Shown here: positions 1 to 64,000 of the stretch, one piece after another
Numbering within the stretch: position 1 is the first letter of the stretch
How the letters are laid out: every line of letters begins with the position of its first letter
Source: a virus
Lineage: Duplodnaviria > Caudoviricetes
DNA: 64,000 nucleotides
Direction: 5' to 3' (one strand)
IMG/VR virus record: IMGVR_UViG_2908764845_000006
Span: 32,001-96,000 of that record
Notes under the pieces: model-generated
Database searches by the model: none
The model's input: only the letters and a program-made list of their open reading frames with translations
What the model was told of the DNA's origin: nothing
Made by a program: the position numbers and the translations under genes

Positions 1-489
1 GATGCGCGCGACAAAACCGGCGGCAGTTCGACCGCTCGATTTTGCCGCGCTCCTGCCTGACAGGCTGGCGGCGCCTGCGACGCCGCCGGCGCCGAACGAT
101 GCCGCCTTGGTCGCGCCACGCAGTTGCGTGGTCCCTGCCGGGGCCGCGTGACCGGATGACACTGCCCGGGTCGCGCCTCGCAGCGGCGTGGAGCCGGCGA
201 AGGTGATGCGGCCGAACGACGACGCCTTCGACAAGGCCCCCATCTGGGTACTTCCGCCAGAGTTGGCCTTGCCGAATGCCCTGCCCGCAGTCGCAACCGC
301 GAGCGAGGCGCGCCCCGAAGGCGCGGCCTTGCCGAACGAGACCGAGATCGACGTCGCTCGAAGCGAGGTGCGGCCCGTGAATGCGCCACGCCCGAAGGTC
401 CTTGCGGTGCCCTTCGCCTGCAGCGCGCGCGGGGTGGACCACCCGCCGAGAGCCTGCCGGCCGATTGCGTCAAAGCCGAGTAGAGACAT
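1..489 (-). CDS. Virion structural/tail-associated protein (runs off the window edge)
   Basis: ATG at 489 (MSLLGFDAIGRQALGG...), Ala/Gly/Thr-rich, co-oriented with the structural module. Confidence 0.55.
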   Translation of the reverse strand, partial: MSLLGFDAIGRQALGGWSTPRALQAKGTARTFGRGAFTGRTSLRATSISVSFGKAAPSGRASLAVATAGRAFGKANSGGSTQMGALSKASSFGRITFAGSTPLRGATRAVSSGHAAPAGTTQLRGATKAASFGAGGVAGAASLSGRSAAKSSGRTAAGFVARI

Positions 490-511
490 GCCTCTGACGC
501 TTCCTCGCCGG

Positions 512-1840
512 CTATAGCTCCGCGGTTAGCAGGAGGTTGACGTTCGGCGATACGAACAGGTTGCCGTTGTCGCCTTGGCTACCGCTGTAGGCGGCAGTGC
601 TGGAGAACCGCAGCAGGCCGCCGCGCGCAGACCCGCCAGAGAGCGATACCGAGATCGTGCCGGCGTTGGTCAGGAACCCGGGAACGTTGTTGTCGAAGAA
701 CGCCACGACATTGCCGGAGGTCGGGTTCGATGCCTGCCACGTCGGCGTCGTTCCGACAAAGCCAAACGGCGGTATCCGCATCGGCAGCGGCAGCCATACC
801 GGGATGTCGATGGTTGTGGATGACGTCTTTGCGCCAAGAGAAGGAAGGACGATCGAGGTTCCCAGCCCCACCTGTCCCTGCAAAACCGGGTACAGGTAGC
901 GATAGGCGAGCATCAACTCGTCGGACGGATCGCGAAAGAAGATCGGTGGCGGGAAGCTCGTCAAGCCAGCAGGAAACGACGGGGTCGGTTGGAGATCGAC
1001 CTCGGTGATGGCGATGGTCTTGGTGTTGGCGTTAAGCGCGCCGAAATCGAACCAGACCTCATAACCGTTCTTGGCATTCGGGGAGACCAAGAAGGTGAGC
1101 GCCACACGGACTACACCGTTGTTCGGGATGCTCTGAAACGAGACCGCGTTGAGATCGTTGGTCGCAGTCGTCCAGTTGTCGACGGCGTTGGGGAACGCGG
1201 CGCCGGCGGTCGGCGTGATCGTGGCGCCGCTGTTGTTGGTGATGAGCGCCTGCAGGGTGCAGCGTCGACCGGCGAGCTTGGCGGCCTTGTTCGACTCGAT
1301 GCGCTGCATGAGCTGCACATCGGTGTTGCTGGTCGCGCCGGTGATCTGCGCGGCCCATTGCGAGTTTCCAGTAGCGAAAACCTGGGCAATCGTGCAGGCG
1401 GCACCGACCGAATCCAGCATCCAGCCGTCCGGACCATACTGGAAGGTTCCGGTCCCGGTGTTGGTGAACGACGTGCCGCGCTGCCAGATGTCGAAGCAGC
1501 CGTTGCGCAGCGCGTTGGTGTCGCCCCTCAGCGTATTGAGGTCTGCCGACAGTGCGCCGATGCCGACGATCGGGGTGGTCGAGAAGCTGATCTTCGCCGT
1601 CGTACCGAGCGAGTTAGCCAGCACAATCTGGCGGCCGAGCGTCGTGCCCGACCACGTTCCGATGCCGATCTCCCACTGGGTGAGATCGGCGCTTTCGGCG
1701 CGGTAGCTGTAGCTCGCGCTGGTGATGGCGCCAGCGGTGCTCGGGGTCTGGTAGCCGGCAAGCGCGCTTCCGACGGTGAAGTCCGCGGTTCCGGCCACGC
1801 CGGAGATGAACCGGCAGACGTCGAGGAAGGAACTTGCCAT
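512..1840 (-). CDS. Tail fibre/receptor-binding-like virion protein
   Basis: 442 aa; NALRNGCFDIWQRGTSF...YGPDGW segment typical of phage fibre carbohydrate-binding-like domains. Confidence 0.6.
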   Translation of the reverse strand: MASSFLDVCRFISGVAGTADFTVGSALAGYQTPSTAGAITSASYSYRAESADLTQWEIGIGTWSGTTLGRQIVLANSLGTTAKISFSTTPIVGIGALSADLNTLRGDTNALRNGCFDIWQRGTSFTNTGTGTFQYGPDGWMLDSVGAACTIAQVFATGNSQWAAQITGATSNTDVQLMQRIESNKAAKLAGRRCTLQALITNNSGATITPTAGAAFPNAVDNWTTATNDLNAVSFQSIPNNGVVRVALTFLVSPNAKNGYEVWFDFGALNANTKTIAITEVDLQPTPSFPAGLTSFPPPIFFRDPSDELMLAYRYLYPVLQGQVGLGTSIVLPSLGAKTSSTTIDIPVWLPLPMRIPPFGFVGTTPTWQASNPTSGNVVAFFDNNVPGFLTNAGTISVSLSGGSARGGLLRFSSTAAYSGSQGDNGNLFVSPNVNLLLTAEL

Positions 1841-1859
1841 CGGGTGAGCCTGTGCGGGC

Positions 1860-2714
1860 TCAGGCCAGGCTGAGCGTCATGCTGGATGCGGAGAACTGCG
1901 CCGTGATGCCGCCCGGCATCGACTGCGATGCGACCTTGCGCACCGAGCCCGAGCCCGACGCCGAGGTGTTGACGCCGGTGACGTTGAAGGTGTCCGCGGT
2001 GACGCCGGCGACCGTCTGCAGGCCGGTGTAGCTGCCGGCCGAGAAGGTCGGCGCGGTGCCGCCGTACTCGGTCGAGAAGATGAAGCTGTCGCCGTTGGCG
2101 TAGCCGTGCGCCTTCGCGGTGATGACGCCGGGAGATGCAGCCGTGACGGTCGCGGGCAGCCAGCTGAACTGGCCCATGTAATCCCAGAACGTCAGGTTGC
2201 CCGCGCTCGATGCGTCGAAGAGGCCCCACGCAATCAGCGTGCCCCAGCCGGTGGACGTCGAGGCCGCAAACGTGACCTGCGCACCGTTCGAGGCCGACAC
2301 CGGCGCAGATCCAGTGGCGTCCGGGAAGGCGCTGTACGTGATGCTGTCGCCGGACGAGATGGCGAAGGCTGCGTTTGCGGTCAGGGTGACCGTGGTGGCG
2401 CCGACCAACTGCACCGTCCCGACGACATTGCCGGTCGTGGCGTCGCGCGCCTGCATTCCGACGGTGACCCAGGAGGGCACCGCCGAATGCGTGATGGTCG
2501 GGCTCGCGGTGGTGGTGGCTGCCGTCGTTGCAACGGAGCCAGCCACCTGCACGCGCGCGTAGCCGTTGCCCGCGACCTCGGTGAAGCCGGTGCCTGCGTC
2601 GGTACCGACCGCCGTGAACAGCGCGAGCCAGACACCGGTCAGGGCCGGCATGGCCTTCGCGCCGGTCAGATAGTTCAGCGCGTTCTTGGCGGAATAGTCG
2701 GTAAAGCCGGTCAT
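1860..2714 (-). CDS. Virion structural protein (tail/fibre-associated)
   Basis: 284 aa, Thr/Ala/Gly-rich; WLALFTA...TEVAGNGYARV and WGTLIAWGLFDASSAGN motifs. Confidence 0.6.
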   Translation of the reverse strand: MTGFTDYSAKNALNYLTGAKAMPALTGVWLALFTAVGTDAGTGFTEVAGNGYARVQVAGSVATTAATTTASPTITHSAVPSWVTVGMQARDATTGNVVGTVQLVGATTVTLTANAAFAISSGDSITYSAFPDATGSAPVSASNGAQVTFAASTSTGWGTLIAWGLFDASSAGNLTFWDYMGQFSWLPATVTAASPGVITAKAHGYANGDSFIFSTEYGGTAPTFSAGSYTGLQTVAGVTADTFNVTGVNTSASGSGSVRKVASQSMPGGITAQFSASSMTLSLA

Positions 2715-2765
2715 GCGATCGGTGTCCCCTACGAGGTGATGCGGGTGCGCGGAGCGATCCGCGCG

Positions 2766-3104
2766 TTACTTGCCGGCGCCGTCGCCAGCGGCGCCAGTCG
2801 CGCCGGTCGCGGCCTTGGCGGGCTTCTTCTTGACCGCGGCCAGCAGCGCAGCGACGAGCTTGTCGGCGCGCATGGCCGGGTTCGCGGCGACGCCGAGCGC
2901 CTCGAGCACCGCGATCATGTCGTCGCGGCCGATCGTGATCTTCTCGGAGGGCGCGGGCGGTGCCTCGCCGGAGACGAAACCGTGCGGGATCAGATGCTCG
3001 ACGACGTGCTCGGCGACCTCGACGGTGCCGTCCTCGGCAACAGTGAACTCGTGACCGGCGTGCGAGAACGAGTTGACGCCTTCCGGCGCAAACAGCTTGG
3101 GCAT
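2766..3104 (-). CDS. Small protein downstream of capsid (head-associated, hypothetical)
   Basis: MPKLFAPEG..., GGAG RBS upstream of ATG 3104. Confidence 0.6.
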   Translation of the reverse strand: MPKLFAPEGVNSFSHAGHEFTVAEDGTVEVAEHVVEHLIPHGFVSGEAPPAPSEKITIGRDDMIAVLEALGVAANPAMRADKLVAALLAAVKKKPAKAATGATGAAGDGAGK

Positions 3105-3187
3105 TGGTAGCTCCAGTGGTGGGGGTGCAAAGGCGAGAGAGGCAGAGGCGCGCGTACGCGCCCCTGCCGACGCTGCGAGAGCGTCAA

Positions 3188-4789
3188 TTAGCCGTTGGCG
3201 ATGTTCGAGATCATCGCGAAGGCGGGCGGGAAGTAGCACTGCAGCACTTCGTCGGCGTAGACGCCCGACTCGTACTTGCGGGTCCGCAGCGGCCACTCGA
3301 TCTGGTAGTAGTCCTGACGGCAGCGGACCTGCAGGACGTTGGCGATACCCGAGACCGGGTACGGCAGCGACTTCGACGTCATCACGATCGTGCCCGCGGG
3401 CATGTTCGGATGGATGCGGATGTCGAGGGTCTTGGCGCCGCCCATGCTGAAACGGTTCAGATAGGTGCGGACCATGATGCCGCCGCCGAGGCTGTCGCGC
3501 TCGGAGTTGAACACGAACCGCTGGGCCGCGTTGGACGAGCCCTGCAGGATCTTCTTGGAGATGTTCAACGCCTCCTGCGAGTTCACCCAGATGGTGTCGG
3601 GCGACAGGCGGAAGTTGTCCCAGCGATCCTTCAGCGCGGCGTCGATCTCGACGATGCCGCCGGAGCCGTCCGAGGTCAGCGGCGTACCGACGCCGGCAGC
3701 GCCGGTGGCGAGACGGCCGACATAGGCATTCGACCCGGCCTTGAGCAGCTGGGTCATGATGCCGTCGAACACGAGGCTGTTGGTCGACTGGTCGCTCGAC
3801 GGCAGCGAGGCTGCGGTCTGCGTGCCGGTCGCGGCCGCCACGATGGCAACCGAGTTGATCGAGGTGATCGCACCGAGCACCTCGGAGCCAGCCGCGCCCC
3901 AGAACCAAGCGTAGCCGCAGGCGCCGTTGACCGCCGCAACGGTCGCCGTCAGCGAGCCGGTGGTGCCGCTCGCGACGGTGCCGGTGGCAGCCACCGACTT
4001 CTGCGCGGAGCCGCCGCCGAACGTGTCGGACGAGCCGTCAGCGTTGGCGCGGGTGATCGAGGCCTGGATACCGCCGGCGATCGAGCCGTTGACCATGGCG
4101 TCGAACGCGAGCGCGACGCAGATCACCGAGTAGGTCGCGGCAGCCAGAACGCCGCCGGTGATCGAGGCCGCGACCGTCGGGGTCGGGGTGATGCCGAGCT
4201 GCAGCGAGGTGTTGCCGCCGAGCAGCAGCGCCTCTTCGCCGATCATGGTGGCCTCGAGGCCGACCTTGGCCGCGATCGCCCGGATGTCGTCGAAGCCGCG
4301 GCCAGCGTACTCGGCCTCGAAGTCGACGTTGGTTTCCAGACCGATGCCGCGGTAAGCCGCCGCGTAGTCCTGCGTGGAGACCGCCTGCACGCCGCCGCGG
4401 TTACCGGCCGAGACGCCGATCCGCATGTTGGCGGTGTTCACGCTGGTCACGGCGCGCCAAGCGGCCTGAATGCCGCCCTTGCCGGTCACGCGCGGAATTT
4501 CGTTCCGCAGCGGAGTGAGAACCGGGTACACGAACTTCGCGCCCAGCTCGAGATCGTAGTAGGTCAGGCCCGTGGTGGGCGAGCCGGCCTGCTGGAACGT
4601 CGCCGACTTGGCGAACATCTCCGGGACGAAGTTGCGCGCCTCGTGCGACTTCGACATCGACGCGAGGAAGGACTGCACTTCGGCGGCGATCGCAGCGCGA
4701 TCGAGGTTGCCGTTGACGGTGTAGATCGGCGCCCACGACTTCTGCAGCTCGTGCGGCAGGAAGTCGGTATACTTGACGAGAGCGTTCAT
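3188..4789 (-). CDS. Major capsid protein
   Basis: 533 aa, directly downstream of protease/scaffold; GLTYYDLE...PVLTPLRNEIPRV and C-terminal YYQIEWP...GVYADEVL; strongly biased codon use. Confidence 0.8.
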   Translation of the reverse strand: MNALVKYTDFLPHELQKSWAPIYTVNGNLDRAAIAAEVQSFLASMSKSHEARNFVPEMFAKSATFQQAGSPTTGLTYYDLELGAKFVYPVLTPLRNEIPRVTGKGGIQAAWRAVTSVNTANMRIGVSAGNRGGVQAVSTQDYAAAYRGIGLETNVDFEAEYAGRGFDDIRAIAAKVGLEATMIGEEALLLGGNTSLQLGITPTPTVAASITGGVLAAATYSVICVALAFDAMVNGSIAGGIQASITRANADGSSDTFGGGSAQKSVAATGTVASGTTGSLTATVAAVNGACGYAWFWGAAGSEVLGAITSINSVAIVAAATGTQTAASLPSSDQSTNSLVFDGIMTQLLKAGSNAYVGRLATGAAGVGTPLTSDGSGGIVEIDAALKDRWDNFRLSPDTIWVNSQEALNISKKILQGSSNAAQRFVFNSERDSLGGGIMVRTYLNRFSMGGAKTLDIRIHPNMPAGTIVMTSKSLPYPVSGIANVLQVRCRQDYYQIEWPLRTRKYESGVYADEVLQCYFPPAFAMISNIANG

Positions 4790-4842
4790 CGCTCAAGACT
4801 CCAAAACTGGTGATTGCGGGGTGTGGTGGGTGCGCCGTGGTG

Positions 4843-4948
4843 CCGTCCCCGGCAGGCGCGAGCAGACGCGCGACGTCGTTCCCGCAGTGACCGTCCCCGG
4901 CCCGGGTTCTCGTCGCGATGAAGGCTGCGGCGCCCTACCCGTCCCCGG
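4843..4948 (-). promoter_or_regulatory. Three GGGA-loop hairpins in the capsid 5' leader
   Basis: CCGTCCCCGG at 4843, 4891 and 4939 (48-nt period); reads CCG-GGGA-CGG on the mRNA strand. Confidence 0.6.
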
Positions 4949-4978
4949 GTGGGCGCCTAGCCGAATTTCAGGAAGTGA

Positions 4979-7942
4979 TCAGACCTGGCCGCGCGTCGGC
5001 ATCTGCCGACGCATGGACGCCTCGGTGGCTCGGGTGTTGAGCTCCTCGGACGTGATCTTCGCCAGATCACTGGTCACCATGTCGATGGCCTTCTCCGCGA
5101 CGCGGTAGGGACCGTTCGGCACGGCGGCCGGATAGAGCGAGACCTCGGCGACACGCTTGGTGAGGTCGCCGTTCTGGGTGGTCAGGGTCGCGATCTCCTC
5201 GCGGAGCGGACCCGTAGCCTTGGCGACCTCGTCGCTGATCTTCAGCGCGATGCCGGCCTCGATGTCCTTGAACAGCTGGGCCTGCGCGGCCGAAGCGGCA
5301 GCGACCTGCGCCTTGAGCAGATCGTTCGCCTCGATCGCCTTGCCGAGATCGTCGCCGGCGGCCTTCTCCGCAGCACCGCAGCAGCCCTTGTCGAGCTTGA
5401 CCATGGTGTCGTGGATTTCCTTGATCGCGGCGCGATCCTTGGCGCTGTGCCGCGCGCCGCGCTTGAGGAGATCGGCCAGCGGAGCTGCGCGCGTCAGCGC
5501 CTCGCTCTGCTCTTCGGCCTTGATGTGGGTCAGCACGGTGTCGAGCACGGCCGCGACGATGTCGCCGAGGTCGACCAGCGCGGCGCCGAAGCGGTCGCGC
5601 AGCTCCTTCGGCACCTCGATGCCCCACTCGCCCTCGGTCATGTTCTCGCACGCCTGAACGCACGCGAGCATGTTGGTGAGGTCGCCCATCATGTAGAGGC
5701 CGGCGCCCTTGGCGAGCTCGTCGCCCTCGATCGCCTCGCCCTTGAACACGAGGCCCTCGGGCAGCTTGTCGACGAGCGACAGCGCGCGGGCGGCCTTGAC
5801 CAGCTCGCGGGTCTCCACGTGGGAGGCGTTCAATGCGTCGAACAGCGTGATCGCCTTCTCGACGCCCTCGGCGGTGGTGAGGTCAGCCTTCTCGACGGTT
5901 GCGGTCTCGCCTTCGGGCTTCGCATCGCCATCAGCGCCCTTGGCGACCTCGGCGGGCTTCTCGCCGGTCTTGAGCGCATCGAGCACCGGAGCTGCCGCCT
6001 TGGCGACCGCGTCCTTGGCTTCGAGCTCGGCGAGCGCCTTCAGCAGGTCGCCCTTCTTGGCGAAGGTCTGGTTCGGCAGGCGCGGCGACGCCCAGACCTG
6101 GGCGACGTCGTCGGGAGTGGTCTTGGTCAAATCGACGCCCTCGGTTGCGGTGTTTTCGATCGTGCCACCGGCTTCGACGGTGGCGGTGGCGCCCTTGGCG
6201 ACCTCGGCAGCGGCCGCCTCAGCGGCGACCGGCTCAGCAGCGGCCTGCTCGACGGGAGCGGCCTTCTTGGCGGCGGCCTCGTCCTCGAGCGCCTTGCGGG
6301 CGTCGGCGATGTGCACCAGCCAGTCACCACCCTTCTCGGTCGCGATCTCGGTGGCGCGCTTGGCGACCATGTCGTTGGTGATGACGATCTCCTCGGTGGT
6401 CTCCGGCTTGGAGGCCTCGCCGCCAGCGAACTTGCGCATCTCCTCGGTGCCGTCCGCCTTGATCATGGAGAACGTGGCGGAGGGCCCGCACGGCAGGTCG
6501 ACCAGCGAAATCTCGGAGGGCGCGGCGGTATAGCGCTTTGCGTCGCCATCCTGCCAGCGCTTGAGGTAGCGGCCGCCGATGGAGAAGCCGGTGTAGACGC
6601 CCTCCTCGACCTTCTTCCACTCGTTGTCGTCGACGACCTTGGCGGCGATGTCGATCGCCTTGCGCGCATCGTCGAAGCCGATGTCGGTCAGCTTGCCGGC
6701 CGCGATCGCCGAGTGCATCGAACGCACGTTGCCGAGGCTCTTGCCGTCGGTCACCTTCGCGATGTCGCCCGACCACTTCTCGAAGTGCGGCTTCGAGGTC
6801 GCGTAGTCGAAGATCTCGTTGGCGCGATCGACTTCCTCGACCACTGCGGTGCCGTAAACGATGCGCTTGGCGGCATCGACCTTCGCGATTTGCACGAAGA
6901 GCGAAAGATTATCCATGTCCAGTTCTCCTGCGTCGCGTTTTTCGACGACGGTTGACATCCAGTTTTCTTTGATCTCGGCCCACTGCTCGGGTCCGAACTC
7001 AAGCACGCCGTCGAACGGCGCCATCTCGTCGATGACGATGTCCGCTCCCTGATAGGTGAGCGTGACGTGCGATTTGAAGTCAGGCCACCGCCAGACGGCG
7101 CCTGCGTCGTGGATCTCGCGATGACGCGAGGCGAGCTCGTCGGAGTGGAAGCGAAGCACGAGGGCTTCACCTTCCTTGCCGAGGCGCTCGAGGTGACGCT
7201 CACCGCCTTCGACCCGGAAGATCGGCACGGTGGAGCGCGGCACGCCGGACCATTCGACCGGCTCTTTCGAGTAGGCGATGGTGACGTGGAAATCGTCGAT
7301 GGGCAGCGTGACCGGGAAGCCGTTGGCTGCGGCCCAGCTCTTGAGTGCCTCGCCGTTGCGAAGGCTGCGCTTGATGTAGAGCGTGCGCTTGTCGCCCTTG
7401 GCGAAGCGCATCGGGCCGCCCTCGACGACGGAAATGACGAGCGGCAGCGAAGCGCGGACGCCGGGATGCAGCGGCTCGGGCGGCGCGCGCAGATATTCCC
7501 AGCGCGCCTCGGTGTGCTCGTCGTTCAGCTTGACGGCGAGCTTCTCCTCGACGCGCTGAACGAAGGTGGTGAAGTCGACCCGGCCGGTTGCGATCTGGCA
7601 GACCTGGCCGCGGATGCCTGCAGGGTCGAGCGTGATGCCGGCCTCTTCGAGCGTCTCGCGGATTGCTGCCTCTTCGGCCGTCTCGCCCGCGTCGATGCCC
7701 CCGCCCGGGAAATTCCACTCGCCGCCGTGGTCCCCACCCGGGGCCCGCTTCATGAACAGCGCGCGTCCATCCGGGGTCACGATGGCGATGCCGGCCGCCT
7801 GATGGCGGCCCGCGTCCGGATCGACGGCCGCCTTGGTGGCGTCCTTCTTCTTTTTCTTCTTCTGGCCCTCGAGGTCGTAGCCCTGAAGGCCGGACGTTGC
7901 CGACGCCGGCGCGGCGAAGGTCGATTTCTCCGCCGCGGTCAT
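4979..7942 (-). CDS. Fusion: NUDIX hydrolase + 2H phosphoesterase (Acb1-like) + prohead protease (XkdF/HK97-like) + scaffold
   Basis: Nudix box GGIDAGETAEEAAIRETLEEAGI; two HxT motifs (FHVTIAYS, SHVTLTY); protease segment RIVYG...RSMH...YTGFSIGG...EISLVD; Ala/Glu/Lys-rich tail; start at ATG 7942 with GGAG RBS. Confidence 0.8.
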   Translation of the reverse strand: MTAAEKSTFAAPASATSGLQGYDLEGQKKKKKKDATKAAVDPDAGRHQAAGIAIVTPDGRALFMKRAPGGDHGGEWNFPGGGIDAGETAEEAAIRETLEEAGITLDPAGIRGQVCQIATGRVDFTTFVQRVEEKLAVKLNDEHTEARWEYLRAPPEPLHPGVRASLPLVISVVEGGPMRFAKGDKRTLYIKRSLRNGEALKSWAAANGFPVTLPIDDFHVTIAYSKEPVEWSGVPRSTVPIFRVEGGERHLERLGKEGEALVLRFHSDELASRHREIHDAGAVWRWPDFKSHVTLTYQGADIVIDEMAPFDGVLEFGPEQWAEIKENWMSTVVEKRDAGELDMDNLSLFVQIAKVDAAKRIVYGTAVVEEVDRANEIFDYATSKPHFEKWSGDIAKVTDGKSLGNVRSMHSAIAAGKLTDIGFDDARKAIDIAAKVVDDNEWKKVEEGVYTGFSIGGRYLKRWQDGDAKRYTAAPSEISLVDLPCGPSATFSMIKADGTEEMRKFAGGEASKPETTEEIVITNDMVAKRATEIATEKGGDWLVHIADARKALEDEAAAKKAAPVEQAAAEPVAAEAAAAEVAKGATATVEAGGTIENTATEGVDLTKTTPDDVAQVWASPRLPNQTFAKKGDLLKALAELEAKDAVAKAAAPVLDALKTGEKPAEVAKGADGDAKPEGETATVEKADLTTAEGVEKAITLFDALNASHVETRELVKAARALSLVDKLPEGLVFKGEAIEGDELAKGAGLYMMGDLTNMLACVQACENMTEGEWGIEVPKELRDRFGAALVDLGDIVAAVLDTVLTHIKAEEQSEALTRAAPLADLLKRGARHSAKDRAAIKEIHDTMVKLDKGCCGAAEKAAGDDLGKAIEANDLLKAQVAAASAAQAQLFKDIEAGIALKISDEVAKATGPLREEIATLTTQNGDLTKRVAEVSLYPAAVPNGPYRVAEKAIDMVTSDLAKITSEELNTRATEASMRRQMPTRGQV

Positions 7943-7964
7943 GGCGTCTCCGGGAGCTGGGGGA

Positions 7965-9173
7965 TCAGGTGAGCGTGTTGGCCCACGCCGTGATGGTCGG
8001 CGCGATGTTTGCGTTGCCAAGCGCGTTCGGGTGGATGCCGTCGGCGGTGAGAACGCCGCCCGAGACCTTCCACTTGCCGGGGTTGGCCGGATCTTCGACC
8101 ACCGCGGCGACGTCGATGACGCCGTCGATGGTCACGCCGACCTGCGTCAGCAGCCATGCGTTGAACAGGCCGCGGATGCCGGTGCTTTCGTAGTTGGCAA
8201 CGACGGTCTGGCCGCCCGTCGTGGTGAAGCCGTCCGACGAGGTGCAGCGCGGCAGCAGCGTGCACTGGTAGACCTTGAGGCCCCGCGCCTTCGCCGACTT
8301 CCAGTTCGCGAGGGCCAACGTCTGCATGCTGGCGAGCGAGACGCCGCCGGCAGGATCGTTGTTGCCCATGTCGGTGACGTAGTGGGTGGCGTACTCCATC
8401 AGGCTGTCGCGCCGCCAGCCGTGCCCGATTGCACCCTCGCCCTGCAGGCTGTCGCCCGCGCGCGCCAAGTTCATATACGGGATGGCGCCGCCCGAGGCGC
8501 CGACCAACCCGCGCTCGAGGAAGCCGTTTGCGCCGACGTTGTTGTTCACGTCAGCCACGCCGACCGCGATGCTGTCACCGCGGATCACGACGGCGGGCGT
8601 CGGGGTCAGCGGATAGCCGAGCACTGCGAGCGGACCATAGCCCTTTGAGACCAGCACGCCGCCGTTCGCCACCATAGCGCCGGTGAAGCCGAGAACCTGG
8701 CTGCTGCCGGAGGTGTTCTCGACGAAGGTGTCGGCGGTGGTCAGCGTCAGCACGCCGTACTGCACGAACTGACCGGCGGAGGCGACCGTGACGCCGGTAC
8801 GGATGGCAAAATCGGTGCTCGGCGCCAGATCGGCGCCGATCTTGTCGGAGATGAAGTAGTGGGCGCCGGCGGCGAGCAGCCGGTTGACCTGCGCGCCGAA
8901 GAACGCCCGGCGGGTGAACACGCCGGTCAGCGACTCGAGCGCCGCCTCCACCGTGATGTCGTTCGGCGCGTCGGCGTCCGAGCTGGTCGCGTTGGCGAGG
9001 AAGTTGCCGTACAGGAGGCGGATGTCGCGCACATAGACCGGCGCCGAGCGCATCTTGATGCGGCTCTCGAACCGGGTCGCGGTGCCGCCGCCCTGCGTGT
9101 AGTCGCCCATGACGCGGCCGCGCGTGGCGACGACCTGCAGCTTGCGCGGGGAGATGCGTTGGAAGTCGGTCAT
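7965..9173 (-). CDS. SGNH/GDSL hydrolase-domain protein
   Basis: GDSIAVG, NLARAG, GNND and DGIHPN blocks all present. Confidence 0.75.
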   Translation of the reverse strand: MTDFQRISPRKLQVVATRGRVMGDYTQGGGTATRFESRIKMRSAPVYVRDIRLLYGNFLANATSSDADAPNDITVEAALESLTGVFTRRAFFGAQVNRLLAAGAHYFISDKIGADLAPSTDFAIRTGVTVASAGQFVQYGVLTLTTADTFVENTSGSSQVLGFTGAMVANGGVLVSKGYGPLAVLGYPLTPTPAVVIRGDSIAVGVADVNNNVGANGFLERGLVGASGGAIPYMNLARAGDSLQGEGAIGHGWRRDSLMEYATHYVTDMGNNDPAGGVSLASMQTLALANWKSAKARGLKVYQCTLLPRCTSSDGFTTTGGQTVVANYESTGIRGLFNAWLLTQVGVTIDGVIDVAAVVEDPANPGKWKVSGGVLTADGIHPNALGNANIAPTITAWANTLT

Positions 9174-9177
9174 CGGT

Positions 9178-9393
9178 TCACATCCTTACGAGCGTGACGA
9201 CGGGCTCGGCTGCGGAGCGCGAGGTCGCAGCGGTCACGCGCTGCCCGTTGAAGGTGACGAAATCCCAGCGAGTGCCGGCCGGTGCGGCCACGCCACCGGC
9301 GTAGGAGGCGGCGACCGGCGCCGACGAGGCGGTGCGGTCGAGTGTCGCCCGGCGCGCGATCGACGCGCGGCGAGCCAGCTGCAGCCGGCTCAC
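9178..9393 (-). CDS. Hypothetical protein
   Basis: GTGA overlap with the upstream stop; operon packing. Confidence 0.45.
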   Translation of the reverse strand: MSRLQLARRASIARRATLDRTASSAPVAASYAGGVAAPAGTRWDFVTFNGQRVTAATSRSAAEPVVTLVRM

Positions 9394-9722
9394 GCCGCGA
9401 TCCACGCAATCTTGTCGCCGGCGTCGACCAGAATATCGACGGCGCCGAAGCTCGGATCGAAGTAGCGCAGCGGACCCACGTTGGTGTCCGCGTTCGGGCC
9501 GACGGTGTAGAAGATCGCGGCCGAGGCGTTGATCGTCAGCATCGGCAGCAGCAGCTCCGCGTTCGGCAGAACGCTGCCGGCCTGCGCCGCGATGGAGGAC
9601 TGCCCGGGGTTCGCCATCAGCTGCGCCCCGGTCGCGCCGTAAGGCAGCGCGACATGGGGCACGCCACCGGCAAAGCCGACGTTGCAGTATCCGAAAGTGA
9701 TGTGAACGCCAGACAGAGCCAT
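9390..9722 (-). CDS. Hypothetical virion-associated protein
   Basis: 110 aa, AGGA RBS, inside the head module. Confidence 0.6.
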   Translation of the reverse strand: MALSGVHITFGYCNVGFAGGVPHVALPYGATGAQLMANPGQSSIAAQAGSVLPNAELLLPMLTINASAAIFYTVGPNADTNVGPLRYFDPSFGAVDILVDAGDKIAWIAA

Positions 9723-9762
9723 GGAGGTGTCCTACCGGTTGAGCGCGGTTGAGGGCGTGAGA

Positions 9763-10083
9763 TCAGGCGGTGGCGCCCGTCTCGTTCTTCCAGTTCTTGC
9801 CGTCCCAGATCACCAGGTGGTTGATCGTGGTGTCGTAGAAGCGGAAGCCGATGAGCAGCGGATGAGTGCCGAGCGCCGAGGTCGGCCGCGCAGTGGTCGG
9901 ACCGGACGGCGCCAGCAGCATCCAGCCGTTGGCCTGCAGTCCCGCCGAGTCGAACTCGGGCACGTCCTGCACTCCGCCCGCCGGATCGAAGGTGCGACCG
10001 TTGACGGTGACCTTGCGGCCGTTCGCGGGCGGGATCAGACGGTGGGTGGTGATGGTGGAGTTGATGGTCACGGCGTTACCCAT
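9763..10083 (-). CDS. Hypothetical virion-associated protein
   Basis: MGNAVTINST...; C-terminal FYDTTINHLVIWDGKNWK motif common in virion proteins. Confidence 0.6.
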   Translation of the reverse strand: MGNAVTINSTITTHRLIPPANGRKVTVNGRTFDPAGGVQDVPEFDSAGLQANGWMLLAPSGPTTARPTSALGTHPLLIGFRFYDTTINHLVIWDGKNWKNETGATA

Positions 10084-10279
10084 TGAACTTGTCCCCCAAG
10101 GGTTCGAGCTCGCCGACCGAGACATACTTGTCCGGTCGCGCGAGCTGAGCGGCCGCCGCGTTGCGGTGAGCCATCTCGTTGATCCGGCGAAGCTCGGCGA
10201 GCGTCAGCATCTGCTGGCCGCTCTCCTTCGCCTCGTTCCGGCGAGCGCCGCGGTATGATCCGGCTGGTCGGGCCATCAC
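10076..10279 (-). CDS. Hypothetical protein
   Basis: Overlaps the portal stop and the next start. Confidence 0.45.
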   Translation of the reverse strand: MMARPAGSYRGARRNEAKESGQQMLTLAELRRINEMAHRNAAAAQLARPDKYVSVGELEPLGDKFNG

Positions 10280-11958
10280 TTGTCCTTCTTGGGCGGCGCC
10301 TTGGCGCCGACCTTGGTTGAGGGGGGCGATGTGGAGGGGGTCTTGGTGGAGCCCGGCTCGGGCGCCGTGGGCTGCGGGACGGCTTGCGCCATCGCCTTCG
10401 CCTCGGTGACCTTCTGGTCGAGCTGACCGTTGTCGATGTTGACGTAGCCGGTTGCGGTCTTGACCATCAGCTGGCTTGCCGCAGGGTTCGGATCAGGCTC
10501 CTCGCCGATCTTCTCCCGGACCTGATTGATGGTCAGGATGCCGTCCTCGGCGTAGCCGCGCAGGATGGTCGACTGCTTCTCCGGGTCGATCTCCTGCTCT
10601 TCCGCCCACGCGAACTCGAGGTCGTCGTCGGAGAACTCGCGCATCAGCACGTCGTTGAGGGTCTCGGTGACCCACTGCTTCATGGGCTCGATGCCCTCCT
10701 CCTCGGCCTGCTTCTCGTGCTGCTCGGCGATCGAGCGGTTCGAGAGCGAGACGAAGGCGGCCGGCGGATAGGAGAACGCGAAGCAGACGATGCGGACCAG
10801 CCACTCGTCGAACTCGTTCTTGAGCGGCGGCTCCTTGAGCGGCGTGTAGGCGTTGCCGGAGCCGGTCGGGATGAACTTCATCCGGCGACGGTTGGCGAGG
10901 TTGCCCGAGAACAGATCGTCCCAATACTGCTGGAAGCGTGCAGTCTGGTCCGGCGTCCACTCGGCCGGCAGCGAATACACCGCGTCCGGCTGGTTGCCTT
11001 CGCGGAAGTATTCGAGCTGCGCCAGCGAGCGGCGCAGCGCGATCGAGACGGTCATCACGACCTGCTCGACCGGCGAATAGCCATAGACCCGGTTAGGACG
11101 CAGATTGAGCGGCCGATAGATCAGGTCCGCCGTGGTGTAGTTCACTGCCGGGAGACCTTTCAGCACCTGCTGATAGGCCGGAGGCAGCATCGCGAACTTC
11201 GGCGGCTTCATGCCGATCGGCGTCTGATGCGCGATCATGGAGCCGGGCACCAGCCGGAAGCCGAAGGTCCGGTGGTTCTCCAGCGTGATGGTGTCGCCGT
11301 TCCACGTGAAGTCCTGCCCGGTGAACGGGATGGGCTCCGGGGTGCGGCCCCAATCGTCGATCACCCGCTTGATGGTGCCGCCGTCGACGTAGCGCAGGCC
11401 GATCAGCCCGCCGCCACGGTTGCGCTCGCAGAAGATCGACGGGGCGTCGATCACGAGCAGATCCTCGAGGATCGCGCGCAGCCAGGATCGGAAGGTCATC
11501 TCCCGGTCGGGCCGCTTGAAGAAGCGCGTGATCTCCTTGATGCGGTTCTGCTGAGCCGCAGGCAGCTCGGAGATCGGCGGCCGCTTCTTCTTGCTGCTGT
11601 CCTCGTGCTTGACGCGGATGGTCCACGGCAGGCGGCACATCTGATCCTTGCGCCGCTCGATGACGAGCCGCATCGGGTCGTAGCTGTCGGCGAGGTTGCG
11701 CAGCGCCGGGAACGAGATTTCCTCGTAGGTGCGCGGCGTGGTGGCGAGGTTGTAGCCCGGGATGAAATCCCAGACGCGGCCTGCGACCTCGGGCGGGGCA
11801 ATCGGCTGGATCGGGTTGAGAGGTCCGAACCAGTCGGCGCCCTGCGCGGTGCCGTAGCCCGCGCCCGGCGTGACCGGGCGCCCTTGCGACGACACGTTGA
11901 CGTCGTAGGGAGAGAGCGACCGCATCGAGCGGCCTTCTCCGCGAGGGGTGGACACCAT
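10276..11958 (-). CDS. Portal protein
   Basis: 560 aa between TerL and protease; YGYSPVEQ, YFREGNQP and LTINQVREKIG motifs of HK97-type portals. Confidence 0.85.
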   Translation of the reverse strand: MVSTPRGEGRSMRSLSPYDVNVSSQGRPVTPGAGYGTAQGADWFGPLNPIQPIAPPEVAGRVWDFIPGYNLATTPRTYEEISFPALRNLADSYDPMRLVIERRKDQMCRLPWTIRVKHEDSSKKKRPPISELPAAQQNRIKEITRFFKRPDREMTFRSWLRAILEDLLVIDAPSIFCERNRGGGLIGLRYVDGGTIKRVIDDWGRTPEPIPFTGQDFTWNGDTITLENHRTFGFRLVPGSMIAHQTPIGMKPPKFAMLPPAYQQVLKGLPAVNYTTADLIYRPLNLRPNRVYGYSPVEQVVMTVSIALRRSLAQLEYFREGNQPDAVYSLPAEWTPDQTARFQQYWDDLFSGNLANRRRMKFIPTGSGNAYTPLKEPPLKNEFDEWLVRIVCFAFSYPPAAFVSLSNRSIAEQHEKQAEEEGIEPMKQWVTETLNDVLMREFSDDDLEFAWAEEQEIDPEKQSTILRGYAEDGILTINQVREKIGEEPDPNPAASQLMVKTATGYVNIDNGQLDQKVTEAKAMAQAVPQPTAPEPGSTKTPSTSPPSTKVGAKAPPKKDK

Positions 11959-11974
11959 CCTGCAGCTTCCGTTT

Positions 11975-13684
11975 TTACGTTGTGGGCCCCGCTTGAGGCG
12001 TTGGCGCGGGCAGCGGGACGCGCTCCCAGCCCCGTTGCATGAAGGCTGAGGCGTCGTCCTTGCTGACGGCGATGATGCGGTTGGCCGGCGGGTATGCTGC
12101 CGTGCCGTCCATCAGGTAGACGGTCGATACGTCGTCCGGCACGCGGATCAGCACCTTGTCGCGCGGAGGCGTGGCCGGTGTGATCTCGAAGCCGAACTGG
12201 GGACCTTCCGGAGGCGGGGCGCTTGCGGCCCCGCCCTGCTGCTGCGCGCCCTCGGCGAGCCGCTTGTAATACTCGATCCAGCTGTTGGCGCCGGAAGCGA
12301 GAGCCAGGTCGTTCACCGCCCAGATCCATGCGTCGGCACGGTCAGGCGACTTCGGTCCGCCGTAACCGAGCGTGGTGAAGGCGGTGAGCTGGTCCTCCAG
12401 CTCGTTGAAGCGTCCGACGTGGCGCACGCCGTTGCGGGTATACAGCGTGGAGATCGGCTCGGCGCGGACGTGCTTGCCCTTGCTTGCATGCACCACGCGC
12501 ACCGGGACGTTACCGTCCAGCGAGCGGATGACGTAGGCGACCATGTCGCCGCCGTAGTTGGTCTCGGCGATGATGTGGTCGGCGCCGTAGGCGTGGTAGG
12601 CGGCGATTGCCGCCTTGCCCCAGTTCTCCGGACCGCCGACGATCGACAGGTCGGCGCGCAGATAGACACGGTTGTCCTTGCCGAGCGAGGCGACAATGAT
12701 GCCGATCTCGTCGTTGAGCGGCTTCTGCTCGACGTCGGTCTTGTCGCCGGGCTCGGATGCGCCGGACGGGTCGATCGAGACCACGGTCTGCACATATTCC
12801 GGCTCGTCGCCGACGACGACGCGGCAGCTCTCGATCATCTCGGTGGTCCAGAGCGCGCCGACGTTCTCGTCGATGTAGGCGCCTTCCCAGAACCGCTTGC
12901 GATAGTTGCCGGTCGAGTTTTCGAGTTCCTTGATGTAGCCCGCGTCAAGGTTCGCGATGTTGTCAGCGGGATTGATGAACATCCGCTGGTAGTTCTCGGG
13001 GTCGTTGATCGCGACCTTGGTCTCTGGGTCCTTGAGCTCGCCGAACAGGACGTTGGTCCAGTGCGACTTGCCGACCGGGTTGATGTCGTAGAACATCCGC
13101 TGCCGGCAGCCGGCGACGACCTGGGCGAGACGCGAGCGGACCAGCTTGGCGGTGTACCAGCTGATCTGCGAGCACTCGTTGAGGAAGATCGTGGCGTATT
13201 CGGCGCCGAGGATCTTGTCGGCGCGCGAGGCGTCGTCGAGACCGCCGATCCAGATTTCCGATCCGTTCGGAAACCGCACCACGTTGTGGGGGTGGCGCGA
13301 ATGCCTGTATGTCGTCCCCGGGAAGAAGAGCTTCATCACCTTCGGCAGGGTGTCGAGACCCACCGAGGCGTCGGCATGGACCGCGCGGTTGCGCAGGATC
13401 ACATGGCGGGAGCCCGGGAAGCGCAACGCGCGCAGCACGATGGTGCGGACGAGCGTCGTGGTCTTGCCGGAGCGGGCGCCGCCGACCAGACAGGTGTGGC
13501 GCTGATCGCCACCGAGCAGGATGGTGGCCTTCTCCTGCGCCGGCGTTGCGCCCTTCTCGCCCCATGACGAGAGCGCGGGGCCGCCATTGTGCCCGACCTT
13601 GGTCGGGCCCTCGGCGCCGACGATGACGAACTGAGGGCCCCTGCTGGGGGCTTTTTTCTGCCGCGCGGCCTTAGAGCTTGGCAT
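11975..13684 (-). CDS. terL: Terminase large subunit
   Basis: Walker A GGARSGKT; Walker B-like IFLNECSQ; nuclease motifs VSIDPS, AETNYGG and SPDRADA. Confidence 0.9.
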   Translation of the reverse strand: MPSSKAARQKKAPSRGPQFVIVGAEGPTKVGHNGGPALSSWGEKGATPAQEKATILLGGDQRHTCLVGGARSGKTTTLVRTIVLRALRFPGSRHVILRNRAVHADASVGLDTLPKVMKLFFPGTTYRHSRHPHNVVRFPNGSEIWIGGLDDASRADKILGAEYATIFLNECSQISWYTAKLVRSRLAQVVAGCRQRMFYDINPVGKSHWTNVLFGELKDPETKVAINDPENYQRMFINPADNIANLDAGYIKELENSTGNYRKRFWEGAYIDENVGALWTTEMIESCRVVVGDEPEYVQTVVSIDPSGASEPGDKTDVEQKPLNDEIGIIVASLGKDNRVYLRADLSIVGGPENWGKAAIAAYHAYGADHIIAETNYGGDMVAYVIRSLDGNVPVRVVHASKGKHVRAEPISTLYTRNGVRHVGRFNELEDQLTAFTTLGYGGPKSPDRADAWIWAVNDLALASGANSWIEYYKRLAEGAQQQGGAASAPPPEGPQFGFEITPATPPRDKVLIRVPDDVSTVYLMDGTAAYPPANRIIAVSKDDASAFMQRGWERVPLPAPTPQAGPTT

Positions 13685-14159
13685 CAGCCGCCGAGATCAC
13701 GAACACGGGCTGGGCCCCGCCCGCGACCTCGCCGGAGTGCTCGACCTTCTGCGGCGCATAGAGCCCGAGCAGCTTGGCCTGAAACTCCATGGTGCGACGT
13801 GCCTGATCCATGCTCTCGCCGACCCCCTCGAAGGCGTCGGCCAGGGTTGCGGTGAGCATCATCTCGAGGCGCGCGGCCATAAGGCTGCGCAGCTCTTCGA
13901 CGCCCTCGATCGGCTGGCTCTCCATCGCATAGCGGACGAGCTTGTAGGCGTAGGTGCGATTGACCTTCAGCTCCTCGCCGATCTGCTGGAACGTGTAGCC
14001 CTGCAGGCGATACTGAACGGCCTCCTCGGCCTTGCGCTTGAACGCCGCGGTGACAGCGATCTCGCGGGGCGAGGTCGATGAGTTCTTGACGGTTTTCTTG
14101 CCCTTCTTCCTCCGACGGTCCTTGCCGTCCGACTGGGCTGCGACTGCTTTGTTGGGCAT
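13671..14159 (-). CDS. Terminase small subunit-like HTH protein
   Basis: HTH GYTFQQIGEELKVNRTYAYK; KLLGLYAPQKVEHSG tail; overlaps the TerL start. Confidence 0.6.
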   Translation of the reverse strand: MPNKAVAAQSDGKDRRRKKGKKTVKNSSTSPREIAVTAAFKRKAEEAVQYRLQGYTFQQIGEELKVNRTYAYKLVRYAMESQPIEGVEELRSLMAARLEMMLTATLADAFEGVGESMDQARRTMEFQAKLLGLYAPQKVEHSGEVAGGAQPVFVISAADAKL

Positions 14160-14214
14160 GGGGACACTGAATTTCGTTGGTCTCGTGGGTCTCGATGGTC
14201 GGGTGGCGGGCGCC

Positions 14215-14254
14215 ACAAAGAGAAAGGGGCCGCCCTGCGAAGGCGACCCCTTTC
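14215..14254 (-). terminator. Intrinsic terminator-like hairpin with TTCGCAG loop upstream of the terminase genes
   Basis: Minus strand GAAAGGGGTCGCC-TTCGCAG-GGCGGCCCCTTTC followed by TCTTTGT. Confidence 0.65.
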
Positions 14255-14282
14255 CCTAAGCTCGGTGACGAGCTTGGCAGGC

Positions 14283-14414
14283 TTACTTGCTCTTCGGCGA
14301 CTTACCGCCCGACGTCTTGCTCTTGCGGCTCGACTTCTTCGCGCTCTTCTTCTTCGTGCGGGACTTCGCGGCCTTGTTGGCGCGCTTGACCGCCTTCTTC
14401 GCCTTCTTCGCCAT
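14283..14414 (-). CDS. 43-aa Lys-rich histone H1-like basic protein
   Basis: MAKKAKKAVKRANKAAKSRTKKKSAKKSSRKSKTSGGKSPKSK; GGAG RBS; below the ORF-track cutoff. Confidence 0.6.
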   Translation of the reverse strand: MAKKAKKAVKRANKAAKSRTKKKSAKKSSRKSKTSGGKSPKSK

Positions 14415-14458
14415 GATCGGCTACTCTCCGTGATGTGCGTCAGAGGTAGGCGCTGACA

Positions 14459-15025
14459 CTACGCCTTGTCTCCCTTGTCGGGAAACGCCGTCACCAGCCG
14501 AGCGAGTGTTCGCTGCGGTGGACGAATCTTCTGTAGCCGAATTTTCGGCTTTGGCAACTCGAAGCCGAGCGCCGATGCGAGCAGGTGCCCGTCGATGAAG
14601 GACGAGTCTGGAACGGGATAGTTGGTGCGCTTGATGAACTCTGTGGCGCTCGCGCCGTCCGCGAACACCACGCAGATGTAATAGTCGGCGGTGTCCTGCT
14701 GGGCGTTGGCGTTCTGCTGACGCGCGAGGTCGGCCTTCATGCCCTTGCCCTTGGCGTCGAGCTCCTTGGACTCTTCGTCAGCGGGCGAAGCGTCCCCTGC
14801 GGGGATGTCGCCGAAGGCATCGCCGAGCCTGCGCATGCGCTCGAGGTGCTCGTCCTCCGGGGAGAGCCCCTCGGGCATGTCGGCGAGCACGTCGGCCTCG
14901 TTCGGCACGAAATCGAGTGCCTTGGCGGCCTCGCGACGCTTCTTCATCGCGTCGGGGTCGAGCTTGCGCAGACCGCCGCCGCCCTCTTTCTTCTTGATGC
15001 TGAGGTTGAGCTTCTTCAGCGCCAT
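14459..15025 (-). CDS. Hypothetical protein
   Basis: 188 aa, GAGG RBS. Confidence 0.65.
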   Translation of the reverse strand: MALKKLNLSIKKKEGGGGLRKLDPDAMKKRREAAKALDFVPNEADVLADMPEGLSPEDEHLERMRRLGDAFGDIPAGDASPADEESKELDAKGKGMKADLARQQNANAQQDTADYYICVVFADGASATEFIKRTNYPVPDSSFIDGHLLASALGFELPKPKIRLQKIRPPQRTLARLVTAFPDKGDKA

Positions 15026-15031
15026 GGCGCG

Positions 15032-15700
15032 TCACCTCTCGACCGGCTGTCCCGCGGGCGTCGCGAAATACGGCGTCCGGTACAGCCCGAAGCGATCGAG
15101 CTTGATCTTCTTGTCGTTGTAGAGCGCGATGAAGCGATCCTGGCCGGCAGCATCGAGGTGCTGGAAGTAGAACTTCAGGTGCGCGATGCCCGAGCGCGGC
15201 TGGAATTTGACGTATTTGCCGATGTACTCGGTGCGCTCGTACGACGACAGGCCGTGTTGATCGCACAGCGCCTCGGTGAGCTCCTCGCCGCCGTCATACG
15301 GGTGCGAGGAGATCGACGTGACGTGCACCTGGCCGGCGACCGGCGACGGCACGTCGCAGTAGATCTTGTAGTTCTTGTCGGTGCCGATCACGAGCGCGCC
15401 GGCCTCGATCTGGGCGAACAGGTCGTCGGGGTGCATCGAGCCGCAATGCGAGCAGGCGCGGTGCCCATCCGGGGTCATCCACCAGTCATTGGACTTGTCC
15501 TGCGGGAGGAACGGCACTTCGAGGCGCCGCGGACAGCGGTGCCCCTCCGTGGGGTGCTTCTCGTCGACGTGCCCACGCAGTTTCCAGTAGGCGTTCGAGC
15601 CGCACTTCTCGTTCCCTGCACGGACGCCGAGGGGACTGTCAGCGTCCTCGCCCCACTTGAACACCGCGGGGCAGTACGGACATGCGTGATCGCTCGACAT
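15032..15700 (-). CDS. Cys/His-rich hypothetical protein
   Basis: CPYC, CPRR and CSHCGSMH motifs; AAGGAG RBS. Confidence 0.65.
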   Translation of the reverse strand: MSSDHACPYCPAVFKWGEDADSPLGVRAGNEKCGSNAYWKLRGHVDEKHPTEGHRCPRRLEVPFLPQDKSNDWWMTPDGHRACSHCGSMHPDDLFAQIEAGALVIGTDKNYKIYCDVPSPVAGQVHVTSISSHPYDGGEELTEALCDQHGLSSYERTEYIGKYVKFQPRSGIAHLKFYFQHLDAAGQDRFIALYNDKKIKLDRFGLYRTPYFATPAGQPVER

Positions 15701-15709
15701 GAGTGCTCC

Positions 15710-16213
15710 TTAGTCGTCGCCGCCGAAGTCGATGTCGATGCCGTCACCGCCGAAGAAGCCGCCGTCGTCGACGATGTCGATACCGCTACCCACGATGACC
15801 GGGTCGACGTAGAGCGGGTCCACGATCATCGGCGCGGCGTAGACGTGAGGACCTGCCAGTGCGCTGCCGATCATCGCACCGGCCATGCCGGCGACCAGCA
15901 CGTCGCCGGCGGAGGCGCCGTGGTCGACGTGATGCACAACGGTCTGGGTAGGAGCGGCTGCGTAGACGGGCTGCGGAGCTGCGGCAGGAGCCGGGCCGGG
16001 TGACGGCGGCGTCGGGCGCGGCGCGTAGGCCGCGCCGCTCCACGGGTCGCCCCACGGGCCGCGCTGGGCCGTCGGACGCGCCTCGCTCCAGCGACGGCGC
16101 TCGCTGTTCTGCTCGCGCAGGGCCAGGATGAACCAGCCGAGGCCGAACAGCAGCGCCATGATGGCGAAAACGATCAGGAGCACGGCAAAGCCGGAGATGT
16201 GCAGGTGGTGCAT
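15710..16213 (-). CDS. Membrane protein with Pro-rich linker and acidic Gly-rich tail
   Basis: N-terminal transmembrane helix. Confidence 0.6.
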   Translation of the reverse strand: MHHLHISGFAVLLIVFAIMALLFGLGWFILALREQNSERRRWSEARPTAQRGPWGDPWSGAAYAPRPTPPSPGPAPAAAPQPVYAAAPTQTVVHHVDHGASAGDVLVAGMAGAMIGSALAGPHVYAAPMIVDPLYVDPVIVGSGIDIVDDGGFFGGDGIDIDFGGDD

Positions 16214-16350
16214 GGCGTGGGGAGCCTATGGTTGGGGGACGGAGGTGGTTGGTCAGAGCCGCGATGCGAGCAGCAGCACCAGCAGCAGGATCAGGACGGC
16301 GTTCACCGCGTGGTCGAGCGCGAGAAGCCAGAAGATGGAGCGGCGCCGCA

Positions 16351-16542
16351 TCAGAGCATCGCCTGCACTGCGGTCACCAGCGTGTGGACCGAGGAGATCA
16401 GCATCGCGACCAGGCCGACGAGCAGCGAGGTCTCCATGATGGGGTCCTTCGAGAAAGCCTTGTCATGCCACCATGCCGAGATCAGGCACACCAGCAGGCA
16501 GCCCGAAGCAAGGGTCGCTACAACGCCGACGAAGATCATCAC
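16351..16542 (-). CDS. Small two-TM membrane protein
   Basis: Two hydrophobic segments. Confidence 0.45.
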   Translation of the reverse strand: MMIFVGVVATLASGCLLVCLISAWWHDKAFSKDPIMETSLLVGLVAMLISSVHTLVTAVQAML

Positions 16543-16724
16543 TGCCTCTGGAACATCCGGAATACATCGAGCCGGGTCACGCCGATCTCGTCGGCGACTT
16601 CCTGCATTGTCTTGCCACGGGCGCGCAGCTGCAGCGCCTTCTTGATGAGTGCATCTTGGACGGCGTGGCTGACAGTCTGCATGGACACCTTCGGTTCAAG
16701 GTCGCGGGGGATGGGGCGGCTCAT
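16539..16724 (-). CDS. Small HTH protein
   Basis: GKTMQEVADEIGVTRLDVFR; ATGA overlap. Confidence 0.55.
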   Translation of the reverse strand: MSRPIPRDLEPKVSMQTVSHAVQDALIKKALQLRARGKTMQEVADEIGVTRLDVFRMFQRQ

Positions 16725-17461
16725 GCCGGAGCGTCCGGGCTGGTGAGCCGCTGGTTGATCTCGCAACGGAGCAGCTCCGCGCGAGCGAGCGGGAGCCAGT
16801 CGCAGATGCGCTCGAAGTCGCGCGGGAAACGCTCCTTGAGCGGGATCAGGTAGAGGTAGGAGAAGCCGTCCAGCGAGCGCGGCAGGAAGGTGTAATCGGG
16901 AGGCAGCGAGACGCCGCTCTTCTCGATCTCGTCCATCAGGCGGCCCTTGGTCCAGTCCCATATGGGCGCCCAGTTGCCGACGGTCGGGCGGATCGCGCCA
17001 TGCTTTCGGATCGACATGAAGCGGATCGCGTTGTCGAGCGCGCGGATGCCGGTGGCCGAGAGGATCGTGCCCTCGATGCCCTCCTGCTGCTTGACCATCT
17101 CGACCACGTCCTTGTGGTCGAGGCGCGGGATGGAGGCCGCGGCCAGGATCTGCGCGCGGCGCATCGGCTGGAACAGGCCGTTGGAGAAGTGCTTGTAGAA
17201 CACCGGGTGCGGCAGGCGCAGGATTTTGCGGCCGAACAGCTTGCGCTCGTAGTAGTCGAGGCTCTCGTCGATAAACTCGAGCCCGGGGATGTCGTCGTAG
17301 TAGAACGGGATCATCTCGATCTTGTCGCGCAGGCCCAAGGCCACCGCGATCGAGTCCTTGCCACGCGAGAAAGCGATCAAGGTCTTGTCGCCGTATCGCT
17401 CCTTGTATTCGGCGATCAGCGCGTCACCGCGGGAGTGAGGGATCTTGTCGAGGCCGCTCAC
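16721..17461 (-). CDS. PAPS-reductase/PP-loop family protein
   Basis: IAFSRGKDS PP-loop, TGIRALD and APIWDW motifs. Confidence 0.7.
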   Translation of the reverse strand: MSGLDKIPHSRGDALIAEYKERYGDKTLIAFSRGKDSIAVALGLRDKIEMIPFYYDDIPGLEFIDESLDYYERKLFGRKILRLPHPVFYKHFSNGLFQPMRRAQILAAASIPRLDHKDVVEMVKQQEGIEGTILSATGIRALDNAIRFMSIRKHGAIRPTVGNWAPIWDWTKGRLMDEIEKSGVSLPPDYTFLPRSLDGFSYLYLIPLKERFPRDFERICDWLPLARAELLRCEINQRLTSPDAPA

Positions 17462-17919
17462 TGCCGGGGCCTCCGAAGTGTCAGCTTGGCGTGCATCCGG
17501 TTCGGATCATCGGGGTCGCGCCAGCACTCGATCTCCGGCTTGGGCATCAGGATGTCCATGAACGGCCGAATGACCTCGGAGAGCTGGGCGCGGGTGAGGA
17601 CGCCGTCCCCTGCCCGTTCCATGATCTCGGCGTGGATGATCTCGCCGACGAGGTCGAGCTTCGGAAGCTGCGCTGTCACTTCTTGCGACCCCCTCAGTTC
17701 ACGATAGGCGAAGGCGATGTCCCTGACCTCGATGTCGAGCTTCTTGATGTGCGCGTCGCGCAACTCGAGCTCGCGCGTGGCGGAGCGGCGAAGGTCCGCC
17801 AGCGCCGATTTGAGGAAATCGTTCTCGTCCTTCAGCGCGCGGACCTGCCGGCGCAGCTTGACGAACGAGTTGTCCGGGGCGGAGCCCGTGCTGACCTTGA
17901 CGATGTAGGGCTGCTTCAC
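17458..17919 (-). CDS. Coiled-coil hypothetical protein
   Basis: GTG start overlapping the upstream stop. Confidence 0.5.
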   Translation of the reverse strand: MKQPYIVKVSTGSAPDNSFVKLRRQVRALKDENDFLKSALADLRRSATRELELRDAHIKKLDIEVRDIAFAYRELRGSQEVTAQLPKLDLVGEIIHAEIMERAGDGVLTRAQLSEVIRPFMDILMPKPEIECWRDPDDPNRMHAKLTLRRPRQ

Positions 17920-18350
17920 GAGGCGAGCGCCCGCAGATACTCGAGCACCTGGCTCGACGTGCCTTGGAAGTGGCCCATTGCGGTGGCGCGCTCCTGATAG
18001 GTGCGCTGCCGGGTGAGGTGCCCGGCAGGGAGCTCCCTCCCCTCGCGCGCCCAGTAGCGCTGGCGGATCACCTCGGGGTGCTCCTGAATGAACACCGGCG
18101 TGACGTGGAAGCCGACATGCTCCAGCGGCGCGACGATCTGCGACATCGAGAACGGCGTCTCGATCAGCAGCGGCCGTTTCGCGGTGTGCGACTGCCGGCA
18201 AATCTCGGCGGTGTAGGAGGCGCCCGGCGCTGCCTTGAACTGATCGTGCGGCACGTAGTGGTAGAGGCCGGCGAGCTGGCCGCAGACCCACGACTTGCCC
18301 GAGCCCGGGCAGCCGACGACCAAGAAGGCGGTGAGGTTCGCCGGGATCAT
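17916..18350 (-). CDS. P-loop kinase-like protein
   Basis: VVGCPGSGKS Walker A; small kinase-sized ORF. Confidence 0.65.
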   Translation of the reverse strand: MIPANLTAFLVVGCPGSGKSWVCGQLAGLYHYVPHDQFKAAPGASYTAEICRQSHTAKRPLLIETPFSMSQIVAPLEHVGFHVTPVFIQEHPEVIRQRYWAREGRELPAGHLTRQRTYQERATAMGHFQGTSSQVLEYLRALAS

Positions 18351-18697
18351 CAGGCGACCCCGCTCAGCAGCGCGCAGAACCAGATCAGCTTGCATACGAC
18401 GTGGAGCGACTGGTCGGTGTTGTAGCCGATGCGGTTGCGGCACTTGGTGAAGTCGATCACCGCGTGGGCGACGAGCTCGGCGACTGCGAGGAGCCACGAA
18501 CCGGTGGCGAGCTTGACGGCTCCGGCGTGGATCGCGGCGTGCGCGAGCAGCGCGCCCGGCCAGATCGTCTCGGCCGGAACGAGGACGGGTGACCAGCCCG
18601 GGTTCTTGGCCTTCGACAGCCAGTCGCCCTGCAGCGGATAGTCCGCTACCGCGTGGCCGATCAGCATCCAGAACAGGGGGCCGAGAGCATCCAGCAT
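18350..18697 (-). CDS. DUF3307-like membrane protein
   Basis: GHAVADYPLQ, HAAIH, HAVIDFTK and DQSLH motifs. Confidence 0.7.
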   Translation of the reverse strand: MLDALGPLFWMLIGHAVADYPLQGDWLSKAKNPGWSPVLVPAETIWPGALLAHAAIHAGAVKLATGSWLLAVAELVAHAVIDFTKCRNRIGYNTDQSLHVVCKLIWFCALLSGVA

Positions 18698-18698
18698 G

Positions 18699-18908
18699 TC
18701 AGGCGGCCTTCTGCTCGCGCGTGCCGAGCTGGCACTTCCAGCCGGCGAGGCGCTCGGCGGGATGCTGCTTCATCCACTCGGCGATCGCCGGCAGACCGAC
18801 CATGCACTGGGTCATGGTCATCGGCTGGAAGTCGGAGTTGGTCACGGTGACCTCGTGGCAGTCCGCGGGGGCCGCGAGGCTGCACAGGGTCGCGATGATC
18901 TTGATCAT
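18699..18908 (-). CDS. Small Cys-containing hypothetical protein
   Basis: MIKIIATLCSL... Confidence 0.5.
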   Translation of the reverse strand: MIKIIATLCSLAAPADCHEVTVTNSDFQPMTMTQCMVGLPAIAEWMKQHPAERLAGWKCQLGTREQKAA

Positions 18909-19135
18909 TGGGGGCGGCCTTCCGGAAATTCCCAGCGATCGCAGGTCCTGTGATGGTCCTCGATCGGGATGTGCGTGTAGATCGGCATGGTGCAGCCATT
19001 GCCGCACGAGATGCTGCCGGTCTGGACCGGCATCATCCACGTGGACGTCTCCTCGTGATCGGCGAGGCACTGGCCGCGGTCGATGCCGCAGCCGGCGAGC
19101 AGCAGCGCGCCGAGCAGCATGAAGGTCCGTGTCAT
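18905..19135 (-). CDS. Putative lipoprotein
   Basis: Signal peptide with LAGC lipobox. Confidence 0.6.
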   Translation of the reverse strand: MTRTFMLLGALLLAGCGIDRGQCLADHEETSTWMMPVQTGSISCGNGCTMPIYTHIPIEDHHRTCDRWEFPEGRPQ

Positions 19136-19314
19136 CGGGGGTCCTTGCGGTGCGCCGCGAGTAGCGCGTCGATGAATGGTCTCGACTTCGCCGCCATCTC
19201 GGCGGAGAGCTTCTTCTTCCAGTCGGGGCCGTACTTGGCCTTCTGGATCGCGACGAACTCGCGGAGGATCGCCTTCACCTCGTCGGAGGGCTCCGGACGG
19301 GGAGCCTCACTCAT
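19132..19314 (-). CDS. Hypothetical protein
   Basis: Operon packing. Confidence 0.45.
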   Translation of the reverse strand: MSEAPRPEPSDEVKAILREFVAIQKAKYGPDWKKKLSAEMAAKSRPFIDALLAAHRKDPR

Positions 19315-19678
19315 CGGCGTGGCCGTGGCAGACGATGTGCCCACACCGGGGACACGTCGAGCGCAGCTCCGGCTGACCTTGGTCGATCACCGGAAACTCG
19401 ATGCCGTGAAGCTCCGCGGCGCGCAGCTCGAACTTGATGAGCGCGACCCGCAACGCGGAGAGGATCAGGCTGTTGTGGCGGCTCGGGACCTGGCCGTTGA
19501 GATACTTCACCCGGTCGATCAGGACGCGCAGCACCTCCTGACTGTTGGTACCGCCGTGAGGCCGGCCCTCGTTGCCGGGATAGCCCTCGCCGACCCGCTT
19601 CATGAACTGGATCAGGGACTGGGGCGCGCCGTCGTAGCCGTCGACGGCGTAGAGGTGGCCCTTCTCGACGACTTCCAT
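19307..19678 (-). CDS. Possible Acb2/Tad1-like hairpin (nucleotide-signal sponge) protein
   Basis: IQF...GTNSQEVLRVLIDRVKYLN...SRHNSLILSALRVAL...R resembles the Tad1/Acb2 helical hairpin; C-terminal CPRCGH. Confidence 0.4.
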   Translation of the reverse strand: MEVVEKGHLYAVDGYDGAPQSLIQFMKRVGEGYPGNEGRPHGGTNSQEVLRVLIDRVKYLNGQVPSRHNSLILSALRVALIKFELRAAELHGIEFPVIDQGQPELRSTCPRCGHIVCHGHADE

Positions 19679-19872
19679 CACGGCGCCTCGCCGAACTTGG
19701 TCACGCGCGCCTTGGCGATGTACCAGCCGTCGAAGGTGCCGACGAGCACGGCGACGTAGCCCGTGATCCAGGCTAGGTAGTAGTAGCCGTGCTCCGCCAG
19801 CGCGACGCAGATGCAGATCAGGATCTCGGCGACCGTCAGGAGGCCGACGATGATGTTGGTCTCGTTGATCAT
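19678..19872 (-). CDS. Small membrane protein
   Basis: Two hydrophobic segments. Confidence 0.45.
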   Translation of the reverse strand: MINETNIIVGLLTVAEILICICVALAEHGYYYLAWITGYVAVLVGTFDGWYIAKARVTKFGEAP

Positions 19873-20198
19873 CACGCCACCGGCGCCGCGAGGCGAGCCA
19901 TGTGGGTGCGACCGACCTTGGTCGGGCCCCGGTAGGGCTCCGGGTTCTCGACGGGCTCGCAGAGTGCCGGGCACTTGCCGTGGCGCCCGAGCGGGGCACT
20001 GCAGTTCGAGCAGCGCCCGGCCGCCTTGAGGTCGGCCGGGCCAGCCTCGACGAACCGCGTGATGCTGAAGGGCCGCTCGAAACCGGTCAGGTGATAGTTG
20101 CCGTCGCGGTGGTTGGCGATCCAGACCTCGTAGAGGCGACCAACGGTGAGTTCGTCACGCACAAGCGTGTTGTCGATGCACTTCACGAAGAGGGGCAT
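19872..20198 (-). CDS. Hypothetical protein
   Basis: GGAGACC RBS; C-terminal CxxC. Confidence 0.55.
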   Translation of the reverse strand: MPLFVKCIDNTLVRDELTVGRLYEVWIANHRDGNYHLTGFERPFSITRFVEAGPADLKAAGRCSNCSAPLGRHGKCPALCEPVENPEPYRGPTKVGRTHMARLAAPVA

Positions 20199-20259
20199 GG
20201 TGGATGGTCTCCGGGGTGTGACCCGCGTCGATGGTCAGTCGGTGCGGGAGGTCAGGCGA

Positions 20260-20637
20260 TCAGAGCAGCGGCACCAGCACGTTCACCTCGTCGACCTGCA
20301 ACAGACCGGCGCGTGATGGATGCGGGTCATGGGCGAGCTTGCCGCCGCGATAGACCACTGCGTGGAGCACGCCCCGCTCGGCGGGGCCGTAGGCGAGATA
20401 GTGGACGCCCGAGGTGCGCAGCCAGTAGTCGAAGTCGCCGTTGCGCAGGGCCAGGATCGCCATGCCGCGCGAACGCACGAAGTTGTTGAAGCCGGCCCAG
20501 AAGCCCTCTTCGCAATCGTGGAAGTTTGGTACCTGATGGAGCGGCAGCTCCAAGATCGAGGCGACGGCGGCCTGCTGGCAGTTGCCGCGAGCGCCGGTCT
20601 CCCTGTCGTGGAATTTGTCTTGGTCGACGGGCTTCAT
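20260..20637 (-). CDS. Hypothetical protein (papain-like Cys/His pattern)
   Basis: GNCQQAAVASIL...HAVVY...HDP. Confidence 0.55.
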   Translation of the reverse strand: MKPVDQDKFHDRETGARGNCQQAAVASILELPLHQVPNFHDCEEGFWAGFNNFVRSRGMAILALRNGDFDYWLRTSGVHYLAYGPAERGVLHAVVYRGGKLAHDPHPSRAGLLQVDEVNVLVPLL

Positions 20638-20715
20638 CGCGATCCTGATCTGTGGTTAACGCGCGTCCGTCGCCATGTGGGTCGACGCGACACGACCGCC
20701 CCCTGAACTAGCAGT

Positions 20716-20937
20716 GTGAAGATGGACCACCTGAAAACGATACACGCCAAGGCTGGCGAGGACGCGCGACCGACCGGCATGGTCCGCTTCAAACACATCA
20801 CGCGAACGTCGGGCCGCCTCCAATACCAATTCCGCGGATCGAAGGGCCTGATCTGGATCGACGTTCCCCACGTGGACGCCAAGGGCCGCGAGATCGGGGC
20901 GTTCGACCTCATGCCCGTCTCGGGCCGGGCGAACTGA
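20716..20937 (+). CDS. Lone opposite-strand small protein
   Basis: 73 aa with plausible codon use, filling a gap in the minus-strand operon. Confidence 0.5.
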   Translation: MKMDHLKTIHAKAGEDARPTGMVRFKHITRTSGRLQYQFRGSKGLIWIDVPHVDAKGREIGAFDLMPVSGRAN

Positions 20938-21301
20938 AGCTCAGCGCGTCACGGCTCCGACGACGCGCTCGCATGCGTCGCACATGAAGTACGGCTCATC
21001 GAAGCGACAGAGCTTGCCGCAGGTCGTGCATTCGACCGCCGGCAGGAACGTGATGTGCGTCGGCTTGACCGTGATCGGCCGGTTGATCTGCTTGAGGAGC
21101 TGCAGCAGGCTCTCCTCGGTGAGCGGCTTGGCCTCGTCGGCCGGATTGCGCAGCGGCCCGATGTCGATCTTCACAGCTCGACGCCTCGCCGTTCGAGCTC
21201 GTCCTCGACCGCGGTGAAGGCGCCCTCGAGGGGCGCGAGCATCATCGCCATCGTCGCGATCATGGCGTTGCGCCATGCGAGCAGGAACAGGGTCGGGATC
21301 A

Positions 21302-21700
21302 TCACAGCTCCTGCAATGCGGGCTTGGATCGCGGCGGGATGACCGAGAGGTCGATCTCGCCGATGAAGCCGCCATGCACCAGCGTGTAGGCGACGCGGCC
21401 GTGGGGCTTCCTGCCGAAGTTCTCGTCCGAGCTGGCCTTGCCGAGGATGTGGCAGCGGCCGAGCAGGCCGTCTGCCGAGAGCGCCTCGCAGATCGCCATG
21501 ACGAGATCGCCGTGCGAGGACGCCTCCTCGGTCCACGCCACCGCGATCAGGTCGATGTCGCGGGCGAGGCTGCCGTGCACGGCGACCGCGTAACCGCGGT
21601 CGCGCGCCACCGTCCGGATCGTCGGCAGCATGCTGTCGAGCAGCGACTGGCAGAACGCGCCGGTCGCGAAGCGGACGGCTACGGGCTGGGTGTCTTTCAC
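21302..21700 (-). CDS. Minimal nucleotidyltransferase-fold-like protein
   Basis: VAVHGSLARDIDLI (hGS...DxD) plus a later IDLS. Confidence 0.5.
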   Translation of the reverse strand: MKDTQPVAVRFATGAFCQSLLDSMLPTIRTVARDRGYAVAVHGSLARDIDLIAVAWTEEASSHGDLVMAICEALSADGLLGRCHILGKASSDENFGRKPHGRVAYTLVHGGFIGEIDLSVIPPRSKPALQEL

Positions 21701-21847
21701 AGGATCAGCACTCGATGAGGAAGATCAGGAACAGACACCAGCCCCAGCCGTCATGACCGGAATAGCCGATGGCGCCTGCGGCGATGGCAAGCGCCACCGA
21801 CACCCAGTGCACGTTGACGGGCGCGAACCGGCGGATCAGTTGCTCTT

Positions 21848-22264
21848 TCACTTGCTCTTGCCCGGCGCCGGCGGGAACAGCGACGCTGCCACCTTGATCT
21901 CGAAGGTGCTGTCGTCGATCTTGCGGACCACGCCGCGCTCGTCGTCGAACATATCGTCACCCAGCCGGGGGACGTAGCCGAACGAGAACACGAAGGCGTG
22001 CATCAGCTCGCGCGGCTTGATCGCGGCCTCCGACGTGGAGCCGGTGATGCGGATCTTGCCGAGGTCGTCGCCGGTCCCGAGCTGGAGCACGTATCGCTCC
22101 GCCTTGGCGGCGCCGCAGACCGTGGTCGGGATCGAGACCATCAGCTGGGGCTCGGTGCCCGGCTTGGACTGCCCGGTGCCGCGCACCTTGGGACGCATGT
22201 AGGTCAGCTTCGCCATCGGCGGCTGATTGGTCTTGGTGACCGTCTCGATCTCTTCAAAGGCCAT
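21848..22264 (-). CDS. Hypothetical protein
   Basis: AAGGACC RBS; MAFEEIE... Confidence 0.6.
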   Translation of the reverse strand: MAFEEIETVTKTNQPPMAKLTYMRPKVRGTGQSKPGTEPQLMVSIPTTVCGAAKAERYVLQLGTGDDLGKIRITGSTSEAAIKPRELMHAFVFSFGYVPRLGDDMFDDERGVVRKIDDSTFEIKVAASLFPPAPGKSK

Positions 22265-22360
22265 TGGTCTGGTCCTTGGGGTGATGCAGTGGGGGACTGC
22301 GTGGAGCACCCAGCCATATGCGCGTCAGTGAGAGGCGGGCCGGGTCAATGAGGCGCCGCG

Positions 22361-22537
22361 TTAGCGGCTGAAGTCGAAGGTCTCGTCGCGTACCGGCTGG
22401 GGGCGCGAGAGCATCCACGACCATTCGGTGAACGACATCGAGAGCAGCAGCTTGCCGTCCTTCTCGATGTAGATCCGCTCGTGCTTGGCGGACTGGTAGA
22501 TCTGGTGCGGGTTGGAGGGCACTGCCGGGGCGCTCAT
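22361..22537 (-). CDS. Hypothetical protein
   Basis: Overlap packing. Confidence 0.45.
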   Translation of the reverse strand: MSAPAVPSNPHQIYQSAKHERIYIEKDGKLLLSMSFTEWSWMLSRPQPVRDETFDFSR

Positions 22538-22740
22538 GCTAACGAGGTCACCTTGTGCAGCGTCTTGAAGTGCAGCTCGGCGCGCTGGATTTGCCGCTTG
22601 AGGTCGAGCCACATCACCTTGATGTGGTTGTCGCCAGCGCCGATGACTGTCATCGGCGTGTACGGCTGACCCTTCATGGCGACAACGTCGCCAATCGCGA
22701 CGTCGCTCGCGCTCTCGATGTCAACGCGAACCTCGGCCAT
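22534..22740 (-). CDS. YodC/DUF2158-like small protein
   Basis: GDVVAMKG...PMTV...VMW. Confidence 0.5.
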   Translation of the reverse strand: MAEVRVDIESASDVAIGDVVAMKGQPYTPMTVIGAGDNHIKVMWLDLKRQIQRAELHFKTLHKVTSLA

Positions 22741-23269
22741 CAGCGCGACGCCTTCGCTCGTCGGCGAACTCGGCGGTGGTGATCGAGCCGGCGCTGTGCG
22801 CCGACCCGACGTACATCAGTGCGATCAGGATGTAGGCAGGCATGGGGGACCGTGGGGATTGTTGTGGAGGCTTGCAGACCCCCGACGATGTTTCGCCCCA
22901 TCGCCTTACAGCGGGCTGGTTTGGTCGCCGATTTCTTTGCCTTCAGTCGGGACGCGCCTTTCTCCGACATCCGCTGTGGAGGGCATCTCTCCCCCGCTCC
23001 GGGCACGTGGCTCCCCGGTCAGCGCGGCTTGCATGGCGGGGTCCGTTGACCGAGCCGTTGCCACGGCAGTCTCGGGCGGATACCCCTGGGTGTGTGAAGT
23101 GAAACGCGACAGCCCGCCCTATACGGCGTCCCGACCGCGCACGGGCGCGGCGGGCGAGCTATGTGGGCGAGAGAGCCAGGCGGTGTCGCTTGGCGTCAAC
23201 GAAGCGAAACGGGCCGGGACGCCCGGCTCTCTCGTGAGGTCGGGGCTACGCGATACAAGCGCCCCTATC

Positions 23270-23346
<77 letters not shown>

Positions 23347-23353
23347 GAAAACT

Positions 23354-23620
23354 CTAGCAGTTGAAGTGCTCGATCGTTGCGATCAGCAGGTTCGAGCGGC
23401 AGATGTCTTGGTTCATGTTGAACCAAACGACCGCCGCGATGTGACCCTCGATGTGCTCGATGGTGACCGGCACGTCGTCGCCCTTGGTCGTGACGACGTC
23501 GCCGACGTTGAAGTCGTGCTCGGGCACCGTCCGCGGATCGGCTTCGACGCGCTTGCTGGTGTTGGTGCCGGACTCGATGATGGTCTCGACGACATCGTCG
23601 CCGGTGGCCTGATGGGTCAC
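23354..23620 (-). CDS. YodC/DUF2158-like small protein
   Basis: FNVGDVVTTKG...VTI...VVWF. Confidence 0.5.
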   Translation of the reverse strand: MTHQATGDDVVETIIESGTNTSKRVEADPRTVPEHDFNVGDVVTTKGDDVPVTIEHIEGHIAAVVWFNMNQDICRSNLLIATIEHFNC

Positions 23621-23855
23621 TGGTGGGGTCTCTTTCTACTGTGGGGGAAAGGTGTCCAACGAGGGCCGCTTGCGGTACCTGAAACGCTGACTTGACCAGC
23701 GGCCCGTAGCGCCCACCCTCGTTGAACTGCGCCAGTCCGCGAACAGGGCTGCTGGCGAATTGATGCGGCGGTGTTTTTCGGCCGAAGCCTCTGCCTACCA
23801 TTAAGCGCCCCGCAAACGGCGCACCGCGAGAGGGCCCATCGTGGGGCCCTTTGAA

Positions 23856-24161
23856 CTAGATGACCTTGAAGTACTCGCGCCCGAAGAACACCGGGTGGCG
23901 ACCGCGCCATGTCGAGCCGCGGCGAAGCCATCGCCTCAGATGCTGCGGGCTGCGGAAGCGGTAGACGATCCTGGCCGTCCAGTTGCCGTATCCGTAAATG
24001 CGCTTGATGCCATCGAGCAGCGCGAGCCGGCTGGCCTCAGCCTCTTCGCCGCCGCGCGCGATATGCGGCGTGGTCTGGTCGACCACGATGTCACCGTACT
24101 CCGCGTCCTCGTCGACGTTGAAGCACTCGATCACGACCAGCTCGTTGCGGCGGCGCTTCAT
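23856..24161 (-). CDS. Hypothetical protein
   Basis: MKRRRNELVVIE... Confidence 0.5.
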   Translation of the reverse strand: MKRRRNELVVIECFNVDEDAEYGDIVVDQTTPHIARGGEEAEASRLALLDGIKRIYGYGNWTARIVYRFRSPQHLRRWLRRGSTWRGRHPVFFGREYFKVI

Positions 24162-24169
24162 GAGGACCT

Positions 24170-24670
24170 TCAGAATGGGAGCGCGGCTGCCGGGCAGATG
24201 CCGGCCAAGTAGCGCAGCGCCCGGACAGCCAGGTCGAGCTCGGTCGGCGCCTGCGCGTCGACGAACAGCGTCATCGCGAGCTGGTCGGAGCAGCGCTTGG
24301 TCGAGCCCCTGATCTCGCACACGGCGCCGGCGCGACCCGGGACGGTGAGAGCGGCGTACTTGGCGCCGCGCGAGGCGCGATACTCGTCGGACAGCTTGTC
24401 GAACGAGATCGTCTCGACGATGGGCCCGTCCCGGTGCCGCAGCGTGAACGTGCACTTCTCGCCGGGAGCGTGGTTCACCTCGAACTTCTCGCCGATGTGC
24501 CCCTCGTCCTCGTCGTGGACGCCGATCTGGTCCTGCAGGTTGTTCTCGAGGGCGAAGATCCGCGCAGCGGCTGCGATCGGCTTCATGGCCTCGGGGATGT
24601 CGTCGGCCGCGGCCGGCACAAGGGCGGCGGCGAAAGCGATGGCGGTGATGGCGATCCTGGGCACGGTCAT
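24170..24670 (-). CDS. Secreted/periplasmic protein
   Basis: Signal peptide MTVPRIAITAIAFAAALVPAAA; four Cys. Confidence 0.55.
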   Translation of the reverse strand: MTVPRIAITAIAFAAALVPAAADDIPEAMKPIAAAARIFALENNLQDQIGVHDEDEGHIGEKFEVNHAPGEKCTFTLRHRDGPIVETISFDKLSDEYRASRGAKYAALTVPGRAGAVCEIRGSTKRCSDQLAMTLFVDAQAPTELDLAVRALRYLAGICPAAALPF

Positions 24671-24696
24671 GGCCCGAGAACTATCACCGGCGGAAC

Positions 24697-24853
24697 TGGC
24701 TGGGAAGGGTGGGCTCGAACCACAACCCACCGAGGAATTGGAGATCCGTTAGCCGAAGGCGCGATGGTATGACCGCGGAGACTTCGACCTTTCGGCGAGG
24801 AGCTGGGGACGGATCGAGCCCCTGACGTCGCGAAAGCTCCAGATACCATCCCA
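24697..24853 (-). ncRNA. tRNA-like structured RNA (about 157 nt)
   Basis: 5' TGGGATG pairs with 3' CTTCCCA-G-CCA; GGTTCGAGCCC T-loop-like segment; interior of about 105 nt with several complementary pairs and no normal D or anticodon arms. Confidence 0.45.
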
Positions 24854-24878
24854 GAACACCGCCAAGCCTGCCTATCTT

Positions 24879-24954
24879 TGGTGCCAAGGGATGGGTTTGA
24901 ACCACCGACGCCCGCGCCTTCAACGCGGCGCTCTACCGGCTGAGCTACCTTGGC
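24879..24954 (-). tRNA. tRNA-Phe(GAA)
   Basis: GCCAAGGTAGCTCAGCCGGTAGAGCGCCGCGTTGAAGGCGCGGGCGTCGGTGGTTCAAACCCATCCCTTGGCACCA; 76-nt cloverleaf. Confidence 0.9.
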
Positions 24955-25442
24955 GAATGAGCAGCCCTGCCCCCGGCGCGACCGGGTTCAATCGAACCGC
25001 CGCTGCGTATTGCCATGGTGCGCAGCGGCGACAAGATCGGGAGGCGTCCTGAGACGCGCAGGGCATGAAACTGACTGAGGGACCGCCTCCGACAGAGACG
25101 GCCCCTCGATAGTCGGTCACGACGAACTGACAAACAATGCGCGAAGGAGCGGTACGAGCACCTCGTTGCATCGGGGGCGCGTATAGCGCGCCCCGCCAGC
25201 ACGATGGAAGAAAAATCTTGGTCTCGCGATCAGCAATTCGTGAGTGCCCGGCGTGGAGCCTCAGCGATCGAGCTCGTGCAGGAAGGCGAGGCATTCGACG
25301 CCGCAGTCGGTGCGGACCTTGGCATAGTCGACGCCGATGCGCGAGCTGTGGATCGACAGGACGGTGGCGCGCCGCGCGTCTGGGCGCGGATCGCCAAGCC
25401 GCAGGAACTTGAGCGTCACGCGGTCGCCGACCTTGACGTCGT

Positions 25443-25739
25443 TCACCACCAAGCATCCACGATCTGGTCGTGCGGTACGAAGGCCTTGCCGCCGTCGAGT
25501 ACGTAGACGCGGGCGCCCAGCTCGGGGACGATCACCTTGGTGATCACCCGCGGCGTGTTCGGGAAGCACTTGGTGCGGACCGTCATACCCTGCCGGTAAC
25601 CGCGCACGCGATCGAAGGCGCGCTCAGTGACGCTGCCGAACTCGCGGTGGAAGTGGAAGCGGCCGCGGAACGTGACGCTGCCGACGAGCTTCGGCTCGTC
25701 AGAGGGCTGCGGCTGGACGGCGACCTCCACCTTGCTCAC
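25443..25739 (-). CDS. Hypothetical protein
   Basis: 98 aa, overlap packing. Confidence 0.5.
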   Translation of the reverse strand: MSKVEVAVQPQPSDEPKLVGSVTFRGRFHFHREFGSVTERAFDRVRGYRQGMTVRTKCFPNTPRVITKVIVPELGARVYVLDGGKAFVPHDQIVDAWW

Positions 25740-25951
25740 GCGCGCACCAGACCGTTGGCCTCGGTGAGCGAGCCCGCCTCGATCTGGCGGAGCCGCCGCG
25801 CCACTGCGCGGGGACCGTTGAGACCGTTCTTGTAGTAGGCGGCGGTGCGCTGACCGCGCGTGATCCAGCGGATGTAGCGGCGCGAGCCGGTGCCGGACAT
25901 GGCGAGAGCGGCCGCTTGAGCGGCGACGTGATCGAAAGCGCGTTTGAACAT
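25736..25951 (-). CDS. Hypothetical basic protein
   Basis: MFKRAF...; NGPRAVARRLRQI. Confidence 0.45.
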   Translation of the reverse strand: MFKRAFDHVAAQAAALAMSGTGSRRYIRWITRGQRTAAYYKNGLNGPRAVARRLRQIEAGSLTEANGLVRA

Positions 25952-26170
25952 GGCGGGGGACCTGCGTGGGTGCTTGACATGGAAATGCCCGGGCTGGGCC
26001 CGGGCATCAGGATAGTTGCCGCTGTTCTCAAAGCCGGATGCGCCCCCACGGACATCACAGCGAGGGCCCGACGGGAGACCAATCTCGTCGGCTAGGCACG
26101 CGGCTCTCCCCATGGCCTAGAGGTGGCCCCGCCCCTGTTGGTCCAGAGGCGAGGCCGTTGTCGTGGTCGG

Positions 26171-26689
26171 TTACTGCGCGGCGGGAGCCGCAGGAGCAGC
26201 AGCGGCGGCAGGGTCAGCAGCAGGAGCAGCGGGAGCCGCAGCCGGATCGGTCGGAGCCGGAGCCGCCGCCGGCGCCTGAGTGGCGTCGGCCGGAGCAGCA
26301 GCCGGGGCCGCAGCGGCGGCAGCAGCGGGAGCCGGCTGACCAGCCAGCGCGGTCTGCGCGGCGTTGACCGCATCGCCGAGCGCCTTCACCACGCCGTCGA
26401 TGGCGTTGGCCGAGGACTCGACCACGGCCGGGTCGACACCGGGCACCTGGCTGGCGATGGCGACGATCTTGGCGGTCTCGGTCTGCATGATCGAGACGGC
26501 GGCGGGGATCGCGGCAAGCAATGCGGCGACGGCGGTGGTGAGATGATCCTGTTCAGCGGACATATGCTGCAGCTCCAGTTCAAGGTGAGCCATCCGCTGC
26601 TCCATCGAGAGATGCGGAGGACGAGATGCGCGGCGCTGATTGCGCTTGGCGCGGTGGATGTTGATGAGGTCGAGTAGTTCAGCGAACAT
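26171..26689 (-). CDS. Helical protein with Ala/Pro-rich tail
   Basis: 172-aa ORF; true start may be internal. Confidence 0.5.
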   Translation of the reverse strand: MFAELLDLINIHRAKRNQRRASRPPHLSMEQRMAHLELELQHMSAEQDHLTTAVAALLAAIPAAVSIMQTETAKIVAIASQVPGVDPAVVESSANAIDGVVKALGDAVNAAQTALAGQPAPAAAAAAAPAAAPADATQAPAAAPAPTDPAAAPAAPAADPAAAAAPAAPAAQ

Positions 26690-26873
26690 CAGGCGATCTC
26701 CGGTGGGGCGCCTTCTTTGGCGAAACCGATCAGGTCGATGAGCGCGTCGCGCTCGCGCTGCTGGCGCGAGCCGATCAGCGGCGCGGCTGGCGGGAGAGAG
26801 CGCGTGAAGCGCTCGATCTCGTGCTGCAGCCGCAGATACTGAAACGTGGTGAAGGGAACGACGTTGGACACCG

Positions 26874-27290
26874 TCAGCGCCCCGTCTGGATCGCCGGGAA
26901 GTCGGGGTGCCCCGGATGGGGACGCGACTGGGTGGGAAGCCCGAGCTTGGCGCGAACCTTGATCTTGTTCGCGGTGTCCATCGCGTACCCGCCGTCGACC
27001 ACGGTGCGGAAGGTGATGCCGTGACCCTTCAGCGTCTTGCGCAGCTTGCTGAGGTGGACGTCCACCGTCTTGTCGCACGGCAGATCGCAGTCCGGCCGGT
27101 GGCCGTACAGCATCGCGTAGAGCGCGTCGTGGGTGACGAAGGAGCGGTTGAGCAGCATGCCGAGGATCTTCGGCTGCGTGGCGCCGGTGAGGCCGAAGGC
27201 CAGGCGCAGCTGCACGAGGAACGGCTCGTCGACGCCGAGGATCGCCTCCAGCTGGGCAACGCGATCGCGCAGCGCTTCGAGCTCAGTCAT
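26874..27290 (-). CDS. Winged-helix (OmpR/PhoB C-terminal type) DNA-binding protein
   Basis: KTVDVHLSKLRKTL...FRTVVDGGY. Confidence 0.75.
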   Translation of the reverse strand: MTELEALRDRVAQLEAILGVDEPFLVQLRLAFGLTGATQPKILGMLLNRSFVTHDALYAMLYGHRPDCDLPCDKTVDVHLSKLRKTLKGHGITFRTVVDGGYAMDTANKIKVRAKLGLPTQSRPHPGHPDFPAIQTGR

Positions 27291-27636
27291 GCGTCCCCGC
27301 TTCGGCGCCGTTGAAATGCACGCATAGCGGATCGGAGCCGGCCTCGAAGGATCGGCACACGTCCGGACGGTCCTCGTAAATCGTGCAGCGGCCGTCGGCG
27401 CCGAGCTTCGGGCACGTCCACTCGAAGGTGGCGTAAGGCCGCCCGCTCTCCGGATCGACGTAGCTCGACAGCGGCGCGATGGGCTCGAACGGCAGACCGT
27501 GCGCGCGCGCCTGCGCGCTCACGTCCTCGTCGGTCCAGACCGTCAGCGGCTCGCCGTTCTGCGACAGATGCATCACCCGGCAGCACTGACCGGGCGCGTA
27601 GCAGCGATCACAGAGGCTCACCGCGACTTTTCCCAC
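27283..27636 (-). CDS. YkgJ-family Cys-cluster protein
   Basis: CDRC...CC...CPKL...RCTIYEDRPDVCRSF. Confidence 0.75.
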   Translation of the reverse strand: MGKVAVSLCDRCYAPGQCCRVMHLSQNGEPLTVWTDEDVSAQARAHGLPFEPIAPLSSYVDPESGRPYATFEWTCPKLGADGRCTIYEDRPDVCRSFEAGSDPLCVHFNGAEAGTHD

Positions 27637-28037
27637 TCTCGCTCGCGATACTCGCGCAGCTCGATGCGATAGCTGTCGGCTTCCTCATAGACCCGGACCG
27701 GGATCACCCGGCTCTCGGTATCCTTGTGAGTGTCCTTCAGCAGTTCGACCGCCTCGGCCTTGGTCCACCGGATGGTGTCGCCCCAGATGCCTTGGCAGCC
27801 GTTGGCGAGGGCCCACGCCTCGGTGCCGCCGTGCAACTGGATGGCACAGGCCGGGCACTTCGGACCGAACTCGTCGGTGTTGAGGATGGACGCGCGCGGG
27901 TCAGCCGCGTCGAAGAAGTACTCGCACTCCTCGCACACCAGCCGGAGGTCCGGCTGCACGGGCGCCTTGCAGCCATCCTTGATGCAGGCTGCGAGCGTGA
28001 GACAGTTTTCGGAGCAGTGCCGCGGGAAGCTCTTCAT
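27618..28037 (-). CDS. Zn-finger hypothetical protein
   Basis: MKSFPRHC...; CEEC and CPAC. Confidence 0.5.
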   Translation of the reverse strand: MKSFPRHCSENCLTLAACIKDGCKAPVQPDLRLVCEECEYFFDAADPRASILNTDEFGPKCPACAIQLHGGTEAWALANGCQGIWGDTIRWTKAEAVELLKDTHKDTESRVIPVRVYEEADSYRIELREYREREWEKSR

Positions 28038-28252
28038 CAGATCGGCCTGTAGTTCGCCGGGTGCGCGAAGTAGAGCTCGAGGTCGGCGACCTTGAAGTGC
28101 GCGACGACGAGATACTCGGGCACGCCCAGCTGATGCTTCGTAAGCGCGCATTTTACTGCACAGGCTGCGCGCGCGGCTGGCCGCGGCGTCGCGTGGCGCC
28201 GGGGCCCAGCGGGATCATCGGAACGGCTTGATTGATCCTGAGCGTTTGACGG

Positions 28253-29854
28253 TCAGCCGCTGTCGTTGTCAGCTGGCAGGTTTTTTTGAGCGGTGCAATT
28301 GAACGGCAACAGATCTTCGATATCGGCGTCTGGCGCGCGTTGGGGCAATTCGGTGAGCGCGTGACGTAGCCATGCATAGGGATCGACGCCGCATGCCCGG
28401 CATGTCAGCACCAAACTGTAGATCACGGCGCTTGCCTTGGCGCCGGCAACGGTGTCGCTGAACAGCCAACTTTTTCGTCCGGTGCAAAACGGCCTGATGT
28501 CGCGCTCCAGAACATTGTTATCGATCGGGGCGAGACCGTCACTGGTGTAACGGGTCAGATAATCCCATTGGTTGCGTGCATAGGCGATCGCCTTGCCGGT
28601 CAAGCTTTCGGGTAGCACCTTCGGCGCCTGGTCGTCGAGCCAGGTCCGGAAGGCGGCCAATACCGGCAGGCTATGCTGCTGGCGCAGCCGCAAGGTGTAT
28701 GCGGCGCGCGTTTCGCCGTCGGGCGGCGTCTGGCGCGCCACCCTCTCGACCTCGTACAACGCCTCGAAGAACTTGAGCGCCTGCAATGGCGGACCGCCAG
28801 GCTTTGTCCTGGCCTTGAGCGCATCGGTAAATTTCCTGCGCGCATGCGCCATACAGCCGAGATGGGTCGCGCCTGTCAGCGTGCGCCAGGCGTCATAGCC
28901 GTCGCTCATCAACAAGCCGCGATAGCCGGCCAGGAAGGCCTGAGGATGTTGCTGGCCGCGACCGGGCTGGTAATCGAACAGCACGACCGGCTGCGCGCAG
29001 TCCTGGCCGCTGCGATAGGCCCACATGAAGGATTTGGCCTGCGCATCACGGCCGTCCTCTTTAAGAACCTGGACCCAGGTTTCGTCGCCGTGGACCAGGG
29101 GCTGCGACATGAGCTTTTGCTGTAGCGCGTCATAGACCCGATGCAGATGCAACTCGCTCGCCCGGATCACCCAGTTGCCCAGCGTCCCGCGGCTGATGCT
29201 GACGTCGGCGCGCCCCAGCGCGTCCGCCACACGGTACAGCGGCGTGCCGTCGACGTATTTGTTGGCGAGCACCAGCGCCAGCGTCGATGGCGTGGCGACG
29301 CTACCCGGCAGCGGCTGCGCCGGCATCGGCGCGGTCACAATCGGGGTGTTCAGCGCGGTGCGCTCGCAGTGACGGCAGGCATATTTGAACCGCACATGTT
29401 GCAGCACCGACGCCTTGACCTCGACGTGCAACTGCTCGGTGACGGTCTCGCCCATCCGATGCATCCGATTATGGCAGCACGGACAGTCCTTTTGATCCTC
29501 ACCCAGATCGTGTTCGACGCGTTGGCGCGGCAGATCGTCAGGCAGCGGCTTGCGGCCGCGTGCCTTCGGCGCCGGCTTTGGAGCCTCCGGCAATCCCGTG
29601 TCCGGCACGGCGACCGCCTCGACATCGTCGTCGTCCCGGCTTTCAGCGGCGGCCTGCTCGGCTTCGTTGAAGATGCGCTCCTTGAGCTTTTCGCTCTTCG
29701 GCGCATACCGGTGCAGGCGCTCCAGGCGCAACTGCTCCTCTAGATGCAGCACGCGTTGTGCGAGTTTCTCGTTTTCGGCCTTCAGCGCCGCGATCTCGGC
29801 CGCGTGCGCCGCGATCAAGGCTTCCAGTTCGTGCGTCGTGGGCTTGCGACTCAT
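28253..29854 (-). CDS. tnpC: IS66 transposase TnpC
   Basis: Leucine zipper, CPCC zinc finger, HGDETW, SDGY, CMAHARRKF and IDNNVLERDIR. Confidence 0.95.
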   Translation of the reverse strand: MSRKPTTHELEALIAAHAAEIAALKAENEKLAQRVLHLEEQLRLERLHRYAPKSEKLKERIFNEAEQAAAESRDDDDVEAVAVPDTGLPEAPKPAPKARGRKPLPDDLPRQRVEHDLGEDQKDCPCCHNRMHRMGETVTEQLHVEVKASVLQHVRFKYACRHCERTALNTPIVTAPMPAQPLPGSVATPSTLALVLANKYVDGTPLYRVADALGRADVSISRGTLGNWVIRASELHLHRVYDALQQKLMSQPLVHGDETWVQVLKEDGRDAQAKSFMWAYRSGQDCAQPVVLFDYQPGRGQQHPQAFLAGYRGLLMSDGYDAWRTLTGATHLGCMAHARRKFTDALKARTKPGGPPLQALKFFEALYEVERVARQTPPDGETRAAYTLRLRQQHSLPVLAAFRTWLDDQAPKVLPESLTGKAIAYARNQWDYLTRYTSDGLAPIDNNVLERDIRPFCTGRKSWLFSDTVAGAKASAVIYSLVLTCRACGVDPYAWLRHALTELPQRAPDADIEDLLPFNCTAQKNLPADNDSG

Positions 29855-29979
29855 CGGAGTCTTGAATCGAAGTCATGCCGCCGCGTCAACCGGGCTCCCA
29901 TGTCTTCGTCATGTCTTCGGCCGCGTCATCTGAGAACGGCCATGCCGAAGCCCGATGACGCCGCCCGCATCGAACACGC

Positions 29980-30333
29980 TCAGCCCACGCTCTGATATTG
30001 CCGCACCGGATGACGACGCACCGCCGCGATGTTGATGCCGTCAAGCAGCCAGTGCAGCTCCTCCGTCGTCAGCGTCAGCACCGCCTCCTGACTTCGGGGC
30101 CAGTGGAATCTGTCGGCCTCCAGCCGCTTCAGCAGCATCCAAAATCCTGACCGATCATAAATCAGCAGCTTGATCCGGTCGCGGCGACGATTGCAGAACG
30201 CGAACACCGCGCGCTGGAACGGATCCAGCCCCATCGACTGCTCGACCACGATCGCCAGGCTGTTGATGCCCGCCCGGAAGTCAATCGGTTCGCGGTGAAG
30301 GTAGACCCGAAGATCAGACGCCAGTCGGAACAT
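29980..30333 (-). CDS. tnpB: IS66 accessory protein TnpB
   Basis: IDFRAGINSL...FCNRRRDRIKLL...KRLE. Confidence 0.92.
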   Translation of the reverse strand: MFRLASDLRVYLHREPIDFRAGINSLAIVVEQSMGLDPFQRAVFAFCNRRRDRIKLLIYDRSGFWMLLKRLEADRFHWPRSQEAVLTLTTEELHWLLDGINIAAVRRHPVRQYQSVG

Positions 30334-30760
30334 CGCAACGCCCCAGCGCTTCAATCACCGCCGACAGCAACTGCGCGTCGCCGCCTTCCAGCGAAAGCGT
30401 CACGCCGTTGGGCATCGATGCCGTCAGCCGCCCTGCACAGGATCGCTCCGTCGCGCAAACCGCAATCGCGCCAGCAGATCGAGTTGGCGACGGCGACGGC
30501 GCGCGAACCGGAATAAAGGCTGGCGCAATCGGCGCCCGCGCCTCCGGCTGGCCATCCCCGTTCTGAAGTTGTCGCTTGGCCACCCACTTGCGCAGCAGGT
30601 TCGCGTTCACGCCGTGTTGCAGCGCAAGCCCCGCCAGCGACACGCCAGACTGCAGACAGGCCTCGACCAGCCGCTGTTTGCTGGCCGGATCATAGCGACG
30701 CCGGCCATTGCGCAACACGCCGACCGTCTCAAGTCTCAAAGGTTCTTCTGGAGTGATCAT
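30314..30760 (-). CDS. tnpA: IS66 TnpA (HTH)
   Basis: GRRRY...K...GVSLAGLALQHGVNANLLRKW. Confidence 0.88.
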   Translation of the reverse strand: MITPEEPLRLETVGVLRNGRRRYDPASKQRLVEACLQSGVSLAGLALQHGVNANLLRKWVAKRQLQNGDGQPEARAPIAPAFIPVRAPSPSPTRSAGAIAVCATERSCAGRLTASMPNGVTLSLEGGDAQLLSAVIEALGRCDVPTGV

Positions 30761-30989
30761 CGATCGTGTCCACCTCGCTCATGGTGGACACCTCATCCCA
30801 TCCCCGCGCTCAACTGCATAGGTGCGTAGAAAGGAGCGCTTACGATGCTTCAGCTCGTGCACCTTGGCGACCGCCTTCTCCCGGGTGGAGGCCGCGACGA
30901 ACCAGCAGGACCGGTTGTCGTCGCAGTAGGCGACCGCCATGAACGGATTGAGCCTGATCTCGTCGAGCGTGAGGTAGCCGCTGCCGCCG

Positions 30990-31556
30990 TTACCCACGTC
31001 GGGCACGTTCCGCCAGCATCAGCGCGGCGACGTCGTAGGCGGTCGAGGCCAGGTCGCGATGGTCGACGACGCAGGAGGCCAACAGCCCGGACATCGCATG
31101 AGCCGCGAACACGTCGCGCATGTAGGCGACGGCTTCGGGGTCCAGCTCGGGAGCTTTGGTGGTGGACCCGGGAGGGGCGACCAGAAGGTCGCTGAGGTCA
31201 GCGCCCGTGCCGGGGCCCGGCTCCGCTTGAGCTGCGCCGGTCCCGACCAGCGTCTCCACCCCGGAGGCCACGGTCTGACCGAGCACCGCCGGGTCGAGGA
31301 CCTTGAACACATCCTCGGAGCGGTACCGCGAGAGCGGGTCGGGCGCCTGCCGGCCGGCGATGATGTCGGGCGGAGCGATGCCATCCAGCGGACGGTTGAA
31401 GTTGCCGAAGGGCGGAGTGTGAAAGACGACCCCGGACGGGACCTCGATGGTCGGCGTGTCCCCGAACAGGACGCGCGACAGCTCCTCGACCGTGCGAGGC
31501 GCGTTGTTGCGAGCCGGCTCGAACACGATCGAGCCGACGGTGAGGTCTTTCGACAT
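30990..31556 (-). CDS. Hypothetical protein
   Basis: C-terminal MRDVFAAHAMSGLLA...AYDVAALMLAER, a common phage motif. Confidence 0.6.
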   Translation of the reverse strand: MSKDLTVGSIVFEPARNNAPRTVEELSRVLFGDTPTIEVPSGVVFHTPPFGNFNRPLDGIAPPDIIAGRQAPDPLSRYRSEDVFKVLDPAVLGQTVASGVETLVGTGAAQAEPGPGTGADLSDLLVAPPGSTTKAPELDPEAVAYMRDVFAAHAMSGLLASCVVDHRDLASTAYDVAALMLAERARRG

Positions 31557-32008
31557 CGGGCGGGGTCCAACGATGGGGGCTGGGCGGAACTGGACGTGGA
31601 CGTCCAATGGTGTTTCCCCGCCTCCCCCTACCCGGCCAGGATGGGCGGTGTCGGGACGGAAGCGGGGGCGGAAAGCGACGGAGGCCAGCGTCAGCCGTGC
31701 CTAGGAGGGCTGGCGCTGACCTCACGTGACCGGCTATCGGAGGGCCGGATCGGGGGAAACTGGTTGGGGACTACGAGGGACGTCGTCTCGGGTGACGCGG
31801 GACCATCGGGACCGCGCGGTCTCCGGTCTGGGTGACCGGGCGCAGCTTCCCGTTAGGAAGTACCCTCATGGATACCTTCCCCCACAATCAATCTGACGAT
31901 GTTCCTGAGTGAACGGCACACCCTCGCTTGATGCTCGGGGTGCCTCATGACGCAGTGGTGGCCGCGCCCGGGCGTGTGTAGGCCACGGTTTTGACAGCAA
32001 AAACAAGA

Positions 32009-32023
32009 TTAATTTGCGTTTAC
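32009..32023. promoter_or_regulatory. Near-consensus CtrA box
   Basis: TTAA-TTTGCGT-TTAC, one mismatch to TTAA-N7-TTAA, in an AT-rich gap. Confidence 0.4.
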
Positions 32024-32087
32024 GACTGGGAACGGAGGGTCGATGCACCGGCTAAGCGGATTGAAGCATCGACAGGATCGGCCATGA

Positions 32088-32921
32088 TCACGTTTTCGTG
32101 AAATGCACCATGCTGGTGCACGATGAAAGCTCGGAACCGAGGCGTTTGACCAGCCACTCGGTGTAGCTGACAGCTGATTCGTCGAGGGGGACATCCGACG
32201 ATGTCCCATTGTCCCCCGATTGTCCCGCCGAATGTCCCTGCGAATGTCCCTGCGATCCGGCGCCCTGCCCGGGCTCCTTGATGGTGGCCTTGGCGAACTT
32301 CTCCCCGAGGAAGGCCGACCACGACAGCTTGGGCGAGCCCTCCTTGCGCGACTTGTACTCGGCCTTGAGGCGGTCGCGATCTGCGCGGTCGAGCGCGTTG
32401 TAGAGCTCGGTCAGCGCGTCATAGGCCTCGCGGTTCTCATGGGTGCGGTGGACCCGGTCCTTGAGCTGGGTGTACTCGCGGTTGATCCGCTTCATGGTGC
32501 CGTCGCGCTGCCAGCGGGCGAGCGCCTCCTCCACCCTCCGGGCGACGCTGGCGAACGTCGTGGTGACGTCGCAGTCCTCGATCGGGGTGATGCCGGCGCA
32601 GAACGCCGTGCCCCGGACCAGCTCCACCACGGCCTCGACCTCGGCCGCGACCATCAGGCCATCCCTCGACTGCTGGATCTGGCGGTTGGCCTCGAACAGC
32701 TGCTTCAGGACGGCGGCGGCCTCGCGCTCGGTCCGGAACCAGACCTTGGTGCCGCGCGCCTTCATGGCGGCGATGCGGCGGCTGACCATGCGCGTCTTGG
32801 ACGCGCCCGGCAGCCGGTCGATCAGGATGCAGGTCAGACCCAGCCGCTCCAGGAAATCCTCGGCGAGACGGAGGGCGGGACCTTTGGGAGAGGAGATCGA
32901 CACGCTGTGAAGCATGGACAT
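32088..32921 (-). CDS. Hypothetical protein containing internal TGTCCC repeats
   Basis: 277 aa; 12-bp periodic repeats near the 3' end. Confidence 0.55.
   Translation of the reverse strand: MSMLHSVSISSPKGPALRLAEDFLERLGLTCILIDRLPGASKTRMVSRRIAAMKARGTKVWFRTEREAAAVLKQLFEANRQIQQSRDGLMVAAEVEAVVELVRGTAFCAGITPIEDCDVTTTFASVARRVEEALARWQRDGTMKRINREYTQLKDRVHRTHENREAYDALTELYNALDRADRDRLKAEYKSRKEGSPKLSWSAFLGEKFAKATIKEPGQGAGSQGHSQGHSAGQSGDNGTSSDVPLDESAVSYTEWLVKRLGSELSSCTSMVHFTKT
32188..32255. repeat. TGTCCC/GGGACA iteron-like cluster
   Basis: TGTCCC at 32202, 32210, 32221, 32233 and 32245; inverted GGGACAT at 32188. Confidence 0.6.
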
Positions 32922-33148
32922 CTCGCTTATCTGCTTCGCAGAATCCTCGACAACGACCTTTCGTCTATCACCGTAATTGTACGGAACCGTAAAGCCGCGC
33001 GGGATGCCAGCACACCCGAAGGGACATGCTTAGGGGACATTGGTGGACAGTGGACATTGATGGATGTCCCTTGTTTCACGTGCAACACTCTGGTGCAGAG
33101 GTGGCACGGGGTTTGATGCGGAGGCGCTCACGCGGGTATGGTTGCGAC

Positions 33149-33340
33149 ATGCCCAGACCCCGCAAGCCAGATGGCGCCGTGATCGTAAGCGTGACCCGCA
33201 GCGAGGGCCGATCGCGCACCCTCCCCGCGACGTGGACCGACGGCTCCCGCGTGCTGGCATCCGATCTCCAGCCGGGCGCGACCTACGAGCTCGACCCGGA
33301 GACCGGCGCGATCCGCCGATCCCAGCAGCCGGTCCGATAG
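33149..33340 (+). CDS. Small hypothetical protein
   Basis: MPRPRKPDG..., 63 aa. Confidence 0.4.
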   Translation: MPRPRKPDGAVIVSVTRSEGRSRTLPATWTDGSRVLASDLQPGATYELDPETGAIRRSQQPVR

Positions 33341-33427
33341 CCCGCTCACGCGACGGCCAGGTTCGACGCCCCTCCCGATCTCACCGCTTCACGTGAAGGC
33401 GACGGCTTCGCCGTCATCAGGCTGCGA

Positions 33428-33920
33428 TGGGATGGGCCGGGGGGGCGGTTTTTCGGCTTTTTAGACATTTTTGGCCGTTTTCGGCCCTTTGGGGCCCGTT
33501 TTGGGGCCCTGCCCGGGCTTCCCTGCCCGTGATTCGGGGGCCCGGGGCCCGTCCATCTCTCCCGGGGGCCGGGGCCGGGCTTCCTGCCTGCCCGGGGCCC
33601 GTATGCCGGGCCATCTCCCGGGCTTTCCCTGCCCGGGCCCGATTCGGGGGCCCTTCCGGGCCCGGCTCCGGGCCCTATGCCTTTCCCGGGCTTCCGGGGC
33701 CCTGCTAGGGCCCTTCCGTTTCCGGGCTCCAAGTCCGGCCGGGGGCCGGTTCCCTAATCAGCGGCGTTGCTAGGGGCCCGATTCCCGGGCTTTAGGGGCC
33801 CGCACATTCGCGTTTCCGGCGCACCCGTAGGGGCCCTTTTGCACCAGTCAGGTGCATTACCGGCCCTGCCCGGGCCCGTTGGGGCCCTGCCCGGGGGCCC
33901 GTAGCATCCCGGTTCCGGCC
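33428..33920. repeat. GGGCCC/CCCGGG-rich low-complexity non-coding tract (left)
   Basis: Dozens of GGGCCC/CCCGGG units, A-poor on the plus strand. Confidence 0.85.
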
Positions 33921-34019
33921 CTTAACGGCCAATTAACGCGCGTTTTCAACGGGTTAACCGGTGCACTTTTTCGCCTTTCCAGTGCATTTCACCTTTACTA
34001 TATGCACCCATTCGGTGCA
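33840..34019. promoter_or_regulatory. Two 17-bp palindromes TGCACC-N5-GGTGCA flanking a perfect CtrA box
   Basis: 33840-33856 and 34003-34019; TTAA-CGGCCAA-TTAAC at 33922-33937. Confidence 0.65.
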
Positions 34020-34560
34020 TTATCTCCGTGGGGGCCCTCCCGGGGCCCTCCCGCTTCCAGCCTAGGCGGTATCGCCTCCTTAAATTTGGGGCATGGCTCT
34101 AAAGGCAGTCCCGACCCATGCACTTGCAAGGGCCCCGGGGTTGGATCGTCCGCCGCCACACCGCAGAGATGCAGGGGTCGCAATTGGCTGGAGGTGCCCG
34201 ACCCCACCGTGGCCGTTCCCTTCCGCGCGCATCGTCGCCATAGGGGGCAGGTTTAAGGGCCGGGGCAGTTTGGAAAGTCGGGAGGGGCCAAAAGGATTAG
34301 CCTCACACATCGCGACCGGTCGCAGCCGGGAGCGCAGGTGCAACTCCTCCACATATTCCAACGCTTTTCAGTATCCCGCCCCGGCGCGCGTTGCGCGTGA
34401 CCGATGCAAGGAGAGCCGAAGCGACTGGCGACCACCAGTGGCCTAGGCCGAGTAAAGCCAAGACCCCGTCGGACCTCATACAGGCCCGACGGGGCTTTGC
34501 TTAGAGCGCCGAACCCCGACGCTCCAATCAAAGCCCCACCACCCACCAAAGGAGACCACG

Positions 34561-34854
34561 ATGACCAAGTACACCGCGACCTGCCAAGTCTGGACCCGCA
34601 ACAAGCTGGTGACCTCGACCTACGCCATCCCGATGGAGAGCGAGGCCGCCTGCTACCGCACGGCCGGATCGTTCCGCTCCATGACCGACACCGCCTTCGT
34701 CATCTTCATGTGCGATGGCGAGGAGTTCTTCCGGGTCGCTTGCGAAGGCTTCTACCAGAACAAGAAAGCGATCCAGGCCAAGTACCCCGACGCTTGGCGC
34801 GATGCACCCAAGGGCAAGGGCGGACCCGGCGCCTTGCGTCGCCGCGCCGCCTGA
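34561..34854 (+). CDS. First gene of the plus-strand island, hypothetical
   Basis: AAGGAGACC RBS at 34549. Confidence 0.7.
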   Translation: MTKYTATCQVWTRNKLVTSTYAIPMESEAACYRTAGSFRSMTDTAFVIFMCDGEEFFRVACEGFYQNKKAIQAKYPDAWRDAPKGKGGPGALRRRAA

Positions 34855-34929
34855 TCCACCCGACCCACTTCACCCGGCCCCGTTCGCATCGGGGCCTTTT
34901 TCATGCCTGCCAACCAAGGAGACCACCCG

Positions 34930-35178
34930 ATGTCCACAACGCTCAACACCGACCTGTCGCGCCGCGCCCACCAGCTCGCGGCGATCGCCGCCGAGAACGC
35001 CAACAAGTTCATCCGCCGCGAGATGCAGGCCGGTGGCCTGTCCCGTCAGCAGATCGTCGCCGAGTGCGGCGCCGGGATGAAGGCGATCGACTTCCTCGCC
35101 GACATCCGCCGCGTCCTGTCCATCCGCCCGACGGCGAGCGATCGCCGCGTGCTCAAGCTCGCCAAGTGCGATTTCTGA
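34930..35178 (+). CDS. Hypothetical protein
   Basis: Hairpin + AAGGAGACC leader. Confidence 0.7.
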   Translation: MSTTLNTDLSRRAHQLAAIAAENANKFIRREMQAGGLSRQQIVAECGAGMKAIDFLADIRRVLSIRPTASDRRVLKLAKCDF

Positions 35179-35188
35179 GGAGGCCGCA

Positions 35189-35383
35189 ATGACCAAGCGA
35201 CGCAAGCTCACCTATCACGGCAAGCGCTTCAACCTGCGCATCAGCGACACACCCTTCGGACTCTTCGTCCACCTCGATCCGAAGAGGGCGCCGAAGCGCG
35301 GCGGCTACAAGACCAAGTCGTGGCGCTTCGCCACGTTCAAGCACGCGACGATGTTCTGCCAAGACGTCGTCCAAGACATCTGA
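35189..35383 (+). CDS. Hypothetical basic protein
   Basis: GAGGAGG RBS. Confidence 0.6.
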   Translation: MTKRRKLTYHGKRFNLRISDTPFGLFVHLDPKRAPKRGGYKTKSWRFATFKHATMFCQDVVQDI

Positions 35384-35413
35384 ACCGCAACCCCCGACAC
35401 AAGGAGACCACCC

Positions 35414-35632
35414 GTGATCGACTTCTGCAACATCGACAATGCCAAGAGCTACGCCACCGAAGCGAACCTGATGAAGGCCCTCGCGACCCTGGGCCTCGAC
35501 CAGATGCGACCGGTCATCGTGCGCAACCGGGAGGGGCGCTTCACCGCGATCTTCGGCCTCCACCTCTCGGGCATGGCGTGCAGCGGCAACGTGATGGCCG
35601 CTGCCAACCACGGCTTCAAGACCATCAACTGA
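35414..35632 (+). CDS. Hypothetical protein
   Basis: AAGGAGACC RBS, GTG start. Confidence 0.65.
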   Translation: MIDFCNIDNAKSYATEANLMKALATLGLDQMRPVIVRNREGRFTAIFGLHLSGMACSGNVMAAANHGFKTIN

Positions 35633-35643
35633 GGGCAACGAAC

Positions 35644-35817
35644 ATGAACACGAACAACCGGCGGACGCGCTTTCCCGAACTCGCCTACGCCCAGCACGCC
35701 AAGGACCTGTGGCGGATCATCGCCACCGACACCGATCAGGCGGTTGGCCCGCACTACAGGACGAAGGCCGAACTGCTCGCCGATCTCGACCGCTACGCCA
35801 AGGAATTTGGTTGCTGA
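35644..35817 (+). CDS. Hypothetical protein
   Basis: MNTNNRRTRF... Confidence 0.55.
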   Translation: MNTNNRRTRFPELAYAQHAKDLWRIIATDTDQAVGPHYRTKAELLADLDRYAKEFGC

Positions 35818-35914
35818 AACTCACGTCCGAGCGCCGCCGATGTGCGGCGCTCCAGCGTGCGCTTCCTGCACGACCGTTTCGCAGACGGTTCCTCAAACTC
35901 AAGGAGACCATCCC

Positions 35915-35983
35915 ATGTCCTACCAACAGAAGCTCGAACTACTCCGCAAGCTCGCCCTCCAGCAATACCGCCACGGCAAGTGA
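35915..35983 (+). CDS. 22-aa micro-ORF
   Basis: Full hairpin + AAGGAGACC leader; MSYQQKLELLRKLALQQYRHGK. Confidence 0.5.
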   Translation: MSYQQKLELLRKLALQQYRHGK

Positions 35984-35997
35984 GAGGAGCGACGCAC

Positions 35998-36300
35998 ATG
36001 GCTGGCACCAACACGCACTACACGATCCGCGAAGCCAAGGCGATCCTGGCCCAGCACGGCATGACGATCTCGTCCGACGAGGGCGAGTATCGCGTCGCCT
36101 TCAAGATCGAGCACCACTCGGCGAGCGCAAGCCACGCCAGCGGCTACTGGACGGTCGGTCGCAAGACCTTCACCGGCGCCGGCGCCGCGATGGACGCCCG
36201 CAACGCCGCCGAGGGATCGTCCTACTACACCACCCAGCTGGTCGACGCGATCGGCACCGGCATCGAGATGGCGCGGCACGAAGCTGGGAGGGCCGCATGA
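35998..36300 (+). CDS. Hypothetical protein
   Basis: GAGGAG RBS. Confidence 0.6.
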   Translation: MAGTNTHYTIREAKAILAQHGMTISSDEGEYRVAFKIEHHSASASHASGYWTVGRKTFTGAGAAMDARNAAEGSSYYTTQLVDAIGTGIEMARHEAGRAA

Positions 36301-36491
36301 CCCTCACGCAGCTGCAACGCTACGAGCTCGCCCGCCGCAAGCTGGCCGATGGCAACATCGCCTTCATGGAGATGGTCACCCACAAGACCAATCCGATGAC
36401 CCGCGAGGATCTCACCGCGCTGATCAAACTCCGGCCGGAGCGCTACTCGCGCTTCTCCGGCTGGCTCGACGTCCTTCCCTCCCGCAACTGA
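36297..36491 (+). CDS. Hypothetical protein
   Basis: ATGA overlap; GGAGG RBS. Confidence 0.6.
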   Translation: MTLTQLQRYELARRKLADGNIAFMEMVTHKTNPMTREDLTALIKLRPERYSRFSGWLDVLPSRN

Positions 36492-36507
36492 CAAGGAGAC
36501 CCCGACC

Positions 36508-36732
36508 ATGGCTACCAAGATCAAGACCTTCCGCCTCGGCTCGTCCCCAATGGTGTCCGCGCCCGGCATGGTGCGATGGGCGATCGCCGGCGCCAAGTTT
36601 CCGCGGGATCGCAAGACCGTCGCCAACGTCATCGCTCAGACGTGGAGCGTCCCGATGGCCGCAGCGATCAAGCTCGTCACCCAGACCGTGCCCTTCACGG
36701 TCGAGGGCGAGACCGTCGTGTTCACCGCCTGA
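36508..36732 (+). CDS. Hypothetical protein
   Basis: AAGGAGACC RBS. Confidence 0.65.
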   Translation: MATKIKTFRLGSSPMVSAPGMVRWAIAGAKFPRDRKTVANVIAQTWSVPMAAAIKLVTQTVPFTVEGETVVFTA

Positions 36733-36745
36733 CAGGGAGCCCACC

Positions 36746-36988
36746 ATGAAAGTCTACCTGACCCGCACCAAGGCCGTGACCGTCGCCGACTATCCCGCCG
36801 CCTCCAAGGCGGTGCGCGCCTTCATCGAGAAGGGCGATCTCGGCGCGGGCTGCGGCTCCTCGCTGGAGGCCTTCACCGGCGGCAACATCGTCGACGGCAA
36901 GGGCAAGATGATCGCCCACGTCTCCTACAACGGCCGCGTCTGGCCCGGCACCGAGTGGAAGCCGGGCCTCAAGCCGCTGTTCGGCTGA
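36746..36988 (+). CDS. Hypothetical protein
   Basis: IAHVSYNGRVW motif; GGAG RBS. Confidence 0.65.
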   Translation: MKVYLTRTKAVTVADYPAASKAVRAFIEKGDLGAGCGSSLEAFTGGNIVDGKGKMIAHVSYNGRVWPGTEWKPGLKPLFG

Positions 36989-37062
36989 CCCTCACCTCAA
37001 CCCCCGATCTTCAACCCGGGCCGCCTTCGCAGGGCGGCCCTTTGCACAAGGAGACCATCCCA

Positions 37063-37515
37063 ATGACGACCAAAGCCATTTCCGCCGTCCTCGCCGACAC
37101 CCGCAGCCCGGCTGCGCAGAAGGCATTCATCAACGCCTTCGCCGACGCGCCGCTGATCCCGCTCGAAGAGCAGATCGCGGACCTCGAGGCCAGGTTGGAC
37201 GCCATGGTGCTCAAGGCCGAGACCGGCGCGCAGTGGGCCGAGATTTGCCGCATCGAGCGCAACGAGATGATCCCGCTGCTGCGCCAGAAAGCGGTGCCGG
37301 TCGACCCGATGCGCAAGACCGCCTCGTCGATCGAGCACGGCACCAAGTTCTCCAAGTCGCAGGTCCAGTGGATCATGGACCACGACTGGGCGGTGCGCTC
37401 GCTGATGGGCGCCGTCGTCGTGATCGACCGCTTCACCTACAACGGATCGGCCTACGCCGAGTATTTCGTCTGGGCCGGCACCTTCAACGAGCTGCGCGAC
37501 TGGGCGGGGTACTGA
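37063..37515 (+). CDS. Hypothetical protein
   Basis: Hairpin + RBS leader; ends in LRDWAGY. Confidence 0.7.
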   Translation: MTTKAISAVLADTRSPAAQKAFINAFADAPLIPLEEQIADLEARLDAMVLKAETGAQWAEICRIERNEMIPLLRQKAVPVDPMRKTASSIEHGTKFSKSQVQWIMDHDWAVRSLMGAVVVIDRFTYNGSAYAEYFVWAGTFNELRDWAGY

Positions 37516-37518
37516 GCC

Positions 37519-37737
37519 GTGGCCCTGCACACCATGGACGTCGACCGCGGCTTTAGGCGTGAGACGATTGTCACCTGCTTGGTCGATATCTCCTCCGGCG
37601 TTGCCGGTGAGATCACCTGTATCGAATGCGGTGGCGATGGTGATTGGACCAAGTTTCACCCCGAGCCAGAGACGTTGACGGCGCCGATGCGGTGCATCGA
37701 GTGCAAGGGCACCGGGCGCATCTACGTGTCGATCTAG
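37519..37737 (+). CDS. DnaJ-type Zn-finger small protein
   Basis: CIECGGDG and CIECKGTG. Confidence 0.55.
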   Translation: MALHTMDVDRGFRRETIVTCLVDISSGVAGEITCIECGGDGDWTKFHPEPETLTAPMRCIECKGTGRIYVSI

Positions 37738-37790
37738 GTGGTCCACCCCGGACACCTCTTTTCAACTCGCAACCCCAAGGAGACCATCCA

Positions 37791-38267
37791 ATGCGAAAGC
37801 CCAAGACAATCACCGTGCAGCGCGGCCGCGTCGTCGGAGAAGGCGCAACCAAGACGCTCGCCAACGCCGACCTCGCGAGCAAGATCGACTTCCTGTGCCA
37901 CGCCGAGGGCGCGCACATCGAGGTGCGCTTCGGCCTCGTGCTGATCGTCTGTTCCGGCCCGACGGCCGAATGGAGCTACCAGGTCGTCGACCCCGCCCAT
38001 GAGAGGGAGGGCAAGGTGTTCTATCAGAACGGCCTCGGCGGAAACCTCACCATGCGTCAGGCGATCTCCAGGGTCCGCCTCTACGCCGCGCAGCGCGACT
38101 GGAAACCGCAGATCGGCGACGACGAGGGCTTCATCGCCCGCGCCGAGTGCCAATCCGAGCAGGAACGCGACCTGCGCCACTGGATCAAATGGCAGCGCAG
38201 CTACGCCGATCTGATCAAAGCAGGCAAGACGCACGCCGAGGCCCACCAGCAGGCGACGGGGTACTGA
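37791..38267 (+). CDS. Hypothetical protein
   Basis: AAGGAGACC RBS. Confidence 0.65.
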   Translation: MRKPKTITVQRGRVVGEGATKTLANADLASKIDFLCHAEGAHIEVRFGLVLIVCSGPTAEWSYQVVDPAHEREGKVFYQNGLGGNLTMRQAISRVRLYAAQRDWKPQIGDDEGFIARAECQSEQERDLRHWIKWQRSYADLIKAGKTHAEAHQQATGY

Positions 38268-38270
38268 GCG

Positions 38271-38547
38271 ATGACCCATCCCAACCTCCGCAACTTCATG
38301 GACCTGTCGACCGCGCATCTCTCGCCGACGACAAAGCGAGAAAGTCTCCGGCGAGTTCGCCCTCAACCACTGGGTCGCCGCCACGCCCTACGGCTGGTTC
38401 CTGTACTGCGACGAGGAGAACGCCGAGGACTCGATCCCGGCCGATCTGTTCGCCTGCATGACCTACGCCCGCCAGAACGGCGCCGACTACGTGCTGTTCG
38501 ATCAGGACGCCGACGCGCTCGACGATCTGCCGACCTTCGAGAACTAG
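38271..38547 (+). pseudogene. DUF5983-like gene with a frameshift near 38335
   Basis: DLSTAHLS in one frame continues as YGWFLY...IPADL...DYVLFDQDA...LPTFEN in another. Confidence 0.55.
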
Positions 38548-38549
38548 CG

Positions 38550-38729
38550 ATGGGCCGGCACAAGGGCCGCGATCCTCCGAAGTCGCACTGCATCCGAGGT
38601 CACCGCCTGCACGGCAAGAACCTCTACGTCCAACCCGACGGCGCCCGCGTGTGCCGTCGGTGTCGCGCTCTGAGCAAGATGGACTACCTCCGCCGCCTTC
38701 GCGGCACATCACCAAGGAGAAAACGATGA
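38550..38729 (+). CDS. Small Zn-binding protein
   Basis: HCIRGH...RVCRRC. Confidence 0.55.
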   Translation: MGRHKGRDPPKSHCIRGHRLHGKNLYVQPDGARVCRRCRALSKMDYLRRLRGTSPRRKR

Positions 38730-39031
38730 TGACCATTGCATATGACGTGACCGTCCGCCGCATCGGATACGGCGGTGGCGACATCCGGCTCCACGTGTTC
38801 GCTGCCAGCGAGCAGATGGCAATGGATCGCGCCGTCGATCAAGCCAAGCGCAAGAGCGCCATGCCACCGCGTCACCGCCGCTACGCGGTGTTCGCTGCGG
38901 TGGCGTGCGAGGTGTCGCTCGACCAGAGCCGCACCCGCCACGCCGCCCCCTTCGCCAAGACCGACCGCGGCTTCATGCGCCGCGCCGAGCGCCAGTCGAA
39001 GCAGATCGTTCGCAGCGCCTGCTTCGCCTGA
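38726..39031 (+). CDS. Hypothetical protein
   Basis: AAGGAGA RBS. Confidence 0.6.
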   Translation: MMTIAYDVTVRRIGYGGGDIRLHVFAASEQMAMDRAVDQAKRKSAMPPRHRRYAVFAAVACEVSLDQSRTRHAAPFAKTDRGFMRRAERQSKQIVRSACFA

Positions 39032-39062
39032 TCCACCAACCCAAGTCAGCAAGGAGACCACC

Positions 39063-39488
39063 ATGCCGAAAAGCAACTGCAAGCACTTCCCCAACGCCGA
39101 TGACCACTGCCTCGTATGCGAGACCGAGCAGCGCGCGGCGATGCGGTCCAGCGTCTACAACGACGAGCGCTCCACGTTCGCGCTGCACGCCGTGACCGCC
39201 TTCCGAGATGTCTGCCCCGGCAGCCGGAACGAAGATGGCAGCCCGCTGATCGAGGAGGCCGTCGGCGACCTGATCGCCAACCTGATGCACCTGTGCGTCA
39301 AGCACGGCGTCGACCCGCTCAAGCAGATCAAGAACGGCGTCTGCCACTTCGCGGTCGAGACCATCGAGCCCGACGGCGTGAGCCATGAGGCGCAGTTCAA
39401 CTACACCGTCTACGCCAGACCGTACGCCTCCGGCGAGAGCTGGCAGCTGTTCGACTGGCGGAACCCGCCCGCATCGAGGGAGACGTGA
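39063..39488 (+). CDS. Hypothetical protein (helical DLIANLMHL family)
   Basis: Hairpin + RBS leader. Confidence 0.65.
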   Translation: MPKSNCKHFPNADDHCLVCETEQRAAMRSSVYNDERSTFALHAVTAFRDVCPGSRNEDGSPLIEEAVGDLIANLMHLCVKHGVDPLKQIKNGVCHFAVETIEPDGVSHEAQFNYTVYARPYASGESWQLFDWRNPPASRET

Positions 39489-39577
39489 GCGATGCCCGTC
39501 ACGACCATCGCCGCCATCGTCCTCGCCTTCATCGTCATCAGCGCGCTCTGCGCGCATCGCTACGGGAGACCGCATCC

Positions 39578-39865
39578 ATGACCAAGACGCTCACGTCCGG
39601 CGACCGGGTCGCTTACGCCGCATCGTTCCTCAAGAGCACCGGGCAACACACCGGCGCCGCGCCACAGCGGCGCGGCACCTTTGTTTCCTATTGGGTATCC
39701 AACCCGGACTTCGCCCGCGTGCACTGGGACGATTTCGAGCAGATCGCTCCTCAGCTCGCCGAGCAGTATGGCGATGATTACGTGGCCGACGCCCGGTCCT
39801 GCGGATCACTCGTCCATGCCAAGAACATCGCAAAGATCGGGTCGGCGCGTTTCGCGCTGACGTGA
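39578..39865 (+). CDS. Hypothetical protein
   Basis: GGAGACC RBS. Confidence 0.6.
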   Translation: MTKTLTSGDRVAYAASFLKSTGQHTGAAPQRRGTFVSYWVSNPDFARVHWDDFEQIAPQLAEQYGDDYVADARSCGSLVHAKNIAKIGSARFALT

Positions 39866-39890
39866 CCGGCGTGTTCGAGGTCGTGGCGTC

Positions 39891-40046
39891 ATGAGCTACC
39901 ACGAGCGGGACGTGCGTCCCACCGACTGGGTGCTGACGCTCGCTGACGGCACCACCAAGACCGTCACCATCTACGACAACCGCCATCTCCGCGAGGAGAT
40001 GGCACGGCTCGGCGCCAAGCGCGCCGAGCCGACCGAGGCCATCTGA
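39891..40046 (+). CDS. Hypothetical protein (51 aa)
   Basis: Open frame filling the gap; GAGG RBS. Confidence 0.45.
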   Translation: MSYHERDVRPTDWVLTLADGTTKTVTIYDNRHLREEMARLGAKRAEPTEAI

Positions 40047-40064
40047 CATCAACAGGAGACTGCC

Positions 40065-40310
40065 ATGAATACCGAGATCAAGACGCTCGAAGATTTCGAG
40101 CGCGCCTGCAACGCGCACGACCTCACCTACGCCTACTCAGATGATGGCGAATGCTACAGGCGAGGCCGCAACAGCGAGGCGCGCATCGAGAAGGCCGCGG
40201 AGAACTTCCCCCGCGCAGACGTGGAGCGCATCTGGAATGCGATGGTCGACCGCAGGCTGGTCGACTTTGCCCGTGCCGCCTTCTATTGGCGCTGGCCCAA
40301 CAAGGGCTGA
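40065..40310 (+). CDS. Hypothetical protein
   Basis: HDLTYAYSDD motif; AGGAGAC RBS. Confidence 0.65.
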   Translation: MNTEIKTLEDFERACNAHDLTYAYSDDGECYRRGRNSEARIEKAAENFPRADVERIWNAMVDRRLVDFARAAFYWRWPNKG

Positions 40311-40367
40311 CCATCACCCCACCACCAAACCCGCCGTTTCGCAGACGGCAATCAAGGAGACCATCCC

Positions 40368-40756
40368 ATGAAGTCCATCGTCCCGAACTACCCGATGCCC
40401 TCGCAGTCGATCCTCGTCCCCAACGAGACCGAGGTCCGCGTCCGCCTCTGGGCGACGTCCTCCGTAACCATCTCGTGGGTCGAGATGGGCATGATCCTGG
40501 CCGCGCACGTTGTGCTCGGCTTCCTGATCGGCCTTGCGACGACGACCCGGCGGCATTCGCCGCCGCCGTCGTTGCGATCTGCTCGCGCTCCGGCGGATCG
40601 CCGGCGGACCGAGAACACCTCCAGCAGTTCGGAGCGACGTGTCTCAACGCCAGCATGAACGGCGCCGACGCCGCCCTTCGAGCGTTCCTCGCAGCTGACT
40701 GGGAGCTCTTCACCGGGCATCCGCCCTGTCAGTACGTCGCACCTCGCGACAAGTAA
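40368..40756 (+). pseudogene. Gene with an apparent frameshift near 40535
   Basis: Full leader; coding-like sequence continues in another frame (DDDPAAFAAAV...PRDK*). Confidence 0.45.
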
Positions 40757-40802
40757 CCCACTCACCCCCGTTCGCAGCGGGCTCAACAAGGAGACCGCCA
40801 TC

Positions 40803-40980
40803 ATGACGAACGAAGATCGCCGACAGCACGGCCGCGCCGTGCTGCAGACTTACGAGGCCCTGCCGGGCGTCGAGACCCGCGCCGATGGCGCCCGACCTCC
40901 GCCACACCGTGTCGATCGACGTGTTCGCGAAAGCGGTCAGCCTGTCGGAGACGCACTTCCATGCCGAGGCAGGCCGATGA
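40803..40980 (+). pseudogene. Short gene with an apparent frameshift near 40885
   Basis: Full leader; alternative frame DLRHTV...ETHFHAEAGR*. Confidence 0.4.
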
Positions 40981-41358
40981 GGAAATCCCTAATTATCCAG
41001 ATGACACCACAATACACAGCATCTAGGAATATAAGCTAAACAACTGATTTTGCGGCGCTTTCCATACCATGAGTTTTCAGAAGCTTGCGAGACGCAGCAA
41101 CAGACGCAGTGATTGACGCCGAACCGAATCTCTGCGCATAAACGAACATCCGCTTGCAGGCGGGGTGTTGTCTGTTCCGTATCCAAGCGGGCGGATGTTC
41201 TGCCTAGAAGTCCCGCCTCGGCTCCACACCGGGGCGGGCACGGCCCCTTAAAAGGAGAGCCGGATCGCAAGCCCGAACTTGGGAATGCGGGAAGCGCAGT
41301 CAGATGCCTCCCCTCCTAAAGACAGGCGGCGATTCGGTCAACGGGAAACTGTGACTCG

Positions 41359-42138
41359 ATGGATCGCAAAGAGACTGTCTACGAAATGCTAGAGCGTCGA
41401 GAACGCGAACTTACGCATGAACTCGCCGGGCTAAAGGGTGAGATTGATGTGCGCGAGAACGAACTTGCGCACGTTCGATCAGCTAGACGGCAGATTGATA
41501 TGCTGGGCGGTAATGACGCCGCGCGATTTGGCAAACTTTCCGGCGTCGCTGCAACAGGAAATCCAATCGAAGATTCCGCCAGTGGACCGACCCTTGAAGG
41601 CGTCGTTAATGTTGCAATTGGCGTTGGCTCACTCATAGCAAAAACATCTAGGATTATAGCGGAAGCACAAGACCGCAATCCATTTTTGCAGTTCGAGGGT
41701 CTCACGATTAAACAACTAATCGTCAAAGCCCTAGGTGACCATTTCCTGAATGGCGCTTCTGCCAGCGAGCTTCGAGATTTCATTGAAAATGCGTATGACC
41801 GGAATATCGAGCGGTCTAGTCTGACGCCGCAGTTGTCGCGACTTAGGGACGAAGGAGTCGTCGAATATTTTCAGCCGCAGAGCGAAACCGAAACCGGACC
41901 AAAAGCCTTTGTGGTCGCCCGCCAGTTTAATTCAGCTATTCGTCGTTTCCCGCTTGGCGCTGAGCTTGTGGTTCCGGACGACGCTGATGCACTTCGTATT
42001 CTCAAGAAAGAATTAGAGCCGCGTGAGCTTGAGGATTTGATAAAGCGCCGCTGGATCGTTCCGCATGGCGCGGGCCTTTGGAGACTCGCGCACCAGGGTT
42101 CCAACCATCCTACTTTGATTGAGGGAAAAGCAGGGTGA
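41359..42138 (+). CDS. IS passenger protein with winged-helix-like segment
   Basis: 259 aa, lower GC; ERSSLTPQLSRLRDEG. Confidence 0.65.
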   Translation: MDRKETVYEMLERRERELTHELAGLKGEIDVRENELAHVRSARRQIDMLGGNDAARFGKLSGVAATGNPIEDSASGPTLEGVVNVAIGVGSLIAKTSRIIAEAQDRNPFLQFEGLTIKQLIVKALGDHFLNGASASELRDFIENAYDRNIERSSLTPQLSRLRDEGVVEYFQPQSETETGPKAFVVARQFNSAIRRFPLGAELVVPDDADALRILKKELEPRELEDLIKRRWIVPHGAGLWRLAHQGSNHPTLIEGKAG

Positions 42139-42383
42139 ACGAAATACCGACTGCATCCGGGCCGTGGCACCGGTGCAGTGGGCAGCGAAAGGGTGGAGAC
42201 CCGAGTAGCAATCTTGAGGCGCGAAACGGGGCGGTCACGGTAAGCCCCGAAGGAGGGTAACATGCAACAACGTGGTTGAGGCATGAAACGTGGCGCGTCA
42301 TCGGGCTGGACCCCGGTGGCGCGTTACGCGCTTATCTACTAGATAGTCGTTAACTCTCAAGAATCGAGGCTAGACTAATATCA

Positions 42384-42554
42384 ATGGCCAATCAACGTGA
42401 CGAACCATATAGCGAACAAGAAGCGCAACGCCGTTTTCTCGTCACACTCAAGACAGCGCTGAATACCCCACCAAAGCCGCTCAAAATGATGCCTCGCAAA
42501 GGCGTGGCTGCTCAATCCAAGAAACGCCGCAAGACGGCTAAGAAGTCCGCTTAG
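42384..42554 (+). CDS. Small basic protein convergent with the IS1595 transposase
   Basis: MANQRDEPYSEQEAQRRF...ALNTPPKP... Confidence 0.5.
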   Translation: MANQRDEPYSEQEAQRRFLVTLKTALNTPPKPLKMMPRKGVAAQSKKRRKTAKKSA

Positions 42555-42607
42555 GGCGTTTCTTCCGCCAGCGCAGAAACCTGCCGGCCTGATATCTAAA
42601 GACCGGC

Positions 42608-42922
42608 TCAGTGAGTTTGATGATAGGTCAGGCGCTTGCCTTCCACGGCCTTGATTGCGGCTTTGGTGCGGTCGGTATCGCTGTAGCCAAGACCAACACG
42701 ATGGTTGTAGCGGAAATCAAACTCGGCAAGGTAGCGATGCAAATGCTTTTCTTTGCAATGCTGGTAGACACCAGTCATGCCGCGCTTGAAGATCGAAAAT
42801 GATCCTTCGATCGTGTTCGTGTGAACGTCTCCGCGAGCATATTCCTTGGCGCTATGTCGCACGGTTTCATGCGAAGCAAAATGCTGATCCGCGCCGCTGT
42901 AAAGTTTGCTTTCGTCCGTCAT
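42608..42922 (-). pseudogene. IS1595-family (ISXO2-like) transposase, C-terminal fragment
   Basis: MTDE...HETVRHS...VHTNTIEG.FS.FKRG...KHLHRYLAEFDFRYN. Confidence 0.85.
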
Positions 42923-43630
42923 CAAGGTCCTGATCGCCTGCGAGTACACCGGCACCGTGCGGCGCGCATTCGCCGCACGGGGCCATGCTGTCTGGTCCTG
43001 CGACCTGCTTCCCTCGCTCGATGGCAGCAACCGCCACATCGTCGACGACGTCCGCAACGTGCTCGACGGCGACTGGGACTTCCTCATGGTGGCGCACCCG
43101 CCGTGCACCCGGCTCGCGAACAGCGGCGTGCGCTGGCTCGACGAGCCGCCCGGTCGACTGACACGGCCGAGCACTACTCGACGAAGGAGATCGCCGCCTA
43201 CGCCACGATGAACCGGCGCGAGCGCCTGGACTTCATCTGGTTCAAGCTCGAGGAAGGCGCCAAGCTGTTCTCCACGCTCTGGGACGCGAAGATACCGCGC
43301 AAAGTGCTGGAGAACCCGGTGATGCACAAGCACGCCAAGAAGCGCATCCGTCGCTACCGCGAGTTCTCGCAGTCGATCCAGCCGTGGATGTTCGGCGACT
43401 TCGAGACCAAGCGGACCTGCTTCTGGACCGACTTCGAGGGCGAGGACGCGCCGCCGCTCAAGCCGACGTACCGGACGATGGAGGAGTGCCGCAGGGCACT
43501 CAACCTGCCGCGCGGCGCCAAGCCGGTCGACCGCGTCCACAAGGCAGCACCCGGCCCGAAGCGATGGGCCGAGCGCAGCAAGTTCTTCCCCAAGGTGGCG
43601 GAGCAACTCGCCATCCAATACGCCGGATAA
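42921..43630 (+). pseudogene. Phage C5-cytosine methyltransferase-like gene, start lost and frameshifted near 43160
   Basis: KVLIACEYTG, SCDLLP and AHPPCT in one frame; ENPV, IQPWMFG and KRTCFW in another. Confidence 0.7.
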
Positions 43631-43673
43631 CCCGCCCCGTTTCGCAGACGGGCAACACCAGGAGACCAACCAC

Positions 43674-43931
43674 ATGAAGATTCTTTACCAATACGTCGCC
43701 CCGAAGGTCGGCGCGAAGATCAGGCTGATCGAGGGGACGGCGTTCGTGCCGGCAACGCCGTTCCAGCCGGCGACCGAGCGCAGGGCCTTCGCCGTCACGC
43801 TCGACATCCCCGGCGAGTACGCCACGTTCGAGCGCTACCACGACGTCGAGTACGCGGCCGGCGCCTTCATCAGTACCTGTGAGATGTTCGGCGACGTCAT
43901 GATGCGCAATCAGGTGGTGTTCGTCCCATGA
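43674..43931 (+). CDS. Hypothetical protein
   Basis: Hairpin + AGGAGACC leader. Confidence 0.65.
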   Translation: MKILYQYVAPKVGAKIRLIEGTAFVPATPFQPATERRAFAVTLDIPGEYATFERYHDVEYAAGAFISTCEMFGDVMMRNQVVFVP

Positions 43932-44233
43932 GGAGGAGCAACGTCGGACCGCTGGTCGACGAGCTGGGCCTGCTGGAGGCCCAGATTGCCGACATCGAGA
44001 CCAAGGCCCAGCCGCTGCGTGACCAGATCAAGGCCATGGGCGCCGGCGCCTATGAGGGCGATCTATTCCGCGCGGTCGTCTCCGAATACGAGCGCAAGAA
44101 CCTCAACATGAAGGCGGTGAAGAAAAAGCTCTCCCCGCAGTTCATCCGTGCCCACACCAAATACACGCCGACCACGAGCCTCACCGTCAACGGGCGCAAT
44201 GCGATCGACGTGACCACCGAGGGCGACGATTAG
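43928..44233 (+). CDS. Hypothetical protein
   Basis: VDELGLLEAQIA...YEGDLF. Confidence 0.65.
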   Translation: MRRSNVGPLVDELGLLEAQIADIETKAQPLRDQIKAMGAGAYEGDLFRAVVSEYERKNLNMKAVKKKLSPQFIRAHTKYTPTTSLTVNGRNAIDVTTEGDD

Positions 44234-44310
44234 TCGCCTTCCACGACCCGGCACTGGGCCTTCGCAGGGCCCGGGCCGGAGACCTGCAACCTCAAACAAG
44301 GAGACCAACC

Positions 44311-44973
44311 ATGAGAACCATCACGGTCGAGCTGTTCCAGTTCGACGAGCTGAGCGACAAGGCCAAGGAGAAGGCCCGGGACTGGTACCGCAGCGCCAGC
44401 GAGGGCGACAACACCTTCGCCGAGTTCGTGATCGAGGACGCCGTCACGGTCGCGGAGTGCTTCGGCATCGAGCTTGACCAACGCTCCTATACCACCGTCG
44501 GCGGCAAGACCCGGTACGAGCCGAAGATTTGGTGGCGAGGGTTCTGGAGCCAGGGTGACGGCGCGAGCTTCGAGGGGACCTTCCGCTCGCACGAGAAGGG
44601 CTCCGCCAAGCAGCGCATCAAGGCGCACGCGCCGAAGGACGAGAAGCTACGCGAGATCGCCGCGACGATCGACGACCTGCAGCGCAAGTACCGCAAGCGC
44701 CTCTGGGCCAAGATCACCCAGCGGGATAACCACTATGTCCACGCCTACACAATGAGCCTCGACGCGGAGGCGATCACTGCCGCCGGCAACGTCCGCGACG
44801 TTTCTGCCGAGGACGAGGAGGCGCTGCTCACGGCCATGCGCGACTTCGCCAACTGGATCTACCGACAGCTGGAGAAGGAATACAACCACCAGAACTCGGA
44901 CGAGCAGATCGACGAGACGATCCGCGCCAACGAGTACGACTTCAAGGGCGATGGACGGAGGGCCTGTGCATGA
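44311..44973 (+). CDS. Conserved phage/plasmid hypothetical protein
   Basis: FQFDELSDKAKEKARDWYR...GFWSQGDGASF...ANEYDF. Confidence 0.75.
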   Translation: MRTITVELFQFDELSDKAKEKARDWYRSASEGDNTFAEFVIEDAVTVAECFGIELDQRSYTTVGGKTRYEPKIWWRGFWSQGDGASFEGTFRSHEKGSAKQRIKAHAPKDEKLREIAATIDDLQRKYRKRLWAKITQRDNHYVHAYTMSLDAEAITAAGNVRDVSAEDEEALLTAMRDFANWIYRQLEKEYNHQNSDEQIDETIRANEYDFKGDGRRACA

Positions 44974-45194
44974 GCGTCCAGATCGCCCGCGATTCCTTCG
45001 CCCGTCAGGACCTGTGCCGCGAGGTCGTCGCAACCTCGCAGGACTGCGATTGGTGCGGCGGCTTCCGCTATCGCAGCGGCCGCAAGCTGCAGGCCCTGTT
45101 CCGCTACAGCACCGAGACCAACGGCGGCCGCACGCACGAGCATCGCGGCCTGTTCTGCTCGAAGGGCTGTCACGACAGCTACCACGACCAATGA
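44970..45194 (+). CDS. Small Zn-finger protein
   Basis: CDWCG...FCSKGC. Confidence 0.6.
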   Translation: MSVQIARDSFARQDLCREVVATSQDCDWCGGFRYRSGRKLQALFRYSTETNGGRTHEHRGLFCSKGCHDSYHDQ

Positions 45195-45343
45195 GCAAGC
45201 CCGTCTACATGGTGTTGCGCCGGGCGGAGCCCGGCACGCACTACGTGCTTGCGACCCATCGCAAGTTCTATCGCTACAGCGAGGCCGCCCTGTTCACCCA
45301 GAGCCTCGCTGTTTCCTGCAACCCCATCATCCTGATGATCTGA
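45191..45343 (+). CDS. Hypothetical protein
   Basis: ATGA overlap. Confidence 0.45.
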   Translation: MSKPVYMVLRRAEPGTHYVLATHRKFYRYSEAALFTQSLAVSCNPIILMI

Positions 45344-45357
45344 CAAGGAGACCAACC

Positions 45358-45606
45358 GTGAGTGAGAAACCCGAACTCTGTTACGTCGTGGTGCCCGGCA
45401 ATGAGCCGGGCAACCGCATCGGCATCGTCAAGCGCGGCGAGGCCGGCTACTACCTCACCGACTTCGATAATGACGAGGTGCCGATGTCGGCGGTGGAGGA
45501 AGCTGTCGACGAGCTGAACGATCGCCTCGGCGTCACCGCCGAGGAGGCGATGCGCATGAAGTCCGGCTCGATGTTCGGCTGGGACACTCCGGCGGCAAGG
45601 GAGTGA
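45358..45606 (+). CDS. Hypothetical protein
   Basis: AAGGAGACC RBS; GSMFGWDTP motif. Confidence 0.7.
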   Translation: MSEKPELCYVVVPGNEPGNRIGIVKRGEAGYYLTDFDNDEVPMSAVEEAVDELNDRLGVTAEEAMRMKSGSMFGWDTPAARE

Positions 45607-45609
45607 GCG

Positions 45610-46044
45610 ATGCAGCGCAACACCCCCACCTTCCGCTGGAAGCTCTCCTACATGGGCGGCGTCGAGTACGAGGTTCACGACGAGACCGGCAGCTATCTGG
45701 TCGAGATCGCGATGCGCAGTCCCAACAGCTACCACCTGTCGGTCTGCAACGGCGATGACGTCCGCTCCGAGGTCAAGTCCCGGGTCGGTATCCTGCGCCG
45801 GTGCAGCTGCATCCGCCGCGCCGACGGCTCGTGGACCTTCGAGGTCGGCCCCGAGGTCGTCGACGCCTTCAACGAGTGGCGCATGGAGCAGCACTTCATG
45901 TGGCTCGCCCAGCTGGAGGCGCAGCCGGAACGCTACGGCGTCATCGGCCCTGACGACGAGTTCCGGCGACTGCCGCTCATGGCACGCGGCGGCGACTACC
46001 GGTTCGGAGAGCATGTCTGGGAGGTCACCCATGCCCTCGCATGA
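45610..46044 (+). CDS. Hypothetical protein
   Basis: 144 aa. Confidence 0.6.
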   Translation: MQRNTPTFRWKLSYMGGVEYEVHDETGSYLVEIAMRSPNSYHLSVCNGDDVRSEVKSRVGILRRCSCIRRADGSWTFEVGPEVVDAFNEWRMEQHFMWLAQLEAQPERYGVIGPDDEFRRLPLMARGGDYRFGEHVWEVTHALA

Positions 46045-46378
46045 CAATGACAACGTCACCCCGGTCATCTTCCGGGCGTGCACCTTCAAGGAGCCCGAGG
46101 GACGCGCGGCGGAGATCACCGCCGTGTTCCCTGCCGAGTTGGGAGCCTACGACGCCAACACCATGAGCTGCTATGCGCACCTCGGGCAGCACGGCATCTG
46201 TGATGTCGGCTGGTACATCCGCACGAGGCCCGCCACACCGGAAGAGTATGCAGACCTCAAGCGAGAGCTGGAGGCCGCGCCCTTTGGTTACCGGTTCAAG
46301 GTCTATGACCGGATGCAGCCGTGGATGCGGACGGCGCGTCTCGCGCAGGAGCGATCGCTCCGAGGGCGAGGCGCGTGA
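46031..46378 (+). CDS. Hypothetical protein
   Basis: AVFP...SCYAHLGQHG...ATPEEYADLKRELE. Confidence 0.65.
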   Translation: MPSHDNDNVTPVIFRACTFKEPEGRAAEITAVFPAELGAYDANTMSCYAHLGQHGICDVGWYIRTRPATPEEYADLKRELEAAPFGYRFKVYDRMQPWMRTARLAQERSLRGRGA

Positions 46379-46617
46379 TGGCGACCGATCGCATGACCCA
46401 CGACTGGCAGCCGCTCCCGGCTGCTGACGGATGCGCGACCAAGGGGAAATGGGAGCACGTCCCCGGCAAGCCGGCCTGCCTCGTGCGGACCGAGCCGACG
46501 CCGCAGGGTTTCCTGTGGCAGCACGGCAAGCAATACGGCTTCGGCAAGACCCTTGCCGAGGCCAAGGAGTGGGCGGAGGCAGCCAGAGAGTTCTGGCCGC
46601 GTCACCTGCCCGGATAA
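46378..46617 (+). CDS. Hypothetical protein
   Basis: TGATG overlap. Confidence 0.5.
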   Translation: MATDRMTHDWQPLPAADGCATKGKWEHVPGKPACLVRTEPTPQGFLWQHGKQYGFGKTLAEAKEWAEAAREFWPRHLPG

Positions 46618-46695
46618 CGACGCCCCCGCGCGACCGATTTCGCAGATCGCCGCGCGAGCCCCACCCGGATCACTTCACACAAGGAGACCATCACC

Positions 46696-47664
46696 ATGGG
46701 TTACACCCACTATTGGACGCAGAAGCGCAACTTCACCATCGCTCAGTGGCAGCAGATCATCGTCGACCTCAAGGCGATCCTGGCCCACGCCCAGCACGTC
46801 GAGGGCATCGTGCTCGCCGGCTCCATGGGCGAAGGCAAGACCTCGCCGGAGTTCACCGACGATCTGATCGCCTTTAACGGGCTCGGCGACGACAGCCACG
46901 AGAGCTTCTACATTCAGCGGAAGCGGACGCTGGAGGAGTGGCAGAGCAAGGATCGACTCGGCTGGTCGTTCTGCAAGACGGCGCACAAGCCCTACGACCG
47001 CGTCGTCGTTGCCTGCCTGTGCTACCTCGCAACCGTGACGCGGAAGGAGGACCCCGCGACGCATGAGCCGATCATCGGCAGCGAGGCGTTCTCGGTGACC
47101 TCGGACGGTGACAGCACCGACTTCCTCGCCGGCCTCGACATGGCGCGGGTGGCGCTGCCGCAATATGGCAACGTCCTCGACCTGCCGCTCTCGCTGATGG
47201 AGGACGACCGCTGGTGCGCGCCGTGGGTCAGCCTCTGCGGCGACAGACCGAAGTACGATGTCCGCTTCTGCGTCGACGGCCACGGCTACGTGCTCAAGGG
47301 CAAGCAGAGCTACCGCTTCGACACCCACGAGTCGATGGCGCGTTGGCTGAACGGATGCAAGCGCGTCGAGTTCAAGGGCGGTCGTCACAGCGATTACACG
47401 GTGCGCTGGAATGACCGGCTGCAGGACAACTATCGCATCGAGCCGAACATCTGGAACGCGACCGGATCGTTCGACAAGGCGCGGCACGCCCGTATCCAGC
47501 CAGCGCAAGAGGCTGCGCTGTCGGCGCTGTTCCCGGCGCCCGCTGCCAACGCGCATCAGCCGCCGGCATTCGTTCGCCCCGGCCAGATGCCGGAGAACGG
47601 CGGACGCGAGTTCTGCTACAGCGTCACCGAGCTGCTCGACCGCCTGTCGGTGAAGGCGGCCTGA
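46696..47664 (+). CDS. Hypothetical protein (MGYTHYW...FCKTAHKPYD family)
   Basis: 322 aa, full leader. Confidence 0.75.
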   Translation: MGYTHYWTQKRNFTIAQWQQIIVDLKAILAHAQHVEGIVLAGSMGEGKTSPEFTDDLIAFNGLGDDSHESFYIQRKRTLEEWQSKDRLGWSFCKTAHKPYDRVVVACLCYLATVTRKEDPATHEPIIGSEAFSVTSDGDSTDFLAGLDMARVALPQYGNVLDLPLSLMEDDRWCAPWVSLCGDRPKYDVRFCVDGHGYVLKGKQSYRFDTHESMARWLNGCKRVEFKGGRHSDYTVRWNDRLQDNYRIEPNIWNATGSFDKARHARIQPAQEAALSALFPAPAANAHQPPAFVRPGQMPENGGREFCYSVTELLDRLSVKAA

Positions 47665-47736
47665 CACCCGATACCGCGCGACGGCTTTCGCAGAGCCGCC
47701 GCGCGGCCCATCCCCATCATCATCAAGGAGACCAAC

Positions 47737-48006
47737 ATGACCCGCATTATCCTCAAGTGCTATCCCGCCTCCCGCGTTGACGGCAACGTCCAGATCGCGG
47801 TGACCTCCGACGGCCCGCACCCGCAGCGGACCGTGGAGATCGTCCGCGCGGCCGAAGCCGAGGCCGAGTTCAAGGCCTACTGCGCGGAGGTCGAGGCCAC
47901 CGGCAAGGGCGCGGCCGTCTCGATGTCGCTCGGTCGCGGCGAGCGCGCCCCGAACGGCTTCCACAAGCTGCCCGGCGCCAAGACCTTCCACCCCGTCAAC
48001 ATCTGA
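47737..48006 (+). CDS. Hypothetical protein
   Basis: Full leader. Confidence 0.7.
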   Translation: MTRIILKCYPASRVDGNVQIAVTSDGPHPQRTVEIVRAAEAEAEFKAYCAEVEATGKGAAVSMSLGRGERAPNGFHKLPGAKTFHPVNI

Positions 48007-48065
48007 CGATCAACGGCCCCGCTTCGCAGGCGGGGCCCCTTCCCCATCACAAGGAGACCAGACCA

Positions 48066-49424
48066 ATGAACGCTCATGTCAAGATCGGGCAAGAGATCGC
48101 CCGCCAACGCAGCCTGCCCGAGATCATCGCCGAATACGAGGCGAAGGCGCAGGCAATCTCCGACGGCCTGCGCGCCTGCGGCAAGGCGCAACTCGACCTG
48201 CAGACGACGGCAACGCTTGCCGGCGTCTACGGCAACAGCCACCTCGACTTCAAACTGCCGTCCGAGCGAGACCTGCACCAGCACCTGCTCAGGTCCGCGT
48301 GGCTGCACGCCTACGCTGGCTGCAACATCGAACTCCTGTCGTCGCCGACCGACAAGAGCCTGTGGAAGCAGCAACTGGAGAAGCTCCCGCCCTTCACGCT
48401 GGAGAACATCCGCGAGCTGTTCGGTAAGTTCCTGATCGACCCCCGCGCCAGTATGCTGCGCGGGCTCGCCGAGGTGTTCTGTGGCCTGGACCAAGCCTTC
48501 AAGAGCCACGACGTCGTCAAGATCGGCGTCAAGGGTCTGCCGAAGCGCATCATCATGTCGGGCTTCTCCAAGTATTCGACCTACGGTCGGGAAAAGCTGG
48601 AGACGGTCCTCAATGCGCTGGCTGCCTATCAGGGCAAGCCATTGGTCGATCACGTCGAGCTGAGCGCTATCTTCGACAACGAGGACGCGCTGCTCAAGGC
48701 AGGGACGCTGACGAAGTACGACAAGACCACGATCGACCATCCCGCCCGTGGCGTCCGCCTGCGCACATTCTCCAACGGCAACGGTCACCTGTTCTTTGAG
48801 CCCGACACGCTCAAGGACGTGAACCTGGCCCTCGCCGAGTTCTACGGCGACGTGCTGCCCGACACCCCGGACGAGAACCCGGTCAAGGCGAAGTCGACCG
48901 CGGTCTCCAAGGACCTGCAGTACTACCCGACGCCGGCGAAGGTGGTGGACGACGTGATCTATCCGATCGCTCACCTGCTCAAGGGCGCCAAGGTGCTGGA
49001 GCCGAACTGCGGCTGTGGCCGCTTCATGGTGGCGCTGCGCAAGAAAGGCGCCGACGTCTACGGCGTGGAAGTCGACGCCGGCCGCGCAGCGCTGTGCCGC
49101 GCACTGGGCCTGACGGTGTTGCACGCAAACTTCCTCGAGCTCGCGCCGCGCGCGGAGTTCAAGTTCGTGTTCATGAACCCACCGTTCTACGGCAGGCACT
49201 ACGCACTGCATGTCCGGCACGCCTTCGACTTCCTTGAGCCGGGCGGCACGTTGAAGGCGATCCTTCCGATCACCGCGCGCGACCACGGCCTACTCGATGA
49301 TCTGATCGGCAAGCGAGATAGCTGGAACAGCGCGTGGAACGACCTTCCGGTCGGCTCCTTCTCGGAGAGCGGAACCAACATCAACACCACCGTGCTCACC
49401 CTCCACAAGCCGGGCCGGAGGTGA
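48066..49424 (+). CDS. DUF4942-like domain + amino (N6A/N4C) DNA methyltransferase
   Basis: YYPTP, VLEPNCGCG (motif I), FMNPPF (motif IV), FSESGT; FSNGNGHL. Confidence 0.8.
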   Translation: MNAHVKIGQEIARQRSLPEIIAEYEAKAQAISDGLRACGKAQLDLQTTATLAGVYGNSHLDFKLPSERDLHQHLLRSAWLHAYAGCNIELLSSPTDKSLWKQQLEKLPPFTLENIRELFGKFLIDPRASMLRGLAEVFCGLDQAFKSHDVVKIGVKGLPKRIIMSGFSKYSTYGREKLETVLNALAAYQGKPLVDHVELSAIFDNEDALLKAGTLTKYDKTTIDHPARGVRLRTFSNGNGHLFFEPDTLKDVNLALAEFYGDVLPDTPDENPVKAKSTAVSKDLQYYPTPAKVVDDVIYPIAHLLKGAKVLEPNCGCGRFMVALRKKGADVYGVEVDAGRAALCRALGLTVLHANFLELAPRAEFKFVFMNPPFYGRHYALHVRHAFDFLEPGGTLKAILPITARDHGLLDDLIGKRDSWNSAWNDLPVGSFSESGTNINTTVLTLHKPGRR

Positions 49425-49427
49425 GCT

Positions 49428-49628
49428 ATGGCCCTGCACACTTACACCGACTACTGCAAAGGCCTTTTCGGAGTGAACGATGGCTTCACTGGCGTCGTCT
49501 ACTCCGACACCGGTCGCCTCAACTACGCCGCCGTCGTCAACGGCAGAATGCTGCAAAACAAACGCGGCATGAACCGATGGTTCGGTAGCGCCGAGGCCGC
49601 CCAGAAGGCAATCGAGGCGGAGGACTGA
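49428..49628 (+). CDS. Hypothetical protein
   Basis: GGAGG RBS. Confidence 0.55.
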   Translation: MALHTYTDYCKGLFGVNDGFTGVVYSDTGRLNYAAVVNGRMLQNKRGMNRWFGSAEAAQKAIEAED

Positions 49629-49631
49629 ACC

Positions 49632-49877
49632 ATGACAAACCTCGGACCACTGCAGCGCTATCGTGATGCACTGATCGACGTCGATCAGCCGGCAAGCGCA
49701 TATGCGATCGCCCTCGTCAACATTCTCAAACGGATGGCGGAGATCGAGAGCCGGAGCGTCACCAAGAGCCACTACCGGGACCTCGGCCCCGATGAACAGG
49801 ACGAACCGCCGACCGGCGACACCTACAATGAGCTGTGGGACGCCGTGCTCGACGAGATCAAGGCCATCACCACCTAA
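49632..49877 (+). CDS. Hypothetical protein
   Basis: AAGGA RBS. Confidence 0.55.
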   Translation: MTNLGPLQRYRDALIDVDQPASAYAIALVNILKRMAEIESRSVTKSHYRDLGPDEQDEPPTGDTYNELWDAVLDEIKAITT

Positions 49878-49920
49878 GTCCCGGGCTTTCGCAGAGCCCT
49901 CAATCCAAGGAGACCACCAC

Positions 49921-50358
49921 ATGAAGATCTTTATCGTGCAGTCCGAACACTTCCACGTGCCCGGCAACCCGATATCCCTCCACGCCACCATGGAGGGCGC
50001 CGCGCGCGAAGCCGCCGACCTTGTCAACGATATGCTTGAATGGATCGACCAGCCGGAGGACGCCAAGCCGGAGACGTGGGAAGCGGACCTGCTCCGTGCC
50101 CGCACCCTGCGCGCCGAGCAGATGGATTGTGATCTCGACGAGCTTGGCGAGGACGACGGCGACGTCTGGATCACCGAGAAGGAGGTCGAGGTTCCGATCA
50201 TCGGCAAGATGCTCGCCATGCTCGATCGCATCCACGGCACCATGGAGGAGGATCTCAAGAACGCCGATCAAGGCGAGAAGGACCTCTTCAATGAGATTGG
50301 CTGCCTGATCGCGGAAGCGAAGGGCGAGTACGACCCGAACGCCGCCACCGGCTCTTAA
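49921..50358 (+). CDS. Acidic hypothetical protein
   Basis: Full leader. Confidence 0.7.
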   Translation: MKIFIVQSEHFHVPGNPISLHATMEGAAREAADLVNDMLEWIDQPEDAKPETWEADLLRARTLRAEQMDCDLDELGEDDGDVWITEKEVEVPIIGKMLAMLDRIHGTMEEDLKNADQGEKDLFNEIGCLIAEAKGEYDPNAATGS

Positions 50359-50401
50359 CCACCCCCGGGCTTCGCAGGCCCATCACAAGGAGACCAAGAC
50401 T

Positions 50402-50998
50402 ATGCCTGATACCACATGGACCACGATGCGCGTCGGCGGCGCGCTGCCGTCCGACAAGATCGAAGCGCTCCTCGAAGCAATCGAGAACGACTTCTCCTAC
50501 GAATGTCAGGAGGCGCCCGACGACGAAGAGGATCTTCGTGCGATCGTCGCCAAGGGGGAGAGCGTCAAGCTGCAGGCGCACGTCTACGGCAACCCGGATA
50601 GGGTCGTCGCCTTCTGCAAGGAGAACGGCCTGCCGTTCTGGATGCACTGCGAGGCTGGCTACGAGTGGGACGCCTTCATCTCGATCTGGGCGCCCGGCAT
50701 GGCGAAGGAGGAAGAGTGCCCGGCCTCCGGGCAGGGCTACACACCGCAGGTCGATCTCTCGACCCTGCGAACGTGGGCCGGCAACGGCATCCTGATGCTC
50801 ATAAAGGATGTCGAGCGCTTCGAGAGTGAGCGCGTCCCGCCGCTCACCATCACCGAGATGGTGGAGGACGGCGAACCGTTCGGCGCCATCACGCCGTCGG
50901 GTGATCGCCTCGATCACTGGGACGAGCGGCTGCGCGCCGCCGACTGCACCCCGATCTACCGCATGGTGCCGAAGGTGGAGAAGCCCGATGTCCGCTGA
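50402..50998 (+). CDS. Acidic hypothetical protein
   Basis: Full leader. Confidence 0.7.
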   Translation: MPDTTWTTMRVGGALPSDKIEALLEAIENDFSYECQEAPDDEEDLRAIVAKGESVKLQAHVYGNPDRVVAFCKENGLPFWMHCEAGYEWDAFISIWAPGMAKEEECPASGQGYTPQVDLSTLRTWAGNGILMLIKDVERFESERVPPLTITEMVEDGEPFGAITPSGDRLDHWDERLRAADCTPIYRMVPKVEKPDVR

Positions 50999-51368
50999 AC
51001 TCGTCGCCATCGTCATCGTCAAGGACGGCTGCGTGATCGACGCCATCGTCCCCGACGGCGTCCGCGTCATCGTCAAGGACTACGACGTGCAGGACGCTGA
51101 CCCCGATCACCTGCGCGACGACCGCGGCCCTTTCACCCAAGACGAATGGACCCACCGCCGCCTCAAGACGCCCGGCTGTCAGCACCAGCACGAGGGCGAA
51201 CCGCACTGTCAGCCCGTGTTCCTCAATAGCTACCACTGCGACACATGCGACGTGTCGTGGGAGGACAGTCACTCATGCGGATGCGACGACGAGTGTCCGG
51301 AGTGCGGGGCCGACACCAGCCCCGAGACCTCGGAGGAGACCGCACCGTGCGCTTGCGAAAGCCTCTGA
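50988..51368 (+). CDS. Zn-ribbon hypothetical protein
   Basis: YHCDTC...W...CDDECPECG. Confidence 0.65.
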   Translation: MSAELVAIVIVKDGCVIDAIVPDGVRVIVKDYDVQDADPDHLRDDRGPFTQDEWTHRRLKTPGCQHQHEGEPHCQPVFLNSYHCDTCDVSWEDSHSCGCDDECPECGADTSPETSEETAPCACESL

Positions 51369-51498
51369 GCACATTCGACCGAGACCTCACGTTCTTCATG
51401 ATCGGCGCCGCTGTCGGCGCCCTCATGGCGATCGGGTGGCAACTTCACTAACCAATCCCAACGGGCTTCGCAGGCCCATCATCAAGGAGACCAAGACT

Positions 51499-52737
51499 AT
51501 GAGTCATTTCGCAGTTCTAGTGATCTCGCCGACCGAGCTCACCAAGGAAACGATCAAGCCGATGCTGCAGCCTTGGCACGAGTTCGAGTGCACCGGCTTC
51601 GATGACCAATATGTCGTCGATGTCGACAAGACTGAAGAGGTCCTCGCCGAGTATCGCGAGCAGACCCGCTCGATGATCCGTTCCCCTGACGGCATTCAGG
51701 TCGCGGCCCACGACGATCGGTTCTACCGCAACCCGACCGAGCAGGAGCAGCAGATCATGGGCAAAGTCCCGGGCACGGGAAGTCGCGGCGATTTGTCGTG
51801 GACGAGCAAGGACTGGGGTGACGGCCGGGGCTATCGCGGCAAGGTGCACTTCGTGCCTGACGGATATAGCAAGGTGGAAGTGCCGTGCAGCGAGGTCATG
51901 ACCATCGCCGAGTTTATCGACTGGTGGCACAGCGGCAAGATCGTTCGCAGCGAGGCCGAGATCGACCGGAGCGGCGAGCACAAATACGGCTACGCGCTCA
52001 TTGCCGAGAACGGCGATTTGATCCGGATGATCGACCGCACCAACCCGAACCGGAAATGGGACTGGTGGGCGGTTGGTGGCCGCTGGTCGGGCATGCTCGC
52101 CGCTCCCGGCTACGATCCCGAGAAAGACCCGGCCAATCAGGAGACCTGCACCCTGTGTGGCGGTTCCGGCAAGCGTACGTTTCGGGCGGAGGAGATCGTC
52201 TGCAACAAGTGCGATGGCAGGGGCACTGCGGTCAAGTGGCCGAGCAGCTGGGTCGACACCGGCAACCACGCCCAGCTCAAGGACATCCCGCTGGAGGCGA
52301 TCCGCAACCACGCCGAGATCGAGGCGCTCAAGCGGTTCGACGAGGCGCAGGAGGTGATCGCCGGCCGGGGCTTCAAACGGTGGGACGAGGTCAAGGCCGA
52401 CAATGGCGGCGACATCGACAAGACCCGCGAGGCCTACCGCGGCCAGCAAGTGCTCAAGGACCTCGAGGAAGCCAAGCTGGTCAGCTTCTTCGATGACGAC
52501 GAGATCATCGGACTGTTCTGGATGTCACGCGCAGATCGGGCCACCCGCGCTCGCAACAACGCGCTTCGCACCTTCGCCGTCGTCAAGGACGGTCAGTGGT
52601 ACGAGCGCGGCGAGATGGGTTGGTTCGGGTGCGTCGCTGACGAGAAGGACTCCGAACAATGGTCGCGCGAGTTCGCGGCCCTGCTCGACGGCCTGCCGCC
52701 CGAAACCTGGCTCGCCGTCGTCGACTGCCACATCTGA
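51499..52737 (+). CDS. Hypothetical protein with inserted DnaJ-type Zn finger
   Basis: MSHFAVLV...NPNRKWDWWAVGGRW, CTLCGGSG, CNKCDGRG, terminal VVDCHI. Confidence 0.75.
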   Translation: MSHFAVLVISPTELTKETIKPMLQPWHEFECTGFDDQYVVDVDKTEEVLAEYREQTRSMIRSPDGIQVAAHDDRFYRNPTEQEQQIMGKVPGTGSRGDLSWTSKDWGDGRGYRGKVHFVPDGYSKVEVPCSEVMTIAEFIDWWHSGKIVRSEAEIDRSGEHKYGYALIAENGDLIRMIDRTNPNRKWDWWAVGGRWSGMLAAPGYDPEKDPANQETCTLCGGSGKRTFRAEEIVCNKCDGRGTAVKWPSSWVDTGNHAQLKDIPLEAIRNHAEIEALKRFDEAQEVIAGRGFKRWDEVKADNGGDIDKTREAYRGQQVLKDLEEAKLVSFFDDDEIIGLFWMSRADRATRARNNALRTFAVVKDGQWYERGEMGWFGCVADEKDSEQWSREFAALLDGLPPETWLAVVDCHI

Positions 52738-52798
52738 TCTGAAACCCCAACCGGGGCCGCTTCGCAGGCGGCCCCATCATTCCACAAGGAGACCAACT

Positions 52799-54754
52799 AT
52801 GACTGACATCACCATCAACGGCCTGACCCGCGCCGACATCAAGGCGGGCGAGACCTACGAGTTCCGCATGGGCGGCAGCGTCCAGAGTATCGAGGTGCGC
52901 GCCGTCGGCGACGACGGCTTCATGACCCAGTTCGGCCCGATGCCGTGGAGCAACGCCGGAATGTTGACCCGGCCGACCCCGGCGACGACCATGGACACGC
53001 CGGAGATCAGGAAGATGGTCGCGGATGCGGCCGCCGATGCCGAGGCCGCGCCCCCGAAGAGCCGCAGGACTAAGGCGAAGGCCGAAGCCGAAGCCAAGGC
53101 CGATGTTGCGGCCGAGCCGCCTGCCCCGGAGCCCGCAGCGGTCCCGGCTCCCGCCAAGAAACCGCCCCTGACCCGCAGCCAAGAGATCGCGGCCGACGTG
53201 GCGGCGCTGCTCCGCGCTCGCAATCCGCTGTTGTGGATCGTCACCCGGGAGGAGGCCCGGGCCGAGCGCTACCTCGTGAGCGCCGCCGCCGCGGCTGGCT
53301 TCGTCCCGCGCATGTGGGATTGCGGTCAGGGCGTCACCGATGTCGCGGCCAAGGCCGAGAGCATCGGCTCCGCCGACATCGGCGAGACGCTCGGCGCCAT
53401 CCGCGCCCGGGCCGACGCCAAGTCCGACCGCGGCGCGTGGATCATGCGCGATCTGCCGCCGTGGCTGGCCGGGACCATTGGCATGGTGGTCTGCCGACAG
53501 GTGCGCAACCTGGCCCGCTTCCTGCCGGGCGTGGAGCGCGATGGCGCGCAGGCGCTGATCGTGCTGTCCCCGTCGGGCGATGTCCCGCCGGAGCTCGCCA
53601 ACCACGCCACGGTGATCGAGTGGCCGATGCCGGATCGCGCCGAGATCGCCAGCCTGCTGGACGACACGATCAACGGCCTGCCCGACGAGATGCGCGAGTC
53701 GGCAGCGCCCAACGGCACCCGGGAGGCGGCGATCGACTCCGCGATCGGGCTCACCGGCGAGGAAGCACAGGCCTGCTACTCGAAGTCGCTTGTGCAGCTG
53801 CGCAAGATCGACCCGACCGCCGTGTCGAGGGAGAAGAAGCGCGTCATCGCTCGCGAGAAGGTCCTCGAATGGTTCGACCCGATCCCCGGCGGCCTTGCGG
53901 CCGTCGGCGGTCTCGGCAACCTCAAGGACTGGCTGATGCAGCGTAAGCTCGCCTACTCCCCGGCCGCGCGTGCCTACGGCCTACCGGCGCCGAAGGGCTG
54001 CTTCCTCGTCGGCATCCCGGGCTGCGGAAAGTCGCTGATCTCGAAGGCGACCGCCACCGCCTTCGATGCGCCGCTGCTCAAGCTCGACTTGGGCGCGCTC
54101 AAGGGCAAGTTCGTCGGCGAGAGCGAGGCCAACATGCGCAAGGCGCTTCGCACCATCGAGGCGATTGGCCGCTGCGTGGTCTGGATCGACGAGATCGAGA
54201 AGGCCCTGACCGGGGCCACCGCCGGCGGCTCGGACGGCGGCGTCTCGTCGGACCAGCTCGGCGCGCTGCTGCAGTGGATGCAGGAGCGCACCAGCGAGTC
54301 GTTCGTGATCGCCACCGCCAACTCGGTGGCGACCCTGCCGCCGGAGCTGCTCCGCAAGGGCCGCTTCGACGAGTTCTGGTTCGTCGACCTGCCGAACCCG
54401 AACGAGCGCGTTGAGATCCTCAACGCAGGGCTCAAGGCGCACGGCCGCAGCTTCTCGGACATCAAGGCCGAGGAGATCGCCAACGTGGTTGCCGCGACCG
54501 ACGGCTTCACCGGCTCGGAGATCGCAGCCATCGTCCCGGACGCCCTGTTCGCAGCGTTCGCCGACGGCGGCCGCCAGATCACCTGTGTCGATCTGGTGAA
54601 GGCGGCGAAGGCCGTGACCCCGCTCTCGGTCACCGCGAAGGACAAGATCGCGGAGCTGCGCAACTGGGCAGCTGGCAAGGCCCGTCGCGCCACCGACGAG
54701 TGGACTGCGGAGACGGCAAAGGTTCGCTCTACCGGCCGCGCCCTCGACATCTGA
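52799..54754 (+). CDS. AAA+ ATPase, Ycf46-like
   Basis: Walker A GIPGCGKS, Walker B VWIDEIEK, ATAN, LPPELLRKGRFDE; degenerate N-terminal AAA module. Confidence 0.85.
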   Translation: MTDITINGLTRADIKAGETYEFRMGGSVQSIEVRAVGDDGFMTQFGPMPWSNAGMLTRPTPATTMDTPEIRKMVADAAADAEAAPPKSRRTKAKAEAEAKADVAAEPPAPEPAAVPAPAKKPPLTRSQEIAADVAALLRARNPLLWIVTREEARAERYLVSAAAAAGFVPRMWDCGQGVTDVAAKAESIGSADIGETLGAIRARADAKSDRGAWIMRDLPPWLAGTIGMVVCRQVRNLARFLPGVERDGAQALIVLSPSGDVPPELANHATVIEWPMPDRAEIASLLDDTINGLPDEMRESAAPNGTREAAIDSAIGLTGEEAQACYSKSLVQLRKIDPTAVSREKKRVIAREKVLEWFDPIPGGLAAVGGLGNLKDWLMQRKLAYSPAARAYGLPAPKGCFLVGIPGCGKSLISKATATAFDAPLLKLDLGALKGKFVGESEANMRKALRTIEAIGRCVVWIDEIEKALTGATAGGSDGGVSSDQLGALLQWMQERTSESFVIATANSVATLPPELLRKGRFDEFWFVDLPNPNERVEILNAGLKAHGRSFSDIKAEEIANVVAATDGFTGSEIAAIVPDALFAAFADGGRQITCVDLVKAAKAVTPLSVTAKDKIAELRNWAAGKARRATDEWTAETAKVRSTGRALDI

Positions 54755-54866
54755 TCCACAAACCGCATGAGACCCGCACTGTTACGACAGTGCGGGAAGT
54801 GTCCATCCCGTGTACTATCAAACCGCGGTTTCGCAGACCGCATCATCCCGCAAGGAGACCCACACT

Positions 54867-55706
54867 ATGTCGATCATCAACACCACCATCCGTCCGGGCC
54901 GCATCGTCGTGCTGCGGACCACGATCACCGGCAACGTCAACTACACCAAGTCGGTCATCGAGGCCGAGCGCGTCGAGGCGGACGGCGCCAAGCGCGCCAA
55001 ATGGGAGACCGAGCGCGTCGTCATCAACCCGGACGAATACGAGGAGGCCACCACGCTGCGCGACAAGGTCCGGCAGACCATCGCCGGCCTGTGCATCAAG
55101 ACCACCTTCGGCCTGCTCTGCTCGGAGGAGAAGGTCGAGAAGCTCGAAGCCGCGTTCACCGAGGCGCGCCGGCTCGCCGACGAGTTCAACGGCCGCGCCT
55201 CCACGACCCAGATCAACGTGTTCGTGATCGCGGGCCGGGTGGCAGCCGATGACGTCGAGGCGATGCGGGCGATCAACTCGGAGGTCCGCGAGCTGATGCA
55301 GGACATGGAGACCGGCCTGCAGAACCTCGATGCGAAGGCGGTGCGCGATGCCGCCAAGAAAGCGCGGCTGCTCGGCTCGATGCTCTCCGACGACGCATCG
55401 GAGCGGGTCAAGCAGGCCATCGAGACCGCCCGCAAGGCGGCCAACGACATGGTCAAGGCCGCTGAGACGAGCTCGGCCGAGATCGACCTGCAGGCGATCC
55501 GCAAGATCACGGAGAGCCGCACCGCGTTCCTCGACATCACCGGCGACAACGTCGAGATCGCGGCTCCCGTGCACGGCGCCCGCGCGCTCGACTTCGAGCC
55601 GACCGAGGGCCAGGGGCCCGCGTCCGCGCCCGAGGTCGACGAGGAGGTCGCGCCGATCGCTCCGGCCGCCCCGGCCGTCAAGGTGCCGCAGCTCGAGATG
55701 GACTAA
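54867..55706 (+). CDS. Helical hypothetical protein (AAA-associated)
   Basis: 279 aa, full leader. Confidence 0.7.
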   Translation: MSIINTTIRPGRIVVLRTTITGNVNYTKSVIEAERVEADGAKRAKWETERVVINPDEYEEATTLRDKVRQTIAGLCIKTTFGLLCSEEKVEKLEAAFTEARRLADEFNGRASTTQINVFVIAGRVAADDVEAMRAINSEVRELMQDMETGLQNLDAKAVRDAAKKARLLGSMLSDDASERVKQAIETARKAANDMVKAAETSSAEIDLQAIRKITESRTAFLDITGDNVEIAAPVHGARALDFEPTEGQGPASAPEVDEEVAPIAPAAPAVKVPQLEMD

Positions 55707-55778
55707 CGACAACGACCCCGGCGGGCTTCGCAGGCCCGCCGGCTTCGCTTCAAACCCCAACATTTCAAGGAGACCAAC

Positions 55779-56123
55779 ATGGCTTGTGACACATGGCGTG
55801 CCAACGAGAACCAGACCCTTACCGAGCGCAAGGAAGAGATCAAGCGCGTGATCGACCTCGTCGCGCAGGAGATCGTCAAGGGCCGCGTCAAGCCCAAGGT
55901 GGGCGCGCAGGGCGCGATCACCTTCGAGGGACTGGACGCCGTCACCGACCGGCGCGGCGTCACCGACGCCTGCGTCTACCGCCGGATCATGTCGACCGGA
56001 TCGGCAATGGCGAAGCAGCAGCTCGCCCGCGCCGAGCAACTGGCCGGACGCCGCGTCGATGCGAAGGCGCTCGCCGGCGGCCACCACTCTCACGATGGAG
56101 GCAAGACATGGCACAAGCATTGA
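55779..56123 (+). CDS. Hypothetical protein
   Basis: Full leader; ends in GHHSHDGGKTWHKH. Confidence 0.7.
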   Translation: MACDTWRANENQTLTERKEEIKRVIDLVAQEIVKGRVKPKVGAQGAITFEGLDAVTDRRGVTDACVYRRIMSTGSAMAKQQLARAEQLAGRRVDAKALAGGHHSHDGGKTWHKH

Positions 56124-56284
56124 AGCGCGGTGACGCTGTCGTCTGGCGCGTGTCGCTTGGCGTCGCCTTTCCCGGAGAGGTCGACACAGTGCGGGGCAAC
56201 GACGTCTACGTCCTGTTCCCAAATCGTGAGCGGCCCACGGGCGGTCACTGGCTGACCAGCGAAGAGCTGCAGCATGAGCGCTGA
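56108..56284 (+). CDS. Small SH3-like hypothetical protein
   Basis: GGAGG RBS. Confidence 0.5.
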   Translation: MAQALKRGDAVVWRVSLGVAFPGEVDTVRGNDVYVLFPNRERPTGGHWLTSEELQHER

Positions 56285-56543
56285 CCGAGACGGCTTCCTC
56301 GTGCAGGACCGGCCGTGCTCGACCTGCATCTATCGCAAGGACAGCCCGCTCGATCTAAAAAAACTCGAAGCCGACGTCGCCAATAAGCACGGCGGCTTCG
56401 AGGGCTATCGCGTCTGTCACCACTCGAACGACGCATGCTGCCGCGGCTTCTGGAACCGGCACAAGGACAAGTTCGCCATAGGGCAGATCGCCCAGCGGCT
56501 TGGCTTCGTGCGGTTCGTCCGCGACGACACTCTCAAAGACTGA
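56274..56543 (+). CDS. Cys-rich hypothetical protein
   Basis: PCSTC...CHH...CCRG. Confidence 0.6.
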   Translation: MSADRDGFLVQDRPCSTCIYRKDSPLDLKKLEADVANKHGGFEGYRVCHHSNDACCRGFWNRHKDKFAIGQIAQRLGFVRFVRDDTLKD

Positions 56544-56588
56544 CACCCCACCGCCTGTTCGCAGCAGGCGCATTCAAGGAGACCATCA

Positions 56589-56789
56589 ATGTCTGACGTA
56601 AGCTACGGCCCTTCACGGGCACAACGAGTGCTGGACCGTCACCGAGCCGACACCGGCCTCGAAGGCGATCAGGAGATCATGCTTACCCACCTGCTCGGCG
56701 ACATCATCGAGTGGTGCGATGCTCACAAGGTCGACTTCGACCTCGTCGTGCAGAGCACCCGCGAGATGCTGAGGGATGCCGCATCATGA
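56589..56789 (+). CDS. Hypothetical protein
   Basis: Full leader. Confidence 0.65.
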   Translation: MSDVSYGPSRAQRVLDRHRADTGLEGDQEIMLTHLLGDIIEWCDAHKVDFDLVVQSTREMLRDAAS

Positions 56790-56983
56790 GCGAGAAGAGC
56801 GTCATCGAGGACATCATCGAAGCCGCAGCCAAGCACGGCCGCGAGAGTGAGCCCGACCACGAGGTGGGCGACCTGCAGGACCTGCTGCGGGTGGCGTGGA
56901 AGATCATGGAGCCGCGGCAGCGCATCCGGTTCTGGAACCACGACACGACGACAGAGCTGCTCAAAGAGTGGGGAGGCATGTGA
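56786..56983 (+). CDS. Hypothetical protein
   Basis: HEVGDLQDLL motif. Confidence 0.6.
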   Translation: MSEKSVIEDIIEAAAKHGRESEPDHEVGDLQDLLRVAWKIMEPRQRIRFWNHDTTTELLKEWGGM

Positions 56984-57156
56984 TGGCCTTCCAGTACAAC
57001 GGCGACAAGTGCCCGAAGTGCCGGCGCTACATGATCGTGGCTCCGCCCATCCCGGCGAACTCGAACGATCAGGTCAAGTGCCAGGTCTGCGGCCATCAAG
57101 GCACGCTCGACGAGTTCGCCGAGGCATACGACCGCGACTTCCCGGAGGACGAATGA
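56983..57156 (+). CDS. Small Zn-ribbon protein
   Basis: CPKC...CQVC. Confidence 0.55.
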   Translation: MAFQYNGDKCPKCRRYMIVAPPIPANSNDQVKCQVCGHQGTLDEFAEAYDRDFPEDE

Positions 57157-57183
57157 CCAAGTCCCCCGAGCAGTGGCTCGCTT

Positions 57184-57366
57184 TTGGCGCTGGCGGCCAA
57201 CTTCCTCAGCGCCGCGCGTCTCAGCGGCGAAGAGCGGCGGCAAGCCCAGTCGATTGCCGCCGGCCTGCAGGAGCGCGCCCAGCACAGTCGCGAGCGTGCC
57301 GCGCAGGCCCCCAAGACGGAGGGCGTCATCGGCATCGCTGACGCCCTCAAGCGAAGCGCGAAGTAA
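57184..57366 (+). CDS. Hypothetical protein (start uncertain)
   Basis: TTG-start ORF; may be frameshifted from ATG 57153. Confidence 0.35.
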   Translation: MALAANFLSAARLSGEERRQAQSIAAGLQERAQHSRERAAQAPKTEGVIGIADALKRSAK

Positions 57367-57380
57367 CAGAGGAGATCATC

Positions 57381-57596
57381 GTGCGCTTCTATCAAGTCCA
57401 CCGTCTCGCCGAAGGCGGCCAGAGCGCCGGCTACGAATACTTCACCAGTAAGCGGGCCGCCGATCGGGCCGTCTCGGATTGGAGGGACGACGATCTCGAA
57501 CAGATCGCCAACGTTGAGCCGATCGACATCACGCCGACGAGGGCCGGCATCCTGCTGGCCCTCAATACCTACGCCAACCACGCCGACAACGGCTGA
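57381..57596 (+). CDS. Hypothetical protein
   Basis: GAGGAGA RBS. Confidence 0.6.
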   Translation: MRFYQVHRLAEGGQSAGYEYFTSKRAADRAVSDWRDDDLEQIANVEPIDITPTRAGILLALNTYANHADNG

Positions 57597-57640
57597 CCCC
57601 GGCCCGTTCGCAGCGGGCTTCAACAAGGAGACCAAAGACC

Positions 57641-58186
57641 ATGACGACACGTAAGCAGATGCTCGGTCGCGATCTCGCGACCACCCTCGACGGGATCACC
57701 CCTCCGCAGGAGCAGTTCATCGGGGCGGAGCAGAAGCGGCTCTACGAGCAGGAGGAGAAGCGCAACGACGCCATCAACGCCTGCGCCAAGGAGTGGGCTC
57801 GCATCTTCAAGGTCGACGGCGCCGACCTGTGGACCCGGACGATGCCGCAGGCGCTGTTCGACACGCTGGAGGGCTTCTCGCCGCAATGCGCCATCGTGGC
57901 GGCCGAGGCGTTCCTCAAGCAGTTCGGATGGAAGATCGAGCGGCCGGGCGACGAGACGCGCGCCGACGCCGTGCACGAGGCCCTCACCGGCCTCGTCGAC
58001 GAGGTGGAGAAGCTCTACCACCGCGCACCGCGTGAGAGCGACCTGCCCCATGAGCCCGGCGTCTACGCCGCCAACATGCCGGACAGTCAACGGTGGTCCT
58101 GCCCGTACCACCCGAACGAGATCGCCGAGCACATCCGCTCGAAGATCGACGGCATCGTCGAGATCGCGGTCAATCCCGCTCGCTGA
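57641..58186 (+). CDS. Hypothetical protein
   Basis: Full leader. Confidence 0.7.
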   Translation: MTTRKQMLGRDLATTLDGITPPQEQFIGAEQKRLYEQEEKRNDAINACAKEWARIFKVDGADLWTRTMPQALFDTLEGFSPQCAIVAAEAFLKQFGWKIERPGDETRADAVHEALTGLVDEVEKLYHRAPRESDLPHEPGVYAANMPDSQRWSCPYHPNEIAEHIRSKIDGIVEIAVNPAR

Positions 58187-58315
58187 AATAAAGGTGGGGC
58201 TGGAGTTCGCAGCTCCAGCCCCGGCTCAAGGGAGGTAAACCGCCAAGGAGACCATCCACGGGGTCCATCAACCAAGAGCATCCACATCACCTAACACAAA
58301 CAAGGAGACCTTCAA

Positions 58316-58599
58316 GTGACCAACACCGAAACGGTGCAAGAACAGCTGGGGATACTGTCTGGGTCCTCGTCATTGACACCCGGCACGGAACCGACGTGGA
58401 GACCTTCAAGACAAGGGAGGCCGCGGACAAGCACCTCTACGACTATTGCGACGAGTGGTGGGATCGCGAGTTCGGCGCCGCCAGCCGGCCATCGGACGAC
58501 AATCTGGTCGAAGCCTACTGGAATCGCATGAGCGACGAGGGCGAGGAGTGGTACGTGCTGGAGGAATGTAAAGTGAAGAGCCTCGAGGTCACCGAGTAG
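58316..58599 (+). pseudogene. Acidic small protein gene with an apparent frameshift in a G run near 58350
   Basis: RBS+GTG frame differs from the coding-like frame TVWVLVIDTRHG...EVTE*. Confidence 0.45.
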
Positions 58600-58749
58600 G
58601 ACCTCGCAAAGGAATTGGGCGCGGCGACTTCGCAGGTCGCCACGCCCAATCATAAGCGCCTGCCGATCCCAAGGAGACCATCCCCACGACCGGCGTCGCT
58701 TTCAAATGCAACATAAGGAGGAGCAATTGAGATTGCTATACGCGAAACG

Positions 58750-59130
58750 ATGACAGTTCGGTCCTACACGATCCTGGAAATGCTGGGCGCCGTGCGACGG
58801 CTCCCAGCGCAGATGCCCGAGTCGGACACCCTTCCGACCGGCGGTTATCAGACCCACCAGCAGCACTGGGTCACATGGCTAAGCGAGTACGACGGTCCCG
58901 GTGGATACGGCCGGAACAGCTGGGATGTTGACGCGAGGTCGGTCTACGCGCGCCTCTGCAACGCCTACATGATCGTCTATCTCAACGAGGCGGCCGGCGC
59001 CGATCCGGCCGCGATCCGGCAGACGATCCGGGAGATATTCGCGAAGGGCAACAATCGCGCCCAGACCGAAGCCAAGATCGCCCGCGAGCGCCATCCATGG
59101 GACGGGCTGACCAAACTACTGTTCCGATAG
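58750..59130 (+). CDS. Hypothetical protein
   Basis: QQHWVTWLSEYDGPGGYGR motif; lacks the island RBS at its start. Confidence 0.65.
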   Translation: MTVRSYTILEMLGAVRRLPAQMPESDTLPTGGYQTHQQHWVTWLSEYDGPGGYGRNSWDVDARSVYARLCNAYMIVYLNEAAGADPAAIRQTIREIFAKGNNRAQTEAKIARERHPWDGLTKLLFR

Positions 59131-59137
59131 CATTCCG

Positions 59138-59179
59138 AAAAAGGCCAAGGGCCCCGGCGGGTTAGTCCCTGCCGGGGTC
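59138..59179. terminator. Hairpin between convergent genes
   Basis: GGCCCCGGCGGG...CCCTGCCGGGGTC with an A run on the left. Confidence 0.5.
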
Positions 59180-59570
59180 ACTCCCGACCGGTGACGGCGT
59201 CCAGCCAGTGCCAGTCGCGACACGGAACCACCTTCCTTGAGGCGGCTGGGTCCGCCGTCTTTCGCCTCCTCACCATCAGACCCCGCGGACGCCGCCCGCT
59301 CGGCTTCGCGTTTAGCTCCGGAACGATCTCGCGGATCAGTTCCGCCTCGCGCTCCCTCAGCTCTGACGGATCGCATTCGAGCAGGATTTCCAACGTCGGA
59401 TACCCCCATTCATCGAAGGCCCGCTGAACGTCGCGCGTATGCCGACCTTCGCGCATGTCCTTACGATGCAGTGAGAATCTCGTCCCGACGTTCGTAGAAC
59501 ATCCAATGTACCGCGCCCCTCCCCTGAACCGCAGCAAGTAGACCCCGCAAACGACCGTCTCGCGCGCCAT
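59178..59570 (-). CDS. GIY-YIG endonuclease
   Basis: CGVYLL...YIGCS...R...H, REAELI...N. Confidence 0.8.
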   Translation of the reverse strand: MARETVVCGVYLLRFRGGARYIGCSTNVGTRFSLHRKDMREGRHTRDVQRAFDEWGYPTLEILLECDPSELREREAELIREIVPELNAKPSGRRPRGLMVRRRKTADPAASRKVVPCRDWHWLDAVTGRE

Positions 59571-59647
59571 GTTTTTTTGCTCTTCCGTAGGTATTTAGGT
59601 ATTCCAAAAAGAGGTATCTCGGTATAGGTAAGCATTGCTTACCTATA

Positions 59648-59925
59648 TGGCCGTTTTAAGGGCCGTACAGGGCCCCGGGGCCGGGCCCGGCCCCTTGGTA
59701 GCACCGGGCCTGTTTTAACGCGCCCTTGCCTGCCCTCCCGGCCACGGTTCCGGGGCCCTAAAGTAAGGCTAGCTGCCATTCCGGGGCCCGGCCCCCGGGG
59801 CCGGTTCCTGCCCGGTTCCATAGGGGCCCGGGGGCCGGTTCCCTGCCCGTTTCCGGGCCCTGCCCGGGCCCCCTACGGGGGCCGGGGGCCGGTCCGGTTC
59901 TGCCAATGCTTCCCGGCCCTGTACC
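59648..59925. repeat. GGGCCC/CCCGGG-rich tract (right)
   Basis: Shares GGGCCCTGCCCGGG and CCGGGGGCCGGTTCCCT with the left tract. Confidence 0.8.
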
Positions 59926-60068
59926 GTGATTCCATACCGCCGATATTTGGCGATGTGCACCAATCCCCGACGACACAGGTCCGAGCCGACGCGAAGGCCC
60001 ATCGCGATGGTGGCGCCTTCCGGCAGCAACAGCGTGAGGAAGCGACGCTCGCGCGGTGTCAGCTTCAT
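59769..60068 (-). CDS. Small wHTH-like protein running into the GC tract
   Basis: MKLTPRER...LCRRGLV...YGITVQGREAL. Confidence 0.45.
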   Translation of the reverse strand: MKLTPRERRFLTLLLPEGATIAMGLRVGSDLCRRGLVHIAKYRRYGITVQGREALAEPDRPPAPVGGPGRARKRAGNRPPGPYGTGQEPAPGAGPRNGS

Positions 60069-60322
60069 CCGATCCCTCCCGCCGCTTCGATTGCACTCCG
60101 CTTGAGACGATCCCAGACGCGCCACCAACGCGCGTCGAAGTGGACGCCGGCCTCGGGGCCGTATCGCCGCCACTGACGACGCAGCCGGCCCCAGACGCGG
60201 CGCTGGGCCAGCGGGACCGCCTTCCAGTGTTTGCCGCAGATCCACTGCACGTCGACACCGTTTCGACCTGGCTTCGTTGTGCGCCGGCAGAACGGCACAA
60301 GGCATCGCACCCGATCCGTCAT
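60065..60322 (-). CDS. Cys/His hypothetical protein
   Basis: CLVPFCRR...WICGKHW. Confidence 0.6.
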   Translation of the reverse strand: MTDRVRCLVPFCRRTTKPGRNGVDVQWICGKHWKAVPLAQRRVWGRLRRQWRRYGPEAGVHFDARWWRVWDRLKRSAIEAAGGIG

Positions 60323-60573
60323 GGCACGATGCCCTCCGCGATCAGCCGCTCGCGCACCTGCGGCCAGGACCAACCCTGCGGATGGCCGCGCCGGTGCCAG
60401 TTCGCGTAGGAGAGCTGCAGCTCCCGGTTGACGCGGACGCCGTACCAGCGCCGCTTCTGCTCCTTGACGCAGGTCTTGCAGCGGAGGCGGATGCCGCCGC
60501 GGGTCTCGCGGCAGCGTTCCTCGCGAACGTGGTCACCGATCAGCGGATGGCCCTTGCGACACATTGCCGGCAT
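60319..60573 (-). CDS. Small Zn-binding protein
   Basis: CRKGH...RCKTC. Confidence 0.55.
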   Translation of the reverse strand: MPAMCRKGHPLIGDHVREERCRETRGGIRLRCKTCVKEQKRRWYGVRVNRELQLSYANWHRRGHPQGWSWPQVRERLIAEGIVP

Positions 60574-60815
60574 CAGCTGATGACCCATTCCGCGCCGGTC
60601 CAGATGATGCGGACCATCTCGGTCGGCAGCATCGCGCCCGGGTCGCCCGGCAATGGCCCCCACCCGATGATGTAGCGCCACTCGCCGACAACCGGGATGC
60701 GAGCCATGTCGACTGACCGCATCTCGTAGGTCACGGCGCGCTCACCGCTGTTGAGCGCCTTGATCTGATCGGCTGCGGTGATGGCGTCGCCGACACGCTC
60801 CAACAGCGTTGTCAT
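60573..60815 (-). CDS. Hypothetical protein
   Basis: AAGGAGA RBS. Confidence 0.55.
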   Translation of the reverse strand: MTTLLERVGDAITAADQIKALNSGERAVTYEMRSVDMARIPVVGEWRYIIGWGPLPGDPGAMLPTEMVRIIWTGAEWVIS

Positions 60816-61525
60816 GCCACGCTCTCCTTCCACGCCTTCACGCACTCCGGCACGATCGGCTCGATCAGCTGCAGCATCGCCTCGGCATAGACCCGGATCT
60901 CGTATTGAGAATGCGAGTGATGGCGCAGCGTGAGGAACTTCATCAGGTTCAGCAGGTCAACGCTCGCGAACTGGTGCGAGTATGTCGCGAACGGGAGAAT
61001 GATCCGCGCGAGCTCGCGCGGCATCCCCTCGGCCAGGTGCTTGCGGTAGAGCGCGAAGCCTTGCTCCATGTAGGAGCGCTGCTCATCCTCCCAGCGCAGA
61101 AATTTTTGCCACTCCTCCGCCGAATACCCGTCGACGCCACCGATGTCGCGGACCTGCTTGTTCACCTTGCTCTGCGTGCCGTAATGCTCCGGCTTCGGCA
61201 CATAGAACTCCTCGGGGAGCTCGGTGTACCGGGCGGACACTTCGTTGTATGCCCACGTGCGATGCCGGTGCCATTGCCGGAACACGAAGATCGGCGCCTT
61301 CACCTCGAAGGTGAACGTCACCGCCTCGAACGGCGAGGTGTGGTGGTTGCGCCAGAGATAGCGGATCAGCCGATGGTCACTGCCGGTGTCCTCGCCGGCG
61401 CGCCATGCCGCGTCGTAAGACACGCGGGCGGCGCGGACCACGGACAGGTCGCTGCCCATGCTGTCGACCAGGCGCGCGTAGCCATGGTCGAGGACGTCGA
61501 TCTTATTGGACGGATTGTCGTTCAC
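60812..61525 (-). CDS. thyX: Flavin-dependent thymidylate synthase
   Basis: RHRTWAYNEVSARY (RHRx7SxR), AARVSY, HTSPFE, ELARIILP; AAGGAGACC RBS, GTG start. Confidence 0.93.
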   Translation of the reverse strand: MNDNPSNKIDVLDHGYARLVDSMGSDLSVVRAARVSYDAAWRAGEDTGSDHRLIRYLWRNHHTSPFEAVTFTFEVKAPIFVFRQWHRHRTWAYNEVSARYTELPEEFYVPKPEHYGTQSKVNKQVRDIGGVDGYSAEEWQKFLRWEDEQRSYMEQGFALYRKHLAEGMPRELARIILPFATYSHQFASVDLLNLMKFLTLRHHSHSQYEIRVYAEAMLQLIEPIVPECVKAWKESVA

Positions 61526-61781
61526 TGTTGGTCTCCTTGGTTTTGGTCTTGCCAAACTGGCCGTGCGAAGCGCCCCGTTTGGCAGGTTCTGCGTATTCGA
61601 GAGTGGTCCAGCGGAAGCCGCAGCCGAGACATTCCCGGCGGCGGCGCATCGTGCGGGTCCGCGTCGAGCGTCCATTGACGAGGACGTGCGAATGGATCAC
61701 GCGAGATTCGATGACGCGGGACGGGACCAGCTTGCGCGGTCCCGGCTTGCTCGGCTTGCAGCGCATGCAGATGATCGACAT
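61503..61781 (-). CDS. NrdR N-terminal-like Zn-ribbon protein
   Basis: CMRC...SRVIESR...RRRRECLGCGFRWTTLE; no ATP-cone. Confidence 0.65.
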   Translation of the reverse strand: MSIICMRCKPSKPGPRKLVPSRVIESRVIHSHVLVNGRSTRTRTMRRRRECLGCGFRWTTLEYAEPAKRGASHGQFGKTKTKETNSERQSVQ

Positions 61782-62146
61782 CAGAAGTCGCTCTGCTCCG
61801 CCTCCTCGGCCTCAATCCGAGTGATCGCCCACTTGAGATAGTTGGCGAGGTCGAGCGCCTCCTCGTAGGCGTGCTGCAGCCGGCCGCGGAGCGAGAAGTT
61901 CGGCTGCTCGCCGAGCGTCTTGCCGTACTTGGCGATGCCGAGCTGGGAGCGCTGCAGCAGGTCGGTGCGGACCGCGTCGATGACGCTGTCGCGCCGCGCC
62001 TCGACGTGACCGCACTCGTTGCGAACCAGCACGCCGTCGACGACGATGGTGAGCGGGAGATTGTAGGAGTTCTCACGCTCTTTGATGATGCGGCCGTTCT
62101 CGATGACGAGGTCGGCGCTGTTGTATAGTTGGGTATTGCCTCTCAT
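61781..62146 (-). CDS. All-alpha NTP-pyrophosphohydrolase-like protein
   Basis: RSQLGIAKYG...LQHAYEEALDLANYL; AAGGAGACC RBS. Confidence 0.5.
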   Translation of the reverse strand: MRGNTQLYNSADLVIENGRIIKERENSYNLPLTIVVDGVLVRNECGHVEARRDSVIDAVRTDLLQRSQLGIAKYGKTLGEQPNFSLRGRLQHAYEEALDLANYLKWAITRIEAEEAEQSDF

Positions 62147-62240
62147 TCTGGTCTCCTTGGGGTTAGACGTTGATCGGGCCGTTCGCGATCGCCCGGGCCC
62201 ATCTCGGGTCGGTGTCGCGACAGCTGGGCCGCCCGCGCTT

Positions 62241-62453
62241 CTCGGGCCTGCGAAGCCCGAGGACGGAGGCGGAGGTGGCGGCATAGCGGGGGTGCAATCC
62301 CTCCGCCCTGCATGCTTCAGCGGAGGCCGCTGGCCCCTGCTCCATGTGGATCGCGACGAGCTCGAGCTCGCGCTTGAGCGAGACCTTGCGGCGTCGATTG
62401 TGTCCGGTCTGGACCATGATCGGTCTCCTTGTGCTGCCCTGCTGCGAACAGGG
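62241..62453 (-). repeat. Two minus-strand copies of the TTCGCAG hairpin
   Basis: CTCGGGC-TTCGCAG-GCCCGAG (62241-62261) and CCCTG-TTCGCAG-CAGGG (62437-62453), each upstream of AAGGAGACC. Confidence 0.8.
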
Positions 62454-62467
62454 GGTTGGGTGAGGCG

Positions 62468-63154
62468 TTAGCGGGGATCTCCCTTGATCTCGATGGCGCC
62501 AATCGGCCCACCTGGCTGGTCGTCATCGAATACGCCGACGACCAGCCGGCCAGTGTGATAGGCGCGGGTGTCGAGGTTGGTGCGGCCCTTGAAGAGCTTG
62601 GGGCCGTCCTCGAAGTAATCGTGGCCGTGCACGACGTGGAGGTCGCGATAGCCGTCCTCGGCGCCAACCGGATAGCGCGACCAGAGCAGCAACTCGGTGC
62701 CCTGCTGCTCCAGCGGCACGCCCTGCTTGACGTAGGCGTGCACGAACACGCGGTGCGCGTCGACGTGATACAGCGGCAGCTGGTCCATCCAGTCGATGTG
62801 CGCCTCCGGTACGACGGTCGGGTCGTAGTCGCCGTACCTCACATGACCGTACGACATCAGCGTGGTGCCGCCGCCATTGGTGATCCACCAGTTGTGATCC
62901 AGCGGCTTGCGCAGGGTCTGGACCATCATGTCCTCGTGGTTGCCCTTGAGGCAGATGAATGGCAGGCCGCGCGCCTGCGCCTCCATCAGCGTCTCGATGA
63001 TGCCTTTGCTCTGCGGGCCACGGTCGATGTAGTCGCCGAGCGTGATGATCTTGTGCTTCACGCCCTTGGCGTGGGCCTTGATGGACCACAGGGCGCGCTC
63101 GAGAAGATCGTAGCGGCCGTGCAGGTCCGCGATTGCATAGGTCCTTGACGTCAT
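62468..63154 (-). CDS. Metallophosphoesterase (lambda NinI/PPP-type phosphatase)
   Basis: DLHG, GDYIDRG, GNHE, FVHA, VHGH and NLDT. Confidence 0.88.
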   Translation of the reverse strand: MTSRTYAIADLHGRYDLLERALWSIKAHAKGVKHKIITLGDYIDRGPQSKGIIETLMEAQARGLPFICLKGNHEDMMVQTLRKPLDHNWWITNGGGTTLMSYGHVRYGDYDPTVVPEAHIDWMDQLPLYHVDAHRVFVHAYVKQGVPLEQQGTELLLWSRYPVGAEDGYRDLHVVHGHDYFEDGPKLFKGRTNLDTRAYHTGRLVVGVFDDDQPGGPIGAIEIKGDPR

Positions 63155-63155
63155 T

Positions 63156-63608
63156 TCAACCCCTCACCCGAACACGATCGCGGCGCAGGCCGCGCGAGAT
63201 GATCTTGAGGCCGTACAGCACCCATTGCGGGATTTCAGCCTCGTCGATGGAATAGGTCTTGGCGGCCCAGAAGCCGACGGACTGGGCCACGTCGTCCGGC
63301 TCGTGCTTGAAGTAGCGCGGCATCCAGCCGAGCGCCTCCTCGCACAACTCGATCTCGATGCCGGACGGCGGGATGCGCTGGCGGTTCTGCTCGCGCTCCC
63401 ATGCCTCCAGCTGCCCAGCCTCCTGCAGCTCGCGCTTGAACGCGAACAGCTCCGCCGCCGTCATCGCCTCGAAGCGCGGCCAGGCCGTGCCGAACTGCTT
63501 CGGCCAGATCCGCATCGGCGTGCGGCGCACGACCGAGGCGGCCTCGATCAACCGGCTGCCAACCAGACCATAATGCCAGACCCGCTCATGAAGGTTCAGG
63601 TTCACCAT
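63156..63608 (-). CDS. Hypothetical protein (DUF6362-like)
   Basis: RLIEAA...AWP...PPSGIEIELCEEALGW. Confidence 0.5.
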   Translation of the reverse strand: MVNLNLHERVWHYGLVGSRLIEAASVVRRTPMRIWPKQFGTAWPRFEAMTAAELFAFKRELQEAGQLEAWEREQNRQRIPPSGIEIELCEEALGWMPRYFKHEPDDVAQSVGFWAAKTYSIDEAEIPQWVLYGLKIISRGLRRDRVRVRG

Positions 63609-64000
63609 CACTCGCTCGCTCCCTCCAGCTCCGGCTCGCCGACGCTCTGCCCGGTCTCCTGCCCGGGCACGGGCTCCATCAGCTCCATCTCCGGCTCGAC
63701 CAGCGGCGCATCGTCGCCGTCGAACTGCTCCCAATTGGTTTCGTTCTGATCGACCGGATCGCCCTCGTCGACCGGCGCCGCCTGCGGCGCGGTCTCCTGC
63801 TCGGGTGCCGCGATCATGCGCGCCTCGCCGCGAACCCGCTTGCCGGTGATCCAGACCCACGGATTGTCGCGACCGATCACGCCGGAGCGGATCAGGAAGT
63901 CGTTGGCGCGCTGCAGCGCCTTCTTGACGGCGTCCTCGCTGTCATCCTCGGCATAGTATTTCCGGTAGGCGGCGAACCAATAGCTGCGGTTGACGACGCG
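63608..64000 (-). CDS. C-terminus of a larger protein entering from beyond the window (possibly primase/helicase)
   Basis: Open frame ...AVKKALQRANDFLIRSGVIGRDNPWVW... Confidence 0.4.
   Translation of the reverse strand, partial: RVVNRSYWFAAYRKYYAEDDSEDAVKKALQRANDFLIRSGVIGRDNPWVWITGKRVRGEARMIAAPEQETAPQAAPVDEGDPVDQNETNWEQFDGDDAPLVEPEMELMEPVPGQETGQSVGEPELEGASE

Follow-up and report, generated by a model that had tools for sequence, protein, structure and literature searches.

The 64,000-nucleotide stretch analysed here (the window; positions 32,001 to 96,000 of IMG/VR record IMGVR_UViG_2908764845_000006, Caudoviricetes) carries part of a provirus in which the gene order is large terminase, portal, esterase, polyprotein gene and major capsid gene. 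The polyprotein gene thus lies between the portal and major capsid genes, the placement expected of a prohead protease gene. Its product joins a leader, a poly-Lys run, a NUDIX hydrolase, an Acb1-family phosphodiesterase, a prohead protease and a scaffold-like tail (Table 1).

Table 1. Head-gene features of the window (columns: feature; position, nt; strand; remarks; a slash within a sequence marks a predicted or candidate cut).
Polyprotein gene (leader, poly-Lys, NUDIX, Acb1, prohead protease, scaffold)	4979..7942	-	987-aa polyprotein, 105.6 kDa
Stop codon of polyprotein gene	4979-4981	-	
Leader, MTAAEK/STFAAPASATSGLQGYDLEG	7862..7942	-	copy of capsid maturation site and start of capsid N-arm
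Polybasic run, KKKKKKDATK	7832..7861	-	ends in candidate cut site ATK37/A; pLDDT <50
NUDIX hydrolase domain, residues 46-175	7418..7807	-	Pfam PF00293
Disordered linker with FAK182/G	7382..7417	-	pLDDT <50 for residues 176-187
Acb1-family 2H phosphodiesterase, residues 186-335	6938..7387	-	PF23474; H219xT and H292xT; ends VVEK335
Internal AGGAG-N8-ATG (M343), predicted second start	6914..6929	-	645-aa, 68.2-kDa cargo-less protease-scaffold
Prohead (capsid maturation) protease domain, residues 343-505	6428..6916	-	gp21-like; invariant H410, S454
Scaffold-like tail, residues 506-987	4982..6427	-	helices split by disordered Ala/Glu/Lys linkers
Major capsid protein gene	3188..4789	-	phrog_13692, E 2.8e-138; maturation site predicted
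Predicted capsid maturation site, EMFAK61/SATFQQAGSPTTGLTYYDLELG	about 4547-4612	-	translation
Portal gene	10276..11958	-	Pfam Phage_portal, E 2.7e-21; phrog_2662, E 1.6e-76
Large terminase gene	11975..13684	-	profile matches

Translation from 7942 to 4979 gave 987 residues with a single, terminal stop, in keeping with the uninterrupted open reading frame of the preliminary description. The mechanical list of open reading frames had extended this frame to a TTG at 8020; since that codon lies inside the upstream esterase gene (esterase TGA at 7965-7967) and GGAG stands 5 nt upstream of the ATG at 7942, the ATG was taken as the start. An assembly artefact was rejected as the source of the fusion, with 12 proteins found to carry both enzymes on the same protease, in either domain order, and the same enzyme pair also present on DUF2213, a protease family unrelated to this one.

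The NUDIX domain matched PF00293 over residues 46 to 160 (E 1.3e-18; 67.8 bits against a cut-off of 21.1), and its Nudix box, G81 to I103 (GGIDAGETAEEAAIRETLEEAGI), conforms to GX5EX7REUXEEXGU. Residues 51 to 170 were folded confidently by AF2 (block means of 92 to 98 pLDDT). Both the intact box and the domain position proposed earlier hold. Of the 12 two-enzyme homologues, 11 keep the complete box and all 12 keep REx2EE, and the best solved relative by sequence was RenU (6uuf, E 1e-11). No NUDIX subfamily can be named, because all 15 NCBIfam equivalog matches, the nearest being MutT and RppH types, fell far under their cut-offs (best, 41.4 bits against 245). The papers, titles and abstracts surveyed contained no demonstration that a NUDIX enzyme of a phage degrades an immune signal, and a Thoeris role for this domain is a guess.

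The second enzyme domain matched the Acb1-specific model PF23474 almost end to end (residues 186 to 330 on model positions 1 to 143 of 144; E 2.7e-33; 115.1 bits against a cut-off of 27) and passed neither the general LigT nor the 2'-5' ligase models. Its motifs H219-V-T221 and H292-V-T294 align with both HxT motifs of Acb1 chain 7t26 (E 7e-8; about one third identical over 101 aligned residues, judged by eye) and of the Pam3 portal C-terminus (8hds), and with the whole-model match they bear out the earlier reading of an Acb1-like 2H domain with two HxT motifs. The catalytic tetrad of Erwinia phage FBB1 Acb1 is H44, T46, H113 and T115 (PMC9117128); its ligand is contacted by stacking aromatics, by E141 at adenine N6 and by W147, a Trp of the C-terminal lid. 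Two invariant residues of the polyprotein, E315 and W321, show the six-residue spacing of FBB1 E141 and W147 and are candidate counterparts; the 7t26 alignment ends at chain residue 112. Both catalytic His are kept in 11 of the 12 two-enzyme homologues. The Acb1 region of the full-length AF2 model had a pLDDT of 35 to 70, a fold without confidence.

The protease domain (AF2 pLDDT, 85.5) was assigned the gp21 fold by two structure comparisons with T4 gp21 (5jbl_B): VIA gave Z 13.0 and an rmsd of 2.3 Å over 130 of 164 residues, and Foldseek gave E 1e-3 with a probability of 1.00. After gp21, the next structural matches were herpesvirus proteases (Z about 7). H410 and S454, the candidate catalytic residues, do not vary across 63 sequences, and PHROG head maturation protease families matched the polyprotein with E 2.5e-9 and 2e-6; Pfam Peptidase_S78_2 (XkdF) reached 18.2 bits against a gathering score of 24, over residues 432 to 458 only. 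Beyond the protease, AF2 placed tail helices at residues 523-561, 630-659, 741-850, 866-935 and 965-980 and disorder at 563-610 and 665-682, and the tail lysines K745, K827 and K951 are each conserved to 90% or more. A protease beginning at nucleotide 6916, the position of M343, followed by a long scaffold-like tail, had therefore been read correctly.

The leader repeats the maturation site predicted in the capsid protein. A six-frame translation of the window contains its motif at just two places, the leader and the capsid gene, and 11 leader positions are invariant in 12/12 two-enzyme homologues. Among 108 distinct capsid open reading frames examined, 41 contain the strict motif, 39 of them with a Lys ahead of S(x)TF. 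The nine distinct leaders are followed by 8 to 10 Lys/Arg within the next 20 residues in six cases and by 4 to 6 in three. In several relatives (P0021-23, P0027, P0028, P0034, P0035, P0040, P0041, P0144 and P0016) the K/STF cassette sits at the junction of cargo and protease, and because a copy lies there, between the two, it points to cutting by the protease.

Further candidate cut sites follow the domain borders. K6, K37, K182 and K335 all lie in linkers with pLDDT below 50 (residues 1-40, 176-187 and 323-347). After the NUDIX domain, every one of the 12 homologues has a hydrophobic-x-K-small motif (alignment, by eye), and VVEK335 is invariant in the same 12 whatever domain comes after Acb1. 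Conservation reaches at least 90% in 94 sequences for IK495, LxK745 and K951; K495 is outside the disordered linkers, at the end of a modelled strand. All seven Lys-ending motifs quoted in the preliminary description are present and those at domain borders are conserved; this was not so for the tail motifs VAK-G (583, 668) and VEK-A (685, 696), which fall in variable stretches. These four could be chance, as the polyprotein has 74 Lys and the motifs lack conservation. Proteolytic release of the cargo is thus supported indirectly, by conserved Lys in disordered linkers and by the K/STF copy at cargo borders.

Homologues were sampled to a total of 238, of which 186 have no N-terminal extension, starting within 15 residues of the M343 position. 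Because the internal GGAG-ATG falls exactly at the start of these cargo-less homologues, nested long and short products of the polyprotein gene are predicted. GGAG was found 4 to 11 nt before the M343-equivalent Met in 11/13 N-extended loci, against 3/175 other in-frame Met codons; the 13 loci are mutually related and so do not count as 13 independent events. A conserved Glu in the protein could instead be what keeps this GGAG.

Domain content was scanned in 44 proteins (42 with an N-terminal extension of more than 60 residues plus two DUF2213 proteins), and Acb1 was found in 25 and NUDIX in 21. The DUF2213 proteins, which carry the NUDIX-Acb1 pair, match the phrog_2229 head maturation protease (E 1e-114) and have no profile similarity to the present protease (hhalign probability, 0.07%). 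By these comparisons of sequence, the cargo is modular and the chassis constant. Acb1-like domains also occur within portal genes of cultured phages. The phage collection searched (INPHARED, August 2025) offers no cultured model: of its 131 matching records, none spans 80% or more of the polyprotein.

Enzymes on head proteins have been described before. Fusions of head-module proteins to effectors, including 2H phosphoesterase and Nudix domains, were predicted to be packaged and injected against nucleotide signalling (PMC5512222; PMC9503650), and for phage Nudix domains, which are probably packaged and injected, the reported fusion partners are MuF, Portal and the serine peptidase that processes the capsid (PMC9503650). 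As in those fusions, the enzymes here are borne by a head-module protein of a terminase-portal phage; the available text of the two papers differs in placing 2H domains on MuF or portal only. That text likewise contains neither both enzymes on a protease nor the order swap, the capsid-site copy or the internal start, and Figure 5a or the supplements may show the architecture. Packaging of NUDIX and 2H enzymes in the head had thus been proposed in print in 2017 and 2022; what is new is the leader K/STF copy, the internal GGAG-ATG and the link to the protease as a trigger.

Acb1 itself (T4 57B; FBB1, 7t26/7t27; Hobbs et al. 2022, PMC9117128) is likewise a 2H phosphodiesterase with the HxT/HxT tetrad, but a free protein of about 150 residues with a C-terminal lid over the ligand, whereas the domain described here is internal to a 987-residue head protein. 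The main text of that paper does not contain the words "fused", "portal" or "capsid". The closest Acb1-like domains in solved structures and cultured phages are at portal C-termini (cyanophage Pam3 8hds, residues 469-615, E 4e-18; Pseudomonas phage phiPSA1; Rhizobium RHph and RHEph; matches H3-H18 and H31-H36), where the enzyme's host protein is the portal and not a protease. Within the 621-residue portal chain of Pam3 (8hds), the match to Acb1 extends almost to the C-terminal end, no NUDIX was seen, and the Acb1-like domain is not mentioned in the available part of the Pam3 paper.

On the protease side, the fold is that of T4 gp21 and assemblin. Lambda C/Nu3, Mu I/Z and P2 gpO are nested genes that also hold protease and scaffold in one frame with an in-frame internal start; the predicted internal start here, unlike theirs, precedes the protease and would drop the cargo and yield no separate scaffold. 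The HK97 capsid protein is cleaved at K103/S104, which the apparent cutting after Lys in the present system would resemble. T4 gp21, in contrast, is reported to cut after Glu (PMC12991175). T4 Alt and the internal proteins are described as prohead loaded, trimmed by the protease and delivered with the DNA against host defences (PMC9503650). Like them and the P1 Dar proteins, the cargo would be capsid targeted, protease processed, injected and directed against defence, but those proteins are encoded by separate genes with a short capsid-targeting peptide, and the cargo here rides on the protease-scaffold itself.

With moderate confidence, we favour a prohead protease-scaffold that acquired N-terminal NUDIX and Acb1 cargo, which would be packaged, cut free and carried into the next host. 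The covalent link between the cargo and a protease-scaffold whose gene comes before the capsid gene in 115/133 loci gives good inferential support for loading into the prohead. The helical C-terminal tail would co-assemble with capsid protein and so place protease and cargo inside the prohead, where the gp21-like serine protease would cut after Lys in disordered linkers, the capsid protein at K61/S62 and the polyprotein at the copied K/STF, ATK/A, FAK/G and VVEK/R. Such cuts would free a NUDIX enzyme of about 15 kDa and an Acb1 enzyme of about 17 kDa, too large to exit the shell as peptides; they would probably be kept in the virion and pass into the next host together with the DNA. A protease-scaffold without cargo is probably made as well, from the GGAG-ATG at M343, and would determine how much cargo there is per chassis. 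For the Acb1 domain the most likely substrates are the cyclic di- and trinucleotides of CBASS, and the NUDIX domain would act on some NDP-X or NTP-type molecule. Unassembled copies of both enzymes would also be active late in the producing cell.

The timing of that activity bears on a different reading, in which the fusion joins an antidote to its trigger: the prohead protease would cleave CD-NTase activation loops and switch CBASS on, the enzymes would act mainly late in the producing cell, matched to the trigger in time and amount, and packaging would be a by-product. The gp21 fold of the protease (Z 13.0) fits this, as does capture of the NUDIX-Acb1 pair by two protease families without a detectable sequence relationship, and the protease-scaffold is an abundant late protein. 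CBASS is said to fire late, triggered by prohead protease activity itself, and about 24% of CBASS operons are reported to have a CD-NTase with an activation loop (2026, PMC12991175). A rationale of injection before phage gene expression, as in the preliminary description, is weakened by this report; delivery at entry is not obviously needed if CBASS acts late, and the enzymes may matter late, in the producing cell. A separate late gene, however, would give the same timing without fusion, an assembled enzyme would be shut away from the cytoplasmic signal, and the copied capsid cleavage site suggests processing within the prohead. Acb1-like domains on portal C-termini and 2H domains on MuF (PMC5512222) share an in-head location, neither carrier being a reported trigger. 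We regard this reading as possible but unlikely.

Two readings leave immunity aside. The domains might serve RNA or nucleotide housekeeping, with the 2H enzyme acting on RNA ends with 2',3'-cyclic phosphate and the NUDIX decapping RNA or cleaning the nucleotide pool early; PHROGs calls the 2H family "RNA ligase" (phrog_755), the nearest NUDIX models are the MutT and RppH types, all below cut-off, and RNA-repair roles of 2H enzymes are described (PMC9503650). Against it stand the Acb1-specific match, where the general ligase models were not passed, profile searches of neighbouring genes that found no RNA ligase or kinase fused or adjacent, and the report that the 2H versions found in polyvalent proteins show no association with RNA ligases (Iyer et al. 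2017, PMC5512222), and we think it very unlikely. Scarcely credible is a neutral or decaying remnant of fusion without present function. One relative has Asn for the second catalytic His of Acb1 (P0005), another has a Nudix box without its Gly (P0003), and most chassis proteins have no cargo; yet the catalytic motifs are intact here and, for each domain, in 11 of 12 relatives, identity to relatives is no lower in the cargo than in the chassis, and the fusions recur on different head proteins in both domain orders.

Under the packaged-cargo reading, a protease-borne, self-releasing cargo, if true, would show enzyme pre-loading into a capsid and offer a natural design for packaging enzymes in capsids. 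Work on the counter-defence enzymes of phages usually deals with free early proteins; here an anti-CBASS enzyme is fused to a likely CBASS trigger, and Acb1 on a gp21-like protease bears on the current question of how CBASS senses infection. Prohead proteases, as reported CBASS activators, might repeatedly have captured an anti-CBASS nuclease, in two families without detectable sequence similarity and in both domain orders, making a self-masking trigger released through the capsid-site copy and tuned by the nested start, a proposal that we advance only tentatively and consider rather doubtful. If it is true, every trigger molecule would be made with its own signal-destroying enzyme, and the fusions would be a direct evolutionary footprint of CBASS protease sensing in soil bacteria, remote from the E. 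coli models. That NUDIX recurs as the partner points to a further nucleotide signal or substrate. Should protease activity prove to be the trigger, the fusions would be the phage's answer, written into its gene architecture.

The polyprotein gene translates into 987 residues with one terminal stop (leader, poly-Lys run, NUDIX, Acb1, prohead protease and scaffold tail), and its ATG at 7942 has a GGAG 5 nt upstream. A TTG at 8020, up to which the mechanically called ORF extends at its 5' side, was rejected as the start because it falls within the upstream gene (TGA at 7965-7967). Homologous proteins (P-handles; loci of relatives have L-handles) were collected with the polyprotein as query, yielding a sample of 240 proteins, 238 with the protease domain, that is biased towards forms with cargo (N-terminal enzymes or modules ahead of the protease). 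The single uninterrupted ORF of the preliminary description held up: an assembly error or hidden stop was ruled out by 12 independent proteins in which a single frame encodes the two enzymes together with the protease (here called two-enzyme homologues), and N-terminal extensions of more than 60 residues in 42 of the 238 sampled homologues also count against an assembly error.

The provirus record containing the window is 111,990 bases long and sits on a ~9.8-Mb bacterial contig, with Bradyrhizobium as the nearest named relatives. Neighboring genes are listed in the table; the esterase between the portal and protease genes had a homologue in none of 132 related loci. The provirus contained no SMODS match, a result that covers the provirus alone and says nothing on host CBASS, and the ORF at 19307-19678 (minus strand), proposed as a Tad1/Acb2-like sponge, had no Pfam match at E values up to 0.01.

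Genes around the polyprotein gene (window positions)
Feature	Position	Strand	Remarks
Large terminase	11975-13684	minus	same strand as polyprotein gene
Portal	10276-11958	minus	
Two small ORFs	between portal and esterase	minus	
GDSL/SGNH-type esterase, 402 aa	7965-9173	minus	phrog_8480, E 1.7e-53; Pfam Lipase_GDSL_2 below cut-off
Polyprotein gene	7942..4979	minus	between esterase and major capsid gene
Major capsid protein, 533 aa	3188-4789	minus	phrog_13692; capsid identity is our assignment
Gp80-like protein, then tail fibre	after capsid gene in gene order	minus	

Both N-terminal enzymes were matched above the Pfam cut-offs, NUDIX at residues 46-160 (E 1.3e-18) and the Acb1 family PF23474 at residues 186-330 (143 of 144 model positions, E 2.7e-33). 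No element of the Nudix box (G81-I103) is missing, and the 2H motifs H219-V-T221 and H292-V-T294 each line up with an HxT motif in the solved structure of Acb1 (chain 7t26); the Pfam matches, motif check and structural-chain alignment bear out a NUDIX domain with complete box followed by a two-HxT 2H domain. The Acb1 region was poorly modelled in the full-length structure prediction (pLDDT, 35 to 70). Among the two-enzyme homologues, the full Nudix box was kept in 11 of 12 (REx2EE in all 12) and both Acb1 histidines in 11 of 12; the box Gly is Ser in P0003, and in P0005 (locus L001, Rhodocyclaceae MAG) the Acb1 copy is probably inactive because the second catalytic His is Asn (KPNVTLTY). No NUDIX substrate was assignable because every NCBIfam equivalog match fell far below its cut-off.

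The part of the polyprotein from M343 on has matches among the PHROG families of head maturation proteases. Modelled with AlphaFold2 (63 sequences; mean pLDDT, 85.5), residues 336-520 had the T4 prohead protease gp21 as their top solved match (5jbl_B; VIA Z 13.0, rmsd 2.3 A, 130 residues), followed by herpesvirus proteases (Z about 7), and Foldseek also placed gp21 first (E 1e-3). H410 and S454 were invariant across the 63 sequences; the Pfam XkdF-type protease model matched weakly (18.2 bits versus 24 needed). The full-length model (94 sequences; mean pLDDT, 71) was confident for the NUDIX and protease domains and gave a helical tail (helices 523-561, 630-659, 741-850, 866-935, and 965-980), with segments of pLDDT below 50 including 1-40, 176-187, 323-347, 507-517, 563-610, and 665-682. 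The gp21 fold match and the helical tail agree with the protease domain and scaffold-like tail described earlier. Scaffold tails of P0014, P0019, P0144 and P0065-type proteins hold ChaB (PF06150) or DUF6582 (PF20223) modules, and polyprotein residues ~683-735 align with a motif conserved in relatives (SYPI..DLE.A..AYGRSKNK..KRHI) that is degenerate in the polyprotein.

The protease-scaffold part is widespread (1,650 cluster representatives at E values up to 1e-30), and even in the cargo-biased sample the N-terminus lay within 15 residues of the M343 position in 186 of 238 proteins. A domain scan of 44 proteins (42 with more than 60 extra N-terminal residues, plus two DUF2213 proteins lacking a polyprotein-type protease domain) found Acb1 in 25, NUDIX in 21 and ChaB in 3, with ChaB located in the tail in the three carriers scanned individually. 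Domain order among the two-enzyme homologues was NUDIX-Acb1, as in the polyprotein, in five and Acb1-NUDIX in seven, a swap which, at the level of domain arrangement, shows the two behaving as separate beads. The pair is also fused, in both orders, to the DUF2213 proteins P0165 and P0120, which match phrog_2229 "head maturation protease" (E 1e-114 and 1e-93, respectively); P0165 had no profile similarity to the polyprotein protease (hhalign probability, 0.07%).

None of 131 matching phage records covered at least 80% of the whole polyprotein. The closest Acb1-like domains among cultured phages and solved structures were C-terminal parts of portal genes, with examples in Pam3, phiPSA1-like Pseudomonas phages, Rhizobium phages and Synechococcus phages. 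The "prohead protease" of Edwardsiella phage vB_EpM_ZHS was rejected as a fusion: the gene encodes a stand-alone Acb1-like protein of 199 aa and sits in the head module, between terminase and portal (locus L133, 2116-2715); its label probably derives from relatives that are fused. Several extended relatives (P0041, P0027, P0034, P0035, P0040, P0135, and P0016) have an N-terminal module of ~165-200 residues, starting M..LRDDE.F.P.D.LPPG, that replaces or precedes the enzymes and matched nothing in Pfam, in PDB sequences (E values up to 1) or, at a score of at least 0.9, in the protein atlas (best, 0.86). One or two Cys-rich inserts of ~30 residues (CxxC...C...GHC) follow the leader in many relatives (P0005, P0004, P0006, P0010, P0013, and P0016; in L001 at about 8000-8300), and the polyprotein is without them.

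Lys-ending motifs had been reported to recur at the domain borders and through the tail. All are present, and because the polyprotein has 74 Lys residues, it is conservation that counts: VVEK335, just beyond the Acb1 model, was invariant in 12 of 12 two-enzyme homologues, whichever domain comes next, whereas the tail motifs at 583, 668, 685, and 696 were not conserved. A hydrophobic-x-K-small motif follows NUDIX in all 12 (by eye, from the alignment), and IK495, K745, K827, and K951 were at least 90% conserved (94 sequences).

The polyprotein starts MTAAEK/STFAAPASATSGLQGYDLEG (window 7862-7942, minus strand; slash, predicted cut), and the capsid protein contains ...EMFAK/SATFQQAGSPTTGLTYYDLELG (window 4547-4612, minus strand), these being the sole two matches to the motif in a six-frame translation of the window (FAK/SATF...GLTYYDLE in the capsid protein versus AEK/STF...GLQGYDLE in the polyprotein). 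A strict S(x)TF...YxLE motif occurred in 41 of 108 distinct capsid ORFs of related loci, with Lys as the preceding residue in 39 of the 41, and the propeptide upstream varied. From these comparisons, we infer that K/S is the capsid maturation site. The HK97 capsid protein is cut between K103 and S104, and the predicted site here is of the same type, after Lys.

Eleven positions of the leader did not vary among the 12 two-enzyme homologues, and the next 20 residues held 8 to 10 Lys/Arg in six of nine distinct leaders and 4 to 6 in the other three. The poly-Lys run (window 7832-7861, minus strand) is encoded by AAGAAGAAAAAGAAGAAG; this stretch is rich in A, against a G+C content of 59 to 69% in the 2-kb blocks of the window, and may be prone to slippage in translation or replication. 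A cassette, the K/STF-type copy of the capsid site with ~20 following residues, was internal, between N-terminal cargo and protease, in P0016, P0021-23, P0027, P0028, P0034, P0035, P0040, P0041, and P0144 and stood ahead of a cargo-less protease at loci L057, L060, L061, L068, L077, and L103. A purely N-terminal capsid-targeting signal was rejected as the sole reading of the leader, given the internal cassettes of P0016, P0021-23, P0027 and others. The simplest reading is that the leader is a copied substrate site, at which the protease would free whatever sits upstream. Conservation reaches ~20 residues beyond the cut, farther than cleavage alone should require, which suggests that the cassette has an added docking role. 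Recent gene conversion between leader and capsid gene was not supported, the two DNA stretches using different codons.

An in-frame AGGAG-N8-ATG lies at M343, where most homologues start. GGAG was found 4 to 11 nt ahead of the equivalent Met in 11 of 13 loci with N-terminal extensions and ahead of 3 of 175 other in-frame Met codons of those ORFs, an enrichment that is large even though the 13 loci are mutually related and GGAG may owe something to a conserved Glu (the residues encoded there differ among loci: G-E, Q-E, K-E, and L-E). Two products are predicted on this basis: a 105.6-kDa form that includes the cargo and a cargo-less form of 68.2 kDa. Lambda and Mu have nested protease and scaffold genes, which the predicted nested products resemble.

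In their treatment of 2H domains, Iyer et al. (2017, PMC5512222) placed these on MuF or portal proteins and proposed that they degrade host-defence nucleotides. Iyer et al. (2022, PMC9503650) likewise gave MuF or Portal as the partners of 2H domains, and MuF, Portal and the capsid-processing serine peptidase as those of Nudix domains; for both enzymes, they suggested that the fusions are packaged and injected. The definition of Acb1, with its catalytic tetrad, comes from Hobbs et al. (2022, PMC9117128), in whose main text the words "fused," "portal," and "capsid" are absent. A prohead protease bearing Acb1 as well as NUDIX, the copied cleavage site and the internal start were not found described in the main texts consulted or in the titles and abstracts that the literature searches listed; the architecture may already appear in PMC9503650 (Figure 5a or supplements).

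The observed fusion is confirmed, and its earlier interpretation, packaged enzymes cut free and possibly injected against host signalling, is partly supported. We lean, by a small margin, towards a protease-scaffold that takes a pair of nucleotide hydrolases into the prohead and releases them by cleavage; once released, the enzymes may act in the next host, following ejection, or at a late stage in the cell that makes the virions. A second, rather unlikely reading is that the link to the protease as such matters. Capture of the NUDIX-Acb1 pair by two unrelated protease families argues for it, as does the report by Hobbs and Kranzusch (2026, PMC12991175; "fusion" occurs there in a reference title only) that T4 gp21 protease activity cleaves a CD-NTase loop and triggers CBASS late in infection. 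The portal and MuF fusions argue instead that selection acts on location within the head. Head loading and a role for protease linkage are not mutually exclusive. The fusion is a variant of an already published design, itself a prediction.

Follow-up and report, generated by a model that had tools for sequence, protein, structure and literature searches.

Several described elements resemble parts of the locus reported here. Lambda boxB combines a fixed loop with a free and small stem, the CUUCGG hairpins of T4 provide a precedent for fast-folding or especially stable loops, and the thrS operator of E. coli contains a hairpin adjoining a Shine-Dalgarno (SD) sequence. At the level of early messages, T4 RegA is a repressor of about 30 transcripts, and T4 RegB cleaves the GGAG within an extended motif located between early genes, both as described in PMC3014915. 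The SAS/ESAS repeats of Cluster K mycobacteriophages and the T4-type PeSL motifs are the nearest known parallels to the TTCGCAG element studied here, which is a member of neither. An earlier note on this DNA had not recognised the motif, and we likewise found no match in Rfam to either the hairpin or its associated box, and no description of the motif in the published literature searched.

Results

The window (the whole 64,000-nt stretch analysed) lies within a 112-kb provirus (record G000, 111,990 bp), that of a temperate myovirus whose host is Bradyrhizobium-like. The recurrence of hairpin and box proposed in the earlier note is real. In the window we counted 29 copies of TTCGCAG where 12.6 would be expected, a number reached in 0 of 100 shuffles, and also 29 copies of the box AAGGAGACC, for which 0.40 would be expected and the shuffle maximum is 2. 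Over the whole record, 27 of the 42 exact TTCGCAG sites are flanked by a perfect stem of at least 4 bp. Perfect hairpins that pair over 5 bp or more around a 7-nt loop number 285 in the record; TTCGCAG forms the loop of 21 (18 on the plus strand, 3 on the minus), and any unrelated loop occurs at most twice.

Across five records, we identified 92 hairpins with the exact loop; 85 have an SD sequence on their own strand no more than 90 nt away, and 79 have the exact box, the spacing from stem to box peaking at 5-7 nt. Stems are 4-12 bp long and diverse: the 87 copies compared have 44 distinct inner stems between them. Where pairing continues beyond one mismatch, this mismatch is C.A/A.C in 4 stems and G.T/T.G in 3, a wobble count that does not single out one strand. 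A start codon lies 2-7 nt past the box in 113 of 124 boxes, and is ATG in 98 of these 113. The ACC that follows AAGGAG is not complementary to the anti-SD, as had been suggested, when compared by eye with the generally known 16S tail sequence. All copies are oriented with the downstream gene, including those in diverging arms, and all but one of the 92 lack a T tract, in agreement with the earlier remark that most have no U-tract.

Both parts of the element are restricted to the non-structural arms of the record, which contain 31 of 31 boxes and all hairpins save one in the late arm (14225-14251, minus strand). In the record no late gene uses the box, and late genes need high expression. Within the island, a hairpin occupies 18 of 46 gene junctions, all with gaps of 43-144 nt, and the junctions lacking one mostly separate overlapping or tightly coupled genes. 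No sigma-70-like promoter was detected in the island, a scan of 19.5 kb yielding 1 site against 2.6 expected, which lies outside it.

All 19 stems listed previously were found in their places. The loop, described as invariant, is so in these listed stems; the exception is the first unit of the island (34876-34932, plus strand; GGCCCCG-TTCGCAT-CGGGGCC then TTTTT, box 34916-34924, ATG 34930), the sole terminator-like copy on the plus strand, whose orthologues in G001 and G002 read TTCGCAG. The plus-strand units that follow begin with 35873-35917 (stem ACCGT/ACGGT, loop 35878-35884, box 35901-35909, ATG 35915 of a 22-codon mini-ORF), 37018-37065 (8-bp stem, loop 37026-37032, box 37048-37056, ATG 37063), 40333-40370 (GCCGT/ACGGC, loop 40338-40344, box 40354-40362, ATG 40368), 40767-40805 (CCCG/CGGG, loop 40771-40777, box 40788-40796, ATG 40803) and 43636-43676 (CCCGT/ACGGG, loop 43641-43647, ATG 43674), the last with the variant box CCAGGAGACC. 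Next come 44256-44313 (GGGCC/GGCCC, loop 44261-44267, box 44298-44306, ATG 44311) and two units with stems set in longer interrupted helices, 46635-46698 (CGAT/ATCG, loop 46639-46645, box 46681-46689, ATG 46696) and 47682-47739 (CGGCT/AGCCG, loop 47687-47693, box 47725-47733, ATG 47737). A DUF4942 methyltransferase gene is headed by 48015-48068 (8-bp stem, loop 48023-48029, box 48051-48059, ATG 48066), followed by 49883-49923 (GGGCT/AGCCC, loop 49888-49894, box 49907-49915, ATG 49921) and by two units with the stem GGGC/GCCC, 50367-50404 (loop 50371-50377, box 50387-50395, ATG 50402) and 51463-51501 (loop 51467-51473, box 51484-51492, ATG 51499). An AAA ATPase gene follows 52753-52801 (8-bp stem, loop 52761-52767, box 52786-52794, ATG 52799), and beyond it lie 54825-54869 (GCGGT/ACCGC, loop 54830-54836, box 54852-54860, ATG 54867), 55718-55781 (9-bp stem, loop 55727-55733, box 55767-55775, ATG 55779), 56552-56591 (CGCCTG/CAGGCG, loop 56558-56564, box 56576-56584, ATG 56589) and 57602-57643 (GCCCG/CGGGC, loop 57607-57613, box 57625-57633, ATG 57641).

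The 24-kb extent given previously covers the island copies but not all those of the phage. On the minus strand we found a complete unit at 62415-62453 (hairpin 62437-62453, stem CCCTG/CAGGG, loop 62442-62448, box 62422-62430, ATG 62417), a hairpin at 62241-62261 (CTCGGGC-TTCGCAG-GCCCGAG) inside ORF 62163-62417 with no box directly following, and the late-arm copy at 14225-14251, which has a stem of about 10 bp, a TTCGCAG loop and a T-rich tail in canonical terminator shape; the record holds five further copies past the right end of the window. A TTCGCAG-type loop caps two terminator-shaped hairpins, at 14225-14251 and, as TTCGCAT, at 34876, which fits a simpler role at 3' ends.

Boxes also occur without a hairpin. 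On the plus strand these are 34549-34557, which precedes ATG 34561 of the island's first gene, 35401-35409 in a 30-nt gap, 36493-36501 in a 16-nt gap, 37777-37785, 39051-39059, 45345-45353 and 58302-58318 (box 58302-58310, then GTG 58316); on the minus strand, 61530-61538, at a thymidylate-synthase-like gene, and 62150-62158. The TTCGCAG at 39009, upstream of the box at 39051, was ruled out as a hairpin, its stem being only 2 bp.

Two structures combine a long hairpin with a second helix. The first (58196-58290, strand undefined) has a 10-bp stem with a TTCGCAG loop (58196-58222), terminator-like on the minus strand with the tail ACCTTTATTT, adjoining a helix whose tip displays CAAGGAGACCATCC (box 58245-58253); a start codon is lacking, and the structure is also found in G001, G002, G003 and G004. 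In the second (58614-58700, plus strand), the long stem previously reported with one mismatch has 14 pairs and one C.A, with the loop at 58629-58635, and the box (58671-58679), in a helix judged by eye, leads into ATCCCC rather than a start codon. Six times, twice in G000 and once in each of G001 to G004, we saw a long TTCGCAG hairpin followed immediately by a second hairpin with the box at its tip. The presence of the box in hairpin loops where translation could not start points to recognition other than by an initiating ribosome.

The claim of a fixed loop on a changing stem holds in diverged relatives. We compared G000 with G001 and G002, at 36-76% protein identity, in 14 pairs of orthologous units: the loop is identical in 14 of 14, and the stem has changed in 12 of 14 while always remaining fully paired. 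On this evidence and that of the varied inner stems, selection acts on the structure of the stem and not on its sequence. The hairpins are predicted to form, with a mean closing-pair probability of 0.88 and values no lower than 0.97 for 13 of the 16 units. The predicted unpaired probability of the box averages 0.50, that is, about half the time, and special accessibility of the box is therefore not supported.

A host REP or terminator family equally common in non-phage DNA, which the earlier note had considered, was tested for and is not what we found. The 8.5-Mb Bradyrhizobium genome G005 harbours a related prophage on contig C8, and positions 132,953-246,829 of this contig account for 31 of its 32 compound motifs, 37 of 44 CAAGGAGACCA sites (reversed control, 5) and 23 of 28 covariance-model matches (150 of 6541 first-look candidates scored). 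In a survey of 301 genomes from the same family, a count above two compound motifs was seen in G005 alone. The near-absence of the loop outside the prophage counts against physics alone favouring it.

We found no candidate reader. Pfam searches of 54 island proteins returned only 7 weak families, CsrA is absent from the record, and small zinc-ribbon proteins are not common to the records compared. The motif is present in G003 and G004, whose proteins, in the parts compared, have almost no counterparts in G000-G002, the single clear protein shared with G003 being ParA-like; a host reader, or no reader, fits this distribution as well as a phage reader.

Discussion

We tentatively interpret the hairpin and box as a tag on early gene units in a single lineage of temperate myoviruses that infect Bradyrhizobium-like hosts. 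Its arrangement and conservation suggest, with a little less than an even chance, that early cistrons carry a tag which a trans-acting factor reads at the RNA level. The two-part cis element would act in the RNA of early, non-structural transcripts, its first part being a G+C-rich intercistronic hairpin with a stem of any sequence and an obligatory UUCGCAG loop (core UCGCAG), and its second an extended SD box, (C)AAGGAGACC, 2-7 nt 5' of the start codon. The pair would stand at the start of every independently translated unit, each with one to six coupled genes, on long transcripts without detectable internal promoters.

An unlikely alternative is that the hairpins are passive and have no reader: without the help of any factor they would stabilise RNA, insulate cistrons from each other or weakly terminate transcription between them. 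Their position shortly past stop codons (median about 10 nt), the perfect G+C-rich stems predicted to form, the real T tails on two copies and the enrichment of T at the first three bases 3' of the stem all suit such a role. On this reading the loop would have been retained for fast folding or special stability, and the box would simply be a strong ribosome site inherited by cassette copying; for the loop the folding model offers U.G (P 0.96) and U-A (P 0.56) pairs inside it, shrinking it to a CGC triloop. A passive element should nevertheless also be used by the host, where the loop is nearly absent outside the G005 prophage; seven loop bases and three post-SD bases stay fixed despite the divergence of the orthologous proteins; and the box is unused by late genes and recurs in hairpin loops without a start codon. 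Far less probable is that the hairpin mimics the anticodon arm of host tRNA-Ala(CGC) and so lures or binds a host enzyme that acts on this arm, such as an anticodon nuclease, a design for which the thrS operator hairpin would be a precedent. The G005 tRNA has a 5-bp anticodon stem, which is the commonest hairpin stem length (35 of 92 copies), and a TTCGCAA loop matching TTCGCAG at 6 of 7 bases, and, like anticodon loops, the element has U as its second loop base and a purine as its sixth. By a rough estimate, however, about 6% of random 7-mers are at most one change from some anticodon loop; stem lengths vary from 4 to 12 bp, the mismatching base is fixed as G, six G002 copies with the 6-nt loop TCGCAG break the 7-nt geometry, and we know of no candidate enzyme.

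A site for processive antitermination, at which polymerase stops or pauses until a phage protein binds the nascent loop, renewed at each unit along a 24-kb operon, is improbable. It would explain the boxB-like layout and small stem, the absence of internal promoters and the terminator shape of the first hairpin just past the first gene, kept in G000, G001 and G002, but with 91 of 92 copies lacking a T tract there is little to antiterminate. Moreover, the first gene, whose product lacks an arginine-rich N-terminus, is not conserved in G002, and some 30 sites per genome with tight SD spacing are unlike nut sites. We place about equally little weight on a DNA-level role, in which the hairpin in ssDNA is a site, or mere microhomology, for gene insertion, deletion and swapping, as in integron attC sites and PeSL motifs. 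This earlier proposal finds some support, since some joints in X3, X4 and X5, contigs of closer relatives, end in units: 49877-50370 (494 nt, one gene and one unit) is absent from X3 and X4, with ends inside the hairpins at 49883 and 50367 and a joint resembling a hybrid hairpin, the gap deleting gene 40065-40310 stops at hairpin 40333 in all three, and X3 diverges just past boxes at 40801 and 43666. The phage also encodes a YqaJ-type exonuclease and an SSB, and its island, like those of G001 and G002, is a mosaic. Other gene-sized gaps (46042 to 46387, 49387 to 49626, 56119 to 56291) nevertheless end at plain gene boundaries without a hairpin, whole-gene changes necessarily end between genes, where units occupy the larger gaps, and a crossover inside the loop would usually yield arms that do not pair. 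Hairpin orientation tracks each gene, diverging arms included, at tight SD spacing; we saw neither an integron-type integrase nor an HUH enzyme, the sole integrase, at the end of the record, being a general Pfam Phage_integrase match; and cassette exchange accounts for spread, not for the fixed loop and box. Two further suggestions of the earlier note are not supported: an N4-like ssDNA promoter is opposed by the lack of an RNA polymerase match among the large proteins scanned (largest rough gene call, 987 aa) and by a loop-to-box distance of 3 to 82 nt, and T7-type RNase III sites by stems of merely 4-12 bp.

Under the tag interpretation, the hairpin may serve as a unit insulator and protect RNA ends, and the fixed loop and ACC extension may be contacts for a trans-acting reader, protein or RNA, more probably encoded by the phage than by the host. 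Such a reader would handle early cistrons as one class, through repression or activation of translation or through cleavage beside the hairpin, and the repeated units would, as a by-product, supply short homologies for gene gain and loss. The nearest functional parallel to this proposed reader is provided by T4 RegA and RegB acting on early messages.

Enrichment and anatomy of the leader element

The two-part leader element, a hairpin with a fixed TTCGCAG loop followed by the extended Shine-Dalgarno (SD) box AAGGAGACC ahead of a start codon, is real, strongly selected and phage-specific. We identified 29 copies of TTCGCAG in the window against 12.6 expected, and 29 copies of the box against 0.4 expected. 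The window covers bases 32001-96000 of a 111,990-bp IMG/VR provirus record (G000), which contains 285 perfect hairpins that combine a 7-nt loop with a stem of 5 bp or more; TTCGCAG is the loop in 21 of them, and each unrelated loop is present at most twice. A perfect stem of at least 4 bp flanks 27 of the 42 exact TTCGCAG sites of the record. An earlier note, made from the sequence alone, had described the hairpin as recurring in about 21 gene leaders; all 19 of the stems that it listed were found at their positions. The TTCGCAG site at 39009 is not a hairpin.

We pooled 92 exact-loop hairpins from G000 and four related records that carry the motif; G000, G003 and G004 were covered in full, G001 over its first 80 kb and G002 over its first 60 kb. 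The hairpins of this pool are perfectly paired and 15-31 nt long, with stems of 4-12 bp, most commonly of 5 bp (35/92). They begin a median of about 10 nt after the last stop codon, and their flanks are C/A-rich and G-poor. An SD was found on the same strand within 90 nt of 85 of the 92 hairpins, and the exact box in 79. The box most often lies 5-7 nt from the stem, and the median stem-to-SD distance is 7 nt. The full form of the box is (C)AAGGAGACC(A), and a start codon lies 2-7 nt after it in 113 of 124 cases, ATG in 98 of those.

Within the island, the plus-strand run of early non-structural genes, 46 gene junctions were curated in G000. Hairpins were found at 18 of these, every one in a gap of 43-144 nt, and the remaining 28 mostly join overlapping or closely coupled genes that have ordinary SDs. 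Thus, between one and six coupled genes form a block behind each unit. A scan of positions 31500-51000 for sigma-70-like promoters, crude and tuned to the E. coli consensus, identified a single site, outside the island, and as no promoter is detectable inside it, the unit-headed blocks are probably carried on long transcripts. We additionally noted a 22-codon mini-ORF (35915-35983) directly after the unit at 35873. Its stop codon and the SD of the following gene (35998) overlap, an arrangement that may represent leader-peptide coupling.

Structure prediction gave a mean closing-pair probability of 0.88, and the folding model adds U.G and U-A pairs inside the loop, leaving a CGC triloop. A comparison of wobbles with mismatches, as a test of which strand is folded, yielded four C.A/A.C and three G.T/T.G pairs, too few cases to tell.

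Conservation of the loop and variation of the stem

We investigated the conservation of the hairpin across the related records. An alignment of 87 copies contained 44 different inner stems, with all five pairs varying on both sides, and 96.6% of its cells were paired, a value that arises partly from how the set was built. Since these copies were chosen for pairing, orthologous units provide a fairer test. We therefore took those genes of G000 that a unit precedes and for which G001 or G002 has an ortholog, the proteins being 36-76% identical. The hairpin was present in both records for 14 ortholog pairs, of which all 14 had identical loops and 12 had different, always perfect, stems; for six further pairs the partner had no hairpin. 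Six units of G002 (loci L130 and L131, e.g. record positions 46649, 45748, 33756, 27062, 26153 and 25770) carry a 6-nt loop, TCGCAG, indicating that the first T is dispensable and that the core of the loop is UCGCAG.

Genome organisation of the phage

The window has a G+C content of 64-69%. The left arm, on the minus strand, encodes a portal, terminase, head protease fusion, tail sheath, baseplate and tape measure, a gene set that identifies the phage as a myovirus. The right end of the record holds a tyrosine integrase gene, matching the Pfam Phage_integrase family and the only integrase seen, with genes for a YqaJ-type exonuclease and an SSB close by. The closest portal proteins in the phage collection, at 42% identity, belong to Brevundimonas phages, and a 12-kb piece of the island matched none of 50,697 phage records by megablast. 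The island itself (34.5-58.7 kb) contains about 47 mostly small plus-strand genes with almost no family matches; seven Pfam families, all weak, were found among 54 island proteins. Two products stand out, a DUF4942 methyltransferase and an AAA ATPase that shares about 45% identity with its counterpart in Cluster O mycobacteriophages.

Two further features were noted. In the gap between the diverging arms, the minus strand at about 32190-32250 carries five GGACA/GGGACA repeats within about 60 nt, adjoining a gene for a 188-aa protein on the same strand that is kept in G001 and G002; these repeats look like operator or iteron sites of a lysogeny or replication switch. Where a minus-strand gene block (59178-64486) converges on the island, this block is closed by a terminator-like hairpin with a T tail (59144-59158, minus strand).

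Distribution across gene classes, hosts and viruses

All 31 boxes of the record fall in its non-structural arms, and none in the 66 kb that contain the structural genes. The only hairpin of those 66 kb (14225-14251, minus strand) has the shape of a true terminator, and it forms the T-tailed exceptions together with the plus-strand copy at 34876, which has the loop TTCGCAT and a T5 tail. As a T tract follows just one of the 92 exact-loop copies, we rejected the possibility that the element is an intrinsic terminator.

One of the related records, G002, is a prophage within an 8.5-Mb Bradyrhizobium genome (G005), which allowed the phage and host distributions to be compared. In this genome, 31 of 32 compound motifs (loop plus box) lie on the prophage-bearing contig C8, at 132,953-246,829. 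Covariance-model matches, for which 150 of 6541 candidates were scored, numbered 23 in the prophage region of C8 and five outside. Similarly, 37 of 44 CAAGGAGACCA sites were found in the prophage region (C8:141,521-246,817) and seven outside, against five for the reversed control. Across 301 genomes of the same family, G005 alone contained more than two compound motifs. A search of Rfam with the whole window returned only two tRNAs at gathering scores, and the stretch 34400-59200 returned nothing at E values up to 1. The near-confinement to the prophage, the rarity in the family and the lack of an Rfam match indicate that the element is neither a host REP or terminator family nor the preferred ribosome site of the host; with one of 32 compound motifs and five of 28 model matches of G005 outside the prophage region, a host REP or other chromosomal repeat was rejected.

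A scan of viral contigs for the motif identified at least 116 stretches. Among the matches listed, a true hairpin and box were found in eight of the 120 loci checked from the motif and protein scans, of which seven came from G001-G004 or G005 and the eighth (L045) holds a single copy. A contig from another phylum (L136), whose ATPase is 66% identical, showed no repeated loop or box. G003 and G004 carry the motif and have, in the parts of the records compared, almost no proteins in common with G000-G002. In G003, ArdC and two ParB-like genes lie behind hairpin units (locus L132, 12025-17068), and a ParA-like ATPase is common to G000-G003 (in G000 at record positions 8023-8676, minus strand, locus L142). 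Phages of this lineage may be kept as plasmids, or with plasmid-like partition, though G000 also has an integrase.

Gene gain and loss at the units

We aligned contigs of closer relatives from three DNA sequencing runs (X3-X5), which contain 30-37% of the island's words, on positions 39000-58900. X3 and X4 lack 49877-50370, comprising one gene and one unit; both ends of the missing segment fall within hairpins, and the sequence left at the joint resembles a hybrid hairpin. In all three runs a gap that deletes the gene at 40065-40310 ends at the hairpin at 40333, and X3 diverges from the window directly after the boxes at 40801 and 43666. Further gaps of gene size fall at plain gene boundaries (46042 to 46387, 49387 to 49626 and 56119 to 56291). 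By our own reading, about 8 of about 26 joint ends, among the joints listed, lie in a unit or within 10 nt of one, and a single joint has both ends in hairpins. A blastn comparison of G000 with G001 and G002 for breakpoints gave coding identities of 66-83%, with match ends at units confounded with gene ends.

These joints support a side role of the units as exchange points, as described for the PeSL motifs considered below, although this support is confounded, since changes of whole genes must end between genes. If the units do act in this way, they would help to explain the shuffling of islands of accessory and anti-defence genes, examples of which are the ArdC gene in G003 and the DUF4942 methyltransferase and SSB in G000. 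We also noted a 2.3-kb stretch at 41040-43320, with a G+C of 0.59-0.60 against about 0.65 and unclear genes, that is skipped in X3 (joint 40801 to 42948); it is probably a foreign insert placed directly after the SD box of a unit.

Double hairpins at the end of the island

Close to its end, the island has a 10-bp TTCGCAG hairpin directly joined to another helix, whose arms vary. This second helix displays CAAGGAGACCATCC at its tip and is not followed by a start codon. This arrangement occurs twice in G000 (58196-58290 and 58614-58700) and once in each of G001-G004, and accounts for six of the 11 boxes that have no start codon. Both motifs are thus displayed in loops where translation cannot begin, the best hint that the initiating ribosome is not the only reader of the box. 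A scan of viral contigs for the double hairpin returned five stretches, namely G001, G003 and G004 (one each) and two chance matches.

The double hairpin may also be read on the minus strand. Here the 10-bp hairpin resembles a terminator in G000, and in G001 and G002 T runs come after it, so that 58196-58290 and its counterparts in G001-G004 have the shape of a small RNA, with a first hairpin, the 10-bp terminator hairpin and a U tail in that order. The tip of the first hairpin is GGUCUCCUU, the exact complement of the box including its ACC, and the terminator loop, CUGCGAA, is the exact complement of the leader loop. One phage small RNA could accordingly pair with about 30 early leaders through two contact points each, and could shut down or mark the whole early class, sparing host messages that have neither the ACC nor the loop. 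On the plus strand, the double hairpin might alternatively act as a decoy that soaks up the factor recognising the loop or box. A consensus scan of 57900-59300, tuned to E. coli, found no sigma-70-like site and no minus-strand promoter for the proposed small RNA, and the compared fold energies of the two strands were not decisive. We consider it distinctly unlikely that the two fixed motifs are read by base pairing with a phage small RNA and not by a protein.

Two other pairing partners for the loop were dropped by eye. Outside hairpins, plus-strand RNA contains CTGCGAA only at 32238 and 50765, neither of which is a convincing RNA gene for a kissing partner. In 16S rRNA, the complement of the loop presumably forms part of a helix and lies on the wrong side of the anti-SD.

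A separate observation concerns the small gene that follows the double hairpin (58316-58599), which appears frameshifted in G000. Its GTG start at 58316 is out of frame with its conserved body, which follows the frame of 58396-58599 and is 57% identical to G001, and X3 has 10 extra letters after 58342, which moves the frame by one.

Possible functions of the element

The reading that we tentatively favour, at somewhat short of an even chance, is that the element is an RNA-level tag on early cistrons, read by a putative factor. It is suggested by several features taken together: the units are oriented with their genes, keep a tight distance to the SD, are restricted to one gene class and are absent from the host, and both motifs are displayed in the loops of the double hairpin; the steps from this anatomy to a mechanism are ones that we infer. 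Counting against such a tag, the comparison of wobbles with mismatches did not identify the folded strand, the box is predicted by the folding model to be not especially unpaired, the loop caps two ordinary terminators, and the search for a reader yielded no candidate. We found no match to the CsrA family in the G000 record and no relative of RegA or RegB among 54 island proteins. Small CxxC proteins are present but not common to the records, and the only well-conserved protein in common with G003 is the ParA-like ATPase.

That the hairpins are simply passive stabilisers, as their perfect pairing would allow, is unlikely, and the identity of the loop in all 14 ortholog pairs must be set beside it. 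An antitermination site resembling boxB is very improbable. In phage lambda, the boxB hairpin of the nut site acts in nascent RNA, with specificity carried by the loop and a free stem, and each of the two nut sites per genome has a boxA partner, a GNRA-like pentaloop, and is recognised by the N protein through an arginine-rich motif. The present hairpins similarly are short, could form in nascent RNA, and have a specific loop on a free stem, but they number about 30, each is tied to an SD, and the loop is of 7 nt; no N-like arginine-rich N-terminus was seen in the first-gene products. We likewise give little credence to a cassette junction acting at the level of DNA, for which the joints within hairpins may be cited, and beside which stand the gene-sized gaps at plain gene boundaries. 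Mimicry of a tRNA anticodon arm has the least to recommend it and is extremely unlikely. The tRNA-Ala(CGC) of G005 (contig C3, locus L146, 1462-1537, minus strand) has the loop TTCGCAA on a 5-bp stem, and the phage loop matches it at six of seven bases; of the phage stems, 35 of 92 have 5 bp and the rest range over 4-12 bp.

The post-transcriptional coordination of phage early regions, with their many small genes of obscure function, is understood for very few phages. The element provides a very clean case, in which each genome repeats a fixed 7-nt loop on free stems, with a fixed 3-nt extension of the ribosome site, about 30 times. As the phage uses both the loop and the ACC and the host uses neither, a search for the reader is directly testable in a culturable Bradyrhizobium lysogen. 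The hairpin and box might also serve as a compact insulator and ribosome-site part for alphaproteobacterial engineering.

Comparison with known systems

Integron attC sites are imperfect palindromes of 57-141 nt with R and L boxes and extrahelical bases, adjoining an IntI integrase. The present hairpins are perfect and of 15-31 nt, and the sole integrase is the Phage_integrase match at the end of the record, so an attC identity was rejected. Single-stranded DNA promoters of the N4 type, which the earlier note had offered as one candidate role, consist of a few hairpins with 3-nt loops that are used by a giant virion RNA polymerase. This proposal fails here, with about 27 copies, 7-nt loops, and no RNA polymerase match among the large proteins scanned; the largest rough gene call is of 987 aa, and its PHROG matches were to a NUDIX hydrolase, an RNA ligase and a head maturation protease.

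In T4-type phages, the promoter-early stem-loop (PeSL) joins a terminator to an early promoter, according to the available text of the two reports (Arbiol 2010, PMC2839356; Comeau 2014, PMC4122927). Like the present element, PeSL is a small composite motif of regulatory type, repeated between early genes of obscure function in variable regions. Changes of gene content between close relatives are described as ending in PeSL; here, about 8 of about 26 listed joint ends touch a unit. The two elements differ in that our units have no sigma-70-like promoter in or beside them, by the E. coli-consensus scan, and that the partner of the hairpin is a ribosome-site box; the median stem-to-SD distance of 7 nt leaves no room for a promoter within the unit.

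The RegA and RegB systems of T4 may provide, by analogy, a functional model for class-wide control at early ribosome sites. In the parts of the source available (PMC3014915), RegB sites are a GGAG extended by bases that are not needed for pairing with 16S rRNA (GGAGRAYARAA), and late messages escape. T4 resembles what is proposed for the present phage, a phage-wide, class-specific, post-transcriptional mark at early ribosome sites. In contrast, the extension here is ACC, the T4 sites as described there have no linked hairpin with a fixed loop, and any cutting or binding of the present element is putative.

Of the known systems, the SAS (start-associated sequence) and ESAS (extended SAS) pair of Cluster K mycobacteriophages comes closest. 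In the available text (Pope et al. 2011, PMC3203893), SAS is an asymmetric repeat that contains AGGAG with fixed flanking bases unexplained by 16S pairing, present in 11-19 copies per genome, in the non-structural arm only and in one direction. It lies 3-7 bp before start codons, mostly ATG, of genes that follow larger gaps, is nearly absent from the host, and has an inverted repeat just upstream of about half of its copies. Each of these points has a counterpart in our element, which likewise lies a few nucleotides before starts, in one direction, in the non-structural arm only, and is rare in the host. However, the 13-bp SAS consensus, GGGATAGGAGCCC (PMC3203893), is unrelated to the box AAGGAGACC. 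ESAS, by the same text, consists of 17-bp imperfect inverted repeats with sequence-conserved arms and a variable spacer, and its authors favour a DNA-binding protein, because the changes in the arms do not support an RNA hairpin (PMC3203893). Here the logic is reversed, with a fixed loop on arms that vary freely yet pair perfectly. The host phylum and the phage type both differ from those of Cluster K.

The element is assigned to none of the SAS/ESAS, PeSL or RegA/RegB families. No description of the motif was found in the searchable literature, with subscription journals and supplementary files outside its reach, nor was there a match in Rfam. The element belongs with the little-understood phage-wide repeats associated with gene starts, and it may help to clarify the unexplained SAS/ESAS repeats of mycobacteriophages.
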